Below the pieces are notes generated by a model that saw nothing but the letters and a program-made list of their open reading frames with translations, was not told the origin of the DNA and did no database searches. A stretch of DNA of 54,728 nucleotides, counting the filler, from Perkinsus olseni (Eukaryota), in the NCBI GenBank assembly GCA_013115125.1. It is 3 parts of 3 records of this genome, joined end to end, with 100 filler letters (N's around TTAATTAATTAA, not from the genome) between each part and the next. Parts side by side here need not be neighbours in the genome. Positions count along the whole stretch, not along the records: positions 1 to 18,191 come from JABANN010000620.1; positions 18,292 to 36,466 come from JABANN010000621.1; 1 more part is not named here. The stretch is one strand, 5' to 3'. The position numbers were made by a program, and so were the translations under genes. Positions 1 to 54,728 of this stretch are shown here, piece by piece. Each line of letters starts with the position of its first letter. Position 1 is the first letter of the stretch.

Positions 1-1343
1 CTGCGATCTGGATCGCAGGACCGTTGCGCACAAGTTTCTGTATTGTGCGCCTGGCCTCTGCGTGGTAATTTCGTTCACGCCTATCCTCCTACGTAGGATT
101 GCTACCACGAGCGCCGGAACCTGAGGCAAGCGCAGTTCCATGAGAGAGCTCTCGGAACCGCCGAAACCCAAGCGATCACAGACTTGCAGGCCCATGAAAG
201 CCGAGTATTCGACCAAGCACCTTGCCCTGGTAACGGTGCTAGACACGTCCAGCCCGCCCCATCCTTTGGATGGTGACGAGCTCACCCACACTCTCGGTTT
301 TGCAGGGTTCAGGGAGGGTGGCTAAAAAAACGAAAGAGAGGCCTGGCGGCGCGACCCACGCGTCTCCGCAGAGACGCAGCCGTCTTCCTCCCGAATATAA
401 ATGAGTCAACTCAACTCAAGTAGCCGAAGGCAGAAACAGAGTCTGATACTAGCGCTAGCTGTGCAGCTGGTGTCCCAACGCTGCACCTTTGTGTCGAATG
501 TCCCCACACGGCCGGCTTCACCGACGGTATGTGACTTCGTCCATACCTCCAGAGGAAAAGTTGCACACAATTTTTTGCATCAGTCCATGCTACCTTTTGT
601 GTCTCTCCCTCGCTAGCCTAGCTTACGCGTTCGTCTTATGACTCAAACTCCGCTGTAGACGACTCTTGCTGCGTTATGATAAGGCTTCAAGAATCGTTAT
701 CCAATCGAACGCTGCTGTCTCTCGAAGAGTCACACTAGCGGGGGGCCCTAGAGTCGATAGGATCTCTTCTATTGCTGTGGGGCAACGGTCATTCCTCTGC
801 AGTGAACCCCCTCCGTCATGGGTACCATAATTTGTGATACTCTTGTGTGATTTTCTGAGCTAGGCTGTGCATTTGTCCCTCCTCGCTAGACGACGACATT
901 TTAATGTTATTACGATATTGTGGTGCATATTTGAGCGTTAGATCAGTATCTCTTCCTATATCCCTATTACTGGCTGAAGCATGGTTTTGTTAAGTCAAGA
1001 GGGAAATAACAACACTCCGCATTAACTACGTAGAGATAGTGAGACTATCTTCCTCTCCGCGTCTTTCGCGGTGATGCTTGCAACACGGATCCCGCACTTG
1101 GCTGCACACAGCGGATCCGTCTCCTAGCACTGGTAGTATTTCTCCCTGCTGTATTAATGAATATCAGACTTCTATCAGTATCACTAATGTCGGGCCCGTG
1201 ACCGAAGTGGCAGCTGGACGAAGGGAACCTTATTTAGAACATCGCCTAACAACCGGAGATTGAGGAACGCTTCAACTCAAGAGACATCACGTGTACATCA
1301 ACATCGAACACATCATGAGGGGATTTCGCATCTTAGGTTGAAG

Positions 1344-2798
1344 CTAGGACTGCATCCTAGAGCTCATCCAATCACTCATCATCATACCCCACCTGCTGCC
1401 ATACTTCATCACAGCGATGGTGTCCGAAGCTCCGTTGAAAGTGAAGAAGAAGAGCTGGTTCTTAGAGGTCTCCTCATAATCCTTGCTCTTCTTCAACTTG
1501 AACACTTGGAGGGAATCCGGGTAAGACACGCTTGAAATCTTTTTCCCGTTCACATACACCTTCGCCCGCACCTGGACATTACCCAGCCCGCCTGCGATGA
1601 CTTTAAACGGCGGGTCAACACTGACATAGACCCGGTCAGCGTGGCTGTGAGCAGCAGGATACAGACGAATGAAGTCCAAGGTCTTGGAAGGCTTCTCGGG
1701 CGCCGTGAAGAAGGCGACGCTGAGAATGTTTCGATGGACAGGCTTCACGTAGAGGGCCGTAACATTGAAGGCAATATCCTTGAGATGAATCGCGCACGGT
1801 TGAAAAATGAGATGCCGGAATTTTTTCATCAACTTCTGATCATCGGGTTGCTGCCAATTCGTTCTCTTCTTCAAAGACTTCCTGGCCGACTCCCAGGCTT
1901 TCTCGGTCTCCTCTGCGGAGTTGCAGCAGGCCTCCCCTTTATTCTGGAAGCTCGGGAAAGTGAGCACGCCACAGGTCTGTGTTGTCTTATTGACAAAGTC
2001 GTGCAGGAAGATGTCAGTGAAATCAGAATCCGGCAGTTTCGCTAGACAGAGGGCTTGGCCTCCCAGGTAACTGCAGTAGACCTCAGCCGGAATCTCCGCG
2101 CCCGGATGAACCATCTTTATTTTCTTCGTTTTCGTTTTCGCTTTCTCTGCCACCGTGTCCAGCGGCGGCATGTCTCTCAGCAAGTCTTCGGTTGAGACTG
2201 ACCGCGAAGGAATATCTGGTAACGGAGGTAACTCATGAAGGAAGTCTTCTCCCTCCTCCTCCTCAGAGCCGAAGATGTCCGAAAGCCGACCCCTGCCAAC
2301 AGAACGTACCGACCCAGTAGACGATCTCGAGCCCGGATTGAAGAGAGATCTGAGGGAGGCCACCGCGGAGTTTCTTTTCCCCTTGCGGTAAATGGCGGGG
2401 TTGAAGTCGCCGGGAGATCCCCAGGTCGATCGGAGCCCAGCACCCACATCGACAGAGTTCAGGCTGGCATCTGATAGCCGATTCGATAGACGTCCATCAT
2501 CATCTTTTGCCCCCTCATTTTTCTCTTTCTTCGAGTCCTTCTTGTCTTTCTTTTTTTTGTGCTTACTGAATGGCCACAACCATTTCTTCTTTATCTTTCT
2601 CTCGATGGAGTCTACCGACGACGGCCGTTCTTGCGCCTGGAGCGTCTGTCTTCTCTGCTTTTCGGGATGCCGCAGTTGGACTCCACTCAGATCAAAATCA
2701 TCGTCCGTCGCAGAAGATGGACCGGCAGCACCGAGGGCGTAGTGGACGCAGACGAGGGCAACAATGACAAGTTGAGAGACTCTGGTGGTGGTACCCAT
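1344..2798 (-). CDS. Intronless secreted hypothetical protein, 484 aa (signal peptide, Lys-rich low-complexity N-terminal half, Cys-containing C-terminal domain)
   Basis: Long ATG-initiated ORF with a hydrophobic N-terminus (LVIVALVCVHYALG). No family recognised. Confidence 0.75.
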   Translation of the reverse strand: MGTTTRVSQLVIVALVCVHYALGAAGPSSATDDDFDLSGVQLRHPEKQRRQTLQAQERPSSVDSIERKIKKKWLWPFSKHKKKKDKKDSKKEKNEGAKDDDGRLSNRLSDASLNSVDVGAGLRSTWGSPGDFNPAIYRKGKRNSAVASLRSLFNPGSRSSTGSVRSVGRGRLSDIFGSEEEEGEDFLHELPPLPDIPSRSVSTEDLLRDMPPLDTVAEKAKTKTKKIKMVHPGAEIPAEVYCSYLGGQALCLAKLPDSDFTDIFLHDFVNKTTQTCGVLTFPSFQNKGEACCNSAEETEKAWESARKSLKKRTNWQQPDDQKLMKKFRHLIFQPCAIHLKDIAFNVTALYVKPVHRNILSVAFFTAPEKPSKTLDFIRLYPAAHSHADRVYVSVDPPFKVIAGGLGNVQVRAKVYVNGKKISSVSYPDSLQVFKLKKSKDYEETSKNQLFFFTFNGASDTIAVMKYGSRWGMMMSDWMSSRMQS

Positions 2799-3220
2799 AC
2801 CGGCGAGGAGAGGACGGAGAGATGATACACCTACAAGAAAGAAGCGATGTGTCTGCCTAGGGGAAGCCGTCGGCTGCTACTGAGATTAACAACATCGGAC
2901 TTGATTCATCTGAATGAAAATTATCGGTAACATGTCATGCAGGAACATGCAAAGTGCGGGAGAATGCACCACGTGTTACAGCTGCTGTTGCTGTCGTATT
3001 CGGGACTGTGTGAGGGTAGAGATTACTCGCCGGTGGGAGAGCATGGAGGAGGGCGGCAAGCATGGCCAGCAGCAGGAGTAGGTGTTGAGTCTCTGACGGT
3101 GGAGGACGGAGAAGGGCAGCAAGCAGGAACCTCGGGAGTGGGCCTGACCTGACAGTACAGCACCAGCATCGAGAGGGTCGAAGGCTGAAGCAGTGGAACG
3201 GCGCCGAAAGCAGAGTAATC

Positions 3221-3360
3221 AAGAAGGAGGAGCTTCCCTATCAAGAAGGAGGAGCTTCCCTATCAAGAAGGAGGGGCTTCCCTATCAAGAAGGAGGAGCT
3301 TCCCTATCAAGAAGGAGGAGCTTCCCTATCAAGGAGGGGCTTCCCAACAAAGAAGGAGGG
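3221..3360. repeat. Tandem repeat, 22-bp unit AAGAAGGAGGAGCTTCCCTATC, about 6 copies
   Basis: Read directly from the sequence. Confidence 0.95.
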
Positions 3361-3671
3361 GTTTCCATCTTGGTAGGGACGATGAAAGGGTTCGATCTGG
3401 GAGTTAGACTCGAATGCCCACAGAGGTAAGTCAAGCCGGCATGGTGTATCGAAGGAAGTCGAAAGAGCCGTGTGGAGAGGGGAGAAGGAGACAACGCTAC
3501 GTGACACACTCATTTCGCTCACAACTGAATACATCATAGTCGGAAAGGACAACACGCACGCGTGCACACAACCCCTCCGATGTTGAGTTGTTTCAAATCT
3601 TTCAAGGGTCGACCTAAGATACGCCGCTATAGGACGAGCTCAGCGGAAGAGACTCCCGCTCAATGGGAAGA

Positions 3672-3766
3672 TGCGCTGTAACGCGAATGGTCATCGCTTC
3701 TGCGCACGCCAATCTAATCGATTGTGTTCATCTGGTGAGGCGCAGGTTCGACTCCCAAGCCCGGTA
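3672..3766 (+). pseudogene. tRNA-like relic
   Basis: A-box-like TAACGCGAATGG and an exact B-box GGTTCGACTCC (3745-3755). The T-loop is followed by 5+7+1 nt and then TTTTT. Stems are degenerate. Confidence 0.55.
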
Positions 3767-3929
3767 TTTTTCTGTCATTATTTCCGGTGGCCTTCGTAGA
3801 TCTGTCCTGCCAGGATCGTCTTTCACACGTCGAAATGGATGCCAGGAGTGCTCCTGAATTTAGAGGGGCCTTTTCTATTGACCGCCCTCATTTACCCAGT
3901 GAGCGGCAGTTTGAAGGAGCGTTTAGTAA

Positions 3930-6716
3930 ATGGGTGAACCCGACGGCGAGAAGGCGACGTTTTGGTACACGATGGTGGCCTCCACTATGGGCTCGGTGGC
4001 GGTCACTGCAGTTTGCACTCCCTTCGATGTGGTCAAAAATTACTGGCAGGTAACCTCGTTTGTATCTTCCTAGGATCAACCTAAGATGCGCTTTCTTTTT
4101 AGGCATCACCTGCTTTGAACCATCAGCGAATCAACACGAGTGGCTTGCAAGTGATGCGGCACATTAAAGACGCTTACGGTTGGCGGGCGTTGTGGAACGG
4201 CACAGTTACTAGTCTAGTGTATCAAATACCATCAAATTGGGTAGTGGGGAGCACGTTGACCTGTTTCGTATCTTGCATGCTTCAACCTATGATACTTATC
4301 TCAGACCTTCTTTCTACTGTACGAGCGTTGGCGCGAAGATGTCCCTGACGGAGTGGCGAGTGCCGCTGCTCGAGCCACCGCTGTTACTTTGTTTTCTCCC
4401 TGTAGGTTGATTGGTACGATTTGCGGGAAATGTGGTATTACTATTTTTAGTGGAATTTCTCCGTACGCGTGTGCAAGCCACGACAGGGATGGGGGAGGGC
4501 GCCATGGCGACGGTGAAGCGAGTTTTACGAGAAGATTCCTTTTCGAGCTTCTGGCGGGGATTGCTACCAACATTGGTCCGGTAATATCTGGGGAATCTTA
4601 GGTTGAACACGGTTATATTCAAAAAAGGTCGAAGATACCCCCCATATCAGGCGATTAATTCTCAATGATATTTCTCTTGTCTGCATCTGTTATACCACCC
4701 TTGCCTTACGGGACTGTTGCCTCCACTCACGAGCACTTTCCGTCCCCTCCACGACAATGGTATTACGCGTAGCTTCCTTGCCGAAGATCCCGGGTTCGTT
4801 CCTCGGTGGCGCTACTATACCATTCAGAAATCTATTTGGCGGATAAGCGATTCTGAATGGTATAGTTCAACTGCTGTCCTTTTTCCCTGCCTTCATACTT
4901 GTGGAGGAGAAGCCCGTCCACGACCCGGCTATAATTCGCCGCGTTTCGCTTGATTATAGCTGTTTATGGATTTGATAAAAATATCCTAAGGTCGATTATA
5001 GTCGTTCACGGAATCGATGAGGATGTGAAGATATCCTAAGGTTGATTACAGTCATTCACGGAATCGGTGAGGATGTGAAGATATCCTAAGGTTGATTATA
5101 GTCGTTCACGGAATCGGTGAGGTTGTGAANNNNNNNNNNNNNNNNNNNNNNNNNNNNNNNNNNNNNNNNNNNNNNNNNNNNNNNNNNNNNNNNNNNNNNN
5201 NNNNNNNNNNNNNNNNNNNNNNNNNNTAGTCGTTCACGGAATCGGTGAGGTTGTGAAGATATCCAAAGGTTGATTATAGTCGTTCACGGAATCGGTGAGG
5301 TTGTGAAGATATCCTAAGGTTGATTATAGTCGTTCGTGGATTTGTTGTTGCATCAGAGATCTTCCTTTCTCTGCAATCTACTGGTCACTTTACGAGTACA
5401 ACAAAAAGCTCTTCTTACCCGACCATGTGGAACGTCGGGGAGCCGCGAGATACGCGAATAACGAGGAGCTCTTGGAACTGGCAGAAAAACAGGTTGGGGT
5501 AGTAAAAGTAGCATAAAACGGTTTCACTTCGACCTTACTAGCAATTGTGATTATTGGACCTATCTCGTGATGGTCATTCCTAGCTTGCGCGACCGCTTTC
5601 ATGCGCTCCTATAGATGAATCGAATAAGTTAGACAAAAAAATCCGGGAATCTTCCTGTGAGCTCTCGGAACTCTCGAAATTCGTTTTTGCAACTGCCGAG
5701 TAATCTTATTCGTGAATTTGTGTGTCTTTCGCTCTTCATTGACGGCTTATATTATTATTCGCTTTCATCACGGGATTCATGGGTGGTGCGAAATTTTCCG
5801 ACTGTACCAATTTTTTTATCGACTTTCCTATCGTTTTGCTTGCTGCGTCGTTACCACGGAATATCCTTCTTACCATCCCTTGCGAGGTGGGTTATCGAGG
5901 GGATATCTTGTGGAATCTTAGGTTGACGCGAGGAATACACGAAAATTTGCAGTATCTTAGGTTAATCAGCCAGTAACGTGGATAGAAACCTTCGGGTTCT
6001 CCTTCCTTAATGGGGCGGTATGCGGCACAATCGCAGCCGCTGCGACGCATCCGTTCGACATGGTCAAAACCCAATTACAAACCGCCACTCGACCGAACAA
6101 ACAACACACTAACGTGGCTAAACGGTAAGTGGATTAGCGCGCGCCCGAGTGATCGAATATTGATATTGGGCGGCAGTGCAACCTCGACCTGGTTGAAGGA
6201 TACCAGCTTGATTCCGGCGATATTTGGACCGACTGGGACCTGCCGTCAGACGGCTTTCTATTTTACCACTATAACTGATTTTATGAGAGACTCGCCGTAG
6301 GGAGGGGGAGGGGATGTACGGTCGCTTCTCGTCATAATCGATCATCAGGGCGTGCGCTTTTTCTTTATGACGGTTTTTGGACTAATCGGCTTCAGGATTC
6401 ATACGACTGGTTCGGCGATGATGGCGATTTTCAAAGAGTATCGCTTGCGTGGATTTACTGTTGGTTTGGGACCCCGGCTACTGAAGGTGCGTATCCTAGG
6501 TTGGAGGGTGGAAGATACGAAATAGGTCGTGCAGGTCATTCCTGGATGTGCAATTATGCTTGGAACCTACGAGTTCTGCCATGCAGTAGCGGATAGCCTC
6601 GAGCTCGACAGAGTTTTGAAGGTGAGTCGAAGACAAAAAATTCAGTCGGTTTAACTTGCCGAATTTTTCAGGATCAGAAAGCTGAGCTTCCGTCGTCGTC
6701 GAAGTCCACACGATAA
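3930..6716 (+). CDS. Mitochondrial carrier protein, SLC25A39/SLC25A40/Mtm1-like, multi-exon
   Basis: Spliced translation gives three carrier signatures: PFDVVK (~4020), PLEFLRTRVQ (~4400/4450) and PFDMVKTQLQ (~6050). It also gives subfamily motifs RDLPFSAIYW (~5357) and VIPGCAIMLGTYE (~6535). Introns are GT-AG. ATG at 3930, TAA at 6714-6716. Confidence 0.92.
4742..4814 (+). pseudogene. tRNA-like relic (Gly-like) inside a carrier-gene intron
   Basis: T-arm CCGGG-TTCGTTC-CTCGG pairs fully (one G-U). D-loop-like AATGGTATTA, TCC at the anticodon position. Other stems are broken. Confidence 0.5.
4978..5336. repeat. Intronic tandem repeat, 50-bp unit, spanning an assembly gap (N 5130-5226)
   Basis: ATATCCTAAG recurs at 4981, 5031 and 5081 and again after the gap. 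Confidence 0.95.
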
Positions 6717-7418
6717 CCTTCGTCATTAGCGGCCGTTGAATTCATCGTCACTTCTGTTACATCGTTAAATTGCCTGTTTTATTCCTACCACCCATTGCGC
6801 GTCGTTTCTGCCGTGGAGAGTGTTTTGTTTGGAGTTGAGGACCACACCGTTCGCCGAGGCCCCGTTTTCGCCGGAGGCTGTGACATAGGTGGAAGAGGTC
6901 AGGCTCTTCGATGCGTCTTTACGGCGTATTAAATATGCGTACACTAAGTAGGTCTTAATAATAGCGACTACTTGCTAGAGACAATACACGAGGGGCGCTG
7001 AGACATCATTGACGTGCACGCGTAGAGTCATGCCAGAATGATGTGTCCCAGCGAGCCACTCAGCATCAACTGTCCCTTTAGAAATCACGGCTGATACTCT
7101 TCGCACAGTTGCATGGGCTTCCAGGTGTACCAACTAGTTCCCATCTTTCTTTGGTAGAGGATGAGATAGTAGGGGAAAGGAGCCACCGCCACGTGACAGG
7201 TGCCAGGAATAATCGTGGGGAGTTTTGGCGCAGTTTGGCGAGAAAACTGAAGAAATTTTCTCATGGCCTTTCTTCTGAGTAGACTACTTGGAAAGGGCCA
7301 TAAGAAAATTAAAGTAGTCACTGACGGTAACGTCAGTGGAAGGCGACGTCCGTCAGTGACTACTCGAAGTAGTCACTCAAGGGCCCATCAAAGGGCTACA
7401 CTTCACCATCATTTTGTC

Positions 7419-8175
7419 CAGGGGTTTATTTCACAGGAAATCCTAACCGGTTAGGATTTAGGACGTCTTCAAAAATAAAAATCTTAACCTCAAAACGTTC
7501 TCAGAAGAGTCAACCTGTTTCGCATGAAAAAAGCTTTGAAGGACAGTTGGATCCTAATTTTAAAGACGCCCTAACTCTCTTACCATACCAAGCAAGAAAG
7601 GAGAAAAATGCGATTTACCGGGTTGGAACCGAGGGTCTCACGAGTATCAGTCGCGTTGCTCAACCTACCGAGATACAATACTTGAATCGCGGGTCATGAA
7701 GATGAGTCCTTCATGACTACCACAGGCGCTAGACCTACGAGAAAAGTACTGCAACAATTGCAGTCTGCAACTCGCAGTGCACTTCTAAACAGATTGCACA
7801 GCACGCCGCTGTAATTAAATTTGCAAAAATACACGAGTCCCGAAGATTTGACATGTGCCGGGAGAGAACCAGGAAGCTTCTAGCGGAGCGGAACGTCTAC
7901 CATTTTCGCGGTTAGTATGCCTAGAAAGACTCCTCCGAGGTACTTCACGATGTTGTCCTGAAAACGTGTCCTAACGTTAGGAAAAGTGCCTTGCGAAATC
8001 CATACGTCCTAACCGCCTAACCTAATGTCAACAACCGCGTCCTAATTCCTAAATTCTAAATGGTAAGATCCTTTTGTCCTACCCTTGAGTCCTTTGCTTA
8101 GGAATCGGTCCTTGGGAATGCCATAAGGCCTAAAAAGGAGTCCTAACCCCTTAGGATCCTGAGGAAACCGTCCTG
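7419..8175. mobile_element. Putative degenerate non-autonomous DNA transposon (hAT-like ends)
   Basis: Imperfect terminal inverted repeats (CAGGGGTTTATTTCACAGGAAATCCTAA and TTAGGATCCTGAGGAAACCGTCCTG). Dense subterminal CCTAA/TTAGG motifs at both ends. No target-site duplication seen. Confidence 0.4.
7609..7690 (-). pseudogene. tRNA-like sequence with GAT (Ile) anticodon
   Basis: On the minus strand: GCGATT/AATCGC acceptor pairing, D-arm CTC-GGTAGGTT-GAG, anticodon arm CGCGA-CTGATAC-TCGTG, T-arm TCGG-TTCCAAC-CCGG, then A and TTTTT. There is an 8-nt insertion after the acceptor 5' strand. Confidence 0.6.
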
Positions 8176-8518
8176 ACTGCCAACATAACGCTTAAGAGCT
8201 TCCTCCAGGCAAGACTCGTAATCGATCATTGAACGCATATGCACAGCAGCTACGCTTCGGTACTCGGCGGTCGCCATTCCTTAATAGGGCCAGTGTAAGA
8301 GACTGGCTGCTTGAGACCACAACACCCGGGTTTTGCCATATGGAGTCCGATCTCTCATCTGTTGTCTTCTAATCATCCGCCACTTAGCTTACCTTCAGTG
8401 TAGCTTCTTGTCGGAGCAAGATAGGATCAGTGACATAGATATTAGTAATGTCTACGTCGCTGATCCTATCTGTTTTCCAGTATGTGATGTCACATTACAA
8501 GAGTCCCTCAGACTCCCT

Positions 8519-8666
8519 GCATACTCACGCGAGGGCACGCGAGTGCAAGGCGAATAGTGAAGTCAGATGGTTATCTGATACTAATGATACGTAGTAGCAG
8601 TAAAGGTAAGTGCCACTATAGTGCACTTGTTTCTCGCACCCTTGCGCTCGCGTATGTGAGTATGCG
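8519..8666. repeat. MITE-like dispersed repeat with imperfect inverted ends
   Basis: GCATACTCAC..CGCGAGTGCAAGG is mirrored by CCTTGCGCTCGCG..GTGAGTATGC. The core 8535-8605 is similar to 39677-39745. Confidence 0.55.
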
Positions 8667-9309
8667 TGCTCAGTCGCGATCGAGAGTGACCCTACCCTTG
8701 ACCTTCATGGACGAGAAATAAGAAGAAGGACCGTACGTGGAGACCGGCGGTCTCGGGAGTTCTCGACGTATCGACCCCCACGTAGTGAGAGATTGTACAT
8801 AGCGCGGCCAGGGTCACACTCGGGACAGTCAGGCGTCCCCTAGGTGAACCTATGATACCAGCAATAATGGCCATGGTAGACAAGGAAGGAGGTATCCATT
8901 AACTCGACTTGCTCAGCTATTGGACTATCGTGACAACTGCCCTCAACGGGAGGGCATATCCCCTCTGGTGATTCACCGGTTCCAGGCTTGCGTCCCGTGT
9001 AACCTCACAGCGGGCGTACAAGCCCGCTGTGACCGTGTGATCAAGCCCGCTATATCCAAAATTTCAGCTCATGACTCGGAAAATTGAATGCGTGAGGTCC
9101 GTCAAAGCAAATACAATCTTTAGATGGCGGGTACTGTACGATAAACAGGAGAGGCGTACGGAATGCAATAGCTATGGGACAGAAGCTTTGTAGCTGTGAG
9201 AATTGTGTGATGGCACAGTGCACACTGACGATGTAATATACGTCTTATCTTGTAAGTGTTTCGGTAAAAGTGGAGCGCAAAGTCTAGGCTAGTGGAGTAT
9301 GTTCCACTT

Positions 9310-9382
9310 AGCCATTTGGCCATGTGGTTAACTTGTATACTTGCGAACCGAAAGACCCCGGGTTCATTCCCCAGGTCTGACT
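9310..9382 (+). pseudogene. tRNA-like relic
   Basis: A-box-like TGGCCATGTGGTTAA followed at tRNA spacing by CGAAAGACCCCGGGTTCATTCCCC. Confidence 0.55.
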
Positions 9383-9540
9383 GATGCGCGATACTTACTC
9401 CGGCTACAGCTTATAAACACTAATGTTCCACAACACTAGTGCACCCGTGATAACTACCGAGCACAACACTAAGACCTTTGTAACATCATCAACATCATAT
9501 GACCTTATCAAGCCAACACTCCCACTATCATCCACCTACT

Positions 9541-10608
9541 TCAATTCATGAGCTGATTAATTGGCATTGGGAGTGTCAACGGCCGCGTTGCTCGCCTCTT
9601 GCTGACCTTCCTTTGAAGGGACACCACTCGTGACGGCGGAGTGCCCAGGACCAGTTCCCACTGCCAGTCACGGTAGCAAAGAAGAAAGTCGTCGAGGCCA
9701 AGACGATCGCCTGGCACCTCCGCCAAGTCCTCGAATGCAGCCAGGGTATCTTCATCAATGGTGGGCTCAAACTTCTCATATTCCACCCTCATTTCGAGAC
9801 GCCAGCAGCTCTCAGCGGTTCTGTTCAAGAACACCGCCGGCAGATCGACACGTACTTGCCGATCGGGGGCAATCGCGGACAGCTGGGCATTCGGCGGTCT
9901 GACGGCGAGTTGGATTTCCCTCTGAAGTATCTCGGGTTCATGCTTGCCTTCCACAAGTCCAACGTACAGCCCTTTGGTCGGACCAGCAAGATCCCGTTTC
10001 TTCCCCTTGCTTGCTTCCTCGGAGGAACTTTTGGGCTTGTCAGCGGCAGCCTTGTTATCAGTCTCCTCGGAAGTCTCCGGCACGGCCACCAGCGGCACAG
10101 GGCCGTGGAACTCTCTTATATTCAACTCGTCGTCTCGACCAGAGTAAAAGTAAACCGCCCATCCGTCAGTCTCGCTGCGGCACAAATGAAGAAGGTTCGT
10201 AGCAGATTTTGGTATGTTGTATTCAGAAAACGCTCGTAAAACGGCGGTTTTGTCAGCGTATCTTAGCTCGAAGCATGCACCATGCGAAAACTCGGCCTTC
10301 TCCCTGTGGTCGGTCTTGCGTAAAGATACCATTTCTCTAACCGGAACGAGGAACCCTCTTCCCGCGAAGCGCCCAAGACTGAGATTAAATTCAGGTCGCT
10401 GGGATTCCTCCTCGGACCAAATACGGAGGTCCAGGGAAGGCAAGTTAGCGACCTTGGGAGGGTCTTTATTGACGTAGTGACCAATCGGCGGTTCGGTCCA
10501 GGTAAAGCGACGGTCTCGGTATCTTAGGTTGGACCTCACACCCGACGCAGCAGGTAGGAGTAAGCTTAGATAATAGAGGGGGTACATCATGCTAGTTGAG
10601 GAAAACAT
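9541..10608 (-). CDS. Intronless secreted hypothetical protein, 355 aa
   Basis: Long ORF with a signal-peptide-like N-terminus (LYYLSLLLPAASG). Two apparently related Cys-containing halves joined by a charged linker. Confidence 0.75.
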   Translation of the reverse strand: MFSSTSMMYPLYYLSLLLPAASGVRSNLRYRDRRFTWTEPPIGHYVNKDPPKVANLPSLDLRIWSEEESQRPEFNLSLGRFAGRGFLVPVREMVSLRKTDHREKAEFSHGACFELRYADKTAVLRAFSEYNIPKSATNLLHLCRSETDGWAVYFYSGRDDELNIREFHGPVPLVAVPETSEETDNKAAADKPKSSSEEASKGKKRDLAGPTKGLYVGLVEGKHEPEILQREIQLAVRPPNAQLSAIAPDRQVRVDLPAVFLNRTAESCWRLEMRVEYEKFEPTIDEDTLAAFEDLAEVPGDRLGLDDFLLCYRDWQWELVLGTPPSRVVSLQRKVSKRRATRPLTLPMPINQLMN

Positions 10609-10664
10609 ATTTTGCTCGAGGAAAGAGACAGATCTTGCTTTCTTATCAACTCTTGCATTTCCTC

Positions 10665-10705
10665 AACGCTGGTGAAGACTCGCGGTTCGAATCCCGGTAG
10701 CGACA
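10665..10705 (+). pseudogene. tRNA 3'-half relic
   Basis: Exact B-box GGTTCGAATCC (10684-10694), then 5+7+1 nt and TCTTTT. Confidence 0.5.
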
Positions 10706-10990
10706 TCTTTTGAAATTCTTCGCTCCGCTGTTGAACTACCGCGCACGCCCTGCTCATCCAAACGCATGTTCGCAATCCGGCATTGGAAATATCTTTCGGC
10801 TCACCCATGGTCTGCTTGCTCTGGTCGTCTCAAACGGCGATGAGCTTTGGTTTGAATATCTTCTAAGCAATGATGTCATGAGTTTCGTAAAGGGTATCTT
10901 TTTATCACCATGAGCTTTCTCGGAAGAGCTTGCCGAGTCGCCTCTCCCTACAGAGGTATCTTCGCCATCACTCGACCGGCTCGTGGTGGA

Positions 10991-11695
10991 ATGGGTTCAG
11001 GCTTCGGTAATACCACACCAATCGCAACTTTTATGATGGCATCCTCCTAGGTACCAGCTACGCTCACGACCCGAAGTGGATCGAAGACTGGATGTCCAGA
11101 AAACGCGTAGGGGTCGACCGAATGGGTAGGTCGCCGGCGGCCGCCCTCTGCTGCTCGCCCTCTGTTGGTGGTCCTCCTCAGATTGGTTCTTCCGAGCCTT
11201 CAATCGCCTCCGTCTCTATGAGCTATTCTTTAAATCTACTCCACGGTGAGATCTTACGGTGCTCCCGACCTCTTTTGTATCTTCCATGATCCAACCTCTT
11301 GTGTATCTTCCATGATCCAACCTCTTGTGTATCTTCCATGATCCAACCTCTTGTGTATCTTCCCTCCTTCTACCTCTCGAGTATCTTCCATGCTCCAACC
11401 TCTTATGTATCTTCCATGCTCCAACCTCTTATGTATCTTCCATGCTCCAACCTCTTGTGTATCTTCCATGCTCCAACCTCTCGAGTATCTTTCTCCTCCC
11501 CAGGTTCTACGCGTTCATGGTCATCGGCGGCCTTCTCGGCTCCTACTACTGGAGTCGCTTTTGGGAGCACTACTGGATCCGAGTCAACAAGGGGGTGGGC
11601 GGCGACAAACCGACTCCGCCGCAGCCTCGCTCATCCGTTCTCTTCAGCGCCTTTACAAGGACGTCCCATACGTCTACCCGCCGCAGGAAGAGTAA
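10991..11695 (+). CDS. QCR9: Cytochrome bc1 complex subunit 9, five exons
   Basis: Exons 10991-11006, 11051-11125, 11182-11245, 11504-11594 and 11648-11695 splice in frame. Product: MGSGFGTSYAHDPKW...LYELFFKSTPRFYAFMVIGGLLGSYYWSRFWEHYWIRVNKGRLYKDVPYVYPPQEE, with one TM helix and the W-x-x-VNKG-x-LYxD motif of QCR9. Confidence 0.88.
11266..11490. repeat. Tandem repeat, 26-bp unit GTATCTTCCATG(A/C)TCCAACCTCTT(G/A)T, about 8 copies, in QCR9 intron 3
   Basis: Read directly from the sequence. Confidence 0.95.
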
Positions 11696-14600
11696 TGCTA
11701 GCGGAGAGAAAAAGTGGGGGAAATTTGGTATTACTTTCGCTTTTATAACTGACACAGGTACAGCCTTCAGTTCGTCACTGATCGCATTGATGCCCAGCTG
11801 AGCAATTTTGATAATATTATTATTGATGATGATAATACACGGTTTTGGACCGGACACGGGAGGGCTTGCGTTAGTTATTCACCTTCACGCTCGCCACAGC
11901 TCGCCTCTCCTGATTGGAGAGGTTGGTGAAGTGAGGGCTATATGATAAGCCAATTTCGGAAATTTATTTTACGTGAAAAAATAAATTCTTGAATCGGTCG
12001 CGAGTTTCAGAATTGCGTCATCGAACGGGGGCTAAGACGCCAGCGGGTGATGATCGGCATTTCGGATGAGAATCTTTTTGTCCGCGTAAGACCATGATCA
12101 ACCTCGGGTGCGTGGGATGATTGGCAGGTTGGGGTCAATCCCCAGAACGTATCGCAGGCGAGGGGAACTGAGAACGGACCACTGTGGGGACTGAACGCTC
12201 CTTGCTGTTTTATCAGGGTACTTGAGCGCATGAGGGTTGGGAGTTCGGAAAGGAGCGGTATGGCTATGGGACGAATTATTCCCGGTTGATAGTGACATGG
12301 GCCTTTTTTCATAACACAATTCGCCCAACTCCTGGCACTGCTGCTGCTGCTGTTGGGTATCAGCGGCGAACTATGGAGATTCAGGACTCGGTAGTTCGGC
12401 AAGGATGGAACTCTTCGACGGCTTTGATGGCAGAAGCTGTCATCATCAGTGTTGCTGTTGTCGTGTCCCGCTTTCGACCTAGCGACAATAAGGAGCTGAG
12501 CTCACCCGGAGATGGTGACTTCCGTACGGAGGGTCCGTAGGGGAGGGGACCCGGAGGGGTCCAGCATGAATTAAAATCTGAGTTTGCTTCGATCGCTCTC
12601 GGTGTCATCAATATCGCCACAAGTTATGTCATACCTGTTATGATTCTTAACGGCTGAGCGCTTTTGGTTTCGGGATTCCCAGACTGCGATTTTGCGAAAG
12701 TGGACCGAACAAAGGCCCATCGCGGACCAGAAGTGAAAGAGCCACTTTACTCAGTGTTTGGCAAATCAACTCACAACCATCGCGCAGAGGTTGAGACTAT
12801 TAGTGTATATCAAGATCTAGAGAACTACAGTACGAGGCAGGTAGATGTGAAATGTTCCATGTCAAAAGGTTGTGACGCTCCTATGCAGGGACAGCATCCT
12901 CGTCAGACGAGGGGAAGACTGGGTTGCCCGTGTGTCATCGAAGGATTGTTACGATCCGTCCATGTTTATGCGTGCAGAGTGGTCTGGGCAACAGCCCTTT
13001 CATGAGATCCATCTCACAAACTCCCTTTGGAATTGTGTTCCACGTATGAGTAAGAAGAAGACAACAAGGATCTGTCTGCTCCTGTCGGCCAGTTTTCAGC
13101 TGCGACGGATCGATTGTTCACTTTTTCCTGGGAAAAGGACCTCCATCACGTTACTTCTCCTTTGTTGCTCATAGTCAACGCGAGGCGAGAAGGGGTGTAA
13201 AGTCTTCTACTTCTAAGCTTACTTTCTCGAGGGGAATCAGCTATGCACACATGCACAGGACGATCGGCGCATAATGAGTAACAGTAACGCATGTCATCCT
13301 TGATTCTGACGTTTCCAACGGTTGTAGTCCGGCAGGCCATTCGTCCCGCCCAACGGCAGCCATTAGGAGCCGTTCAACGGCTCCCTGATCAAACCCTGTG
13401 CCCTGATCAAACAGCCACACTTAGTGTGGGACACTGTACTGAGCTGCACGTCGAAACTCCTCGTAGCGCAACAGGGTAACTGAGTTACCGTAACTCGAAG
13501 AGTAGGATTATAATATAATCATCAGCTTGGTAGGAGGATGGACAATGAGAAGCGTGACTCCGACAACCAGGAGCCCGTTCAAGTGCTCCAATTTCCGAGT
13601 CTTAGGGACATTTCTCATAGAAACGACTTGAACACGAGGAGAATTATCTCGGGATTCGTACTAGGCAAAACATCTCGGAAATGCGACCAATCCGAGTGGT
13701 CGTACTTGAACAGACGATTACTCGGAACACGTTGACTAGGAATACTTACTGAGAAGGAAGTACTCAGACTCGGAACTCAGAAGTGTTTTGCACTTGAACG
13801 GGCTCCAGATATGCCCGTATCTCTCACGCTGCTTGTCTCTTAGCTAAATCGGACCACGGAATATTGCCTGTTATTGCAGTTCATCACCTGGTTATACTGA
13901 TACCGGCGTTGTCGAGTTGAGTCCGAATGGCACCACTCCAGACGGCAACCACTGCTGCAGTGGGACTGCAGATAATGCGAATGTGTAATTCGGCTAAGCC
14001 CACTCACACTGGCATTGTGTGGTCCACCTCCCGAGCCGAAGTTCTACTTACCCCGACTGAACACATCGCTGTCACGCTCATAAGCAAGAATAAACCAGGT
14101 TTGTGGCAAATTGCTGGCAATGTCGATAATATTGCCTCAATACCGCCAGTGATACCAGGTGATATTGGCCATTAGGGACATTGAAATTCCCGTAATCCAC
14201 GAGCTGATTGACCCATGCTTGAAGTTATTCCTTATTCACTGAGTTTGATGAGACGACGGCCATTGCTCGGCCCGAGCAAAATACATGTATCAAGAAGAAA
14301 GCGAAGCAGCAGCCGATGGCAACATGCGAACATCAAAAAATTGGGTGCTGTTTACCATCAACTACGGCACTCCCACCACACCCGGTAGGTCGTGCGAAGA
14401 AAACAAGAGGGGACGGACGTCACGTTGAAGACAGGAAATTGTACATGCTCTCCAAAGGTTGCACGCCGGACCGCTTGCCTGCGTTCGGCACTGCCGACAG
14501 CAGCGCTCCGATGCGCAATCGGATCATAGCTGATGACAATCACATCGTCTGCGACTGAGTTTATCCGGATCTCAAGTCCTGAGAAGTTCTATTGTGATAC

Positions 14601-14711
14601 AAGAGATAGAGAATGACGGCCAAAGAGATATGAAGTGGACGGAAAGTGTTCTCCAGAAGTGGAGAGGGACTCAGATTCGAAGCCTTTGAAGCGCGCAAGC
14701 GCACAGGGGCT

Positions 14712-15782
14712 TCACTGAAGAACCGCCTTGGTGAACCCGATATGAGTTTTGTTGACCGAAAAGTAGTTGCCGATGACCGCGGGCAAGCCAAGATACCAGA
14801 ACTTACCGAACTCCAAGGCTAGCACACACTGGCCATCTTTGAGTTGCCCCTTCAGAGTCCTCGGAGATATCGCCAGAGGAACCTTCCTGCCATCCAAGCC
14901 CTTCAGGAAGAAGGTGATCGATGGCAAGTAGTCAATAGCGTCACAGGCGACCTTAAAGAAGCCTGACTCCTCCTTTACCTCCACGCGCTTGATTCCAGCA
15001 CTCCGGAGCAGCTCGAGTACTGTCTGCTTGTGAGACGCCGGTATTTGTATGAAACTGGAGCCACTGGCGAAGAAAGCGGCATGGTCGTCTTTAATCTCAT
15101 CCTTACAGTCATCCCCGACGAGCACGCTGAGCATGTCGATCGCTGGTGGACCCAGGCTACTTTCCCAAGTAGAGACGTATCTCAAAAAGCCGTCCTGTTT
15201 ACTTGGGTCCTCATCACCAAATATGAGCCTTCCAGTGAGCTCGCGAGCATCAACATACAATGCATACGATTTGCTAAACCCTTTTTTGCCAAGCTGGTCC
15301 ATGAAGGGTGGGTAGTTTTTAGACTCGTAGTCCTTGAACGAGATGCCCAGAGACGCCCAAGGAGCTTTCTGGGGGGACATCATCAAGCCAAACTTGAACA
15401 CTATCTTTACCGAACCGTTAGGCATCGAAGCAGTAGCGGGGAACACCGTTATCTCTCTTCCATCGTAGAGCTTGAAGTTCGTTTGCACGCTCGGCGGGCA
15501 AGGCTGGCGGCACGAATAGCAACCATAGACGAGGTGCTGGCAGCCGCCTGGCTTGACCTTCTCGTACTCGGTCTTCGATACGAGGAACATTCGATTGGAA
15601 CCGGTTTCGACGATAGCCTTGACATACTCGAAGTAGGGCCCAAGATCAGTCAGGAGCATATTGAACTGCCTATCACCCTCGGGCTTCTTGACAAAGATGT
15701 ACTGTCCTTTCGACTGCTGACCGTGAGGTGTGACAAATAGGAGTAGGAAGCCCAAGAGAGGAAGACGACTCCTGATCATCAT
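14712..15782 (-). CDS. Secreted pepsin-like (A1) aspartic protease homologue lacking both catalytic Asp
   Basis: Signal peptide. AIVETGS and AFFASGSSFIQIP sit at the two D(T/S)G(S/T) positions. Pepsin-like motifs GRLIFG, VACDAIDYLPSITFFL and WYLGLP are present. Confidence 0.85.
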   Translation of the reverse strand: MMIRSRLPLLGFLLLFVTPHGQQSKGQYIFVKKPEGDRQFNMLLTDLGPYFEYVKAIVETGSNRMFLVSKTEYEKVKPGGCQHLVYGCYSCRQPCPPSVQTNFKLYDGREITVFPATASMPNGSVKIVFKFGLMMSPQKAPWASLGISFKDYESKNYPPFMDQLGKKGFSKSYALYVDARELTGRLIFGDEDPSKQDGFLRYVSTWESSLGPPAIDMLSVLVGDDCKDEIKDDHAAFFASGSSFIQIPASHKQTVLELLRSAGIKRVEVKEESGFFKVACDAIDYLPSITFFLKGLDGRKVPLAISPRTLKGQLKDGQCVLALEFGKFWYLGLPAVIGNYFSVNKTHIGFTKAVLQ

Positions 15783-16883
15783 TGCGAAATGTGATTAAAC
15801 TTTGGCAACAGGTACGCGCCTATATAAACCCCATACGGATAGGAACGGGAGAGCAGCAGCTGCTCAGCAGCTGGAGTGGCCTCGAGATTGTCCAAAGGCA
15901 GAAATGGCTGTACAAGAGCGTGACTGGGAATGCACGCTAATACAGGTGCCACAAAAAGCAAATGCACACAAAGAGCAAATACTCACAAGGAGTGAGTGCA
16001 CACAAAGAGTAAGTGTGGGTGGCAACCTTGGGCTTTATGGTACGCAGTAGCTGCAATGAAGGTAGTTGTTGGCTGTGGTGCACACGCACCGACCTGTAGA
16101 CATCGTTACCGACTTCGATGTTCCCGACATCTCGTTGAATTCCAGTCTCCCGATCGCGTGAGATCACGGCGTCTTCGTGCGCTGTCATGACTAACCTGTC
16201 TACCACAGAGAAGCCGTCGTTTCTTCGCGGTTTGCAATAGCGCCAGAGAGTCGCTTTTGGACGCGGCCTGCGGCCTCAGCGCTGCGGCAGGCATTCTTTT
16301 CAGGGGTCCTGACTCAGGACTCCTGAGACAGGGCAACTGGCGTCGTACATTGTTGTATATCCTCGGGCACGCAAGGGCCTCTCACTGCGAACGTCCCTCG
16401 CAAGATCAAACGAGGGGCATCCAGCTTGGAATCTAGGAAATCGGGGTCTTTAGTACCGCATATACATTCTGACGTTATATTCTTCGTTGTAGTCTTCAAT
16501 TTATAAACCTCGGGAAGTTTAGGTTACGAAATGAGATTATAGAAATAGAGTGCACCGGTGTCCCGGGACACTGTCCCCTGCATTTGCAGGGCCAGGACGC
16601 GTGCCCAGGAACTTAAAGTCCCACGAGAACGCAGAGATTCATTGAAAATCCGGATGCTAAGTCACTCAGTACGGCTGAGTCCTGTTGATTCGGGTCTGGT
16701 GTGGTAGCGTCCTCGTCGGGCCTTCGGAGGGAGCCTGACAGGACCGGCAGGTCATCGAGGGTTGACAAACTGCCTACTGATGTTACGCCAGTGCCGTCTC
16801 CCTCGGCATTGAACAGTGATTGGTTTCAGGAAGGTGGCTGTGAGGAGGTAGTTGATTATTCAATCAGAGTTAATCGTATCAAA

Positions 16884-17066
16884 ATGTTGGCCTTCTTCGT
16901 TGTGAGGATCCTGCTCGTCATGAGCGTTACCGCAGCTGTTCAAGACGGTGACATTGATCCCAAGAGCAAGGAAGAATTGCGCTCCCCCATAGTGCAGGAT
17001 GTCGCTGCTACTGGCCACCACCATTTCGATGACAACGCGGTCGTCAAGGCACCTCCTGCGACTCGT
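16884..17066 (+). CDS. Possible first exon of a small secreted protein (remainder unresolved)
   Basis: ATG followed by hydrophobic MLAFFVVRILLVMSVTAA. GTAAGT donor at 17067. Confidence 0.35.
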
Positions 17067-18191
17067 GTAAGTTCTGCCAGCATGTGGGGTTCTCCTTGGG
17101 CCCTTGCGTGACCGCTTTGTTTTTATGCAAGGCTGACTGCTCTTTATGTTGCTCCAGAAGACTGGTTGCCCTCTAGAATATGAACGATTCTGGCACCCCG
17201 CTCATCAGTTATCCGGTCAAGAGGTGCTTCTACACCATTGTTATGATTCCGATTATTGAAAGGTATTCTTATTCATTCATTTGTCGACCGTCGGTATGTT
17301 CTCCGTCGAGCGGATCATCTGCAAGCAAAACACGGTAAGGTTCAGCTGGGGAGCTTGCGTTACTTAAAGTAACTCACTTCCCGGGCTTGAATCTTATTGC
17401 ACCATTTGGGTGTCACAAACCTGGTCTATAACCATTAAGTTATATTATATAACCATTGCCATCGGCCGACTACACCGTGCTGGATGCGATGATGGTTTTT
17501 GGTAAGAACCTCGAGAAGTTCGAGTGAGTACTTCTTATGTACAAAGGGAAGAAGAAGTACCGTTGCATACGTATGGCCTCGACCACCGGCGGTGGTAGAG
17601 AAGTTCACGCGAAGTTCACTCAGTCCGAGCAGTGGCCCACCGCTGGGACTGAGTCATTTAGAGACTACGTCGTGAGCTTCTCGAGTACAAAGGGCCATCA
17701 GCTATGCTCTGCCTGTGAGGAGCGCTTCAATACTAGCAACGCCTCCGCTTTTCGTCTACCTAGGTCGTGCGTGATAGAGGCTTATGAAGTTCTGAGGTTT
17801 AAGACAGTTGAGAGGCGTAGCTACACCTTTTCAACATCTAGTTCGACAATGGAACCATCAAGTTCGCCGAGGCGAGCGAAGTTGGATTTACAAATTGTCT
17901 AATTGTGTTGTTGCCTTAAAAGGCAGTCGAGCTCCAGGGCGGGCGCGTTGGAACGGCCGTTTTTCAGACAAAACGGTTAAGTATATTAGCTTCGCGTATC
18001 CGCATAGTGCTCGTGATTAGCTTTCGTTCCATATTTGGCTTGTGATGAACGAGGAATTCTCTTCAACGAGGAATTCTAAATGCTCAACGAAGCTTCGCTG
18101 CCCGAAAACGCCAATTTTATGCCGTTTACGAAGTAGACAAGGTTAGTTGTCAGCCGTATCGGTGTCACAACGGCGTGCGGGACACGCGCGC

Positions 18192-18291
18192 NNNNNNNNN
18201 NNNNNNNNNNNNNNNNNNNNNNNNNNNNNNNNNNNTTAATTAATTAANNNNNNNNNNNNNNNNNNNNNNNNNNNNNNNNNNNNNNNNNNNN
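18192..18291. other. Artificial contig linker (N-TTAATTAATTAA-N)
   Basis: Six-frame stop cassette embedded in Ns. Confidence 0.97.
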
Positions 18292-18977
18292 TAAGTTAAC
18301 CCTCAACTTTTGGGGTATTGTGTTATTTATCAATGGTCACGCCTACTGCAAGTTCCTCTGACACTCTGGCCCGATTTTCATCGTCAAACCCTCATTTCTC
18401 GCCGGTGGGGCACCGATCAAAGTCACTCACACCGCAGTGAAACACCCTTTAGTAAGCCAACGTCTTTCACCGAACCAACTACCCAATTCTCTTAAGTAAA
18501 AAATATTTATACTTATACACTTTAACGTTGAATCCCAAGCCCAGAAGGGCTGTTGAAGGAGCCGTCGCTGTCCGTCCTCAGCGGTATCACCGGAGCACAC
18601 GTTACGGAAGAGCGATGTGCATGTGCAACGATACTCTAAACGTTGTGAATCAAGTGCTGCAAGGAAATTTTTCGAAGTTTCAGCAAATCTGAATTTTTCA
18701 GATAAAATTCTACGGCGAGAATTTCTACAGGCGGTTTCGGAAAGTTGCTCGCGCAATTTGCGCGGCGCAAACAAGGCACCGATTAATCTCCAGCATAGTG
18801 TAAAATTCGGACTCTGAATTCACCACCCGCTGAATTCCCCGACGATAAAGTCCATGATTTACAGCAGCTCGCAACTCGACCAAGGCAAGAAGGGAGAGAA
18901 TGGTACAGTGAGTCTGGTGCCGGTGTATGTACTTCTGCTGATAATAAAGGTACAGGGAGAAACAAAGCACAAGACCT

Positions 18978-21900
18978 CTACTCGGTCGCCACCCCGAAGC
19001 CTTCTTTCGCTGGCGTTGAATCATCAAAATTCTCTAGCTCAGTCGAAACCAGATATCTCTCATCAAACATCCGCCTGTGGTAATCACTGATTGCTCTCAC
19101 TACAGTTGGCAAGATACTCCTGATACACACATCAAGAGCAACACTAAGCAGTACTGAATATCGGGACATGAATGCACAGAGGTACTCTACAGAATCATCG
19201 AAGGTAGATAATAGATACACCGTGAGAACTTTGGCAACTGCCGAAGGCACTGTCGAGTGGAATAACCAAACTCTGACGGAAGGCCATAGAAGGTTGACAC
19301 AGACCTCCCGATGGAGAGGCGGGTAGAGAATACCGTGACTGTCGTACATGGTCCAGGCGACGTCCGCACGGGTGGCGATGGTTAGTATCCAAACCTGAGA
19401 GAGAATTTCCGAGAGAATCGTGGCGTCCAATAGCTCACCTTCATAGCGACTAATCCTGCTACCCAGCACGGGAAAACGAACAACTTGGTAGGGGCACTGG
19501 CAGTATTAACAACGTCCGAGGACGAGTTTGGCAGAACAAGGACACAATATAAGAGTAGACCAAGCAACAACGGCGCTATGACGAAGGTGAAGATAGTGGC
19601 TGCTAGTAAGGAGAAGAGGCTGAAGAGAAGCCTTCCTGTATTCCGCAGGAAGGATCGTATCAAATGCTGGTTATTGGCGAGCCGTGTAAGGAAGGATCGC
19701 GTCGCTGCCGGAATGCTAGACATCGCCGTCATAAGCCGCAAAATGACCTGATGAAAGTGGCCTTAAAAGGATCGGTGGTTGGTTGTTAGAGCCCACCTGG
19801 CCACCGAGCAGAGTGAGGACCACGCCCATAGGGGCAGCTTGCAGGTCATCAACGTAATGGAGAACTGACGCTGGGAGTAGAAGTCGACAAGCCCTTCTGC
19901 CCACGATCAACTGCGAGGGAGAAAGAGTAATAAGTGGAGCGAAGAAGGGTGCTGTCGAATTATAGCAGACCTTACCGGCAAGGTAGTGATCGCCACGAGA
20001 GTGCAAGTAGCCGCTAGTGATAGCAAAGACAGCAGCTTCAGCACCAGCGGTAACGTCCATTCCACCGTCGCCGGGGCACAGTCTAAGAATGGTGAGCTTA
20101 GACCAAGGCACCTGACGAGCGATATGGCGGGGAATGGGGAGCAGGGGGGACTCACTTGACGATCTTCCGGCCGAGGGATGCTAGTATAGGTGGCATCGGA
20201 GGCTTCCGGACGACCAGGGGGAAGAGAACATGGCCGCAAAGGAATTCTACTGATACAAAAAGGTAGTCCAAAGAACCTAACACGAGGAGGGCGGGAATCT
20301 TTGCGGTGCGCAGGAGTATCTTAGGCTTCCCACCAGACGTGGCGAAGGCGGATGGTGCTGCCTCTGGGTTTGCCTGAGGGCTTTCCGTTACGACCAAACG
20401 AGTTTGTAATGGTAAATATCGATGCTGGAAAGCCAAGGCCGGCAAGACACACAGAAAGACCTGAAGAATGGTGTGCATGCGTGCATACCAACTCTTGCAC
20501 GAATCATCGACTCACCAGGGCCAGTTTGTGTACTATGTAAATGAGAGAGTAGTAGAGAGCAGGGACCATGCCCTTGTTGCGGACAACCCCTCCCCTCTGT
20601 TCTCCACCTGCCTCTTCCTCGCTTCGACCGATGATATGACCGAAACATGCTACCATCGCCGGGGACTCTCTCATGGCTTCCTTGGCCTACCAACAGGCAT
20701 AGATCTACACCACCACTTCCCCTCCCCAACCCACCTGGGGCTTCAGGCACGACAACACGCCCTGCTCGGCAGCCTGAGTAATGGATATAACCAGATGCCC
20801 GACCAGCATGACCAATATTGCACCAACAACCACCGGCAGCTGACCCAGGGCTAGGGACATCAGGCTGCGCTCATTGGAGGGCTCATTGGAGGGCTCAAGC
20901 GGGTGGGTACCTGAAAATGACTGGTCTTGTCGCGCGCCACGAAATTCGACCACAGCACCTGCCGACTCCAGAGCGAGGAGAACGACACAGCCGACGGCCA
21001 AGGATGGAAGGAAACCTCCTGTGACTATAACAATACAGTACTTCAAGGCGGTCCCGACTATTGACAGAACCTGACCGCGCGCCACGAAATACAAATCAGT
21101 GGGCGGTGCGAGACGCCCTACCCTTCCAATGAAGCCTGCGCCGCCCCGAGTTGACCAGAGGTGGTACATCGCCGCCACTTGGGTGCAGAGGAGACCTCCG
21201 AAGGAGAGACAGATGAGGTCCCACGGGAACTAAGGAGGTTTCGGATCTGAGCCTGCACCTGGGACAGCCTGCTGCAACCTACATCGTCAGCTAGTGGCCT
21301 GGGATAGAGCCGTTGGGTGTCTGTGGCCGCATGATCCTGGATACGTTGGACGAACACCAAGTAAGGGTCCTCCTGAAGGTGTAGCTATGAGAAGCGCATC
21401 TCGGTCGGCAGGTGAGGAGAAGTACCGGTATGGTCGGTTGAAGGAGGGTCGGTGCTAGAGGGCACTGAGCTGCGTTCTCGATGTTGTCTATACCCGTAAC
21501 GAATGAGGTCGTACGGGAAAGTGTCGTTGCTAAAATGGCTGTTGTGATACTCGATGACGAGGAGGATGGAGACCTGCGAAGTGATGATGAAGAGATTGTA
21601 AGGCTCGAGAAGGAGTCTGGAGTACCCATTCGCTATGGGAGGGGCGTAGGCCAGGAAGGCGGGAAAGAAATGAACGTAGACAATACGGCCTGAACGAGAA
21701 TGGAACCCACGGTCATACGGGTGAGAGCAAGGAGTTATACCACCCGACCAAATGACCACGCAGCATTACCTATATAATATGGGACAACTATTAGAGCCAG
21801 CATCGCTATAGTGTTGGCGTATAACATCACAAACCACGTCGAAATCGATGGCCCCAAGCTGCCCTCCAGTCCGATGAGATCTGAACAATTCATTTGCCAC

Positions 21901-23753
21901 AAATCCACGCCCCCTCCCGGCTGCTTACTCTCGAGCCTGACTTCAATCTCCGCCTCTTCAACATTACCCGTCGTAGGCGCATCGCCACTACTGTCATCAT
22001 CATCACCACCATCATGTGCGCCACCATTGTCATCACCGTGTCCACCAGCAGCGGCATCGACAGCGGTATCCGACGTAGTTTCTGCAGTGGCCGTTGCTGC
22101 TGCAGTCGCCGCGGGCCTCTGCCGCCGTCTATGTATGACCCTGGGTCGATCATCACCAGGCTCCGTGGGCACCACCATGGGTACTGCTGCCACCCTCATG
22201 TGCAGCCACAGTTGAAGGAGGCCAAACCCGCACAAAGATATCAGTATCCCTCCACACAGTACTCCCAGCATTGGACGCCTGAAGATCATAGCTAGCCAGG
22301 GGAACTGACTGCCGCTGGACGAACTCGGGCCCAGCACGAAACCGTATCTGAGCACACAGTGACACAGATGCCAAGTCATCGTGCAAGGGGACTCCGCCCT
22401 TAGGGGAGGTGCGATATCTGTCACCGCGCCACGAGCGTCACTACATCTGAAGCCGATCAGGGAAGCCATCGATGACGCCAAAGATATCCGCCAATACCGT
22501 CATCGACATGAGTGGTAATAATACCTGAGGAACGAAGGAGCGCCATAAAATGATGAAACAGATGACTAGGGCAGCACTTTTGTCAATTTAATTTTCCCTT
22601 CGAGCAGAAAAATATACAACATTTTAACTCTTCAAAAAAGGGAGTTCCGGAAACTAATTCCTCCCGTGTTTGACGGCCACCGATATTACCAGCCATATCG
22701 TGAGGGCATAGAGTGGCCGAAAACATTTCTTGACAAAGGAAAATATCAACTTCCAAGTTTCGCTGAGGAAATATCTCACGGGAAGGTGACTTGGCGCATT
22801 GGGAGCATATCTGAACGTGAACAGCGTAATCGAAAGGTCGCCGGTTCGATTCCCTCTATTACACAACTCGAAAAGAAAATTTATGGCCGCACAGTTCGCA
22901 GCGCTGATCCTCTAAAATGAAAGTCCCATCATCGTCATCAGTACGACCCGTACCTGAGGCAGTCGACGAGAACTGGGCAACTCGCCTCGTGAATATCGCA
23001 ATGTATGGTATTACCATATGGACACTAGCTATAAATACTTTATGTGGCCACGCTGGCAAAGTAGATACTGATTTGGTACTATTACACATTTTACAATTAG
23101 TATATTTTATGACTTTATCTATTATTAAATGAAAATGATGATCAGAAAATTTTTAGGATCTCTTCTTGAGAACTTTCATATCGGTTGATACGGTGCGTCC
23201 CACACATGTCTACTCTTATCAACATACAGATGTGAAGAAAAAGATTGCCCTCAAGCTGGCCGTGGTAGTCATCCACTCCATCAAAGATATCCAATTACCG
23301 CGCGCCAAGAAATCCCTTAGTATTACGTCGCATAGCCAGCCACCTCCTCAGACATTGTTCATGTACGTAGGCTATGCTGCCTGAGCATCGGCATGGATGG
23401 TAGAGAGGGCCCTCCTCCACTCCTTGGCCACAGATACGGCACATTGCAGCATCCGAAGATTCGCTACGACCTCGCGAACGGGCTTCTTCCACCGTTTCAT
23501 TCTTCTCCTGGGTCGGATTCTGCGCCGAACTCGAGTCAACCAAAGATACTCCGTCCTGTGTCGGCTGGTCCGAGGCAGGTCGAAGAGAGGATTCGTCGAG
23601 GTCGAAAGATACGCTGCTGTCTCTAACACTGGCTATACTATCGGTCTCCACAGCGTTGGTAACGACACTCGCCGTATCTTCGACCGTCGGAATATCAGAG
23701 GCATCCGATACCGACCTCGCATGATTGGCCATTGGGGATCCATCCATCGTCAT
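18978..23753 (-). CDS. MARCH6: MARCH6/Doa10/TEB4-like RING-CH E3 ubiquitin ligase, multi-exon
   Basis: RINGv CRIC..PLYHPCRCSGSIAYVHEQCLRRW..CELCGHKFSF followed by YAPNAPSHLP. Many hydrophobic exons. Doa10-type C-terminal element MFDERYLVSTELENF before the stop at 18978. Internal exons are not all resolved. Confidence 0.9.
22811..22862 (+). pseudogene. tRNA 3'-half relic occupying a 52-nt MARCH6 intron, antisense to the gene
   Basis: TAATCGAAAGGTCGCCGGTTCGATTCC with an exact B-box at 22843-22853. Confidence 0.55.
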
Positions 23754-24053
23754 AAATATGCTACAATTCCGTGCCACAGCGAGAAGATCATCACCTTGAT
23801 GAACAGTCGCACTGAACGCAATGCAGTTTGACTAACATGACAGCTCTTTCACGTGCTGGCATGAGATGTTGCATCTCGGACGTCCTCCTTAAAGCCTTTC
23901 CTGAGCGATACAAACTTGCAAAATGGATCGATTTACACTAATCACATTCGACGCGCCGGGGCGTTGGCTAGTGGCCCACTAGTAGTGAGCAGAAGGTAGT
24001 AGAAATCTACCAACAGCTGGGGATCTTAGAGGTTAACCTGTGAGTATCCCGCT

Positions 24054-25182
24054 TTACATAACAGTATTTTTTATCCATTTTATTTCCTCCTCTCCGGGTT
24101 TCCCGATCATCCTCGTTCCATCGTAACTGAATGTCTTATTCTCTACTGGATCGAAATACCCGTTGCCAACATCATAGCAACCTGAATGGAACGGCATGTA
24201 CTCCATCGACAAAGGGAAGCGAGAGGTTGAGTTAGAATTTCGGGATTATGACCTTTGGGTATCTTAGGTGGACCCTTGGGATCGTTGGTTAACAAAGATG
24301 CGCCAGCAGGTCGGATGCCGTGTTTAACCTCATCATAAAATCTCCGATCGCCGTTATTCAGATACCCCCAATCCTTATCCTCGAAGTCAAGGCCATCCCC
24401 GAAGACGTATCTAAGGTCGATGCATACAAGATACAAAGTAGCTTAGGAGCTGGGCCATCGGAAAGAGGATCACAAAGAGTTTGTGACAAACCACCTCCGC
24501 TAATTGCGCGAATGGCGCCTTCATGCACATCCCCCCCGCGTTCGATCTCACCACCGAGACAGACGTTCAACGACGTCCGAAGGAAGTTTGGCACTCGAGA
24601 GACCAAAATAATACAGCTACTCCCCCGGTTCTCGACATCGACCAGTGGTCGACGACCACCCACGGACTAAGATGCTAATTTCTATTTTAAAGTCGTTTGC
24701 GGTCGTCAGAGTCCAGCACGGGGGGACGACATACTGTGGGAATGACGTCTTCGAAGCAGCACCTTTTCGCCGCGCCACGAAACTGCGGCCCGAGCCTTCA
24801 CTTGCTACCCTCTAGCAAGCTGGCATTCTCATTCCTAATTTCGGCTACGAATTACACGGGCAACACGAGATTGCGTCATCATCCAGGGAAGAACGGAAAA
24901 TCAAGAGAAGACACGGGGATTCCGTGGAGCGGTTCAGATGGATTTTTTCGTTACCTGCCGTCAATGGCAATGCCCCTCTTCCACTTGCCAATGAAGGTAC
25001 CGCCATCCGGGAACGTGAGAGTCCCCTCGCCATCAAATTCATCATTGATGAAATCACCGGAGTATCTTAGGTTGACCCTGGCACGATACGAAGTTGCCAT
25101 TGTACTACTACACCGTGCCGTTGGGGAAGGTATATTCCCCCTTCCCCTCGATCCATCCGTTCTTGACGGAACTCTCGGACAT
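24054..25182 (-). CDS. MORN5: MORN repeat-containing protein 5, multi-exon (3' end uncertain)
   Basis: Spliced product: NGWIEGKGEYTFPNGTVYSGDFINDEFDGEGTLTFPDGG..YVFGDGLDFEDKDWGYLNNGDRRFYDEVKHGIRPAG..PPKIPKGCYDVGNGYFDP. This matches the MORN5 motifs DRRFY, GLKPAG and IPKGYYDCGDGFYNP. Confidence 0.88.
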
Positions 25183-25702
25183 GAGAATCAAATGATGATG
25201 CAACGATGGTTGCCACAATTTGTCAAATTGCATTTTATGCGACAAAATAGCGCACGCCAGAAAATAGACTGCGCCAGTGGAAATAATCGGGGCTAATTGG
25301 ATGAGAAACTTCTTGAGGCTGAGTCTGCTGGCTGTCTCGGGTGGAAATGACTGCGAATTTAAAGTTAGAGTAGCGACATTAGGGCAAGCTAGGGTGACAT
25401 CAGTACATTATTAATTGCCTTGGATGATTGATGATGCTATTACTGTCTTGACTGCCTGCATCGATGCCGTCATGCTGATCTTCAATATTTTGCGGAGTCT
25501 CTGGGCCGTACTCGCCTACCCCATTACGATCGTCGTATCGTTCTTAATGGTAGTAGCAGAGGGACACTGACTGGCAGCGTATCTTCCGGAATGCAGGTTC
25601 TTGCATTGGTAGCATTTAATTGGTATGTTACGTGGACTCTGGTGTTACGCCATGTAATCAGGAGTATCTTGTTTTCTTTCGGCTGCGCAAAGATTCTTCT
25701 AG

Positions 25703-25817
25703 GTGGGTCCGTTCAAAGATTTCTTGAAGGCCAGGGCTAAGCGATTGGCAGCGGAAGAAGCTGCAGTAGCGGAAGAGAAGAAAAAGAAGGAAGAGGAGGC
25801 GGCTAAAAATCGGCCGG
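25703..25817 (+). CDS. Charged coiled-coil exon of an unresolved hypothetical gene
   Basis: AG acceptor, then VGPFKDFLKARAKRLAAEEAAVAEEKKKKEEEAAKNRP, then a GT donor. Hydrophobic exons lie upstream. Confidence 0.4.
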
Positions 25818-27170
25818 TGCGAAGGCGGGTAATATGGCGTAGTAGTCAGAGTAGTGGTTTGATGACCGGGAGGTATTGGGTTCGATTCTAATCAGGTCCG
25901 TATAGGCCTCTTCGGACCGTACATCCCAAAACGTCATCACTCCAGCTCTACCGCTCGTAGAAGGCCGGTGTTTTTGCCGCCTCCGATGAGCATCGGTTAT
26001 TGAGGTGGGCGTATCTTGAGGTCTGTGAGAGCCCAGGTCGACTTGTAAAATACCGACTGGTGATGCGTGGTGGGATGCCACCCAATTTCTGAAAGAAGAC
26101 ATCAATTCTGGACCGATAACACTGCCATAATAATTTTTACAGTCTATCCACATCAATTCGCAATGTCGTATACTATTGGTCATTTGAGCTGTAAGAAATA
26201 CCTGCATGTGCACTGGCTGACCTATTTTGTATCTCCCGCGAATCAACCTTGGATACGGCAGTGTTATTTATCAGCTTGTTGACTGTTGTGTGGGGCATTC
26301 CTATTGGGAACTAAGAATCTCTGATGTCAAGTTTGAAGGGTTCATGTTTTCCTTTTCCATGCCACCCGCAAGCAGCAGCAGCAGGAACTCGTGGGTTGAC
26401 CTCGACTCGCCGGAAATACAGCGGCTAATCGAATGGTAATTTACGCTCGAGTATCTTCCACCCGATTTGAGATGTGAAGTAGGTATAAGTTGAAGCCCGA
26501 TGAACGGCGACATTTGGCCAAACCTTGTGGAAGGGCAGCACCGGAGGCAGCAGGTGTTTCAAGGAGGACTCGTGAAGGGCTGTAGCATCGAGTTTGCTAT
26601 GATGCTGAGTATTTCAGAAAGGCCTAGCAAATTGCCGAGGATCGTGGCCCGGGCGTCGGGTGAAGTGAACCGGCAACAGCAGCGAGAGGAGGGGGATGGT
26701 AGTCGACCTAAGCAGGCAAGGATGGAGGACAAACGGCGCCGTGAGGCTATGAGGAAGTAGTGACGGTACTGACAGGGGAGATGTGGTAGAGATGTGGTAT
26801 CTTCGTCGTTCGTGGAATGCTGGGTCGACCTGCCATATATACAATATGTTAAACGGTCAGTATTCCCTGGCGAATGGAAAAGTGTAGAGTCTTGGAAATC
26901 TTCGGTGCTCGCTTCTCCCTCGCGAACTATGTACAGTCATTCTTGCCGTTCCATGGGAGAGTCTCCGTTGGTGTCGAAGAGATTCTCCAGGTTGTTGAAC
27001 AGCATCGAAGCAGCTTGCCGAGAGTACAGCCGAGCGATGGTCCACTGCCAGTACAGAGGTCAGGCCTTGCGGGATGAAACGCGGAAGAGAGACGTGCTGC
27101 CGGTAATAGAAGGGTATTCTTTTTGGGCTATTCTGCATCTAGCGAGCTCCAGGGTAAGATACCTTCTCAG

Positions 27171-27538
27171 TTCCACCTCGTGCCCCCGTCGGTGCGAACG
27201 GGGCCTCTGTCGTTGTTGAGAGAGTCTGTGGGAGAGTCAAGCAACGAGATGGTTAAAGTGTTGCTTGTATGGGAGGAGGAGAATAATGATGAAAATGGCG
27301 GAGCGGAGCTCGAAGAGGTTATGGGCTACCTTGTACTCTTCGATAAGACGTTCAACTTGCTACTGAAGGAAGTCTCGGTAATAATTTCGTGGCGCGGTGA
27401 AGGAAAGAGCGGGTGTAAATATCACTCCTCATGCAGGCCCGACCACGGTTCAGCGACCGAGTTTCGTGGCGCGCGCCGTTCCTGTTCGTGCGTGGAGTGA
27501 ACGTTGTCTGGGTTCGTCGAGGGGGGAAAGAATCTTGA
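27171..27538 (+). CDS. Sm/LSm domain (Lsm11/SmD2-like); last two exons of a gene that may start near 26359
   Basis: GPLSLLRE..VKVLL..GYLVLFDKTFNLLLKEV (Sm1). Intron 27378-27436. LFVRGVNVVWV (Sm2). TGA at 27536-27538. Confidence 0.75.
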
Positions 27539-28341
27539 ATCTTGAGGTTGAGCGTGCAGTATGCAGTGAGGTTGGGTCGAAGTTGGGCTCATCGGGGCCC
27601 GTTCATGCTACGAAATGTTAATAATGGGTTTCTAAGCGCTGATGTTGGCTTAGTTCTTGGAGATGGGTATCTAAGGTCGATCTGTGCATGATACGGATGA
27701 GCTCAAGGAGTTCAGTATGCTCCCCGGCATCTTGGGAACGACTTGGGCTGATCTTATCATCTTCAGTTTGGCATATTTCATTTCCTTCATCTCCATCGAG
27801 AGGAGGAAATTTATCTTCAGAAAAGACAAGTCGCACGGACAGCACCGATTCCGGCAGAGTTGGTCGTGCTCGACTTTCAACTTTTATAATAATCTTTGGT
27901 GGCAGTAGTACCGAAGGAGTTTTTCGTAGTCCGAACCCCTTCGGCAGAAAGTAGAAGATATTCTGTTGGAGATACCAGTGACTTGCCGCTCCTGTTTGAA
28001 AGCAGTCAAAGAGACCCTATCAGCGGCCTTTCGAACATCACCAACAAGAGCGAACTCGACAGAAGAAGAAGTACAGCAAGCAGGGATCGAACCAGGGACC
28101 AACCGAAACAGAAGTCACTTAAGAGACACGAATAAGACAGTGTTGTCTAACTCTTCTGATAATAGTAAAGGGAAGAGAAGCGGCCCGTCTGAAGCTATGG
28201 GGTGCGCGAGGTCGACTCAATCCAAACCGCCAGGTGAGTATCTTTAGGTTGAGGTGGTGGGATACGAATAAGGTTCGGGACTTGTGAGGGTATCTTAGGT
28301 TGATGCGTGCATAGGATAGTTGAGTGCCTTCGTTTTGTACA

Positions 28342-31080
28342 GATGTGGCGCGCATTGCTTCAGCAATAGTGCAAGCAGGAGGTGTTGATCCGTCCTCAGG
28401 AGGGGATGGTAGTAGGCAACGAACGCCCAACGCTGCTGCTGCTGCCGCTTCCTCGACGGAACAGCATCATATACCGAGGGATACCAATACGTAAGAAGGG
28501 TCGATAGGCTAGTAGGGGAGAGGTGTGGGATGCTGAAGTGGCCACCCGGGTTCGAATCCCTTGTAGTTGAATTTCTGATATTTCTCTATTTAGTGTATGA
28601 TATAACTACAACGATTGAGATCGAGAAATCTTAGGTGATGTTGTGTATCGTAGACGATAAGGCGCACTGCATATCATAGACACACCATTGCCTGTTCATT
28701 GTTGCTCGGCATGGTATCTTTCGTATGCCAGGTTGGACGTGACGGTGGATCGAACTTATGATCCATTCGAACCTGACCATATCGACAAGCAAACTATCAA
28801 CGGTTCGGCCGACTTCGTCGTTCGAATATTCAACATGCAGTGTCGATCCTTACCCGAGAGGATGTCGACTAAACTCAGGATATGCTGGGCAGGTAATAGC
28901 GACGGTGGGGAATCTTCGCTGTGCGCATCGGAAGGGTATCCTCCGCGCTTGATTGTTATTATTACCATTCTCGATAGGTACGGTGTACGAGACGGGATGG
29001 CGATGGTCAGCGGACCCTCAGTGGACGTCCGAGCCGATACGATTCATGTGGCATTACAAACCGAGCCCGAATAACAACCGAGGGATAGCAGGAAAGTTCG
29101 TCAAAGTGGATGTAATACATCTTAGTGGGTCTCGGGATCGTTGGATATTCTTCACAGTGCGGTAGTATGATATCTTTCTGGGTGTATGTTAGGTCATCCA
29201 GAAGCTCCCAGATGGGAGTGAATGTTGTCGTGGTACGGTGAAAGTATCTATGCTGACCATCGCGACTGGCCCGATGCACCACGATATTGGGTTGGAGCCC
29301 CCCCTGTCGGAGGAGGATGATGATGGCCATGATCATCTACATCATCATGAGCACACCACTGATGTGCAGCATGCGGAGCGGCCGAAGGGAATGACACCTG
29401 CGGCTAAGCTAGCGGAATCTGGCGTCGGTAGGTCGTAGTAGTGGGGGGGGGGGTAAGAATCGCTTCAGTTTCGTGGCGCGCGGTCAGCGGTTTAGTCTGT
29501 GGGCCTTCGAACGATCATGTGCGGGTTTGGGTAGACGAATGTGTCTACTGTCACGGTCGCCCTCGGTTCTCTGCTGTTAGTTCACACATGGGCCGAACGT
29601 GCGCGGTGTGAGTATCGAGTATCTTAGGTTCAAGCAGGCTCGTGATGAGTATCAAGATGGCTCAGCAAGGGAAGATTTATTTGCAGACTCAGGAAGCTTC
29701 TATTGACTTTGGTAAGACATTTGATTATTTTCTCGCGCGCCCTGAAATCATCATGTTATTGCTGCTTAGGGAGCGGTCACGAAGGTTATCCAGAAGTAGC
29801 TACTCCCCCATGCGATGACGATTCTGCGATGGGTAATCGAAAGGTCCCCGGTTCTAATCCTGGCAACAACATTATCCCCCAGGCCCCTCCTATATTGCTT
29901 CTAGTGAGCTTGTACCCGAGCAACCCGGAGAGGCGCCTTCCCTGGTGTTTGACGGGACTAGGGATCTCGTGGAAGGCAGTCAGCATACTGGGCGCCACTA
30001 CCTACTAGCGTATAACATAACAGGCTTGACATCATAGTAATGATACTGGGAGAGAATTCGTGCTTCGCTCCGCTGGGAATCTTATGTTTTGCATCATTCA
30101 TGGTAAATGCTTGTGGTATCTGAACCATGATGAAGTGAAGAGTCTTGCCGGCGCTGGCGTCGTCCTAAGAGGTTCATGTGTGGATTTCTTCAATTTTCTA
30201 CGTATCTTATCGAATTCATCGCGGTGCGGTGTGAATCTTCTCGTCTTATTTCGGTGGTATCTTGTCAGTCCTCAAACACCAGCGCCGCCTCCACCAACCC
30301 TTCCGGACTCTCCGGCGGGGCCAATTCCACAGTCCTTGGATCAGCTCAGTGATCATGTGTTCCCGGGGAATCTTTTCTCGACTTGGACACCATGCGTGCA
30401 GGAACCTGAATGGGATAATACTGATGGCCAGGTGAGGTTGAAAGATCCCTCTAGGGGTTGCGACCTAGGACGTATCTTTCAGTTACCGTTGGTGTGCTTG
30501 AAAACAAGTATGACATATTTGCGAACGGAATCGCTTTTATTGCGACTTTATTCATCGATCAATTTGTCACCGGATAAATTGGTGAAGTTTCGAGGCGAGA
30601 CATGGGTAAGATTCTGACCTATTTTGTATCTTGCGAGGATAACCTGGGGATACGGTTCAGATTCCTCTAGCGAAGATATATGAAGTGAATGAGTGGGGCC
30701 GTAACGCTATGAGTTCGGCTAATTCGGACTCGGATCAGTCAGCGTCGAACCAAGGCAACTCACCGCCTTTCATCGAACGTAAGTGTATCTTGAGGTTGAG
30801 CAAGCAAGATACAAAATAGGTTAGTCTCATGACACTTTGGCTTCAGGGACAATGACCCAGAAACTTTGGAATCACGGTCGTCATGTCGGCTTGTTGACGA
30901 TGCATTTCCGCATCACCGCCATGCCGCGATATAGACAGCTAGCGGCTGGGGTAATGCCACTGAATATTATTCTGTCACGCGCCCGAAAATTAACTTCCTC
31001 GTTCTCGGCTAGGTTCATATTGGTAACGGTTTTATCGCGAGAACGTCCGCGATTGTCCGCGACGAGCGACCGGGAAGGGC
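28342..31080 (+). CDS. Multi-exon protein with C2-like domains (boundaries approximate)
   Basis: Exons encode LRICWAGTVYETGWRWSADPQWTSEPIRF, GTVKVSMLTIATGPMHHDIGL and EPEWD..LLLRL..GETWIPL, which show C2-like beta-strand patterns. Confidence 0.5.
28499..28570 (+). pseudogene. Intronic tRNA-like relic
   Basis: A-box-like TAGGCTAGTAGG and an exact B-box GGTTCGAATCC (28549-28559). Confidence 0.55.
29830..29871 (+). pseudogene. tRNA 3'-half relic (Val-like)
   Basis: CGAAAGGTCCCCGGTTCTAATCCTGGCAACAACA resembles the 3' half of eukaryotic tRNA-Val. Confidence 0.55.
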
Positions 31081-31125
31081 TATGAGTGGAACTCAGAGCC
31101 CCTGCGATGATGTAAGCGATTATAC

Positions 31126-34100
31126 ATGGGTGAGTTATTCACGATGACGATCTTTTTCACGCAGGCGGCATTGAGGCGGATGCCGGATAAGCTGCGGAGA
31201 GTGTTCTATTTGAGCGAACGATTATTGAGTCCAAATGAGACGAAACCATTCGGTGAAAGTCAGAAGACGGAGAAGCTGGTATTGGAACTTGCTGATGCTT
31301 TCAGCGTCTCGGGTACTACAGGATTCGGGGAAAATACGGTACGAAGTTTGTCCGAATTTATGCGGCGATACCAATTAGCGGCAGAAGTAGAACTTTTTTC
31401 TCTGGAAATTCGAGAAAATGTTCCATTGCTTTGGGTGAATTACCGGACATGATGAGCTCGGTTGCGACGAGTCGAATTATTTTTTCTCAGCTTCCCGTAC
31501 CCCATCTTTTAGTCACTAATAGTTCCATCTGTTTAGGATCATTTTTTTCGGAGTAGACATTTCGTTTTGTGGCGACAGTCCAGTATCATTGCCCTCTTCA
31601 GATAAGCAGTCGATGAAGTCATTCATCTACAGTAGTGATAGGAATCTTCTGAAGGCCCAAGGTATGATGATGGACTTGATACATCAATCTGTGGCGATGC
31701 TCTCGTACACTACTGGTAATAATCATTAACTACTACCCGTTTGGCATCGTCCGAGGGTATGATGGCTTGCGAGGATTCTCCGCTTTGGTAGTAGTCACTG
31801 TGGGAACGGCATCATCTGAATTGCTCCATTGTGTGATTCTGTTTAGTAGAAGGTGAATCCTGATCATACAGTAGATTAGAAGCAGCGGGCTGAATATTTT
31901 AGATTTGTCTTCTGGCGGAGCGGAGTGATTCATGTTATGGAATTTTTCAGGTGGCATACAATGGGGTCTGCAGCAAGCCTATTGTCGATTACTACAAGCC
32001 TTGATAGTTCGAGGGGAGTTGGAGTAATAAAATATCTTTGGCACGAACTTGTTCCCAACGAGCTTCGCTCCGCTAAAATTACCTGCATTTTCAGAGCCCT
32101 TTCGCAATTGCCCCCTCCTCCTAGTGGGTATACCTCTCACGTTGAGGCACGCCGGGACTTGTTGAAGTATCGGGAAAATAAGGCTCAGAAAAGTACTGCG
32201 AGTGCGTGCATACCAACTTTTCCGCGCATCATCGTTGTGTGTCAGTCTCATTGGGCCCGGGGGACCCCGGGTATCTTGACGAGACCCAGGCTGCGGCATT
32301 GGAATGGTTCGAGACCAGAATGAACTGTTGTCGTCGATGGCAAGATACAATGTAAAGATGGGGAGGAGCAAATCATGAATATAAATTTCGCCTCCGTGTG
32401 AAATTTGTGAAATTTTCCGCAAGTGATTTCTCTGTTGGTGTGTGGAAGTGCTTCGCTGTTGTTGAAAGCAGTTACCCACGTTGAGATAGGATCGACATAA
32501 GATGTGAATGCTCGGGTTCGAACTCTGGACCTATTGCATGCCAAGTCACGTCCTCCTACGACTTAGTCATTCTCGGATGCCCTCTCAGATACACGCTAGC
32601 AGTTTTCGCCTTGCGGACGATAGACTCTGGTCGGAGAGGTTACAACCTTTATGAGGTTAGCCCAGATATGATACCGATGTTGTATGCGAGGTAAGGAGAT
32701 ATGCCCAGCGGATCGGGATGCGCTCCGTTCGATCTTCCCGAATTCATTCTACGTCATGTGGATAACTTTCCGCACGGTATGAGCTCTCACCGAAAGTATC
32801 TTCTTATGTGGTATATAATCGCTAGTAGCATAACCTATCTCATGGGATGGACTCACCATGTGCGTATCTTTCCACTCGTTATGAACTCACCATGTGCGTA
32901 TCTTTCCACTTTTTATGAACTCACCATGTGCGTATCTTCTCACTTGTTATGGACTCACCATGTGCGTATCTTTTCACTTGTTATGGACTCACCATGTGCG
33001 TATCTTTTCCTCGTTATGGACTCACCATGTGCGTATCTTTTCACTCGTTATGGACTCATTATGTGCGTATTTCTCCTCGTATAGAAGACCAACTATATGC
33101 ATACCTCTACAGTTGGTGTACACTGATGACGTATCTTGCTATTACCAGGTTATATTTCCTAGTACCAGAGCTTGGTAGAACAGTAGCTGATTGTTTATTA
33201 AGCAAAGAGGAGGAAGATATGGATATCGCTGAGTGGAGAGGCAGCTCGTAAGGTTGACCTGCGTTGTGCAAGGTGCGAGATACGCCGAGTATCTTAGGTA
33301 TAGCCTGATGCGAGCATCTTTACACAGCAATCGAGTGTGGGTCCCTCAAGCAAAAGATATTCAATTACTATTCGACCTTACTGACTTCCATAATGGATTG
33401 AAGTAATGAAGAATCTTTGTGTGCATGCGTGTAGATCGGCGTGGCGAATGGTATCTTGTTATGCTTTTTCAGTGAATACTTTGGATTAACGGAGCATGGA
33501 TGGGTGAGAGTGAAACGCAGACTGCTGCAGGTGAGGAAGGTCGAAGCCTGCTCTATAGGCTTCGAAAGATACGTTTTCATTGTCTTAGATTCAAGTTCAC
33601 GCATTGATCGGCGAGAAAAGTTTGTGGCGCGCGAGAATGAGGAAGAGGAAGACAACGTTTTTGCTCTTCGTGAAGTGTTGGTGCAAGTATGAACCTGTTT
33701 TGAATCTAGCATGCTTAACGCAGAGATACGTTTCTTGCAGATACGTTTCTGAAGTGGTTGTCGACCAGAACCAGCTGGCAGATTTGTGGAAGTATTTACC
33801 TGGATATCGGACGCTTCTCAAGGGGGTGAGTATCTCCAGGTTGATCGCGAAAGATACCAAATAGGTCAACTTCGAACCCACAGGTATTCCTTTGCATGAA
33901 GTACCATAAGAGAGTTGACCACTACCCGGATGCCTTAGTCGACTGTGCGGCCAGTGTCCTGAGGAACACACAGACGCTCAGCTGCATCGTGAAAGTGAAC
34001 AACTATGCCCGCTCGTGTCCTCTCGCCCTATCTTACTTTCAGATAATGTTCCACAGTACCAATGTCTATAACCAAAAAGCTGTCGCATGCGCTATGAAGA

Positions 34101-35381
34101 TGGTAAGGCTGAATACGGAGGGGTCTTGTCACTCATGGCTGTTCACTTCCGCAGATTCATTTCCTATTTTTGTCTCTGCTGGTCCGACATGCTTCACTAC
34201 CGGGCGATTTCGACATGAACTTTTTACTGCATGGCATCGATATGCTATTAGAGTACTCAGTCTTGACATCTTTTGTATCTTGCCTGCTTCAACCTGAGAT
34301 ATTTTTCAGGTGTGATATAGCTAGAAACATGCATAACGTTCTGTGGTTGATCTATCAGCATTGGGGTCTCTTTGCTGGCCCCGTGTCGACCATGAGTGGG
34401 CGAAGTTTGGTCACTGACCATTTACTAGGAAAGCACTTCGACAGGTTGCTGGTGAGCTTTGCCGAGGTTAATTTCGTGGCGCGTGACGTGGTGATTCCTC
34501 CTCAGTTGCATTGGTCCTGGTTTGTTCGCCAGCGATTCATTCTTCTGCTGCTCTTCCGCGTCGGCCCACTTGTTGGTAAGTCGAGCATACCTCATCCCGT
34601 CTGCCTTCAACCCTTATTTACAAGATCCTCCCCCGCTGGACTCGGCCCCCTCGGCTGAGCAGAATCCTTCCGCCTCGACTACTCGAGCGAATGATCAAGT
34701 CGGCTACTACAAATGGCGGTGTGTTGTGACTGAATTAGTGGCAAGACAATTAGCGAGGTAAGGCATGTTCCATTTCATGCATTTAGCGCCCGCCCTGATA
34801 ATCGATTTGTTTTTCGGTCAGATACGGTCTCACTGATGTTATCAAGGATCTGTCCTTGCGTGGGGGCAACGCTTCCTCGAACGACGCGAAGTCGTCGTCG
34901 GCTGCGGCGTCGGCGGGTGGCATGTTCCGAATGCCGGTCCCTGCGCGGACAGGACAGGTGCCCAAACGAGAGTATCACTTCAAAGTACCACCGGATGTAA
35001 CACCGTTACAAGCTAAGGAGGTGAGTATCTTGAGGTTGATCATGCAAGATACAGAATAAGTCGGTATAAAGACGAATTTGCTATGCTGATGAAATTTTCC
35101 GGATTCGAGAACTTGGGCGACGTTGTTGTGCGTCACGCGCCATGAAATTACGGTCAGGTGCCATTGGTTGAGACTGAGTGGACGAAACAGATGCAACATC
35201 ATGACCTGTGGAGGATGTTGCCGTCCGTATCAGTAAGAAGAGTATCTTTAGGTCGGAATAGGTGATGACCGTATCGTCTCAGGAGCGTATCCGATGTCTA
35301 CCACAATTTGAGCTCACCGACTTCGTCGAGCTCGACCGTGGAGTTGATGATTTCTCTAACCCTGAGCTGGATGAACAGTAA
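31126..35381 (+). CDS. DUF1765-like protein, multi-exon (5' boundary approximate)
   Basis: Exons with STNVYNQKAV, DFDMNFLLHGIDMLL, NVLWLIYQHWGLF and LLLHWSWFVRQRFILLLLFRV resemble the DUF1765 HWSxxVR region. Probable stop at 35379-35381. Confidence 0.55.
32848..33075. repeat. Tandem repeat, 34-bp unit, 7 copies, probably intronic
   Basis: ACTCA(C/T) recurs at 32851, 32885, 32919, 32953, 32987, 33020 and 33054. Confidence 0.95.
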
Positions 35382-35617
35382 GATTCTTCAATCTCGACCG
35401 TCCCTCGTAATGGTCGTTCATCAGATCTGTATGTGACGAGGACTGGTCCCCAACTGCAGCTGATTTATGATGATGATGATGCCGTCGTCTGCGACGAAGT
35501 CACCCTGCGCGAGCTACTACCACCTTCACAAACCTTTACTATTGTTCTACTATTCTCGTCGGCCTTTGCGTTGTAGTAGTGCTGCCAAGGATGGCATTCA
35601 TTGGCAGCAGTTCTTGT

Positions 35618-36466
35618 ATGAGTAGACGCCAAATTAACAAGCAGCTTCGCTTGGCGGAGGAGGTCGAAGTCGAGGGACCGCTCCCGGCTGCTGTTGCCGC
35701 TGATGATGAAGACAACGCGGATGAACTGCTGGTTGAAGATTCTCCCAGACGATGTGAATGAGAGGCCGTCAGAGTGAATATCGTCGATACCGACGGTTCC
35801 ATTTAGATAAGAACGTCTTCGCCGCGGCAATGGACAGCGATGATGACGATGACGACAACACGAGTTCGAGCGATGAGGAGGAGGAAGAAGAGGATGTGGC
35901 GCCTCAGCTGGTGAAGCCGATGGCGCAGGCAGGGGGGAAGAAAGCACAGCAGAAGCAACCCCAGAAAAAGAAGAGTAGCCCTCCACAGCAGCGGAAGAAG
36001 GCCAAGGCCTCCAAGGCAGGCGAGGAAAGAGGTAACTACTCCCGGGTTCGATCCTCAGCTGCTTCATTCTTCCCTGACGGCGAGTCACGATGAAGTCGAT
36101 ACCGAACTGTGCATGATGGAACTAGCAGTTTCGGATGGGCCTGACCACGACTCGAGCAGGTTCACCTTCTCCGATGGCGCCCGCTGCATCCGATCCTCTA
36201 TTGAAGATTGCCCGGAGGAACCTTAATCCAGAGACTGAGATCAAGCGTAAGTCGAAATGACACTTGTGGGAGTCGAACGTACGACCTCCGCAGGGATCTT
36301 CGGCTCTGAGGCCTACACTCTGAGAGTTCGAGCGGAGAACGCCGCCGGCCACCCCCACAATCGGATCATCAACTATCCCCGCGGTATGGGGTCGGCCACG
36401 GCTGCTCGATCCAGTGCGAACTTGAAGAAGAAGTCGTGGCTGTTGCACGACTGGCCTATGAACCAG
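35618..36466 (+). CDS. TCF25: TCF25/Rqc1 ribosome quality-control protein, 5' part truncated by the contig end
   Basis: MSRRQINK start, NVFAAAM, acidic and Lys-rich tracts, and LLKIARRNLNPETEIKR-IFG, matching the TCF25 LNPDTELKRYFG motif. Confidence 0.78.
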
Positions 36467-36566
36467 NNNNNNNNNNNNNNNNNNNNNNNNNNNNNNNNNN
36501 NNNNNNNNNNTTAATTAATTAANNNNNNNNNNNNNNNNNNNNNNNNNNNNNNNNNNNNNNNNNNNN
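36467..36566. other. Artificial contig linker (N-TTAATTAATTAA-N)
   Basis: Same cassette as at 18192. Confidence 0.97.
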
Positions 36567-36639
36567 CGAGTATTCAGTGTACGAGCCGTGTACGAAGCGA
36601 TAGTGTACGAGTTTTCGGTGTACGAATCGTAATACACCC
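36567..36639. mobile_element. Possible DNA-transposon end with subterminal GTGTACGA repeats
   Basis: Four GTGTACGA motifs within about 60 bp, ending in ATACACCC at a contig edge. Confidence 0.35.
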
Positions 36640-36746
36640 AATCGAAGGGCGGTCCTACGCTGGTGGTGCCAGAGGCGATCAACTAATTAGATATCAATCT
36701 TGGCGCAGTGCCCATGGAACAGTCCCGCCGGGACTCCAATTACTGT

Positions 36747-36986
36747 CTATGACCAGTCCTGTCGTGTCGAACTCCGTTACCTTATGACCAGTCCTGTCGA
36801 ACTCCGTTACCTTATGACCAGTCATGTCGAACTCCGTTACCTTATGACCAGTCCTACCGAACTCCGTTACCTTATGACCAGTCCTGTTGTGCCGAACTCC
36901 GTTACCTTATAACCAGTCCTGTCGAACTCCGTTACCTTATGACCAGTCCTGTCGTGTCGAACTCCGTTACCTTATGACCAGTCCTG
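36747..36986. repeat. Tandem repeat, 30-35-bp unit GTCGAACTCCGTTACCTTATGACCAGTCCT, about 7 copies
   Basis: Read directly from the sequence. Confidence 0.95.
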
Positions 36987-37567
36987 CCGCGTCGAGTCAT
37001 ACTACCTCTATGATAGAGGTAGAATGATAGAGGCTCTGTCACTTATTTCATTGCCTTTCCTCACCTTCATTGGCCATTCTCTTATCTTCGGTCGTCAATT
37101 TCATCTTTTTTCTTTATCGACAGTTTCCCCCTCTCTCGTCTTTGATCTTTGAATCTGACCAAGCATCGCTGAAGAAGTAGACTGGCTCCGGCCTTGCGTG
37201 ACTGGCTATGCTAATCTAGATCGAGTAGTAGCAGTACTACTGTAGTACAGTAACGGTGTTACCTCTTGCTTCGATCGGAATCCGACCAGCAGATGTATGC
37301 AGTGTAACTATGCGATGTACTTGGGTCGAACAATTCGACTGCTTGGTCAGAAAATTGAGGAGGCCTTGCGCGCGTTCTGCAGTGAAGTTGTCGGTGACCG
37401 AGTACTACTCGGTGAGTAGTCTCATGAACAGCTAGGGGGCCTAGCCTAGGCCTCAGCCGGACTCGGTAATGAACCGAGATATTAGAAGCTGGGGTGCGCA
37501 GAGTCTTCGCTGAAGACCTGTGAGTGACCCCGCATCACATGCCTGGGTACTTATCTGTTAGAGGGGT

Positions 37568-37660
37568 GGCTCACAATCCGAGTCGGATCCTCTGACTCTT
37601 GAATAGCGGGCCGCTATTAGCGGCGCTATTACATCGCAGGTTCGATTACCTGCAGAGCCA
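37568..37660 (+). pseudogene. tRNA-like relic with a long variable arm (Ser-like)
   Basis: GGCTC/GAGCC ends, TCCGAGTCGG D-loop-like, CTTGAAT loop, GCCGCTA-T-TAGCGGC hairpin, T-arm GCAGG-TTCGATTA-CCTGC, then A and TTTT. Confidence 0.55.
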
Positions 37661-37748
37661 TTTTCAATGTATTTTTTTGGGGAATCCCGGGGAATTTCGC
37701 CCTGGGAGGGAAAGCCTTGTAGAATTCCCCATTTTCGCCACCCTGTCT

Positions 37749-38280
37749 GAGAACTCGTTAGAGATGAGGCCGGGCGTGGTAGATTTTTTGATCTTATCGA
37801 GCCCAATCGACGGCAGGCGAGCAGCTGAGGTTATCATCAATACCGTGTCGAAGCAGCAGCGGGCTACACATGATGGTTACACATATTACACAGGAATACG
37901 TAACGGTAAAATATGGAAGGCTCGTGCTCTCCATGGAAGACCCAGGGTCTCAAACCCTCGTGGGGAGAGAACGCAGAAGTCCGTGGCAACTCAGAGCTTG
38001 GAAGACACGAGTCGTGTGCGCAGGCTGAACCGACTCGGTTCTCTATCCGGCGCAAGAGCCAGCAATTGTCCATGACAGCCTGTCCCTCTAGCGGCTAGAG
38101 TCTAGCCGGCACGCGTGGACATAGCTCAACCAGACTCAAGTGAGCTAAGATCAGCCCGTCGGCTAGCGATTGGCTCCGAAAGTGAAATCGCTAAATCCGC
38201 GAGCGCTAGTTAGACTGAATCTTGACTTGAGATTCTTGAGAAAAGAGACATCGCAGGTGTGATTCATATTAGCAGTCTCT
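37749..38280 (+). repeat. Duplicated segment (copies at 40251-40606 and, in part, 42684-42890)
   Basis: Shared runs such as GATGAGGCCGGGCGTGGTAGA, CTAGCCGGCACGCGTGGACATAGCTCA and ATCATCAATAC(C/T)GTGTCGAAGCAGCAGCG. Confidence 0.9.
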
Positions 38281-38323
38281 AGTCCGATGGCAAAAATGTT
38301 CATGACGGGGCCTAATCGTTCTC

Positions 38324-38416
38324 ACTGAGGGCGCTGATACTCTTTGTATCACCTTCCTTGGCGAAGAAATTGAGCTCATCAAGTTTGCTTATCAGCTGAC
38401 CCCGGGGACGTTCCTC
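38324..38416 (+). pseudogene. Fragment of a paralogue of the secreted protein at 40717
   Basis: TEGADTLCITFLGEEIELIKFAYQLTPGTFL aligns with FNGVDAVSTSFQGETIVLMRVGFEFTPGTFV. Confidence 0.7.
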
Positions 38417-40716
38417 AGAGCAACTTCCTCTATGGCACGGACGACAATCCGCGCCTGCACTTAAGGCTACAGATATCCCCGGACGGGCTAATGGCAGTGC
38501 ACGTCTTGTGTAATGCTAGGCTATCCGCGAGCGGACGCCTCCCCTTCCATGGCAGGAGCGCGATCAAACCGCGGTTCACTACTCTCTAAGATCGTCGAGA
38601 AAGAGCTCTTTCAAAACTTCCACTCATATGACCGCACTCATCTCACTCATCGTACCGCGGCCCATACTGGGGTTACTCCGGCACTTGGCTTCTGATCTCG
38701 GTCTCCTCCCCCAGTGACGATCAGACGTCAGCTTCGCCTCCTGGATGGCGTATCACTACTCTCTATCTCTCTCTACTCTCTATGGTTCGATGGCGATTAG
38801 CTGGTCAGGCTTGCGTCTTGCACGTAAAAGATACTGTCAGCTCGCTCAACCACTCAGCGGGGAGTTGTCCCCATGTTTCCCATTCAGCTTCTTTTCCAGC
38901 ATTGGAAATGTGTTCTTCTCTTCTCTTGACCAACATAAGTAGTAGCCTGCGATCGCACTGAGTTCACTCACAGTGTTTTCACGCCTGCCTCTTGACTCTG
39001 TCGAGTTTATGAGTCAACTTGGAAAGATGCGACTCCATCCAAATTCTCTCTGGGTAGACTCTCCAGTGGTTGATGTGGGTTCCACTGCAGCCTTCTCCCA
39101 GAGTGAAGGGGCGGGCCGGGGAAATTTGACACTCTTCACGAGTCTGAGTACGCAAACCGCGAAATATCTGCAGACACGGCTGGTCACCTGCATGATGTAG
39201 CCATCCCGGATTCCAGAGGTGCTACTGATGGCCCACCCGAAGCATTACCAAGAGGGTGGTATGCCATCATTCGTCGCAAGAGTACGCAGCATGGGACACT
39301 CCACAGTAGTGTATTCTATAGTTTCGATCCTACAGTACTAACGGCATCGAATGACGATCCAAATAAAGAAAGGCTCGACGACGGCACTGTTTTACACAGT
39401 GCCGTTCACAAGGCACAAGTTACTCAAAGTCAAACTTGGCTAGCACGAGCACTTAATAATTGGTCTACCGCCTTTGCTGTTATGAGAAGTTTCAAATTTT
39501 CTTTGAAGTAGCTCATCCTAGAGTTTAGTTTCATCCTGTGAAGCGAACCCACAGTTTTGATGATCAGCTCTATCCTATCTGATTGACTTGATCGAACACC
39601 GGACTCGAGGGGGGTTAATCGATCATGGGAAACTACAGCGTAAGCTAGCCTAGCGTAAGTTTCATCCTAGAACCCACGCACGGGAGTGCGAGGCGCATAA
39701 CAAGGTCAGACGGCTATCTGAGTCTAGTGATACGCAGTAGCTGTGACTGGAGCGATGGTAGTCTAACAACCGAGTACTACTCAGTGAGTAGTACTGGAGT
39801 CGGTGGCAGCTGGTGCCTAGCTTGCAGTCGTCACTATAGTACACACGCGAACGAGTGAAAGATACTCGCACGACACAATAGGCGCACGCGCGCCCTCGTG
39901 GGCCACGAGTCATCTCCATTGGAGATGACTTGCGGACTCAAGTGGCACGATCTAGCGTATTGCCACCCCTCCCTGCCGAAGGACAAGATGTGGGCAAAGC
40001 AGCGTTCAAGCTGGAAGCCATGCTAACCCTCTAGCCTCTCTGCTACCACAGCGCCTAACCTGCGCCTCTCCGAGCCACTCAGATGCTCAGTGCTCCATCG
40101 GCCCTTCCACCCAACTCAAGAAGTAGAAGCAGGTCAGGTTACGAGCCACACTTTTGTACCAGGACATAAGTTACAGGCCCGTGCTCGCCTGGTTTCAGTG
40201 TCTCTCCCAACGCAAGCATTCATGGGATTCCCTACAACTCGAGGTTTCTTGAGAACTCGCTAAAGATGAGGCCGGGCGTGGTAGACTCTGCCCTTCTCGA
40301 AGCCAATTGACGGCAGGCGAGCAGTTGAGGCTATCAGTTGCAACTCGCAGCTTGGAGGACACCAGTCATTTGTGCAGGCTGAACCGGCTCGGATCTCAGT
40401 GCGGCGCAAGAGCCAGCTCTGTCTGGGACAGTCTGTCCCTCTAGCCGGCACGCGTGGACATAGCTCATCTCAGCTCAAGTGAGCTAAGATCGGGCCGTCG
40501 GCTAGAAGTTGGCTCCGAAAGTGAAGTCGCTAAATCTGCGAGCGCCGATGAGACTGAATCTTGAGAAAAGAAACACCGCAGGTGTGATTCGTAGTAGCGA
40601 TCTCTTACCGTGTAGATTCCACACTGTGGAGTCCTCCAGCGGGCTGCCTAACCTCGACCCTCCCTCCTCGTCTCAGTGATCCGTCCTTAGTAGTTGGCTG
40701 CACAGCATCTCAGAGC

Positions 40717-41445
40717 ATGAACGTCACCCAAGCTACCTTGATGGCCGCCCAGATCTTTTCCTTTGTGGCGTCTCTATATCCTGGCAGGTTTTACCGTACT
40801 GTGGGAGCTACCAATATGTACATGGACGTGTACGAGTCCGAGTCTGTGGTCTTCCTCCTTCAAGGGCATGACCTGCCAACGTACGTCAGCGGTCATCTTC
40901 CGCTGAAGGGCGACGGCTCCTCTTACTCTCTTGATATCGATGGTGCTGAGCTCCAGGAGTTGTATGGAAATATCACCAAATTCCAGATAAGTGTTCAAGA
41001 CAAGGACCTCACCACTTTCAGCTTCAACGGTGTAGACGCTGTCTCTACTTCTTTTCAAGGGGAGACTATCGTGCTCATGAGGGTGGGCTTCGAGTTCACG
41101 CCAGGGACGTTCGTTCATCTCGGGGCCGGCAACGCTCCAGTGACCTTGAGGTTTCAGATAGAATCAGATTGAGGACTGGAGGTGGCTGTTTTGTGCGATG
41201 GGAAGTCCCTATCGAGCGCTTTGCAGCTTTTTCGCCAGGAGACGGATTACGGCTCCGTCTACTACGCTATAGAGTCATCTAGAACGGACTCTCTCAGGGC
41301 TTTACAGGCATGGGTCGAGCTGAACTGCCCTCTGCCCACTCATGGAGTTTATGATCTATCTACCGCGACCATTGCGACCACGGTCACGATCTACACACAG
41401 CTCGGAGGGGCTCCAGTCGCACTTACGAGGCGAGCACTTCTCTAA
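40717..41445 (+). pseudogene. Two-domain secreted protein gene interrupted by an in-frame TGA (41170-41172)
   Basis: ORFs 40717-41172 and 41182-41445 are in the same frame. Signal peptide present. The two halves end alike (FQGETIVLMR and LGGAPVALTR). Confidence 0.7.
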
Positions 41446-42349
41446 TTTTCATGAGTAGGTCGTTTAGGTCAGGCGGCCTGGTAGTATTGACCGGATCCCA
41501 CTTGTACGCAAAAGATCCTATCAGCTCACCGGTGGTCAAGTTACCGGTGAATATTCTTATTTGGTCAGCTCAGCTGATTCTGCTGGGTCTCTCCAGATTG
41601 GAAGAGACTTTCCCTCTCTTCTTCTCGCTGAGTTAGGTAGCAGCCCGCATTCGCACCGAATGCGCTTGGCCTTTTCCCTTGGCGTCTTGAATCTGTCGTG
41701 TTCCGAAGTCAACCTCCTGACGAGCGATTGCTCTCGAAACCTCCTTTGGTAGACTACCGTTAGCCACTAGCGAATTTTCTGATAACGTTAATTCGGTAAT
41801 TTTGAGGTACTCCCAGCTCAGCTATCCCTCATTACCAAGAGGCACATCGCGTACGCAGCATGGGAAACTCCACAGTACCTCGCACTGTTATTCGGTAAAC
41901 ACAACAGCCAGGTAGGTATCGGAGAGGTTAATCTCAATCTTAACTCGTCTCCTCGTTTATCAAGCTCAATAGCACATCACTTGAGCCTACTAGCAGTAGA
42001 CAACGTCACAGCATGTCGCGACAGCCACAGTGTCGTTTCGTGGCAACACACTGTGGGCCTCGAGGTGCTTCGCTCCTGATGTGCACGCAGGCTGAAGCTG
42101 AGGAGCTCTGTGCTGTATTGAACACGCTCCTGCGGCAAGGGTCAGAATGCTCGCGAACGAGCGGATAGCCGGCAGAATTCGAATACGCGGCCTTCGAGAT
42201 TCACTCCCGAAACTGTCGATCTGGTTGTCAGTCAACTTGACTGAGTCAAGCTTTTCGAAATTCGGGGGAGTCTTTCGTACGACGATTCAGCCAGGGCTAT
42301 TGCTTGCCGGACTTGCCTCACGAAGTTACTGAAGTTACCTGAGTCATTC

Positions 42350-42907
42350 ATGGAGAACAACACCTCAGCTGAGTCCAGGCGCGGAGCTCTGGTAAAGGCG
42401 ACAAATCGGGTCATGGGAGAGGAGCCAATCGACGATGTCACTACATTCCGGGGTCGAATAGCGAGAGATGGCCGAGCTAGGGCAGTTGAAGAGGCCCTCA
42501 GAGCCAGCAGTCCCCAGGTGCAACCGAAGGCGTCTTGGCTGGGAGGCTTCAAAACTCGAACTTCAACAGCTCACCGACTTTGGCCTCCGGTCAGGTGAGT
42601 ATGCGAGCTGTGCTATCGGGTATCGGCTTGGAGAAGTACTTCCCCCATTTCCGGGAATCCGGTGAGGTGCCGTCGGAGATGTTTGAGAATTCGCTAGAAG
42701 CTGAGCGGGGCGAGTGAGGTCAGTGTGAAGGAGTGGTCCGTTGCCCGCTTGACAGGCTTTGATCTTATCGAGGCCAATCAGCGGCAGACGAGCAGAGAAG
42801 TGGAGGATATCATCAATACTGTGTCGAAGCAGCAGCGAGTTCACATTCCGCACGAACACAGGGCGAAAATATGGAAGGCCCTGAGGTGCTCTCATCTAGC
42901 TGTCTAG
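42350..42907 (+). CDS. Small SAM-domain-like protein, multi-exon (splicing not fully resolved)
   Basis: VLSGIGLEKYFPHFRE and IPHEHRAKIWKAL match SAM helices 1-2 and helix 5. Confidence 0.55.
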
Positions 42908-43812
42908 TAGGGCAGGGATGATCCGTAGGTACCGGTGGTTCAAGTCGCCATACCATGTTAAAAATCATATCCACAAGAACGAGGCAAGCGACCCTTTATC
43001 CGGTGCCCGTCAGTGGTTGGGATAGATACCAAAACTTCATCTCCCCAAGAAGGATGCTCGTCCTCGGGATGCCTACGTCGACCTCGCTAAGCTCGACTCT
43101 GATCGTCAACGTATGGTGTACAGACAGACAGTAGCGGACGGGAATAACCAGGCCAGGGTTGTTCAGTAGGACTTCGGATCTCATGCAAGCGATGGATCGA
43201 AAGGAGAATCTTCAGATTTGAGATTTACAGAAGGCAACCTGAGATATTCTACAAAGTGAATGGCTTGCAGAGATCCGTTGAGACGTGGAAGGTGCAAGTC
43301 GCCGCAGTGCATAGTCTCGATCCCGTCGTGTGTTAGCGGCACGATCCGAGACGGATGATATCTGGAGACCCTCGGGAAGAAGTTATATTGTTATGGATAA
43401 AGGAAGCCAAGAGGGAGTAAGTTGTTCGATTCCCTCTCCTCCCCTTAACGCCGCATCTCTGTCGAGCCAGTCGAGCGATTGCTCGTTTCTATTCGCTCGA
43501 GCTCCGCCTCGGTGATTGTCTGCCGAAAGTAATTGTCTGAAGCCTCCCTGGATTCCTGTAAAGTCGGTAGCGGAACTCTAACTATGAGATAGTAACTGCG
43601 GCAGGGTGCCGCGAACCTCGGATCGCTGAAGAAGAGTCCTTCACGTACGCTTTTGGGACCACTCTCCGCTCAGACTGGCTGCTCGAATGGGATCTATCCG
43701 TCTGCAAATCGCCAGGCAGCGGCGTATAGCGATGATTTTGCGAGTGCTTCGCTTCGCCAACTTGTGTGAGTCAATTAACGCGCCGCGAGCTCATTCTCCA
43801 AGCTAGCTCACA

Positions 43813-44926
43813 ATGCGCTAGGTCTCTCCATCGTGTCGCTGCTCACGAGCTTCATCGAGGCTAGGAAGGTCGACGGTCGACTGTTTTTCAAGACGCTTGT
43901 GTCGAGTGAGATAGCATCGCGGCCACCATCTTCTTCATGGTAGCCTTTGTCACTAGGTAAGAACCTTACAGCAGCTACGGCGTATTGGATAGCTTTCTGG
44001 CTCATTTTCGCGATAGGCAGGAGTGGCGGCCCGGACAACAATGACCATGGCCTGAAGAAGTACATGTTCCTTGGGTCGGAGGATGTGAGCAGATTGTTGC
44101 CGTCTTTTAGGCACCAAAGGGTATACGGCCTCGCCAGGCGGCTGGACGGGGAGATAACGTCCTTCCGGTTCGATACGGAGGGCAAGCGGAACGCGAAGTT
44201 CAATTTGATGAGTGAAGATATTGAGAAATATTTCGGCCTGGTTTCGACGGGTGAGATGATCTCGCCGCTCCTAGTGGGGCATACATTCCAGTTGTAGTTT
44301 CGCTCTCGCAACACAACACATAAAATCTTCATCACTAGCCCGAAATCGACCAACTGTTTGGCTAACAAAAACTAGTGTACTCTGATCTCTATTTACGAAC
44401 TTCCTCCGACAGCCATTGTGATTGAGAAATAGTTCGGCCTAGTTTCGACGAGAGAGATGATCCCGTCGCTCCTAGTGGAACCAAAAGTACCATTGTTTCA
44501 GGAATGAGCGCCAGTATGTTGAACGACAAAGAACGCCTCACGTTTGATAAATGGTTCTCGGGGGTTATGGCCCGACCGTATGATAAGGAGGAGCTCAGGC
44601 AACAGATCGAGTTGACAAAAACGGAACATCTCCCTTTAGAGAATATTCCTGGAAGGGTGAGGGAAGATGCCGGTGGAATTGTTATGAAGCTGTTGCAGAC
44701 GCCGCTGCACAGAGACGCTCAGCGTGGCCGCGTTCCTGAGTTTGACAGGGCAGGAGTGGTACGCGAACGAGAGATTTTTAGTGTAGCCCATCATCATGAA
44801 ATTCTGGTGACGGGAGCGGTAATTCAGGCAAATGAATACCAAAGGAGTGCCGTTCCCAATCTAGCCTTGAAGTATCAGCAGGAAATGTACGACCCACAGC
44901 GAGAGCAAGACCAGCTTCTGGCGTGA
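43813..44926 (+). CDS. Hypothetical protein exons (membrane segment followed by a soluble domain)
   Basis: Protein-like ORFs 43947-44297 and 44504-44926 with plausible splice sites. A ~57-bp local duplication at 44221/44422. Confidence 0.4.
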
Positions 44927-45778
44927 GTTGGTCGATGAGTGCCTCGCTGATAAATTCCTCGTCACAGATACGAGCATGAGCGCCGGGCAGTCGAGAGGAT
45001 GCTGCAATTGGAAGATGAAGGTTCGTTGCGCTCGTCGCGATTGGCGTTTTGCAAAAATGAAGCGAGTTTGAAAATTATAATCGAGAATGAGTTAGAAATT
45101 CATAGCGGAATAACTATGCTGTATATCGTTTGGCAAAAGCACGAGCTGCGGGCAGAGGAACGCATGATCCCGGCTCGGTAGGAAGTGTCAGGAAACAGCT
45201 ACTTTGAGGTTGTTGGGAAGAAGGATCAATTTTCGAGCAATCCGTCACACTAATGTACCGACCGCATAGCTGCGAGCGTCTCTAACCAGGTTCTGCAATC
45301 TCTGACTTCTCCTCATCATCCTACGAGTTCGGGACTGAAAGCGAAGACAGTAGCTACTATGACCGGGAGAGGGACGAAGAGTGAGTCTCGGGTGGATTTT
45401 TCTTCGAATATCTCGGGGAAGGAGAATTCAGCCTGAATTATTCAAGGAGTGGGAGTGTTCATTTCGCTCGAGGCGAGCAGCTTTATCGCTCGAGCTTTCC
45501 ACGCCGTCCCGAGTTTCCTCTGCTGGGATGCGCTCCCGCTCCGAGGCAGTGTAATCATTCGCGTGACGAGAATCGTGACAAGAATGTGATGGCAGGACTG
45601 CAGTATTGGCGATGCCGACTGAAGGCGCACGAAGGTTTCTCTTGAAGCATGAGTCTCGTTCACGCTCTGGACAGAGCCTGTGTCTAGTGCTGAGATTCCG
45701 ATCGCTAGCAGCTAGCCGCTAACTAGAGACGTCTTCCATCACGTCGGCCTGTCCCGGACAGCTTATTTTTCTGTTTAG

Positions 45779-48700
45779 ACTTTCGGAAGAATACTCGCAG
45801 TCAGGATCTGAGGAGGACTGGAGCGGCGAGGAGGCATCCGACCGCAGCGATCATGGACGGTCTGATGATGTACCTTCTCACGAGATACGGTTTAGAGGGC
45901 ATGGATGATCGAATTCCCTTCTGCCCAAGCATTGTGTTGCAGTATCAAAGTTGAATGCGTTTTGTCAATCTTGGGTGTTCGGTGCCATTCTTGGATGGAA
46001 TACTGCCAATCTTGAATAGCACAAAAAAGGCCTGTCAAATTTAAGCTCAAGAGTGGCAATCTTGGACCCGACATATTGTGGGTGTGACATTCTCGAATTC
46101 TTATTGTCAGACTCGGATTCAACAATGTCATTCTTGTCTGCTCACGTGTCAAACTTGCACGGGAAATGGTGTAGAATCCCCGTACTGCGGTACTCGAGGC
46201 AGCTGTCAGTGAAATTATAGCTATGCTCGCGACTATGCAAGATGGCGCGTCGATGGAGGGGATCCCACCATTGACGACTCCCAGCCAGGCTCTCTTCAGA
46301 GGTTTCGTAGCAGAGTGAGGAAGGGCCTCCCTGAGTGTGGGAGAAGGGTAATCCACGAGTAGGTACGGACTTATCCTCGTTGATGAGTGGGTAACGTCAG
46401 ATCGCCCACTGCTACTATGCAAGGATAGCTTCTTTGCATTCATCGATTCCTGCCTGAATCGTAGGCTCGTAGGTGCGGAAGTCAACAGCGAGGCTGGGGA
46501 GAGTGGGAACGGTCGATCGCGGTTGCCAGCGAAAACATTGATCCTATCGAATCAGGGCCAACCAATCCCGAGCGTGGACGTCAGCGATCTCGCAGACCCT
46601 CAGTAGTGCTCGAGGCGGATCCACGGGGAACAGATGATGTGGAGGATGCAGCGGAAAAGATGGTCGACGCTCTTTGGCGAATATGCGTGAGCTCTGAATG
46701 AATGGGCTGCCATCGAGCCCTGCGAACCCTCATGTCTGTCATGGGTCGTCCCCGATCATGACCTGCGTTCTCGCCTCGGCATCTCGACTAAGCTTTTCAG
46801 CCTATATACTCAGTGGCGTCGGTTCAGGTGCGACCCATGACAGATGAGCGTGGTCATCAAAGTAAGTTCCTGGAACTGCCAGTCAGCTGGGCTACCCTTG
46901 ACTAATCTCAGCTTGCTCGACCGGCGAGCTTATGCCTCTCATCGGAGTCACATGCCTCTTGCTACCGGTGGGAGAGGATCACAAGGCAGCTCAGATCATT
47001 AAAGCGTTCGGCATTGACTCTGGTCCGCACAGGGGCGTTGCAGGTGAGAGATTTCAAAAAACCATTTATAGTATGACTGGCAACTACTAGAGCCTCTTGA
47101 TATGCAGTAGTAGTTGCTCGAATTCTGTGCCACTTCAGAAACTATACCCAGCAGACTCGTACAGAGGCGGCTGACCACCGAGGAGTTCCACTTATTCGTC
47201 CATCAGGGAGTCACAGGACTGTGTCGACTACTCAGTGGGTGTTTTTCTCGAGAGGGGTGGTCAGCGCGTTCCCCTCTGTTTTCTTACACTGGCTGCCCCT
47301 GTTTGCTCGAAACGCGCGAGTAACACTTGAAATCTGGAGCTTCTTCAGACCATGAGATGCCGCCAAGTGAGCTGCAGGGGGTCATCCAGGTGAGGTTGCT
47401 TTCGCCGCCCCGTCTGTGGCGGCCGGCTTCTAGTCGGTCAGCTTGCTGATCTTTCTAGGCGGTGAGCGTGAATCAACCCTCGCCGCCCGAGGGGAAGAAT
47501 GGAGACAGAAGGATGCTCGGAACTGGTACACTGATGGACCATCGTCTATTCACGATGCTTGACGGACGAAGGGTCGTTGCGTGCACGTATAACTCTCGCT
47601 ACGCTCCCTACCAATCTCCCACTGTAGCCATTTTGAACGAAAATCAACCTTCTATGTATGGGAGGTGGAGAACTCGTCGCCTCCTCCTGAAGCTCTAAGC
47701 CACCTGATTCTCCCTGGACTGCCATTCATACTGGGGTTTGCCTCGGCGCTCCGCAGTAGTTTCCGCTCACAGGCTCAATCAGACGTCGGCTGCGTCGTCT
47801 GGATGGCATATGTGAAATGCTCATGAACTCGAGTGTCATCAGCCCGGGCATGCTCTGTGGACGGTGGGTCTCTCTCCAACAAAGTATTCAGGCCACGCGA
47901 CGAGTACAGGACGGCTGCAGAGTCTTCCTTATTCAACGCCCTTACAGCATCTCATATGTTGAAAATAAGAGAGGGTGCTTTATTCGCTGGGCGGTACAGA
48001 ATCCGGCAGGCACTAGCCCCAGGTGGGAAGCACTTGGTGGTGTAGCTTCGGTCTGAACTACGTTTTCTCAGATAGTGTGGTGGAGTCGGGCAGCTCGAGC
48101 GAAGGACCCCTATGCTTCAGGGTGGAGGATGAACTCATTCACGCTATGAAGTGAGAGGCAGATCTGGGCCGGGGGTGTCTTTGTCCGTCGGCGAAGGCGA
48201 GCATCTGTACACAGCACCGAGGCAGATGAAACTCATCATGCGTACTGTAGGGAGTTGCCGGAATCCCTGATGACTTTGGTAAATAGGGAAGAGTCTGAAG
48301 CATCGACGGATTTGGTCCTGTACGTATACCCGCATTTCAATGATACATCCCAGGAATTCCAGAGAGCCTTCAGGAGAGAGGCTATCCTATTGAGAGAGGT
48401 AAGTAAGACCTCTGGGAGAGGTGTCTCGCGCCATGGAGGATTGCAGCAGGAGGACGGATTTGGGAAGCCGCGAACGGGATGCTTGAGTCGCTCAGATGAG
48501 CGCTCGGCTGAACGGGAGGCTGATGATCAGAGTTTTCGACTTCGGCGAATCAACCGCGAACTGTGCTTATCAAGTGAGCTACAGTACTTCCAGCATGCTA
48601 CTCGCTTGTCCCGTGCGTATGCTAGCTCGAGACACCCTCTCCAGGTGAGAGATCTGATCGATGGTTTAACGCTGGCAGACTATTTGAGCCAGAGACGTGC

Positions 48701-51700
48701 ATCCGCCGCGGCGCTGGATACTCTCCCATTTCGTCCGAGGTGAGTGAACACGAGAAGGTTCGCCCGGCTACGCGTCGGATGCTCGGCGAACTTCACACTA
48801 ATTGCGCCAAAGAAGCATCCAATACCTGAAAATTTCCCGACTCCCTTCTCGGTGAGCTTCGCCATCCAGTTTTCTGTCGGTCAGCGTGCTCCATCGAAGG
48901 CCGATACGGCCTGGGCTCTCCGAGGTACCGATGGTCGATCTCTTAATATCGATCATATCGATATTGGAGCAACTGGAGAACGCCGTAGGAGCTCGGAGCG
49001 GTAAGACGCATGGGTTGCTTCCTTCGATCACGCTCCCGTCGCTACAAGATGGTTGCCCTTCCGTACCTGAGTGATCGCACTGGAGTCGTCCTACACGCTC
49101 GACTTCCCTGCCTTTCAGGCCAGCCTGGAAGGCGCATTGTTCACAGCGCGTTAGACCCCAGGGCAGTGTTCTTGCGGGGTGGGCGGCTCGACGATATTGT
49201 GTTGATACGATGGAGGGACGCGCGATGGAGCACAGAAGATGTTAGTACCGCCATAGATCAGCCGAACCTGAAGCAACGAAACCCTTGGCGCGTCTGAGAT
49301 TCGGGCGGGGGACGATCTCAGTTCCCGTTCTCGCCGTTATCGCATCCGGCGGACGGTGAGCATCCATTCGCTAGGCGTGTTGCTACTATAGGTGTTGGGG
49401 AAACGGTGTGAAGTCCTGGAGGGTCTGCCCAATAGACCATCAATCGGACTGCAGAGAGCTAGAGCAGCCGGAGTAGAGAACGCCGGTATCATGCATCTCA
49501 CCAGAGATGTGAGACACCAAGTTCCATCGATTCGCCCTTGATTGTTAGCAGCTCGATCGAGGCACCCAGTGATTGGCAGTAGATAGGCGCGACTTGTGTC
49601 AGGCGAGGTACGCGCACCCAGATATATCGCGTGCGGAGACTATCGGAGTTGCAGAGAACGAAGCTACTCGGAATTGGGACCTGTATAGCCTGGGCTGCAT
49701 CGCGTGAGTTCGTCACGAAAGTGGACTTGACTTGCTCAGCAAGGGGACGAGCGCAGAAAATTTAACGCGGAAGCCTATTTGCTTCATTCATGTGACTGAA
49801 GTGGAAGGAATAAGTTTGCGACTCCATAACGCCTGGAGTGCCCCGAGTGCACAAGTATACGGGTGGTGGCATCAGGTTCGAGTGCGTGTGCTTGCTCCCA
49901 CCGTTCGTCGAGACAAACCTGAATGAGCTGTCCCCGAGCGAGCCCCTGCCTGAGTGCGAAGGGGCTTCTGCCGGAGATGATGATGAAGAGAATCCACCGC
50001 TTGAGCTGAAAAGTCGGGCACCGTATCCGTGGGACCATGAGGAATACAATCCACAAGAGATAAGGGAGCGGTTTGATGAGACTGCCGAGTAAGCACTCCC
50101 ATCAGTCGTGGCGTCCGACTGCTCTGCGAAGCTCCCAGTAAAGGGGTTCTACACACCGCCAGGAGCTGCTCCTGATGTTCAGGTTGCAAGGTCTGTCGGA
50201 GGCGTATAGAGAGCGAATCGTCGCCCAACAGAGTCGATGCAGACCCGCCGATCTGCGCCCTGTTTCTGCGGTTTCGGATGAGCTGATCGATATCATCGAG
50301 ATGATGCTCTTGAAGCCAGTTGCAACTCGCAGGTGATGATGTTCCAACTACCCTCCTTGGTGGACATGAGGAGACTTCTCCTCCTCCAAATTAATCCGGG
50401 ATCGCTAGAGACGAGTCGCTCCGCCCTAATGACTGTCGCCTCAGTGTGGATGGTCCCCGTTTTGATCATCTCAACGAAGAACCAATGGATGGAGAGCACA
50501 ACAGTGGGCCTTTTGGACGAGATCGAGTGGTTTCCGAATCCCCGCCATCAGGCGAGCACACATATGCGGATGTGATCGCGCGACTACGGCTGCTCAAGGA
50601 GCATCTTGAGCAGCTGCCGAGTGCCTTGAGAGACGCACTTTCAACCTGGACAGCTGTACGTCGTTCTCCCACGCCGTTTGACTATTGATCAATGATCGAT
50701 AGGCCGTCGGCGAAGGAGTAATGGTAGATCCGGCCACTAGCTTGGACCTCAGAGATGTACCAATGTCGCCGTTCAGCAGCCGGTGAGCTGCCATTACCAC
50801 AATTCACTGGGACTCTGGGTTTTGGACTCTCAGGTACCTCCTTAAGTTTGCCACCCTCCTCGAAAATAGTACGATCCGGATCAGTGGTGGCGAGTTCCCT
50901 CTTCATACACTCCTACAAGGAATGACCACTTTCGACCTTAACAGTAAACAGCTTTGCAGCCCTGATGTAGTCTCCCCCCGGAAGGGTCGGGAGGACGGGG
51001 TGGTTCGCCGTTGCACAGATACTCGTCCTTGCCAGATGTCTGAGCGCATGTCCGAAGTCTGCAGTGGAGAACATAGACTTGTCGGACAATCTGGTCGCTT
51101 TTGCGTCGCCCAGCTCTCCTGTGGCTAGGGGCCGTACATACGACCTCGCAGGCCTCAGGAGCTTCGTGAAAGTGAGATACCTTCAACACGACTTTAATTC
51201 AATGACACAGAAGTATCGTGCCAATCCTTCTGCAAGTGGCTGCTCGCTACGGAGATCGCACTTGCGGAACCCTGCAGCCAGAGTCGTGCTGCGATATGAG
51301 TAGCCTACTCAGAGTAGGGAGAATTGATCGCGCTGTGACAGAGTTGGGAGATGTCTGCTACGGATCTTATCATGACTTTGGTCTCTGTATCAGCCGCTGA
51401 GAGCAATGCAGCTCCTGTCGTTCGATCTGTCTGGAAATTCGATCGGCCCCGAAGGAGGAGAGTTGCTCTGCGATGCGCTAGCTCACTGCGCCGGTCTGAG
51501 AACTCTGAGGTGAGGCGGGCAGCTGCAAGGGAGCCTCCTAAAAGTTGCAGACTTGAAAGCCGCTAGTAGCTCTCTCGGGGTTACTTCTTGCTCGAGCGCC
51601 ATAGTCCACCATCGCATTTCAGGCTTTCGAGATGTGAAATTCTGCCGAGAGGAGGTAGGGCGTTGGCCAAGGCTCTGCACAACTTTTTACATCTCAAGAC

Positions 51701-52860
51701 CCTGGATATACCATACAACTATATTGGTAATATCCTCGGTAGGCCTAAGATTTTGTTGATTCGATCGGGCTGATATACCTTCAGCTCTCCTGGTCTGATT
51801 TCGTCGAATCTGCAGTTGATGGATCAGGAGATGAAGGCGCCGAAGCCATCGCGCGAAGCTTGGCGAAGGCTGAGCCTGGGAAACCATGCGGCTCTCTGGT
51901 CGAACTTGTGCTCTTCTCGAACTCCATTGGCATGATTGGAGGGTGGGCATGTACTAGCGTTCATCGATAAAATTTCCTTCTTAGTCGGTCCCTTGTCGCA
52001 GCTTGCGAGACCAACTTCACTCTCTTGAGTTTGGCTATTGACCAGAACCCTATCCCCGATGTGAGTGGCGTGGTGCATCAGCTGCTTTTGCTAATGAATA
52101 GCATTGTTATTCTGTGGCAGTGTACGTGTAATCTTCTGTCATGGCACTTGCCGGCCTTATCATCGATCTCGGTCAATATAATCACGTTCATGAAATAAAC
52201 CCCGCCGATCAGGACCAACTAGTAGCTCTACGAAGTGCAGTAAGCTTCAACAACCAGTTTGAGAAGCTGATAGCCAGCAGCGCTCGGTTTGAAGACTTCG
52301 GCCATACTCTCATGGCGGAGACATTGCAGAAATGGGCAGCACGAGGTGCTCAAGTGTCAGCGGTGAGGCGAACTTTGCTCATGCGTGCCCCTGTTAGCCG
52401 GGCTTGGCGCAGTCCCGTGTTAAGACTGAGATAACCTTATTTGAATGACTCAAATTGAGTCCTGAGCTCCGCAACTCCAAGCAGCTCCACTGAACTAAGA
52501 TATCATATCTTAGATATGTGCAGTTTGGCGAATTCTTCGAGAAATCTAGGTTCAAATTGCAACTGCTTTACGTTCGAGCCTGTCACCTGATGTCAGAGAC
52601 TAGGGCTGCGTCTTGCCAAGCCACGAAGCCTGCTTGAGAAGGAGGTGGCAGCGATAGTCCTAGGGCATGCAGCCCCCCGGGGGGTAAGAAATTAGAGCAG
52701 TTTGATTGGCGCCTCCGCGATGGTGGCCAATGCCCTTTTTGCCAGACTGGTCCCACTTCTACTTCGTCGGAGTGACGGCTCGCGAGTCGAGGCTACGGAG
52801 TGGAGGCTCGGCAGTGATGCCACTGATTACAAAAGATCGTCCTTAAGCGGAGTTTGACTA
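45779..52860 (+). CDS. Large multi-exon protein: pseudokinase domain followed by RNI-type leucine-rich repeats (boundaries approximate)
   Basis: Kinase-like exons FAGRYRIRQAL, AFRREAILLRE, VRDLIDGLTLADYL, IVHSALDPRAVFL and LIDIIEMML. LRRs VENIDLSDN, FDLSGNSIGPEGGELLCDAL, LKTLDIPYNYIG and LVELVLFSNSIG. Confidence 0.6.
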
Positions 52861-53379
52861 AGCTGCCGAGTCTTGGCGAATTTGAGTGTTCGGGTTAAAC
52901 GTCAACTTGATTAAATTGAGTTAATCCAGTCGAGTTCAAGGCTCCAACTTGAAGCGACCCAGTGACTGGGTTCCATTCCCTAGGCTGCGGGCTCTGGGAC
53001 GGCAAGGTCTAGCCGCGAGACTCTCGCGCGTCTCCACGCAGGCGGGTGATATCGGGTTCGAGAGGCTGAGACGGGCTCGGAAGTTCCGAGCCCGGTTGAG
53101 AGAGCTCGGACCGAGTCGGAATCTGCACCACTCGCGTCAGCGAGTCTGGTAAATGATAAAAACCTTCACTCTTCTTTTCCTGAGTGTACGGTGACTGCTC
53201 GAGATTGGTGAGATGTCGAAAGACGGCAACCCGGACTTGCCGTACGCCCATTGGGCGTCACCCAATGATTAGGCCCTAATCTTGCCACAGACCATGCCGG
53301 CTCTGTCGAATGCCTTCAGGTCAACCTCGTTGTTAGACCAGTGATACTATCACTGGTCTATTAGGTGACCTCGCCGTTC

Positions 53380-54590
53380 GCATCTATTAGATGCGGAAGC
53401 CGTCCAATATAATTTATGAGCAACATCACTAATGATTCATCACCCATTACAAGTGGTTGACAACCAGTGGTTGTGAAAGTTGACCAGGATCAAGATTCTT
53501 GACGAAAAAAGGAAATAGGGCGAGGAGGGTTAATGAGGTTTTGCAAGGGGTCCATTAAAATTGATGACATGCAATTTTTGCAAGCGATCCTGATATCAGT
53601 ATCAAGAAATCTTACTCAGCTGATGCAAGACTCTGGTCTCATTGGGCGATTTGCCTTCGATGAAGTCCGCCTATGGCATAGGCCCTATGCATTGCTATAC
53701 AGTAGACTGCACCTTGTAGCTCAAGAGTCTCGAGTCAAGACCTTCAGCCATGGATCGTATACCGAGTACTTGCCAAGTACTACTTGGGAATCTTGTCAGT
53801 GGCAGACGCAATATCAGCATAAGTCAAGGCGCCGTTGACCAGTGGGCAGGATAGATGCTTCTTGCACTCGCTTCTCTATCCCGTCCATTACTTAACGTAA
53901 GATATCTTTGACGAGACTTATTGACGATAGTGACACTTGGAATATCTTCTCGTGGTAGATCATCAACTGCTGATGCTTATTGATGATCAATAACCTTCTT
54001 CTTTTGAGGCACCACTCTTTTAAGGAATATGATGGCGGGAGGTTGGTCACGTAGTCGAGGTCGTCACTCATCGTCTAGTGGACGACGTCCACATACCAGC
54101 AATAAGGATATCATCTATATAATTCTTCACCACACGAGTATTAAGGTCACCGGGGGCTTGAGAGGGGTGTGTTAGGAGGCTTGCTAGTTGCGGCTTGTGG
54201 ATGTATAGGCTTAACCAAATGTGGTCGTCTGAGAGGGACAAACATGGTCATGGAATGAGCTCAAAAATCGATAGGTCTTGAAGTTCAACTTCAAGACCTA
54301 TCGATTTTTGACTTGAAGTTATTGCTGACAATAACTTCAGAAGTTATTGCTTTCGCACGAAGCTCTCGTATCAGTCAACTCCGAGAATTTATTTCCTAGA
54401 CGGATACAAGTGAATGCATCACTAATGTCTATCACTCTTAAGGCAGTTATATGGTCGCATCTCCAAAAGTATATCAGGGATCTGATTTTGTCGCAGAGGA
54501 TGTTGCTCAGAAAGCTTCTTGGTCATTTTTTTCTTGACGTAGATATATGTGAGTACCACCCTGGGTCTTTTCCCATGTACAACATACTGT
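53380..54590 (-). mobile_element. Decayed LTR-retrotransposon pol fragment (possibly BEL/Pao-like)
   Basis: Frameshifted minus-strand peptides in the expected order: RPRVVL, IDISDAFTCIRL, WYVDV (degenerate YVDD), QVLGI, MSSILMDPL. Confidence 0.5.
54261..54311. repeat. Perfect palindrome with 25-bp arms and a 1-nt centre
   Basis: TCAAAAATCGATAGGTCTTGAAGTT-C-AACTTCAAGACCTATCGATTTTTGA. Confidence 0.97.
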
Positions 54591-54728
54591 AGTAGTTTTG
54601 CAGTGCAAAATTTGCACCGAGTTACTCGGTCCGGGTAGGCTGGGGCTCCTCCAAGCAGGGTTTCACCCAGCCGAAATCCGGGACGCGCCTCTGGATCGAG
54701 CCGATTCCGGTGGCGCGCCTCGGTGTGA

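Follow-up and report, generated by a model that had tools for sequence, protein, structure and literature searches.

Introns formed by short repeats have been described in the sister lineages of Perkinsus, where the elements carry inverted repeats and function in both orientations (10.1101/2020.10.14.339549 and PMC7789003, in the parts of these papers available). According to the available part of PMC9860276, the median length of introner families runs from 30 to 654 nt, and target-site duplications (TSDs) or terminal inverted repeats (TIRs) are missing from many families. In the accessible portions of the first two papers, alveolates are reported to be without a minor spliceosome (PMC7789003), and boundary repeats, the kind seen where an intron is followed by GT, are linked to element-made introns (10.1101/2020.10.14.339549).

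Here we analysed a window of 54,728 nucleotides (filler included) comprising three contigs of Perkinsus olseni joined end to end, in which a 39-bp element recurs, consisting of the inverted pentamers GTATC and GATAC separated by 18 nt (N18), an inner heptamer and a terminal AGGTYR. The preliminary description knew of no account of this element, and none was found in the literature searched; what is described are the inverted-repeat, intron-forming elements of the sister lineages (10.1101/2020.10.14.339549; PMC7789003, available parts). No introner of Perkinsus is mentioned in the accessible main text of PMC9860276.

The introner-like elements of the dinoflagellates Symbiodinium and Polarella resemble the Perkinsus element in being short, multi-copy, furnished with inverted repeats and constitutive of introns; some classes occur in either orientation, splice sites come partly from the flanks, and the hosts belong to the sister group. 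Dinoflagellate exons start with the intron's own dinucleotide, and likewise 11 of the 15 RNA-confirmed introns listed here (out of 62 RNA joints) are followed by GT, compared with 4 of 11 element introns. The dinoflagellate classes differ in that they have defined TSDs (3-8 nt) and that one of their splice sites coincides with a set end of the element, whereas in Perkinsus no TSD was found and neither splice site belongs to the conserved core; moreover, the Perkinsus copies, 62-80% alike, are more diverged than the dinoflagellate ones with their tip lengths of 0.9-3.8% (10.1101/2020.10.14.339549, available part). The introner elements of Amoebophrya share with ours intron inverted repeats able to form a hairpin, a non-coding nature, many copies and a parasitic alveolate host. 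In Amoebophrya, inverted repeats of 8-20 nt join the intron ends, direct repeats of 3-5 nt overlap the boundaries and the introns are mostly non-canonical (PMC7789003, available part), whereas Perkinsus has arms of 5-8 nt, set 4-20 nt or more in from the ends of canonical GT..AG introns, and boundary repeats linked to the element are absent. The internal position and length of the arms and the want of such repeats led us to reject an Amoebophrya-type introner. Introners generally are alike in length range, in opposite-orientation insertions and in sometimes drawing splice sites from the adjacent exon, but their families are defined by high whole-intron similarity (PMC9860276, available part). 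The Perkinsus family is conserved in blocks only, so a screen for whole-intron similarity would probably miss it.

Miniature inverted-repeat elements (MITEs) are likewise short sequences of many copies that code for nothing and have inverted repeats at or near their ends around a variable interior; the Perkinsus element differs from them in having no TSD and no AT-richness, in being smaller than usual and in being tied to intron bodies. A lox/FRT-like recombinase target has two inverted binding arms around a short asymmetric core; the element has inverted arms, but they stand 12-18 bp apart rather than 6-8, and a Pfam search of the window revealed no recombinase gene. The first heptamer looks like the beginning of the minor-intron (U12-type) donor consensus, which is of the RTATCC type at the intron start. 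In Perkinsus, however, the pentamer is not the intron start, GTGAGT-like donors lie 4 nt upstream, and antisense copies exist. A U12-type intron was rejected since RNA contigs at the copy at 28238 stop at a GTGAGT donor, 4-8 nt short of the pentamer; no minor snRNA was found in the window, where none was expected.

Recovery and geometry of the family

All 14 copies first listed are present at their coordinates, and with one newly found copy at 33692 the window contains 15 full-length copies plus partial ones; the half sites reported alongside were also recovered. Eleven exact GTATC-N18-GATAC matches occur in the window, compared with a mean of 0.07 in 100 dinucleotide shuffles, of which 0/100 reached 11. 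When spacings of 0-80 nt between GTATC and GATAC were plotted for the window, as the preliminary description had suggested, N18 was the sole peak with its 11 cases, other spacings having at most 2 each. The fixed N18 that had been claimed is exact in 8/8 plus-strand copies and 3/6 minus-strand copies (4257, 26218 and 30615), and copies 3584, 4051 and 34264 retain the spacing with one pentamer altered. An nhmmer profile built from the 14 copies gave 42 hits in the window at E<=10, 22 of them at E<0.01, while 10 block-shuffled windows gave 2-9 hits at E<=10 and 0 at E<0.01. De novo repeat search recovered the family independently, with copies 62-80% identical to one another. By profile search the family is confined to the first two contigs, copies being absent from the third.

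Conservation among the copies is block-wise rather than even, and the integrity of the blocks does not differ between sense, antisense and UTR copies. The inverted arms measure 5-8 bp in all copies, and since 11 conserved bases follow the right arm, this arm is not terminal. No 7-mer of the window is more over-represented than the first heptamer (51 counts). As described earlier, the inner heptamer shifts by one base, the linker being 2 nt in nine copies and 3 nt in five, and several copies have a degenerate terminal AGGTYR. The spacer had been called free, which holds only in part: the spacers are closer to one another than random strings are (mean nearest-neighbour edit distance 2.07 versus 2.76, P=0.006). 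The 3-nt linker variant is found in 5/6 copies in a DUF1765-like gene versus 0/8 elsewhere (Fisher p=0.003), one of the five being inverted, and copies 24407 and 27667 have a C variant of the inner heptamer in common, forming a subfamily.

Copies within and outside introns

Pfam frames, homologue alignments and RNA contigs put copies within GT..AG introns of 46-68 nt, in both directions even in a single gene. In each of nine introns of 46-68 nt, among 11 tabulated, the element makes up 35-39 nt (57-85%), leaving 7-29 nt outside. The claim that the element fills short introns in either orientation is borne out for copies 4051, 4257, 6491, 25062, 33830 and 34264, as well as 33692, through Pfam frames, the period of a repeated domain or alignment to homologues. 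Copy 28238 is placed by an RNA-supported donor, and copies 30615, 30785 and 35025 by prediction.

The mitochondrial-carrier gene (+ strand) carries two antisense copies and one sense copy. The antisense copy at 4051-4089 (-) lies in the intron at 4050-4102 (53 nt), with the donor 1 nt before and the acceptor 13 nt after it; ORFs 3930-4073 and 4103-4348, whose frames match Pfam Mito_carr, support this placement. The second antisense copy, 4257-4295 (-), lies in the intron at 4244-4304 (61 nt); here the Pfam match of ORF 4103-4348 stops at residue 47 (nt 4243) and the next frame runs from 4305. The sense copy at 6491-6529 (+) has its donor 4 nt upstream in the intron at 6487-6534 (48 nt), between ORFs 6301-6525 and 6526-6654, where the carrier-repeat spacing fits Pfam repeat 2. 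In the MORN-repeat gene (- strand), an antisense copy at 25062-25100 (+) occupies the intron at 25066-25111 (46 nt). Its acceptor AG is inside the element, so that four element bases are exonic, and TCAACCTAAG forms the intron's end; Pfam MORN matches on ORFs 24951-25187(-) and 25108-25407(-) keep the 23-residue period across the junction.

Both orientations also occur in the DUF1765-like gene, with 33830 sense and 33692 and 34264 antisense. The sense copy at 33830-33868 (+) has its donor 4 nt before the element in the intron at 33826-33883 (58 nt). The tblastn HSPs of homologue P0009 end at 33843, just past the donor at 33825/33826, restart at 33908 and are approximately colinear after intron removal. 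The decayed antisense copy newly found at 33692-33729 (-; nhmmer E=9.4e-04) lies in the intron at 33687-33740 (54 nt), which corresponds to an 18-residue gap in the P0009 alignment. The antisense copy at 34264-34302 (-) lies in the intron at 34253-34309 (57 nt), at which both P0008 and P0009 show a 19-residue gap exactly, and a Pfam DUF1765 match begins just after it. These two homologues are contiguous over the element-intron positions and may derive from transcripts. The first cis-intron of this gene, 28234 to ~28342 (~109 nt), contains the sense copy at 28238-28276 (+), 4 nt after the donor, where RNA contigs stop at 28230 (three runs) or 28234 (one run); its acceptor (~28342) was deduced from a 3-letter ambiguity. 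A half copy (28290-28311) lies downstream of copy 28238. Predicted introns enclose the antisense copy at 30615-30653 (-), at 30606-30660 (55 nt; from ORF continuity and a custom gene finder), the sense copy at 30785-30823 (+), at 30779-30846 (68 nt), and the sense copy at 35025-35063 (+), at 35021-35157 (137 nt; donor 4 nt before). One RNA contig of run X7 diverges precisely at 30615.

Element introns (n=11) have a median length of 57 nt versus 49 nt for the 15 RNA-confirmed introns listed; since they are barely longer than the others, mere addition of the element to an intron that already worked does not account for them. None of these 15 listed joints, out of 62, crosses an element. In 4/5 sense copies the distance from donor to element is exactly 4 nt, and in 5/5 the donor lies 4-6 nt upstream of the pentamer. 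On both sides the core is 1-13 nt from the splice site in most short introns; the distances vary and the flanks are unlike. No TSD was detected over 3168 boundary/length combinations in 14 copies, the only matches being internal to the consensus. Metagenome scans for lineage-specific or polymorphic intron positions returned nothing. The window also has at least two other recurrent intron words, plus a strong AG|GT boundary signature.

Two copies are not in cis-introns and two others (3584 and 24407) are unplaced. The copy at 26218-26256 (-) falls in the 3'UTR of the gene at 25402-26265 (+) and is crossed unspliced, the RNA contigs of four runs spanning 25895-26206/26259/26261/26269 with no joint. 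The copy at 27667-27705 (+) lies 60-100 nt 5' of the first exon of the DUF1765-like gene. Downstream of it, RNA contigs of four runs start at 27765, one having 9 unaligned letters before that position, and from these starts ~27766 is probably a trans-splice acceptor. The copy at 3584-3622 (-; nhmmer E=4.9e-07), upstream of the carrier gene, is full-length but degenerate, with its second pentamer changed, while the full copy with the inner-heptamer C variant at 24407-24445 (+) was found by exact pattern match, repeat search and nhmmer profile. Left-half copies were located by repeat search and nhmmer at 10519-10539 (+) and at 1329-1349, 5915-5943, 24259-24279, 28290-28311, 29619-29639 and 33289-33305. 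Three tandem arrays complete the set: a 50-nt array with an N run within it at 4981-5335 (+), whose unit has a left-half variant, in a long intron of the carrier gene; an element-derived 26-nt array of ~9 units at 11260-11491 (-), recovered by repeat search and 8 nhmmer hits; and a 34-nt array at 32847-33070 (+), whose unit has the first heptamer, in a long intron of the DUF1765-like gene with flanking exons set by P0009 HSPs 32590-32691 and 33048-33245.

Origin of the element

We read the element as an introner-like miniature non-coding interspersed repeat with a core of ~39 bp, copied at the DNA level, a reading to which we give an even chance of being right. The related spacers, the gene-confined spacing variant in both orientations, the decayed copies and the tandem arrays argue for DNA-level copying. 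The decayed and left-half copies, the three element-derived arrays, the presence of copies outside cis-introns (26218 in a 3'UTR, 27667 before a first exon), the constant 4-nt donor distance in 4/5 sense copies and the GT after 11/15 confirmed introns all favor an introner-like element; the missing TSD, the splice sites outside the core at variable distances, a GT after only 4/11 element introns, and the three predicted intron placements along with the two unplaced copies speak against it, and likeness of only 62-80% with block-wise conservation also fits selection on a functional site. The preliminary description had left the choice between a site for a multimeric protein and a tiny intron-generating mobile element. 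The mobile element is the better fit to a family with local subfamilies in both orientations, with decayed and tandem derivatives, that occupies most of nine introns; the protein site accounts for the fixed spacing and leaves the near-whole-intron extent unexplained.

We infer that the element is mobile, that its insertion creates introns and that its conserved blocks have roles in this. It would be copied at the DNA level in either orientation, often to nearby sites. In coding DNA it is spliced out as the main part of a short GT..AG intron, although its conserved core holds no set pair of splice sites. Sense copies have a GTRAGT-type donor made up of the element's first two bases and the four bases upstream, with a YAG acceptor 5-94 nt past the other end; antisense copies have a YAG 7-13 nt past the pentamer end (once inside the element) and a donor 1-13 nt before the other end. 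The copying machinery most likely needs the inverted pentamers/heptamers, with their fixed separation, and the two direct AGGTYRA words as its sites; this need would account for blocks that are preserved in both orientations beside a drifting spacer.

Among the alternatives, a cis-element under selection survives best, though we consider it unlikely. This would be a duplex site for a dimeric or multimeric protein, or an orientation-blind, protein-bound RNA stem; the protein would read the AGGTYRA words together with the two inverted pentamers, which stand 23 bp apart, and the copies would serve the gene or the chromosome. It agrees with an N18 fixed in 14/14 copies even though the inner heptamer slides by one base, and with blocks of equal integrity in sense, antisense and UTR copies, for which one-direction splicing selection cannot account. 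It also gains from the second intron word, TTTCGTGGCGCG, which is conserved at 7/7 residues in a relative's read-through ORF while 3/5 other intron codons differ; kept in the orthologous intron as neighboring codons changed, it indicates that intron words can be constrained in this lineage. A binding site, however, need not take up so much of an intron nor create introns. The left halves, decayed copies and arrays resemble repeat decay, the gene-confined spacing variant points to copying and not to independent selection, the third contig is free of copies, and there is no known binding protein; as RNA, the stem is no stabler than shuffles in most copies (z -2.9 to +0.6). We regard as improbable the proposal that the element is a working orientation-blind module, duplex DNA or palindromic RNA stem, with a dedicated multimeric protein at the inverted pentamers 23 bp apart, such that thousands of Perkinsus introns would be this site, for example as a chromatin or replication mark or as the place of entry and exit for an intron-moving enzyme that leaves no TSD and is still at work.

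A common MITE-like repeat, landing anywhere, persisting only in the introns and UTRs of a compact genome and not creating introns, its host introns shrinking back later to the preferred length, appears quite improbable. The copies in the 3'UTR and upstream of a first exon, the two in longer introns (~109 and 137 nt), the inverted termini and the presence of both orientations would suit such a repeat, yet 9/11 host introns are only 46-68 nt long, the 7-29 nt outside the element are too little for a prior intron, every deletion would need to have left the element whole, and there is no TSD.

Convergent splicing signals, with the first heptamer as an extended donor, the reversed inner heptamer as a branch/acceptor region and the inverted repeat as a by-product, have very little chance of being the answer: the element does begin at +5 of a GTGAGT-like donor in 4/5 sense copies, TCAACCTAAG closes the intron at copy 25062 and the first heptamer tops the 7-mers of the window, but the pentamer stands at +5..+9 in 0/15 of the listed RNA-confirmed introns, the reversed left half (in one of these) and the first heptamer (in two) are positioned elsewhere, and the same blocks are retained in antisense and UTR copies. 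The earlier judgement that an RNA splicing signal fits less well thus holds, the hairpin also not being unusually stable. A structured RNA family was rejected, with most MFE z-scores near 0; in the window, Rfam gave no match at gathering score and, with E relaxed to 10, chance-level ones only, and no covariation is readable because the stem pairs never vary.

Implications for alveolate introns

If the introner-like reading is true, the Perkinsozoa join the dinoflagellates and Amoebophrya as alveolates with introns built by short repeats, in this case by a repeat close to the minimum intron length and functional in both directions. Block-conserved families of this kind would probably be overlooked by screens that rely on whole-intron similarity. 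Together with the AG|GT signature, the further recurrent intron words suggest that a few tiny families may be the source of a large part of this parasite's introns. Perkinsus would then offer a compact system for studying the origin of new introns and the lower size limit of an insert that can be spliced.

Geometry and recovery of the element

The 39-bp repeat GTATC-N18-GATAC-N5-AGGTYR comprises two pentamers (GTATC and GATAC), an inner AGGTTGA-like heptamer joined to the first pentamer by a short linker, and a spacer. All 14 copies listed in the preliminary description were found in place, 11 being exact and three having an altered pentamer but the same spacing. In the window, GTATC-N18-GATAC matches exactly 11 times against a mean of 0.07 in shuffled sequence, a count reached in none of 100 shuffles. 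When pentamer spacings of 0 to 80 were tabulated, N18 (11 cases) was the sole peak, every other spacing having two cases or fewer. The fixed geometry first proposed by inspection is thus borne out, as is a one-base slide of the inner heptamer: the linker measures 2 nt in nine copies and 3 nt in five, and in these five the spacer is one base shorter.

Searching the window with a profile of these 14 copies gave 42 matches, 22 of them at E<0.01, versus two to nine matches in each of ten shuffled windows, none at E<0.01. De novo repeat finding retrieved the family unaided, with copies 62–80% identical; an additional decayed copy was identified at 33692-33729, and three tandem arrays have element-derived units. 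All profile matches lie within the first two contigs (1-18191 and 18292-36466), and the third (36567-54728) shows background counts only. The contig joins are N runs around a TTAATTAATTAA linker (18192-18291 and 36467-36566), and a further N run lies within the first contig (5130-5226).

Placement of copies and anatomy of their introns

RNA evidence consisted of contigs from four public runs, one an RNA library and the other three presumed to be RNA, aligned to 18300-36460. Spliced forms had GT..AG or CT..AC ends and skipped 44–128 nt. Fifteen of 62 joints were listed and the corresponding introns written out; no element overlaps any of these 15, and the placement of copies in introns rests on reading frames and homologues instead. 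Depth gaps in the runs across 23754-24965 were not counted as evidence.

Gene A, a mitochondrial-carrier gene on the plus strand (approximately 3969-6700; Pfam matches on five ORFs), has three introns with copies. Those at 4050-4102 and 4244-4304 each contain an antisense copy, as judged from ORF frames and stops and from where the Pfam matches end, and 6487-6534 contains the sense copy 6491. Mitochondrial-carrier repeats follow a P..P..YE residue spacing; use of the acceptor of 6487-6534, and not of the AG within the element, restores this spacing as it stands in carrier repeat 2.

Gene B, also on the plus strand (approximately 27766 to past 35300), has a weak DUF1765 match in Pfam; word searches with pieces of its protein gave no matches. 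It was compared by tblastn with two relatives, P0008 and P0009, obtained in a HMMER search. A 19-residue gap falls exactly at intron 34253-34309, which contains an antisense copy, and an 18-residue gap at 33687-33740, which contains a decayed antisense copy; removal of 33826-33883, with a sense copy, leaves the sequence near-colinear with the homologues. Near copy 28238 the RNA contigs of three runs end at 28230 and those of one run at 28234, the place of a GTGAGT donor 4 nt ahead of the element, and we infer an acceptor at 28342.

Copy 25062 runs antisense to a gene on the minus strand with MORN matches in Pfam, in which intron 25066-25111 retains the 23-residue MORN period; its acceptor AG falls within the element. 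Copies 30615, 30785 and 35025 lie in predicted introns from our own gene finder, which recovered 13 of 15 training introns but over-split badly on self-training (487 introns) with visible errors, so that its calls are graded as predictions. Pfam searches with very short exons in the window returned no match. Ranking candidate introns by ORF length was misleading at 4257 and 25062. At 30615, a contig of X7, one of the public sequencing runs, matches exactly from the element end onward, preceded by 118 unrelated letters, the last 30 of which do not occur elsewhere in the window; it could represent another locus or allele with this copy.

The proposal that copies fill short introns in either orientation is supported by those placed from frames or homologues in genes A and B and in the MORN gene. 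It does not extend to two others. Copy 26218 lies where a small plus-strand gene of high coverage has its 3' end, and contigs of four runs cross it unspliced, which establishes an unspliced form without excluding a spliced one. Contigs of four runs start at 27765, and copy 27667 lies 60–100 nt upstream of this point. Copies 3584 and 24407 are the two without an assigned gene context. Apart from four bases of 25062, no copy occupies a supported coding exon.

RNA contigs start at 23762, 25402 and 27765 with about nine letters that do not align; at two of these points the letters read CTTGGCTCA, on one strand or the other. The 9-letter loose ends at 25402 and 23762 resemble spliced-leader remnants, and the three positions are probably the spliced-leader trans-splice acceptors of three genes.

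In sense copies the donor GT lies exactly 4 nt ahead of the element in four of five cases and 6 nt ahead in the fifth; at 4 nt, the element's first two bases become positions +5 and +6 of a GTRAGT donor. The acceptors follow 5, 15, 23, about 66 or about 94 nt past the far end. For the antisense copies, six in number, the donor is 1–13 nt ahead of the other element end, and the acceptor 7, 7, 9, 11 or 13 nt past the pentamer end or, in one, 4 nt within it. Nine of 11 host introns measure 46–68 nt, and the median of the 11 is 57 nt versus 49 nt in the 15 RNA-confirmed introns; the element thus makes up most of its intron, with only 7–29 nt outside. Given these lengths, an ordinary MITE whose only tie to introns is that it persists there is unlikely.

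Several other identities were tried and rejected. The pentamer occupies +5..+9 in none of the 15 confirmed introns, which excludes a general splice signal, in agreement with the earlier judgement that such a signal fits less well; these introns likewise make convergence of splice signals unlikely. A U12-type donor is contradicted by the GT 4–6 nt before the pentamer and by the contigs stopping at GTGAGT near 28238. No stable RNA hairpin is indicated in either orientation (MFE z-scores versus shuffles -2.9 to +0.6, mostly near zero). The element matched no Rfam family or tRNA, and snRNA-like resemblances noticed by eye (U6, U2, 7SL) found no support from Rfam or ARAGORN.

Other recurrent words and neighbouring sequences

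Another word that recurs in introns, referred to here as the second intron word, is (A/G)TTTCGTGGCGCG. Its core matches 11 times, with 10 of the matches on the second contig and the first contig lacking it (20911-20958, 21071-21121, 27389, 27466, 29473, 33624 and 34452-34505, among others). It occurs in RNA-confirmed introns, mostly sense to the host gene. Words resembling the tRNA T-arm, GGTTCGAWYC, have six matches and occur in several introns (sites include 25829-25895, 28500-28566, 36032-36159, 22843 and 29830), two of which are also alike over a longer stretch ahead of the word. ARAGORN found no tRNA gene, and the words may constitute a third small repeat family.

Neither the 39-bp element nor the second intron word occurs in the third contig, which may represent another type of region or come from another source. 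Its three tandem paralogues (37748-38280, 40250-40605 and 42684-42846), spaced about 2.4 kb from one another and 77–94% identical in patches, are too diverged for intron gain to be read from the 37.7–43 kb interval. Two further ORFs there (40588-41172 and 45892-46551), both outside the repeated patches, have no Pfam domains. In the first contig, an intron-less open frame of 510 residues (1344-2876, minus strand) stands amid an intron-rich region and matched neither Pfam nor the protein atlas. A second ORF without introns, encoding an aspartyl protease (14712-15794, minus strand), shows 88%, 79% and 63% identity to proteins named from Perkinsus olseni and 49% to a P. marinus protein, and the source was accordingly taken to be a Perkinsus-like alveolate.

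Evidence for copying of the element, and its likely nature

The spacers, at first thought to be free in sequence, are related (nearest-neighbour edit distance 2.07 versus 2.76 for random strings, P=0.006). The 3-nt linker variant is found in five of six copies in gene B and in none of eight elsewhere (Fisher p=0.003), and 24407 and 27667, 3.2 kb apart, have another variant in common. Since 30615 is inverted relative to the other four 3-nt-linker copies, the copying agent appears able to flip the element, which points to copying at the DNA level rather than by reverse splicing. The left-half copies, the decayed copies and the arrays are further signs of a repeat family at various stages of decay. 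No target-site duplication was found across 3168 combinations of boundary and length, and public metagenomes contained no match to the element and no relatives of P0008.

The preliminary description offered two readings, a duplex-DNA site for a multimeric protein and a tiny intron-generating mobile element. A selected DNA site would also account for the block-wise conservation with fixed spacing, which is equal in both orientations. Constraint is also suggested by P0010, a Logan-derived ORF of a relative whose reading frame continues across the intron orthologous to 34452-34505: all seven residues of the second intron word are retained there, and three of the five remaining intron codons differ. 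We regard such a site as a rather improbable explanation. The mobile element is the better of the two, and we put the chance that this is an introner-like miniature repeat at roughly even, mobility being part of that reading and not something observed. Under the introner-like reading the element would insert in either orientation, and neighbouring GT and AG would then yield a short intron.

Dinoflagellates are described as having many introner classes, some acting in both directions, with boundaries at which the exon begins with the intron's own first dinucleotide (bioRxiv 10.1101/2020.10.14.339549). The window is similar: GT directly follows the intron (AG|GT) in 11 of the 15 RNA-confirmed introns (19395-21121, 25550-25895 and 35754-36293), and that account ties such repeats to element-made introns. 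The 15 joints carry 3–5 ambiguous letters, the boundary repeat, and branch-site words were not evident in these introns. Intron-forming elements with inverted repeats are reported from Amoebophrya (PMC7789003), and a survey of 548 introner families gives median lengths of 30–654 nt, many families having neither TSDs nor TIRs (PMC9860276). For P. marinus, introns are reported to be mostly <100 bp, with a minimum of 39 bp (PMC3101222). Searches of the Perkinsus literature on introns, introners, transposable elements and MITEs, and for the motif sequences, turned up no description of the element, as had been supposed, although a Perkinsus family may yet appear in the supplementary tables of PMC9860276. 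The introner-like kind is already known in sister lineages.

What the first reader, a model, noticed from the sequence alone, without database searches (positions are those of the whole stretch)
3672..43440. Dense dispersed tRNA-like relics that retain the B-box and 3' geometry
Seen: exact GGTTCGANTCC at 3745, 10684, 22843 and 28549. A simple equal-base estimate expects about 0.1 such hits in this window. Near matches lie at 4793, ~7625 (minus), 9361, ~28090 (minus), 29850, 32515, 36045, 37639, 42937 and ~43423. Several keep a T-stem, the 5+7+1 spacing and a T-run, and some keep an A-box. They resemble different isotypes (Gly, Val, Ile, Ser), and the cloverleaf stems are decayed. Established: B-boxes bind TFIIIC, and extra-TFIIIC sites act as boundaries in yeasts and mammals. 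Inference: this is either a diverse tRNA-derived SINE population or a selected genome-wide lattice of TFIIIC sites every few kb.
Basis: partly seen in the sequence, partly recalled or inferred. Interest (0 to 1): 0.75.

Follow-up and report, generated by a model that had tools for sequence, protein, structure and literature searches.

The report
tRNA relics forming Perkinsus mini-introns
About fifteen dead tRNA genes are scattered through this stretch of the shellfish parasite Perkinsus olseni, several filling a whole tiny intron, and they have lost their RNA fold but tend to keep the short DNA signal read by the tRNA transcription factor, which hints, without proving it, that they are kept as protein-binding sites.

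Summary
Real. The window is Perkinsus olseni DNA, probably three unlinked contigs. Exact B-boxes: 4 against 0.13-0.15 expected; nine T-arm modules score 16 bits or more against 0.28 expected. Variable loop, A73 and T-tail show tRNA origin independently of the box. Not a SINE (no shared body) and not evenly spaced. The scan noted this before on other pieces of this genome. Added here: 3' modules outnumber 5' halves 10 to 1 at matched sensitivity, and a one-rate decay model fits worse than slow box plus fast stem (p 0.007, or 0.026 allowing indels; n = 9, non-Perkinsus reference tRNAs). Against: three relics have damaged boxes with better stems; strain polymorphism and TFIIIC binding are untested. 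Best reading (0.5): tRNA-gene relics kept as ETC-like TFIIIC sites; rival (0.3): neutral 3'-biased debris. Whether they created their introns is open. Not found in print in my searches.

The parts
3737..3772 (+). 3' tRNA module (positions 44-73 plus T5 tail), exact B-box at 3745, T-stem outer pairs 0 of 3; about 160 nt upstream of the predicted start of a mitochondrial-carrier-like gene
   Evidence: (17.3 bits); gene context read from sequence, no RNA laid here
4742..4814 (+). relic with paired T-stem but A58 changed; inside the predicted long intron (about 4581-5356) of the carrier-like gene
   Evidence: intron predicted only
7604..7681 (-). near full-length tRNA pseudogene (Ile/Val-like): D- and anticodon stems largely paired, position 57 changed, T5 tail; between genes
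   Evidence: (5' match 36.0, above all 150 or fewer random controls, max 31)
9310..9382 (+). relic with A-box remnant, A58 changed; downstream of the minus-strand ORF 9541-10662
10676..10711 (+). 3' module, exact B-box at 10684, A73, T4 tail; about 90 nt upstream of and opposite to the minus-strand ORF
   Evidence: 17.8 bits
22811..22862 (-). 52-nt GT-AG intron inside the RING-variant domain of a MARCH6-like gene, made of an antisense relic (tRNA positions 20-71, Thr-like, exact B-box at 22843 on +)
   Evidence: inferred: removal opens the frame and exon sum 289 equals the RNA-contig offset; Pfam RINGv; MARCH6 name recalled
25829..25895 (+).
   Evidence: joint in both RNA-like runs X7 and X8, not in DNA runs X10, X11; named P. 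olseni protein P0008 is colinear across it
28072..28101 (-). 3' module lying antisense within a transcribed exon (27765-28230), upstream of the predicted ATG at 28197, so probably 5' UTR
   Evidence: table 8; 17.6 bits
28498..28575 (+). full-length relic, A-box at canonical 45 nt, exact B-box at 28549; starts 7 nt inside predicted intron 28491-28731
   Evidence: (best chain matching RNA-contig length)
29833..29882 (+). predicted 50-nt intron equal to tRNA positions 35-84; its donor is part of a 14-nt word shared with the 22843 relic
32498..32575 (-). full-length relic (Ala- or Thr-like), acceptor stem 6 of 7 paired by eye, T-stem broken; exon/intron status not settled
   Evidence: 5' match 36.0
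36032..36159 (+). 128-nt spliced intron that begins with a weak 3' module (donor at tRNA position 39, box at 36045)
   Evidence: joint in X7 and X8
36247..36293 (-).
   Evidence: joint in X7 and X8; (18.4 bits)
37631..37664 (+). T-arm with 5-pair stem and one extra loop base, A73, T4 tail; context unannotated
42886..42958 (+). weaker relic (5' match p 0.02, Tyr-like best hit)
43415..43444 (+). box-only match, may be chance

Best explanation
These are dead tRNA genes of several types, lying mostly in the 45-130 nt spliceosomal introns and untranslated margins of Perkinsus genes, on either strand (shown: tRNA origin, loss of fold, intron location for 3 by RNA, 1 more by frame and length). After the gene died, the RNA structure decayed but the DNA stretch from the variable loop through the B-box was kept (moderately supported). 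The likeliest reason is that it still binds the tauB part of TFIIIC without Pol III transcription, as yeast ETC sites do, and serves as a chromatin landmark inside gene bodies (inferred). Host introns either shrank around the kept site or arose from the tRNA DNA, whose own GT and AG words serve as splice sites (open).
For: Discrete class: 9 hits at 16 bits or more vs 0.28, none at 14-16, 90 vs 95 at 6-14. Stem pairs 49-51/63-65: 10 of 27 (12 of 27 allowing one-base slips) against 2.65 of 3 in 119 reference tRNAs; two-rate model (box d 0.14, stem d 0.38-0.46) beats one rate, p 0.007 and 0.026. Decay deep enough to break the stems predicts 17-64 extra weak boxes, observed -2 with sd about 7. 3' modules 10, 5' halves 1 (and that one linked to a 3' module) at equal sensitivity and 0.5 false hits each. 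Both orientations occur in spliced introns, which points to DNA, not RNA. Yeast tauB covers about +37 to +76 and reads bases upstream and downstream of the box (PMC11724288, sections 26-27), the part kept here. Introns of this genome hold other recurrent DNA words: 8 of 15 RNA-shown introns carry one of three motifs.
Against: Relics 7629, 4794 and 9362 have a changed box position (57 or 58) with better-kept stems, as ordinary pseudogenes would. With the most lenient stem count (best of five registers) the observed 24 of 42 lies inside the neutral range at d 0.15-0.25. n = 9; references are phage and giant-virus tRNAs, partly chosen by a variable-loop pattern, not Perkinsus tRNAs. A 5'-truncated origin alone explains the 10:1 ratio. 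The strain comparison showed only 40 of 1059 substitutions and 12 of 135 indels, so no per-position test; three of the shown indels fall in the 3' arm of relic 36278. Presence of TFIIIC in Perkinsus was not checked, and no paper holding both words was found. Yeast ETC sites are eight intergenic loci (PMC3395662), not thousands in introns.
Confidence: 0.5

Rival explanations
1. Neutral debris: 3'-anchored, 5'-truncated copies or remnants of tRNA genes (from birth and death of intronic tRNA genes, or reverse-transcribed precursors ending in the U tail) that persist only where splicing removes them; the kept box is an effect of searching by the box.
For: Box-damaged, stem-keeping relics exist (7629, 4794, 9362). 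5' edges cluster at positions 35-42 and tails are A73 plus T, not CCA. Intronic pseudo-tRNAs are common and not conserved in Caenorhabditis (PMC4999229, passages). The lenient test does not reject neutrality clearly.
Against: One-rate decay is rejected at p 0.007-0.026 and predicts weak boxes that are absent; all 4 exact boxes have at most 1 of 3 outer stem pairs.
Confidence: 0.3
2. Young neutral relics whose stems are broken for another reason: chimeras of two tRNA types joined at the shared box, or selection against hairpins in very short introns.
For: Positions 44-48 and 72-73 look tRNA-like at near-native frequency while pairing is low, as chimeras would give; many relics are in 47-67 nt introns.
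Against: 32523 and 25880 have 5' and 3' parts in one tRNA register; stems are also broken outside introns (3746, 10685, 28092); anti-hairpin selection should also hit pairs 52-62 and 53-61 and fill the 8-14 bit bins, which show 32 vs 32.
Confidence: 0.13
3. A tRNA-derived SINE family, or an introner-like mobile family, spreading through the genome.
For: High density and splice sites at relic edges; 22843 and 29850 share a 14-nt word.
Against: No shared body or flank among 16 relics; several tRNA types; repeat search shows no family joining them.
Confidence: 0.05
4. Chance matches.
For: The weakest items (43423, perhaps 42937 and 36045) are within reach of chance.
Against: 4 vs 0.15 and 9 vs 0.28; variable loop and tail enriched independently of the box.
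Confidence: 0.02

Closest known systems
Extra-TFIIIC (ETC) sites of budding yeast, COC sites of fission yeast (PMC3395662 passages; PMC11724288 passages and sections 26-27)
   Same: B-box without a working tRNA; conservation reaching beyond the box; works at DNA level.
   Different: Yeast ETC are eight, intergenic, shown to bind TFIIIC and conserved across species; here one per 4-6 kb, mostly in gene bodies, visibly derived from tRNA genes, binding and conservation untested.
Intronic tRNA genes and pseudogenes of Caenorhabditis (PMC4999229 passages)
   Same: tRNA-derived sequence in introns, both orientations; pseudogenes present.
   Different: There 211 pseudo-tRNAs in the genome (95 intronic) are passengers in introns; here the relic can be the entire intron and supply its ends, at far higher density, below tRNA-finder thresholds.
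Introners and transposon-derived introns (PMC11282704, four passages seen)
   Same: A short inserted-looking sequence coextensive with an intron and carrying its splice sites.
   Different: No near-identical families, no shared ends; source is host tRNA genes; gain not shown. The passages found for 'tRNA' did not describe tRNA-derived spliceosomal introns.
tRNA-derived SINEs (features recalled; PMC7014570 on TFIIIC at Alu elements seen as listing only)
   Same: Dispersed Pol III boxes that could recruit TFIIIC.
   Different: No common body or tail; 5' head usually missing rather than kept.

Membership tests
functional tRNA gene | cloverleaf found by tRNA finders | tested here: not met
   ARAGORN 0, Rfam none
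tRNA pseudogene / relic | tRNA-like sequence outside the search motif | tested here: met
   variable loop 6 of 14 vs 0.08 each, tail T 4.9 vs 2.8; 5' matches for 7629, 32523, 22844, 25880
tRNA pseudogene / relic | all parts decay at one neutral rate | tested here: inconclusive
   rejected at p 0.007-0.026, not clearly by the lenient count; three relics fit it
ETC site | B-box with the invariant core | tested here: met
   core positions 53-56 are selected by the search itself
ETC site | TFIIIC bound without TFIIIB or Pol III | not testable with these tools
   needs binding data
ETC site | box conserved between related strains or species | tested here: inconclusive
   40 of 1059 substitutions and 12 of 135 indels shown; no genome held
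ETC site | conserved 10-base 3' extension | tested here: inconclusive
   C63 11, C72 10, A73 11 of 16; the yeast consensus (supplementary figure S10C of PMC11724288) was not seen
ETC site | intergenic position | tested here: not met
   3 relics in RNA-shown introns, 1 in a transcribed exon, 4 more in inferred or predicted introns
tRNA-derived SINE | shared body and tail across copies | tested here: not met
tRNA-derived SINE | one parental tRNA head | tested here: not met
   best matches differ; exact types uncertain
tRNA-derived SINE | target-site duplications | not tested
   not examined
introner | element coextensive with a spliced intron | tested here: met
   25829-25895 and 36247-36293 by RNA, 22811-22862 by frame and length
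introner | families of near-identical introns | tested here: not met
   this window only
introner | intron absent from orthologues (gain) | not testable with these tools
   no Perkinsus genomic DNA of other species; metagenome scan empty

The most novel reading that the evidence does not exclude
In Perkinsus, tRNA genes are a standing source of new spliceosomal mini-introns, and the resulting introns are kept because they carry TFIIIC sites, giving on the order of ten thousand ETC-like landmarks inside genes (extrapolated from one per 4-6 kb), one of several intron-borne DNA motif systems that organise chromatin in the sister lineage of dinoflagellates.
Probability: 0.25. Interest if true: 0.85.

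Novelty: new variant of a known kind. Interest (0 to 1): 0.6.

Why it matters
Where new spliceosomal introns come from and what TFIIIC does away from tRNA genes are both open questions. A genome in which whole introns are tRNA-gene relics would offer thousands of natural cases to test both by comparing strains and species. Perkinsus sits at the base of the dinoflagellates, whose chromatin is unusual (recalled), so a dense set of kept B-boxes would bear on how that chromatin arose. If neutral, it is still an undescribed class of intron content that tRNA finders miss.

Tried and rejected
Whole genome not held, so no genome-wide count. ARAGORN at lowered thresholds did not separate from controls. 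Rfam gave only chance hits. A metagenome scan for Perkinsus-like contigs found nothing. Strain polymorphism in relics could not be read: output cut to 40 of 1059 substitutions; absence of relic positions from that list means nothing. I considered that the abundant GTATCTT..AGGTTGA motif is an A-box-derived head of the relics: of 30 listed copies only one (33830) is followed by anything T-arm-like, by eye; rejected. An A-box-like word at 22792 lies in a coding exon and 52 nt from the box; treated as coincidence. Protein searches for outgroup orthologues gave one hit each, with no intron positions at relic sites. Sequence look-up of relic 7629 among scan notes: none; notes near this window: none. 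Literature: searches show no paper on tRNA relics or B-boxes in Perkinsus introns (listings read, not full texts); two searches timed out, and the P. olseni genome paper (recalled) was not among the results, so its text and supplements may bear on tRNA counts. [quoted passage not shown] Regular spacing rejected.
Full report
Source. The window is eukaryotic DNA of Perkinsus: an aspartyl protease at 14712-15794 has only Perkinsus relatives among its 5 named hits (P. olseni 88%, P. marinus 49%), and a named P. olseni protein matches the exons at 25424-27377 at 92-97% where ungapped. Two identical linkers (N44, 12 nt, N44) cut it into pieces 1-18191, 18292-36466 and 36567-54728; the first equals the contig length recorded for the window's own protein, so the pieces are probably unlinked contigs (inference). 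No whole genome is held.

Observation. The four exact boxes are where stated: 4 against 0.13-0.15 in Markov backgrounds of order 1, 3 and 4 (60 simulations each, none reaching 4); 13 against about 4 with one mismatch; 48 against about 50 with two. To test tRNA origin I collected real tRNA genes from virus contigs (218 anchored, 119 used after capping each type at 8; many were found with a variable-loop pattern, and most are probably phage rather than eukaryotic genes). Hits chosen by box score alone (14 with 12 bits or more, 3.9 expected) have the tRNA variable loop in 6 of 14 (chance 0.08 each) and 4.9 T in the 12-base tail against 2.8, but outer T-stem pairs 0.86 of 3 against 0.74 by chance, and no anticodon-loop signal on average. 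No cloverleaf survives. Best reference types differ (Ile, Thr, Met/Asn, Asp, Phe, Tyr); by anticodon position 22844 and 29851 read as Thr and 32523 as Ala-like, all uncertain.

Context. Earlier scan notes on other pieces of this genome pointed me to introns; I tested this here by laying four public runs on 18292-36466. X7 and X8 behave as spliced RNA, X10 and X11 as DNA of divergent strains. Of 76 joints 15 were shown. Three hold relics, each seen in both RNA-like runs and neither DNA run: 25829-25895 (67 nt, tRNA positions 2-68, sense), 36032-36159 (donor at position 39, sense) and 36247-36293 (47 nt, antisense, positions 38-84). A fourth, 22811-22862 (52 nt, antisense, positions 20-71), interrupts a RING-variant domain: retained it gives two stops, removed it gives an open frame and an exon sum of 289 that equals the offset in RNA contig 22 of X8. 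The best chain fitting the length of RNA contig 24 puts 28550 at the start of intron 28491-28731 (second-best chains overlap it, so predicted only). 29833-29882 is one of many frame-compatible options; its donor lies in a 14-nt word also present mid-intron and antisense in 22844, so that donor would be tRNA-derived. Against a pure intron rule, 28092 lies in a transcribed exon, probably 5' UTR, 32523 is unsettled, and 3746, 7629, 9362 and 10685 lie beside genes in a piece on which no RNA was laid. Perkinsus introns are mostly under 100 nt (PMC3101222, passages).

Is the box kept? (a) Scoring positions 44-48 and 52-62 only: 9 hits at 16 bits or more against 0.28, 0 at 14-16, 90 against 95 at 6-14 (40 simulations); the nine have 10 of 27 outer stem pairs, 12 allowing a one-base slip; a model with separate rates (box 0.14, stem 0.38-0.46) beats one rate with p 0.007 and 0.026. 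(b) One-rate simulation: at d up to 0.2 the stem count has P at most 0.003; at d 0.25-0.5 it needs 54-1062 copies and 17-64 extra weak boxes, against -2 observed. With the most lenient count, best of five registers, the stem total of 24 of 42 is near the 5th percentile at d 0.10-0.15 and unremarkable at 0.2-0.25, where the weak-box shortfall has P 0.04-0.01; so the rejection is moderate, not strong. (c) Profiles of the 5' half and of the T-arm module, with nearly equal leave-one-out sensitivity, find 1 and 10 hits at 0.5 expected false hits; the one is the 5' half of 25880; this detector missed 7629. (d) Contrary cases: 7629 keeps D- and anticodon stems but has position 57 changed; 4794 and 9362 have A58 changed with good T-stems. 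(e) Strain differences could not be placed (40 of 1059 substitutions, 12 of 135 indels shown); three shown insertions, 6 bases in all, fall at 36262-36266 in the 3' arm of relic 36278, outside its box.

SINE and lattice. Flanks 3' (63-260) and 5' of the 16 relics align no better than random pairs, and gaps run from 232 to 12159 bases with none of the 16 after 43.5 kb. Two of the nine strong hits are in piece 1, seven in piece 2, none in piece 3.

Mechanism. Shown: tRNA origin, lost fold, intron location on both strands. Supported moderately: slower change in the variable loop and box than in the stem. Inferred: the reason is TFIIIC. In yeast, tauB covers about +37 to +76 and contacts bases upstream of the box, and tau91 contacts downstream bases conserved in ETC loci (PMC11724288, sections 26 and 27; its supplementary figure was not seen); ETC sites bind TFIIIC without Pol III and act as boundaries (PMC3395662, passages). 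The part common to the four relic-filled mini-introns is positions 38-68, inside that footprint, though the search by box favours this. Other scan notes report intact tRNA genes in tiny introns of this genome (unchecked), which would be the source; one note (e1-7221842) saw no evidence of a regulatory system, which my rate test partly contradicts. I give 0.5 to kept ETC-like sites, 0.3 to neutral 3'-biased debris, 0.13 to chimeras or anti-hairpin selection, 0.05 to a mobile family. Whether the relics created their introns or old introns shrank around them cannot be told without orthologous genomes.

Known and new. It works like an ETC site at best and is not shown to be one; it fails the SINE and introner family tests; it is a tRNA relic nested in introns as in Caenorhabditis (PMC4999229, passages; lead from a scan note) but denser and often the whole intron. 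Searches listed no paper describing this in Perkinsus; the library lacks most subscription papers. The scan found the phenomenon before on other DNA of this genome (57 of 158 notes fit the look-up, 8 shown). Verdict: real, new variant of a known kind, interest 0.6.

Noticed in passing
window 18192-18291 and 36467-36566: Identical N44-12 nt-N44 linkers between three 18.2-kb pieces: the window is probably a concatenation of size-sorted contigs.
   Followed up: partly
window, 30 listed sites from 1328 to 35242: Abundant bipartite DNA word GTATCTT(N)AGGTTGA, often followed after about 7 nt by AAGATAC and an AGGTC-like end, both strands, in introns and some ORFs: 21 hits with up to 2 mismatches vs 0.47 expected. 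Not linked to the tRNA relics.
   Followed up: partly
window 20944-35147: TTTCGTGGCGCG: 7 exact copies vs 0 in 30 simulations, all 9 near-copies in piece 2, two in RNA-shown introns and one in an in-frame 54-nt intron at about 34452-34505; resembles an E2F site (recalled).
   Followed up: partly
window 11260-11491: 26-nt tandem array whose unit resembles the 3' part of the GTATCTT motif; arrays at 4981-5335 and 32847-33070 also contain parts of it.
   Followed up: no
window about 34380, protein P0007: The distant homologue P0007 (51%) has a 15-residue insertion that looks like a retained mini-intron at a place where the window has none, a hint of intron turnover between relatives.
   Followed up: no
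window 37748-38225, 40250-40564, 42684-42807: Three diverged copies (64-94%) of a non-coding-looking repeat, with relics 37640 and 42938 next to copies 1 and 3.
   Followed up: no
window 27765-28196: Transcribed leader of about 430 nt before an MG- start at 28197, holding antisense relic 28092.
   Followed up: partly
window 54265-54307: Perfect 21-bp inverted repeat with a 1-nt loop (seen as a chance Rfam hit).
   Followed up: no
L013 and L016 (virus contigs): Arrays of many Met-like tRNA genes and odd long tRNA-like copies in two virus contigs.
   Followed up: no

Follow-up and report, generated by a model that had tools for sequence, protein, structure and literature searches.

The window analysed here, a 54,728-nt stretch of DNA made of three contigs joined by linkers of N/TTAATTAATTAA (18192–18291 and 36467–36566), is eukaryotic DNA of about 50% G+C and is Perkinsus olseni-like. 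Perkinsus is a parasite of oysters and clams. Three unrelated genes in the window carry the repeat described below: an SLC25 mitochondrial-carrier gene on the plus strand (ATG at 3930), a MORN5-like gene on the minus strand (24054–25182) and a DUF1765-family gene on the plus strand (ATG at 28197). Exon translations were 100% identical to the NCBI Perkinsus olseni proteins P0002 (MORN repeat-containing protein 5) and P0009 (mitochondrial carrier). The public gene models conflict with one another, in that P0004 fuses MORN5 with a RING gene and P0003 begins within MORN5 intron 2. A loose contig end, CTTGGCTCA at 25402, resembles a remnant of the spliced leader.

Introns in RNA contigs of public runs were GT..AG introns of 44–128 nt among the 15 listed of 66 joints, and 14 of those 15 measured 44–67 nt. 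In many introns of the window the AGGT boundary was ambiguous in the RNA contigs, with 3–5 letters fitting either side. Sizes, offsets and target-site duplications (TSDs) were counted over a set of 43 introns supported by RNA, annotation, homology or gene model. The first gene-finder setting over-split the DUF1765-family gene into 56 exons; a stronger intron penalty recovered nine of nine RNA introns of the neighbouring RING gene, but with site matrices trained on those same introns. Past about 34445 the gene model is wrong, since its frame disagrees with the tblastn match.

A repeat search of the window returned families D4, D8, D9 and D11 and many inverted pairs, all built on one unit of about 40 nt with the consensus GTATCTTAGGTTGA-N7-AAGATAC-AAAATAGGTC. 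The 11-mer GTATCTTAGGT, allowing up to 2 mismatches, was matched 42 times against 10.5 expected, a count reached in 0 of 100 shuffles. An nhmmer profile built from 14 copies gave 16 matches at E≤6e-5 in the 55-kb window, of which 14 were its own seeds and matched by construction. The two non-seed matches were 11264–11297 and 33691–33734, with E-values of 7.7e-6 and 6e-5 (in either order). About 30 ordered positions over 40 nt are common to the full copies, for which E ranged from 1e-9 to 1e-11 among the seeds. In the third contig (36.5–54.7 kb) no profile match was better than E=2.5, and Rfam 15 gave no match at the gathering score in the whole window. A metagenome scan with a 19-base pattern located 56 loci, among which the profile matched only L026 and L033 (identical in sequence, E=0.001), both without the 3′ tail; the scan thus yielded no member of the family.

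The copies have diverged considerably. Mean column identity was 62%, mean pairwise identity about 0.60 and identity of the best pair 0.84; the high identity between copies that is a feature of Introners was not found. Conservation is blockwise, with the blocks GTATC, AGGTTGA, AAGATAC and AAATAGGTC set around a variable 7-nt spacer, a pattern that could reflect constraint rather than decay. The unit contains inverted arms, GTATCTT and AAGATAC, 13–14 nt apart and inside one intron end. GTATCTT by itself was matched 66 times against 5.85 expected and recurs 2–16 nt upstream of acceptors in introns without a full copy. The repeat is a genuine, old and much-diverged interspersed repeat of Perkinsus olseni that is associated with introns.

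The MORN5-like gene comprises four exons on the minus strand (approximately 25182–25112, 25065–24955, 24410–24253 and 24181–24054), running from the ATG at 25182 in exon 1, which ends in ..ACGGT at 25112, to a stop codon near 24054 in exon 4. Intron 1 (46 nt, 25111→25066) reads GTAGTAG...TCAACCTAAG|ATAC and contains a reverse copy at 25058–25098 (plus-strand coordinates), such that the acceptor AG lies within the repeat (..CCTAAG|ATAC) and the last four repeat nucleotides, ATAC (25065–25062), are exonic. Likewise, intron 2 (544 nt, 24954→24411; ...TCGACCTTAG|ATAC) carries a reverse copy at its 3′ end (24404–24451, plus-strand coordinates), with the acceptor ..CCTTAG|ATAC within the repeat. Intron 3 (24252→24182) has no copy. 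The intron 1 junction matches P0004 (..FPNGTV|YSGDF..) and the intron 2 junction matches P0002 (..IAIDGR|YVFGDG..); from GKGEY to GDGLDFE the product equals the Fibrocapsa ortholog P0005 in length, and a letter-by-letter reading of the alignment is gap-free. Because P0004, P0002 and the equal-length comparison with P0005 support the junctions, both acceptors are placed inside reverse copies.

The element sequences listed in the initial annotation were present at the coordinates it gave. Its proposal that both MORN5 introns end inside the element (at 25066 and 24411) agrees with the public models and the gap-free ortholog alignment, and the ATAC it had read as exonic does supply the tyrosine of the MORN pattern, the exonic TAC being the MORN tyrosine by gene models and homology. 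The MORN5 junctions are placed by homology and annotation rather than by reads: the one RNA contig over the gene, X7 (23324–24984), is unspliced, and runs X9 and X16 have no depth there. The rival acceptor that had been named, the upstream CAG near 25081 (25080–25078), is also in frame; its use would, however, leave a 34-nt intron, below the minimum of 44 nt among the 43 supported introns, and lengthen a MORN repeat by four internal residues.

The SLC25 gene has eight introns on refitting to P0009, with junction-spanning identity of 100% at six and one mismatch at two. Introns 1 (53 nt, 4050–4102) and 2 (64 nt, 4241–4304) each contain a reverse copy, and in intron 1 the donor GT lies within the far end of the repeat (GTAACCT). 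Intron 7 (48 nt, 6487–6534) carries a forward copy from position +5; it corresponds to a 16-residue gap in the match to both P0009 and P0012 and to an exact P0009 refit, and the ATAG of the repeat at nt 39 is not the acceptor. A GTGC..GTGC direct repeat around this copy, which starts at 6491, was judged a coincidence because no other copy has one. Degenerate forward copies were found in intron 4 (4581–5356) and in the intron at 5499–5960, whose acceptor is the TTAG of a partial copy. The remaining introns placed by the P0009 refit are 4402–4450, 6125–6395 and 6622–6671.

RNA pieces cover the DUF1765-family gene at 27765–28230/28234 and 29193–29426. Three exons are predicted between these pieces; their total of 386 nt is exactly that of the contig over this stretch (389 nt less 3 ambiguous letters), and intron 1 is therefore 28234–28399 (166 nt). 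It carries a forward copy from +5 (28238) and a partial second copy at 28288–28311. Forward copies also start at +5 in the introns 33826–33883 (58 nt; placed by P0008 homology, with the acceptor 15 nt past the repeat) and 35021–35157 (137 nt; acceptor from the gene model only), and at +7 in the intron 30779–30846 (68 nt), which is mainly a model prediction, with weak junction homology and a 4-residue gap against P0008. Two introns are filled by a reverse copy: 33687–33740 (54 nt), which coincides with an 18-residue tblastn gap against P0008, and 34253–34309 (57 nt), which coincides with a 19-residue gap against P0008 and P0006. A further reverse copy (30609–30657) ends 17 nt before the acceptor at 30670 of an intron whose donor, predicted mainly by the model, is 30508 or 30606.

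In the intron 33687–33740, a 15-nt tandem duplication (AGATACGTTTCT, TGC, AGATACGTTTCT) shifted the acceptor 6 nt beyond the repeat, and because of this duplication the acceptor was probably once ..GAG|ATAC too, inside the repeat. The exons 30671–30778 and 33741–33825 are each preceded by a reverse copy and followed by a forward one, and such arm pairs (I4 and I8) are 76–78% complementary over 40–51 nt. Pairs such as 33830 with 34302 were considered as the inverted termini of one long transposon, a reading rejected because homology shows separate short introns. U12-type introns, whose 5′ site has the consensus RTATCCTT, were likewise rejected: the donor lies 4 nt upstream of GTATC, the RNA ends at 28230–28234 and not at 28237, and the reading frame needs the donors at 6487 and 33826.

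Of the 43 supported introns, 28 have no copy, three have a degenerate one and 12 carry a full copy, which is in forward orientation in five and in reverse in seven. The full copies are distributed over the three genes (SLC25, three of eight introns; MORN5, two of three; DUF1765-family, seven), and thus form a family of similar introns in unrelated genes, a feature of Introners. Forward and reverse copies can lie in a single transcript. The element does not represent the general intron consensus, because 14 of the 15 listed RNA-confirmed introns lack it, including the 9 of the RING gene.

The copy-bearing introns measured 46, 48, 53, 54, 57, 58, 64, 68, 137, 163, 166 and 544 nt and did not differ significantly in length from the copy-free introns (median 52.5 nt; Mann-Whitney p=0.20). 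Eight of the 12 were 46–68 nt, a normal size here, with the repeat making up about 60–90% of the intron and the remaining 6–28 nt of non-repeat sequence not similar between copies. Insertion of 40 nt into a typical intron would give about 85–110 nt; since the copy-bearing introns have normal size, simple addition of the repeat to normal introns does not account for them. In the other four (137–544 nt) the repeat lies only at the edge, with its GTATC end outward, and not in the interior, a placement expected about 1 time in 10,000 under uniform placement by rough arithmetic.

Forward copies begin 4, 4, 4, 4 and 6 nt after the donor GT. The donors that had been read as GTGA-GTATCT at 28234, 33826 and 35021 and as GTGC-GTATCC at 6487 are present in the sequence, and are placed by RNA contigs ending at 28230–28234, by P0008 homology (33826), by the gene model only (35021) and by P0009 (6487). 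The repeat does not include the donor GT in forward introns, and the distance from its end to the acceptor ranges from 6 to more than 100 nt. The AG within AAATAG, about 39 nt downstream, exists as described; as an acceptor it did not hold up, the internal ATAG being unused in all four resolved forward introns (6487, 28234, 30779 and 33826), where splicing takes an acceptor 6 to about 120 nt further downstream. In MORN5 introns 1 and 2 the reverse copy runs 4 nt beyond the acceptor; in the other five introns it stops 6, 7, 9, 13 and 17 nt short of it. The acceptor is inside the copy in two of seven introns and the donor in one of seven (4050–4102). The initial annotation's claim that the element supplies splice sites thus stands in part: reverse copies provide the MORN5 acceptor AG and the donor GT of 4050–4102, but five of seven acceptors lie 6–17 nt beyond the copy, and forward copies provide donor positions from +5 onward but neither the donor GT nor, in the four resolved introns, the acceptor. 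Similarly, its suggestion that a copy could be spliced out in either orientation is borne out insofar as both orientations lie inside spliced introns in three genes. A copy is not a self-contained splice unit, however, and is not excised as a unit.

Four full copies fall outside the 43 supported introns, and none of the full copies is in coding sequence. The copy at 26214–26258 (minus strand) lies at the 3′ end of a plus-strand transcript (25402–26269); it has CCTTGG, with the AG absent, and is retained in contigs of mature RNA. The copy at 27662–27709 (plus strand) lies about 57 nt upstream of the first RNA-covered base (27765) of the DUF1765-family gene, and that at 3579–3627 (minus strand) precedes the SLC25 start codon (3930) by about 300 nt. 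The copy at 11264–11297 heads a minus-strand tandem array (11260–11491) of 8.9 units of 26 nt, the unit being the inner repeat AGGTTGG-N7-AAGATAC-ACAAG. Two further arrays lie within introns, one with a 50-nt unit (4981–5335) inside SLC25 intron 4 and one with a 34-nt unit (32847–33070) inside a 458-nt intron.

Matches to the 5′ half are working acceptors, TATCTTAG|GT, at 5950–5960, 33289–33297 and, in one of two models, 29619–29627, and partial matches at 24257, 10258 and 10519 belong to coding sequence that translates as ..LRY.. or KIPKG. The existence of the repeat family does not rest on such partial matches. As ordinary acceptors or coding sequence they fit a chance resemblance to the splice-site consensus with no repeat family behind it, and for them alone that reading holds. 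For the full copies it is contradicted by the roughly 30 ordered positions shared over 40 nt, by the two non-seed copies and by the fourfold excess of the 11-mer over shuffles, which makes chance a highly improbable account.

The initial annotation had proposed a search for target-site duplications. Comparison of the first 4 bases of each intron with the first 4 bases of the downstream exon gave a 4/4 match in 0 of the 43 introns. Terminal inverted repeats were sought as a forward and a reverse copy at opposite ends of an intron, and no intron had such a pair. Among transposable elements, miniature inverted-repeat transposable elements (MITEs) are multi-copy, non-coding and short, can lie in either orientation, often in introns or UTRs, and are usually at least 80 nt long with terminal inverted repeats and TSDs. 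The Perkinsus repeat resembles them in its two orientations and its multiple copies; terminal inverted repeats and TSDs were not seen here.

Identity between copies was 0.612 within genes and 0.599 between genes (permutation p=0.29). That similarity is not higher within genes argues against local gene conversion, which was rejected for want of any within-gene excess, and together with the two orientations it points to dispersal at the DNA level. A conserved RNA hairpin was not supported either. Fold Z-scores in 8 introns ranged from -2.30 to +0.77, with one of the eight below -2, and the folds differed; inspection of the copies by eye, without a count, found one candidate compensatory change and several broken pairs. 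In X8, a DNA run of a divergent strain (95–99% identical), all five of the copies covered (26214, 30609, 30782, 34262 and 35020) were present, and there was no absent copy among them.

Among sources of mass intron gain, Introners have the best support, dinoflagellates being the extreme case, and Perkinsus is an intron-dense sister lineage of the dinoflagellates. From the observed repeat family, its positions and the junctions, we tentatively infer insertion and intron creation. The repeat sits at intron edges with its GTATC end mostly nearer the adjoining exon. A forward copy as a rule starts 4 nt after the donor GT, and its GTATC then occupies positions +5 to +9 of the 5′ splice site; the ...CCTAAG|ATAC end of a reverse copy coincides with the acceptor or closely precedes it, and the MORN5 copies supply the AG itself. 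The most likely history is that the element turned, on insertion, into an intron that took in a few flanking bases, because most element-bearing introns are no longer than ordinary ones. Alternatively, the introns could have shrunk after insertion, as a strong short-intron bias could bring about. The two orientations would be expected, since an Introner-like family would act at the DNA level. An Introner-like origin, that is, a degenerate family acting at the DNA level, is a plausible but unproven candidate, to which we assign a little under an even chance. Counting against it, splice offsets of reverse copies vary from -4 to +17 nt relative to the used acceptor, no TSD was found, the copies are old, the forward AG is unused and copies are kept in X8.

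Several of these observations would also suit a repeat resident in pre-existing introns, minisatellite-related and tolerated only there, with the introns later trimmed to 45–70 nt and the overlap with splice sites secondary. Related tandem arrays in or near long introns (those at 11260–11491, 4981–5335 and 32847–33070), copies outside cis-introns (26214–26258, 27662–27709 and 3579–3627), the absence of TSDs, the age of the copies and the tight intron-length distribution, which suggests strong length selection, all favour such a history. We nevertheless consider it rather doubtful: because only 6–28 nt of non-repeat sequence remain in eight short introns, less than the shortest working intron (44 nt), deletion would need to have removed almost the entire original intron in every case, and the fixed +5 start of forward copies is unexpected from random insertion. 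That fixed register, together with the blockwise conservation around a variable spacer, could instead mark a selected cis-acting module, acting as a strong extended donor, as a splice-site hairpin or through pairing of inverted copies around small exons. The exons 30671–30778 and 33741–33825, flanked by complementary reverse and forward copies, and the enrichment of GTATCTT (66 against 5.85) with its recurrence before acceptors of introns without a full copy, are in keeping with a module, and GTATC at +5 to +9 would presumably extend pairing to the GAUAC before the U6 ACAGAGA box. At the RNA level, however, it is difficult to see how a module could work in two orientations, and the folds are inconsistent, with broken pairs in the arms. 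The motif is moreover gene-specific, being absent from the nine RNA-confirmed introns of the RING gene and from the third contig, and so is not a general spliceosome requirement. Selection for such a module is, in our judgement, unlikely.

The Introner-like origin was compared with known systems. In the available part of bioRxiv 10.1101/2020.10.14.339549, Introner-like elements of the dinoflagellates Symbiodinium and Polarella glacialis act at the DNA level and create introns, some classes in either orientation, and the donor is provided by a 4-nt target duplication of the form GHNN, which the element follows. In these dinoflagellates, whose lineage is sister to Perkinsus, exons that follow an acceptor tend to open with GH; here GT opens the exon after 21 of the 43 acceptors. 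Both this and the +5 register fit the GHNN scheme, although no second copy of the duplication can be recognised here. The dinoflagellate elements, in the same part of that source, have terminal inverted repeats ending at the acceptor and TSDs of 3–8 nt, whereas here neither was found and the acceptor is usually outside the repeat. Many of them are also young (tip divergence 0.9–3.8%), while the Perkinsus copies are about 60–84% alike.

In the accessible sections of PMC9860276 and PMC7789003, Introners of Micromonas pusilla and Aureococcus anophagefferens form similar introns in unrelated genes, as in Perkinsus, and those of Aureococcus can take both orientations, as does the Perkinsus repeat. 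They have defined lengths, terminal inverted repeats and TSDs and are near-identical, in contrast to the Perkinsus repeat, which is about 40 nt long, degenerate and without terminal inverted repeats or TSDs. According to PMC9860276, a TSD and/or terminal inverted repeat occurs in only part of the known Introner families (49 of 130 and 72 of 177). Introns of Amoebophrya, a related myzozoan parasite, are described in passages of PMC7789003 as having short inverted repeats and 3–5-nt direct repeats across the exon/intron boundaries, to which the ambiguous AGGT boundaries here may be compared. The inverted repeats of Amoebophrya pair the 5′ and 3′ ends of the intron, whereas the Perkinsus arms lie inside one intron end, and Amoebophrya has non-canonical splice sites, whereas here the 15 listed RNA-confirmed junctions and the other refitted or read junctions are all GT..AG.

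Two large surveys have scored Perkinsus at zero. Supplementary Table 4 of PMC9860276, among the parts available, lists P. olseni, P. marinus and P. chesapeaki at ie=0; the method of that study, as given in those parts, was intron-against-intron BLAST at E≤1e-5, which would probably miss 40-nt copies as diverged as these. Within the accessible supplement of PMC12130899, file 7 has 0 Introner families in all 9 Perkinsus rows, and in 12 of 21 passages of PMC7789003 Perkinsus is mentioned for comparison only. No published description of the Perkinsus intron-edge repeat was found in the full-text literature covered.

A bolder version of the Introner-like reading, which we hold only tentatively and consider less likely than not, is that large surveys missed an Introner family of Perkinsus that is ultra-short (about 40 nt) and very abundant, with the GTATC end as a two-way splice cassette. 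If the density of 16 copies in 55 kb held genome-wide, there would be thousands to tens of thousands of copies. If the reading were true, forward insertion after a GTNN target would complete a strong donor and reverse insertion would bring an acceptor (CCTAAG|), the AG|GT signature at Perkinsus introns would be an eroded trace of the 4-nt-target mechanism behind dinoflagellate introns, and Introner-driven intron gain would have been under way at or before the split of Perkinsus and dinoflagellates. In practical terms, splice junctions coincide with the repeat and with partial matches that resemble it, and the public gene models here disagree. A degenerate intron-edge repeat of 40 nt with two orientations would mean that old or very short Introner families escape standard similarity screens, and would help to date Introner activity relative to the Perkinsus/dinoflagellate split.

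Pieces of the repeat, the intron-edge element of about 40 nt, were present in three tandem arrays of the window. The array at 11260-11491 consisted of 26-nt units corresponding to the inner part of the repeat, that in intron 4 of the SLC25 gene (4981-5129 and 5227-5335) of 50-nt units containing ATATCCTAAGGTTGA, and that in a 458-nt intron of the DUF1765-family gene (32847-33070) of 34-nt units containing GTATCTT. This heptamer occurred 66 times in the whole window against an expectation of 5.85, with only 2 of the 66 occurrences in the third contig (36.5-54.7 kb), and it recurred 2-16 nt upstream of acceptors in introns lacking a full repeat copy. The third contig also held two to three tandem paralogous segments (37748-38280, 40250-40605 and 42684-42807; repeat families D10, D12-D14 and D20) that were 83-94% identical and contained no copy of the repeat. 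The 100-nt linkers at 18192-18291 and 36467-36566, composed of N's with TTAATTAATTAA in the centre, show that three contigs were joined to form the window, in which sequences on either side of a linker need not be adjacent in the genome.

In the DUF1765-family gene, the small exons 30671-30778 and 33741-33825 each had a reverse copy of the repeat upstream and a forward copy downstream (regions 30609-30828 and 33691-33873; inverted pair I8), so that their flanks are mutually complementary in the pre-mRNA. A 15-nt tandem duplication was observed at 33723-33752, at the end of intron 33687-33740; it created two in-frame acceptors, ..GAG|ATAC and ..GCAG|ATAC, 15 nt apart. At 28911 and 34488, RNA contigs from runs X9 and X16 diverged from the window and continued into as many as 255 unmatched letters. 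Irregular joints, 27396/34469 and 34488/28279, were seen in the DNA run X8, from a divergent strain. Possible explanations are a second allele, a paralog or a local difference in assembly.

Public annotations of the locus at 18893-25182 (minus strand) are in disagreement. The protein model P0004 (1285 aa) joins the MORN5-like gene to a downstream RING-type E3 ligase gene, and a second model, P0003, starts within MORN5 intron 2.

An RNA contig carried a loose end, CTTGGCTCA, at position 25402, which resembles a spliced-leader 3′ end, and RNA contigs of the DUF1765-family gene began with 6-9 extra letters at position 27765. Both the loose end and the extra letters suggest trans-splicing.

At many boundaries of the 43 supported introns (window 4050-36293), ambiguous AGGT repeats allowed 3-5 letters to fit on either side, and GT formed the first exon bases after the acceptor in 21 of the 43. 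A preprint on dinoflagellates describes a GH-after-acceptor signature and puts it down to Introner target duplications (bioRxiv 10.1101/2020.10.14.339549). The GT that follows acceptors in this Perkinsus olseni window is a signature of the same kind as the dinoflagellate GH.
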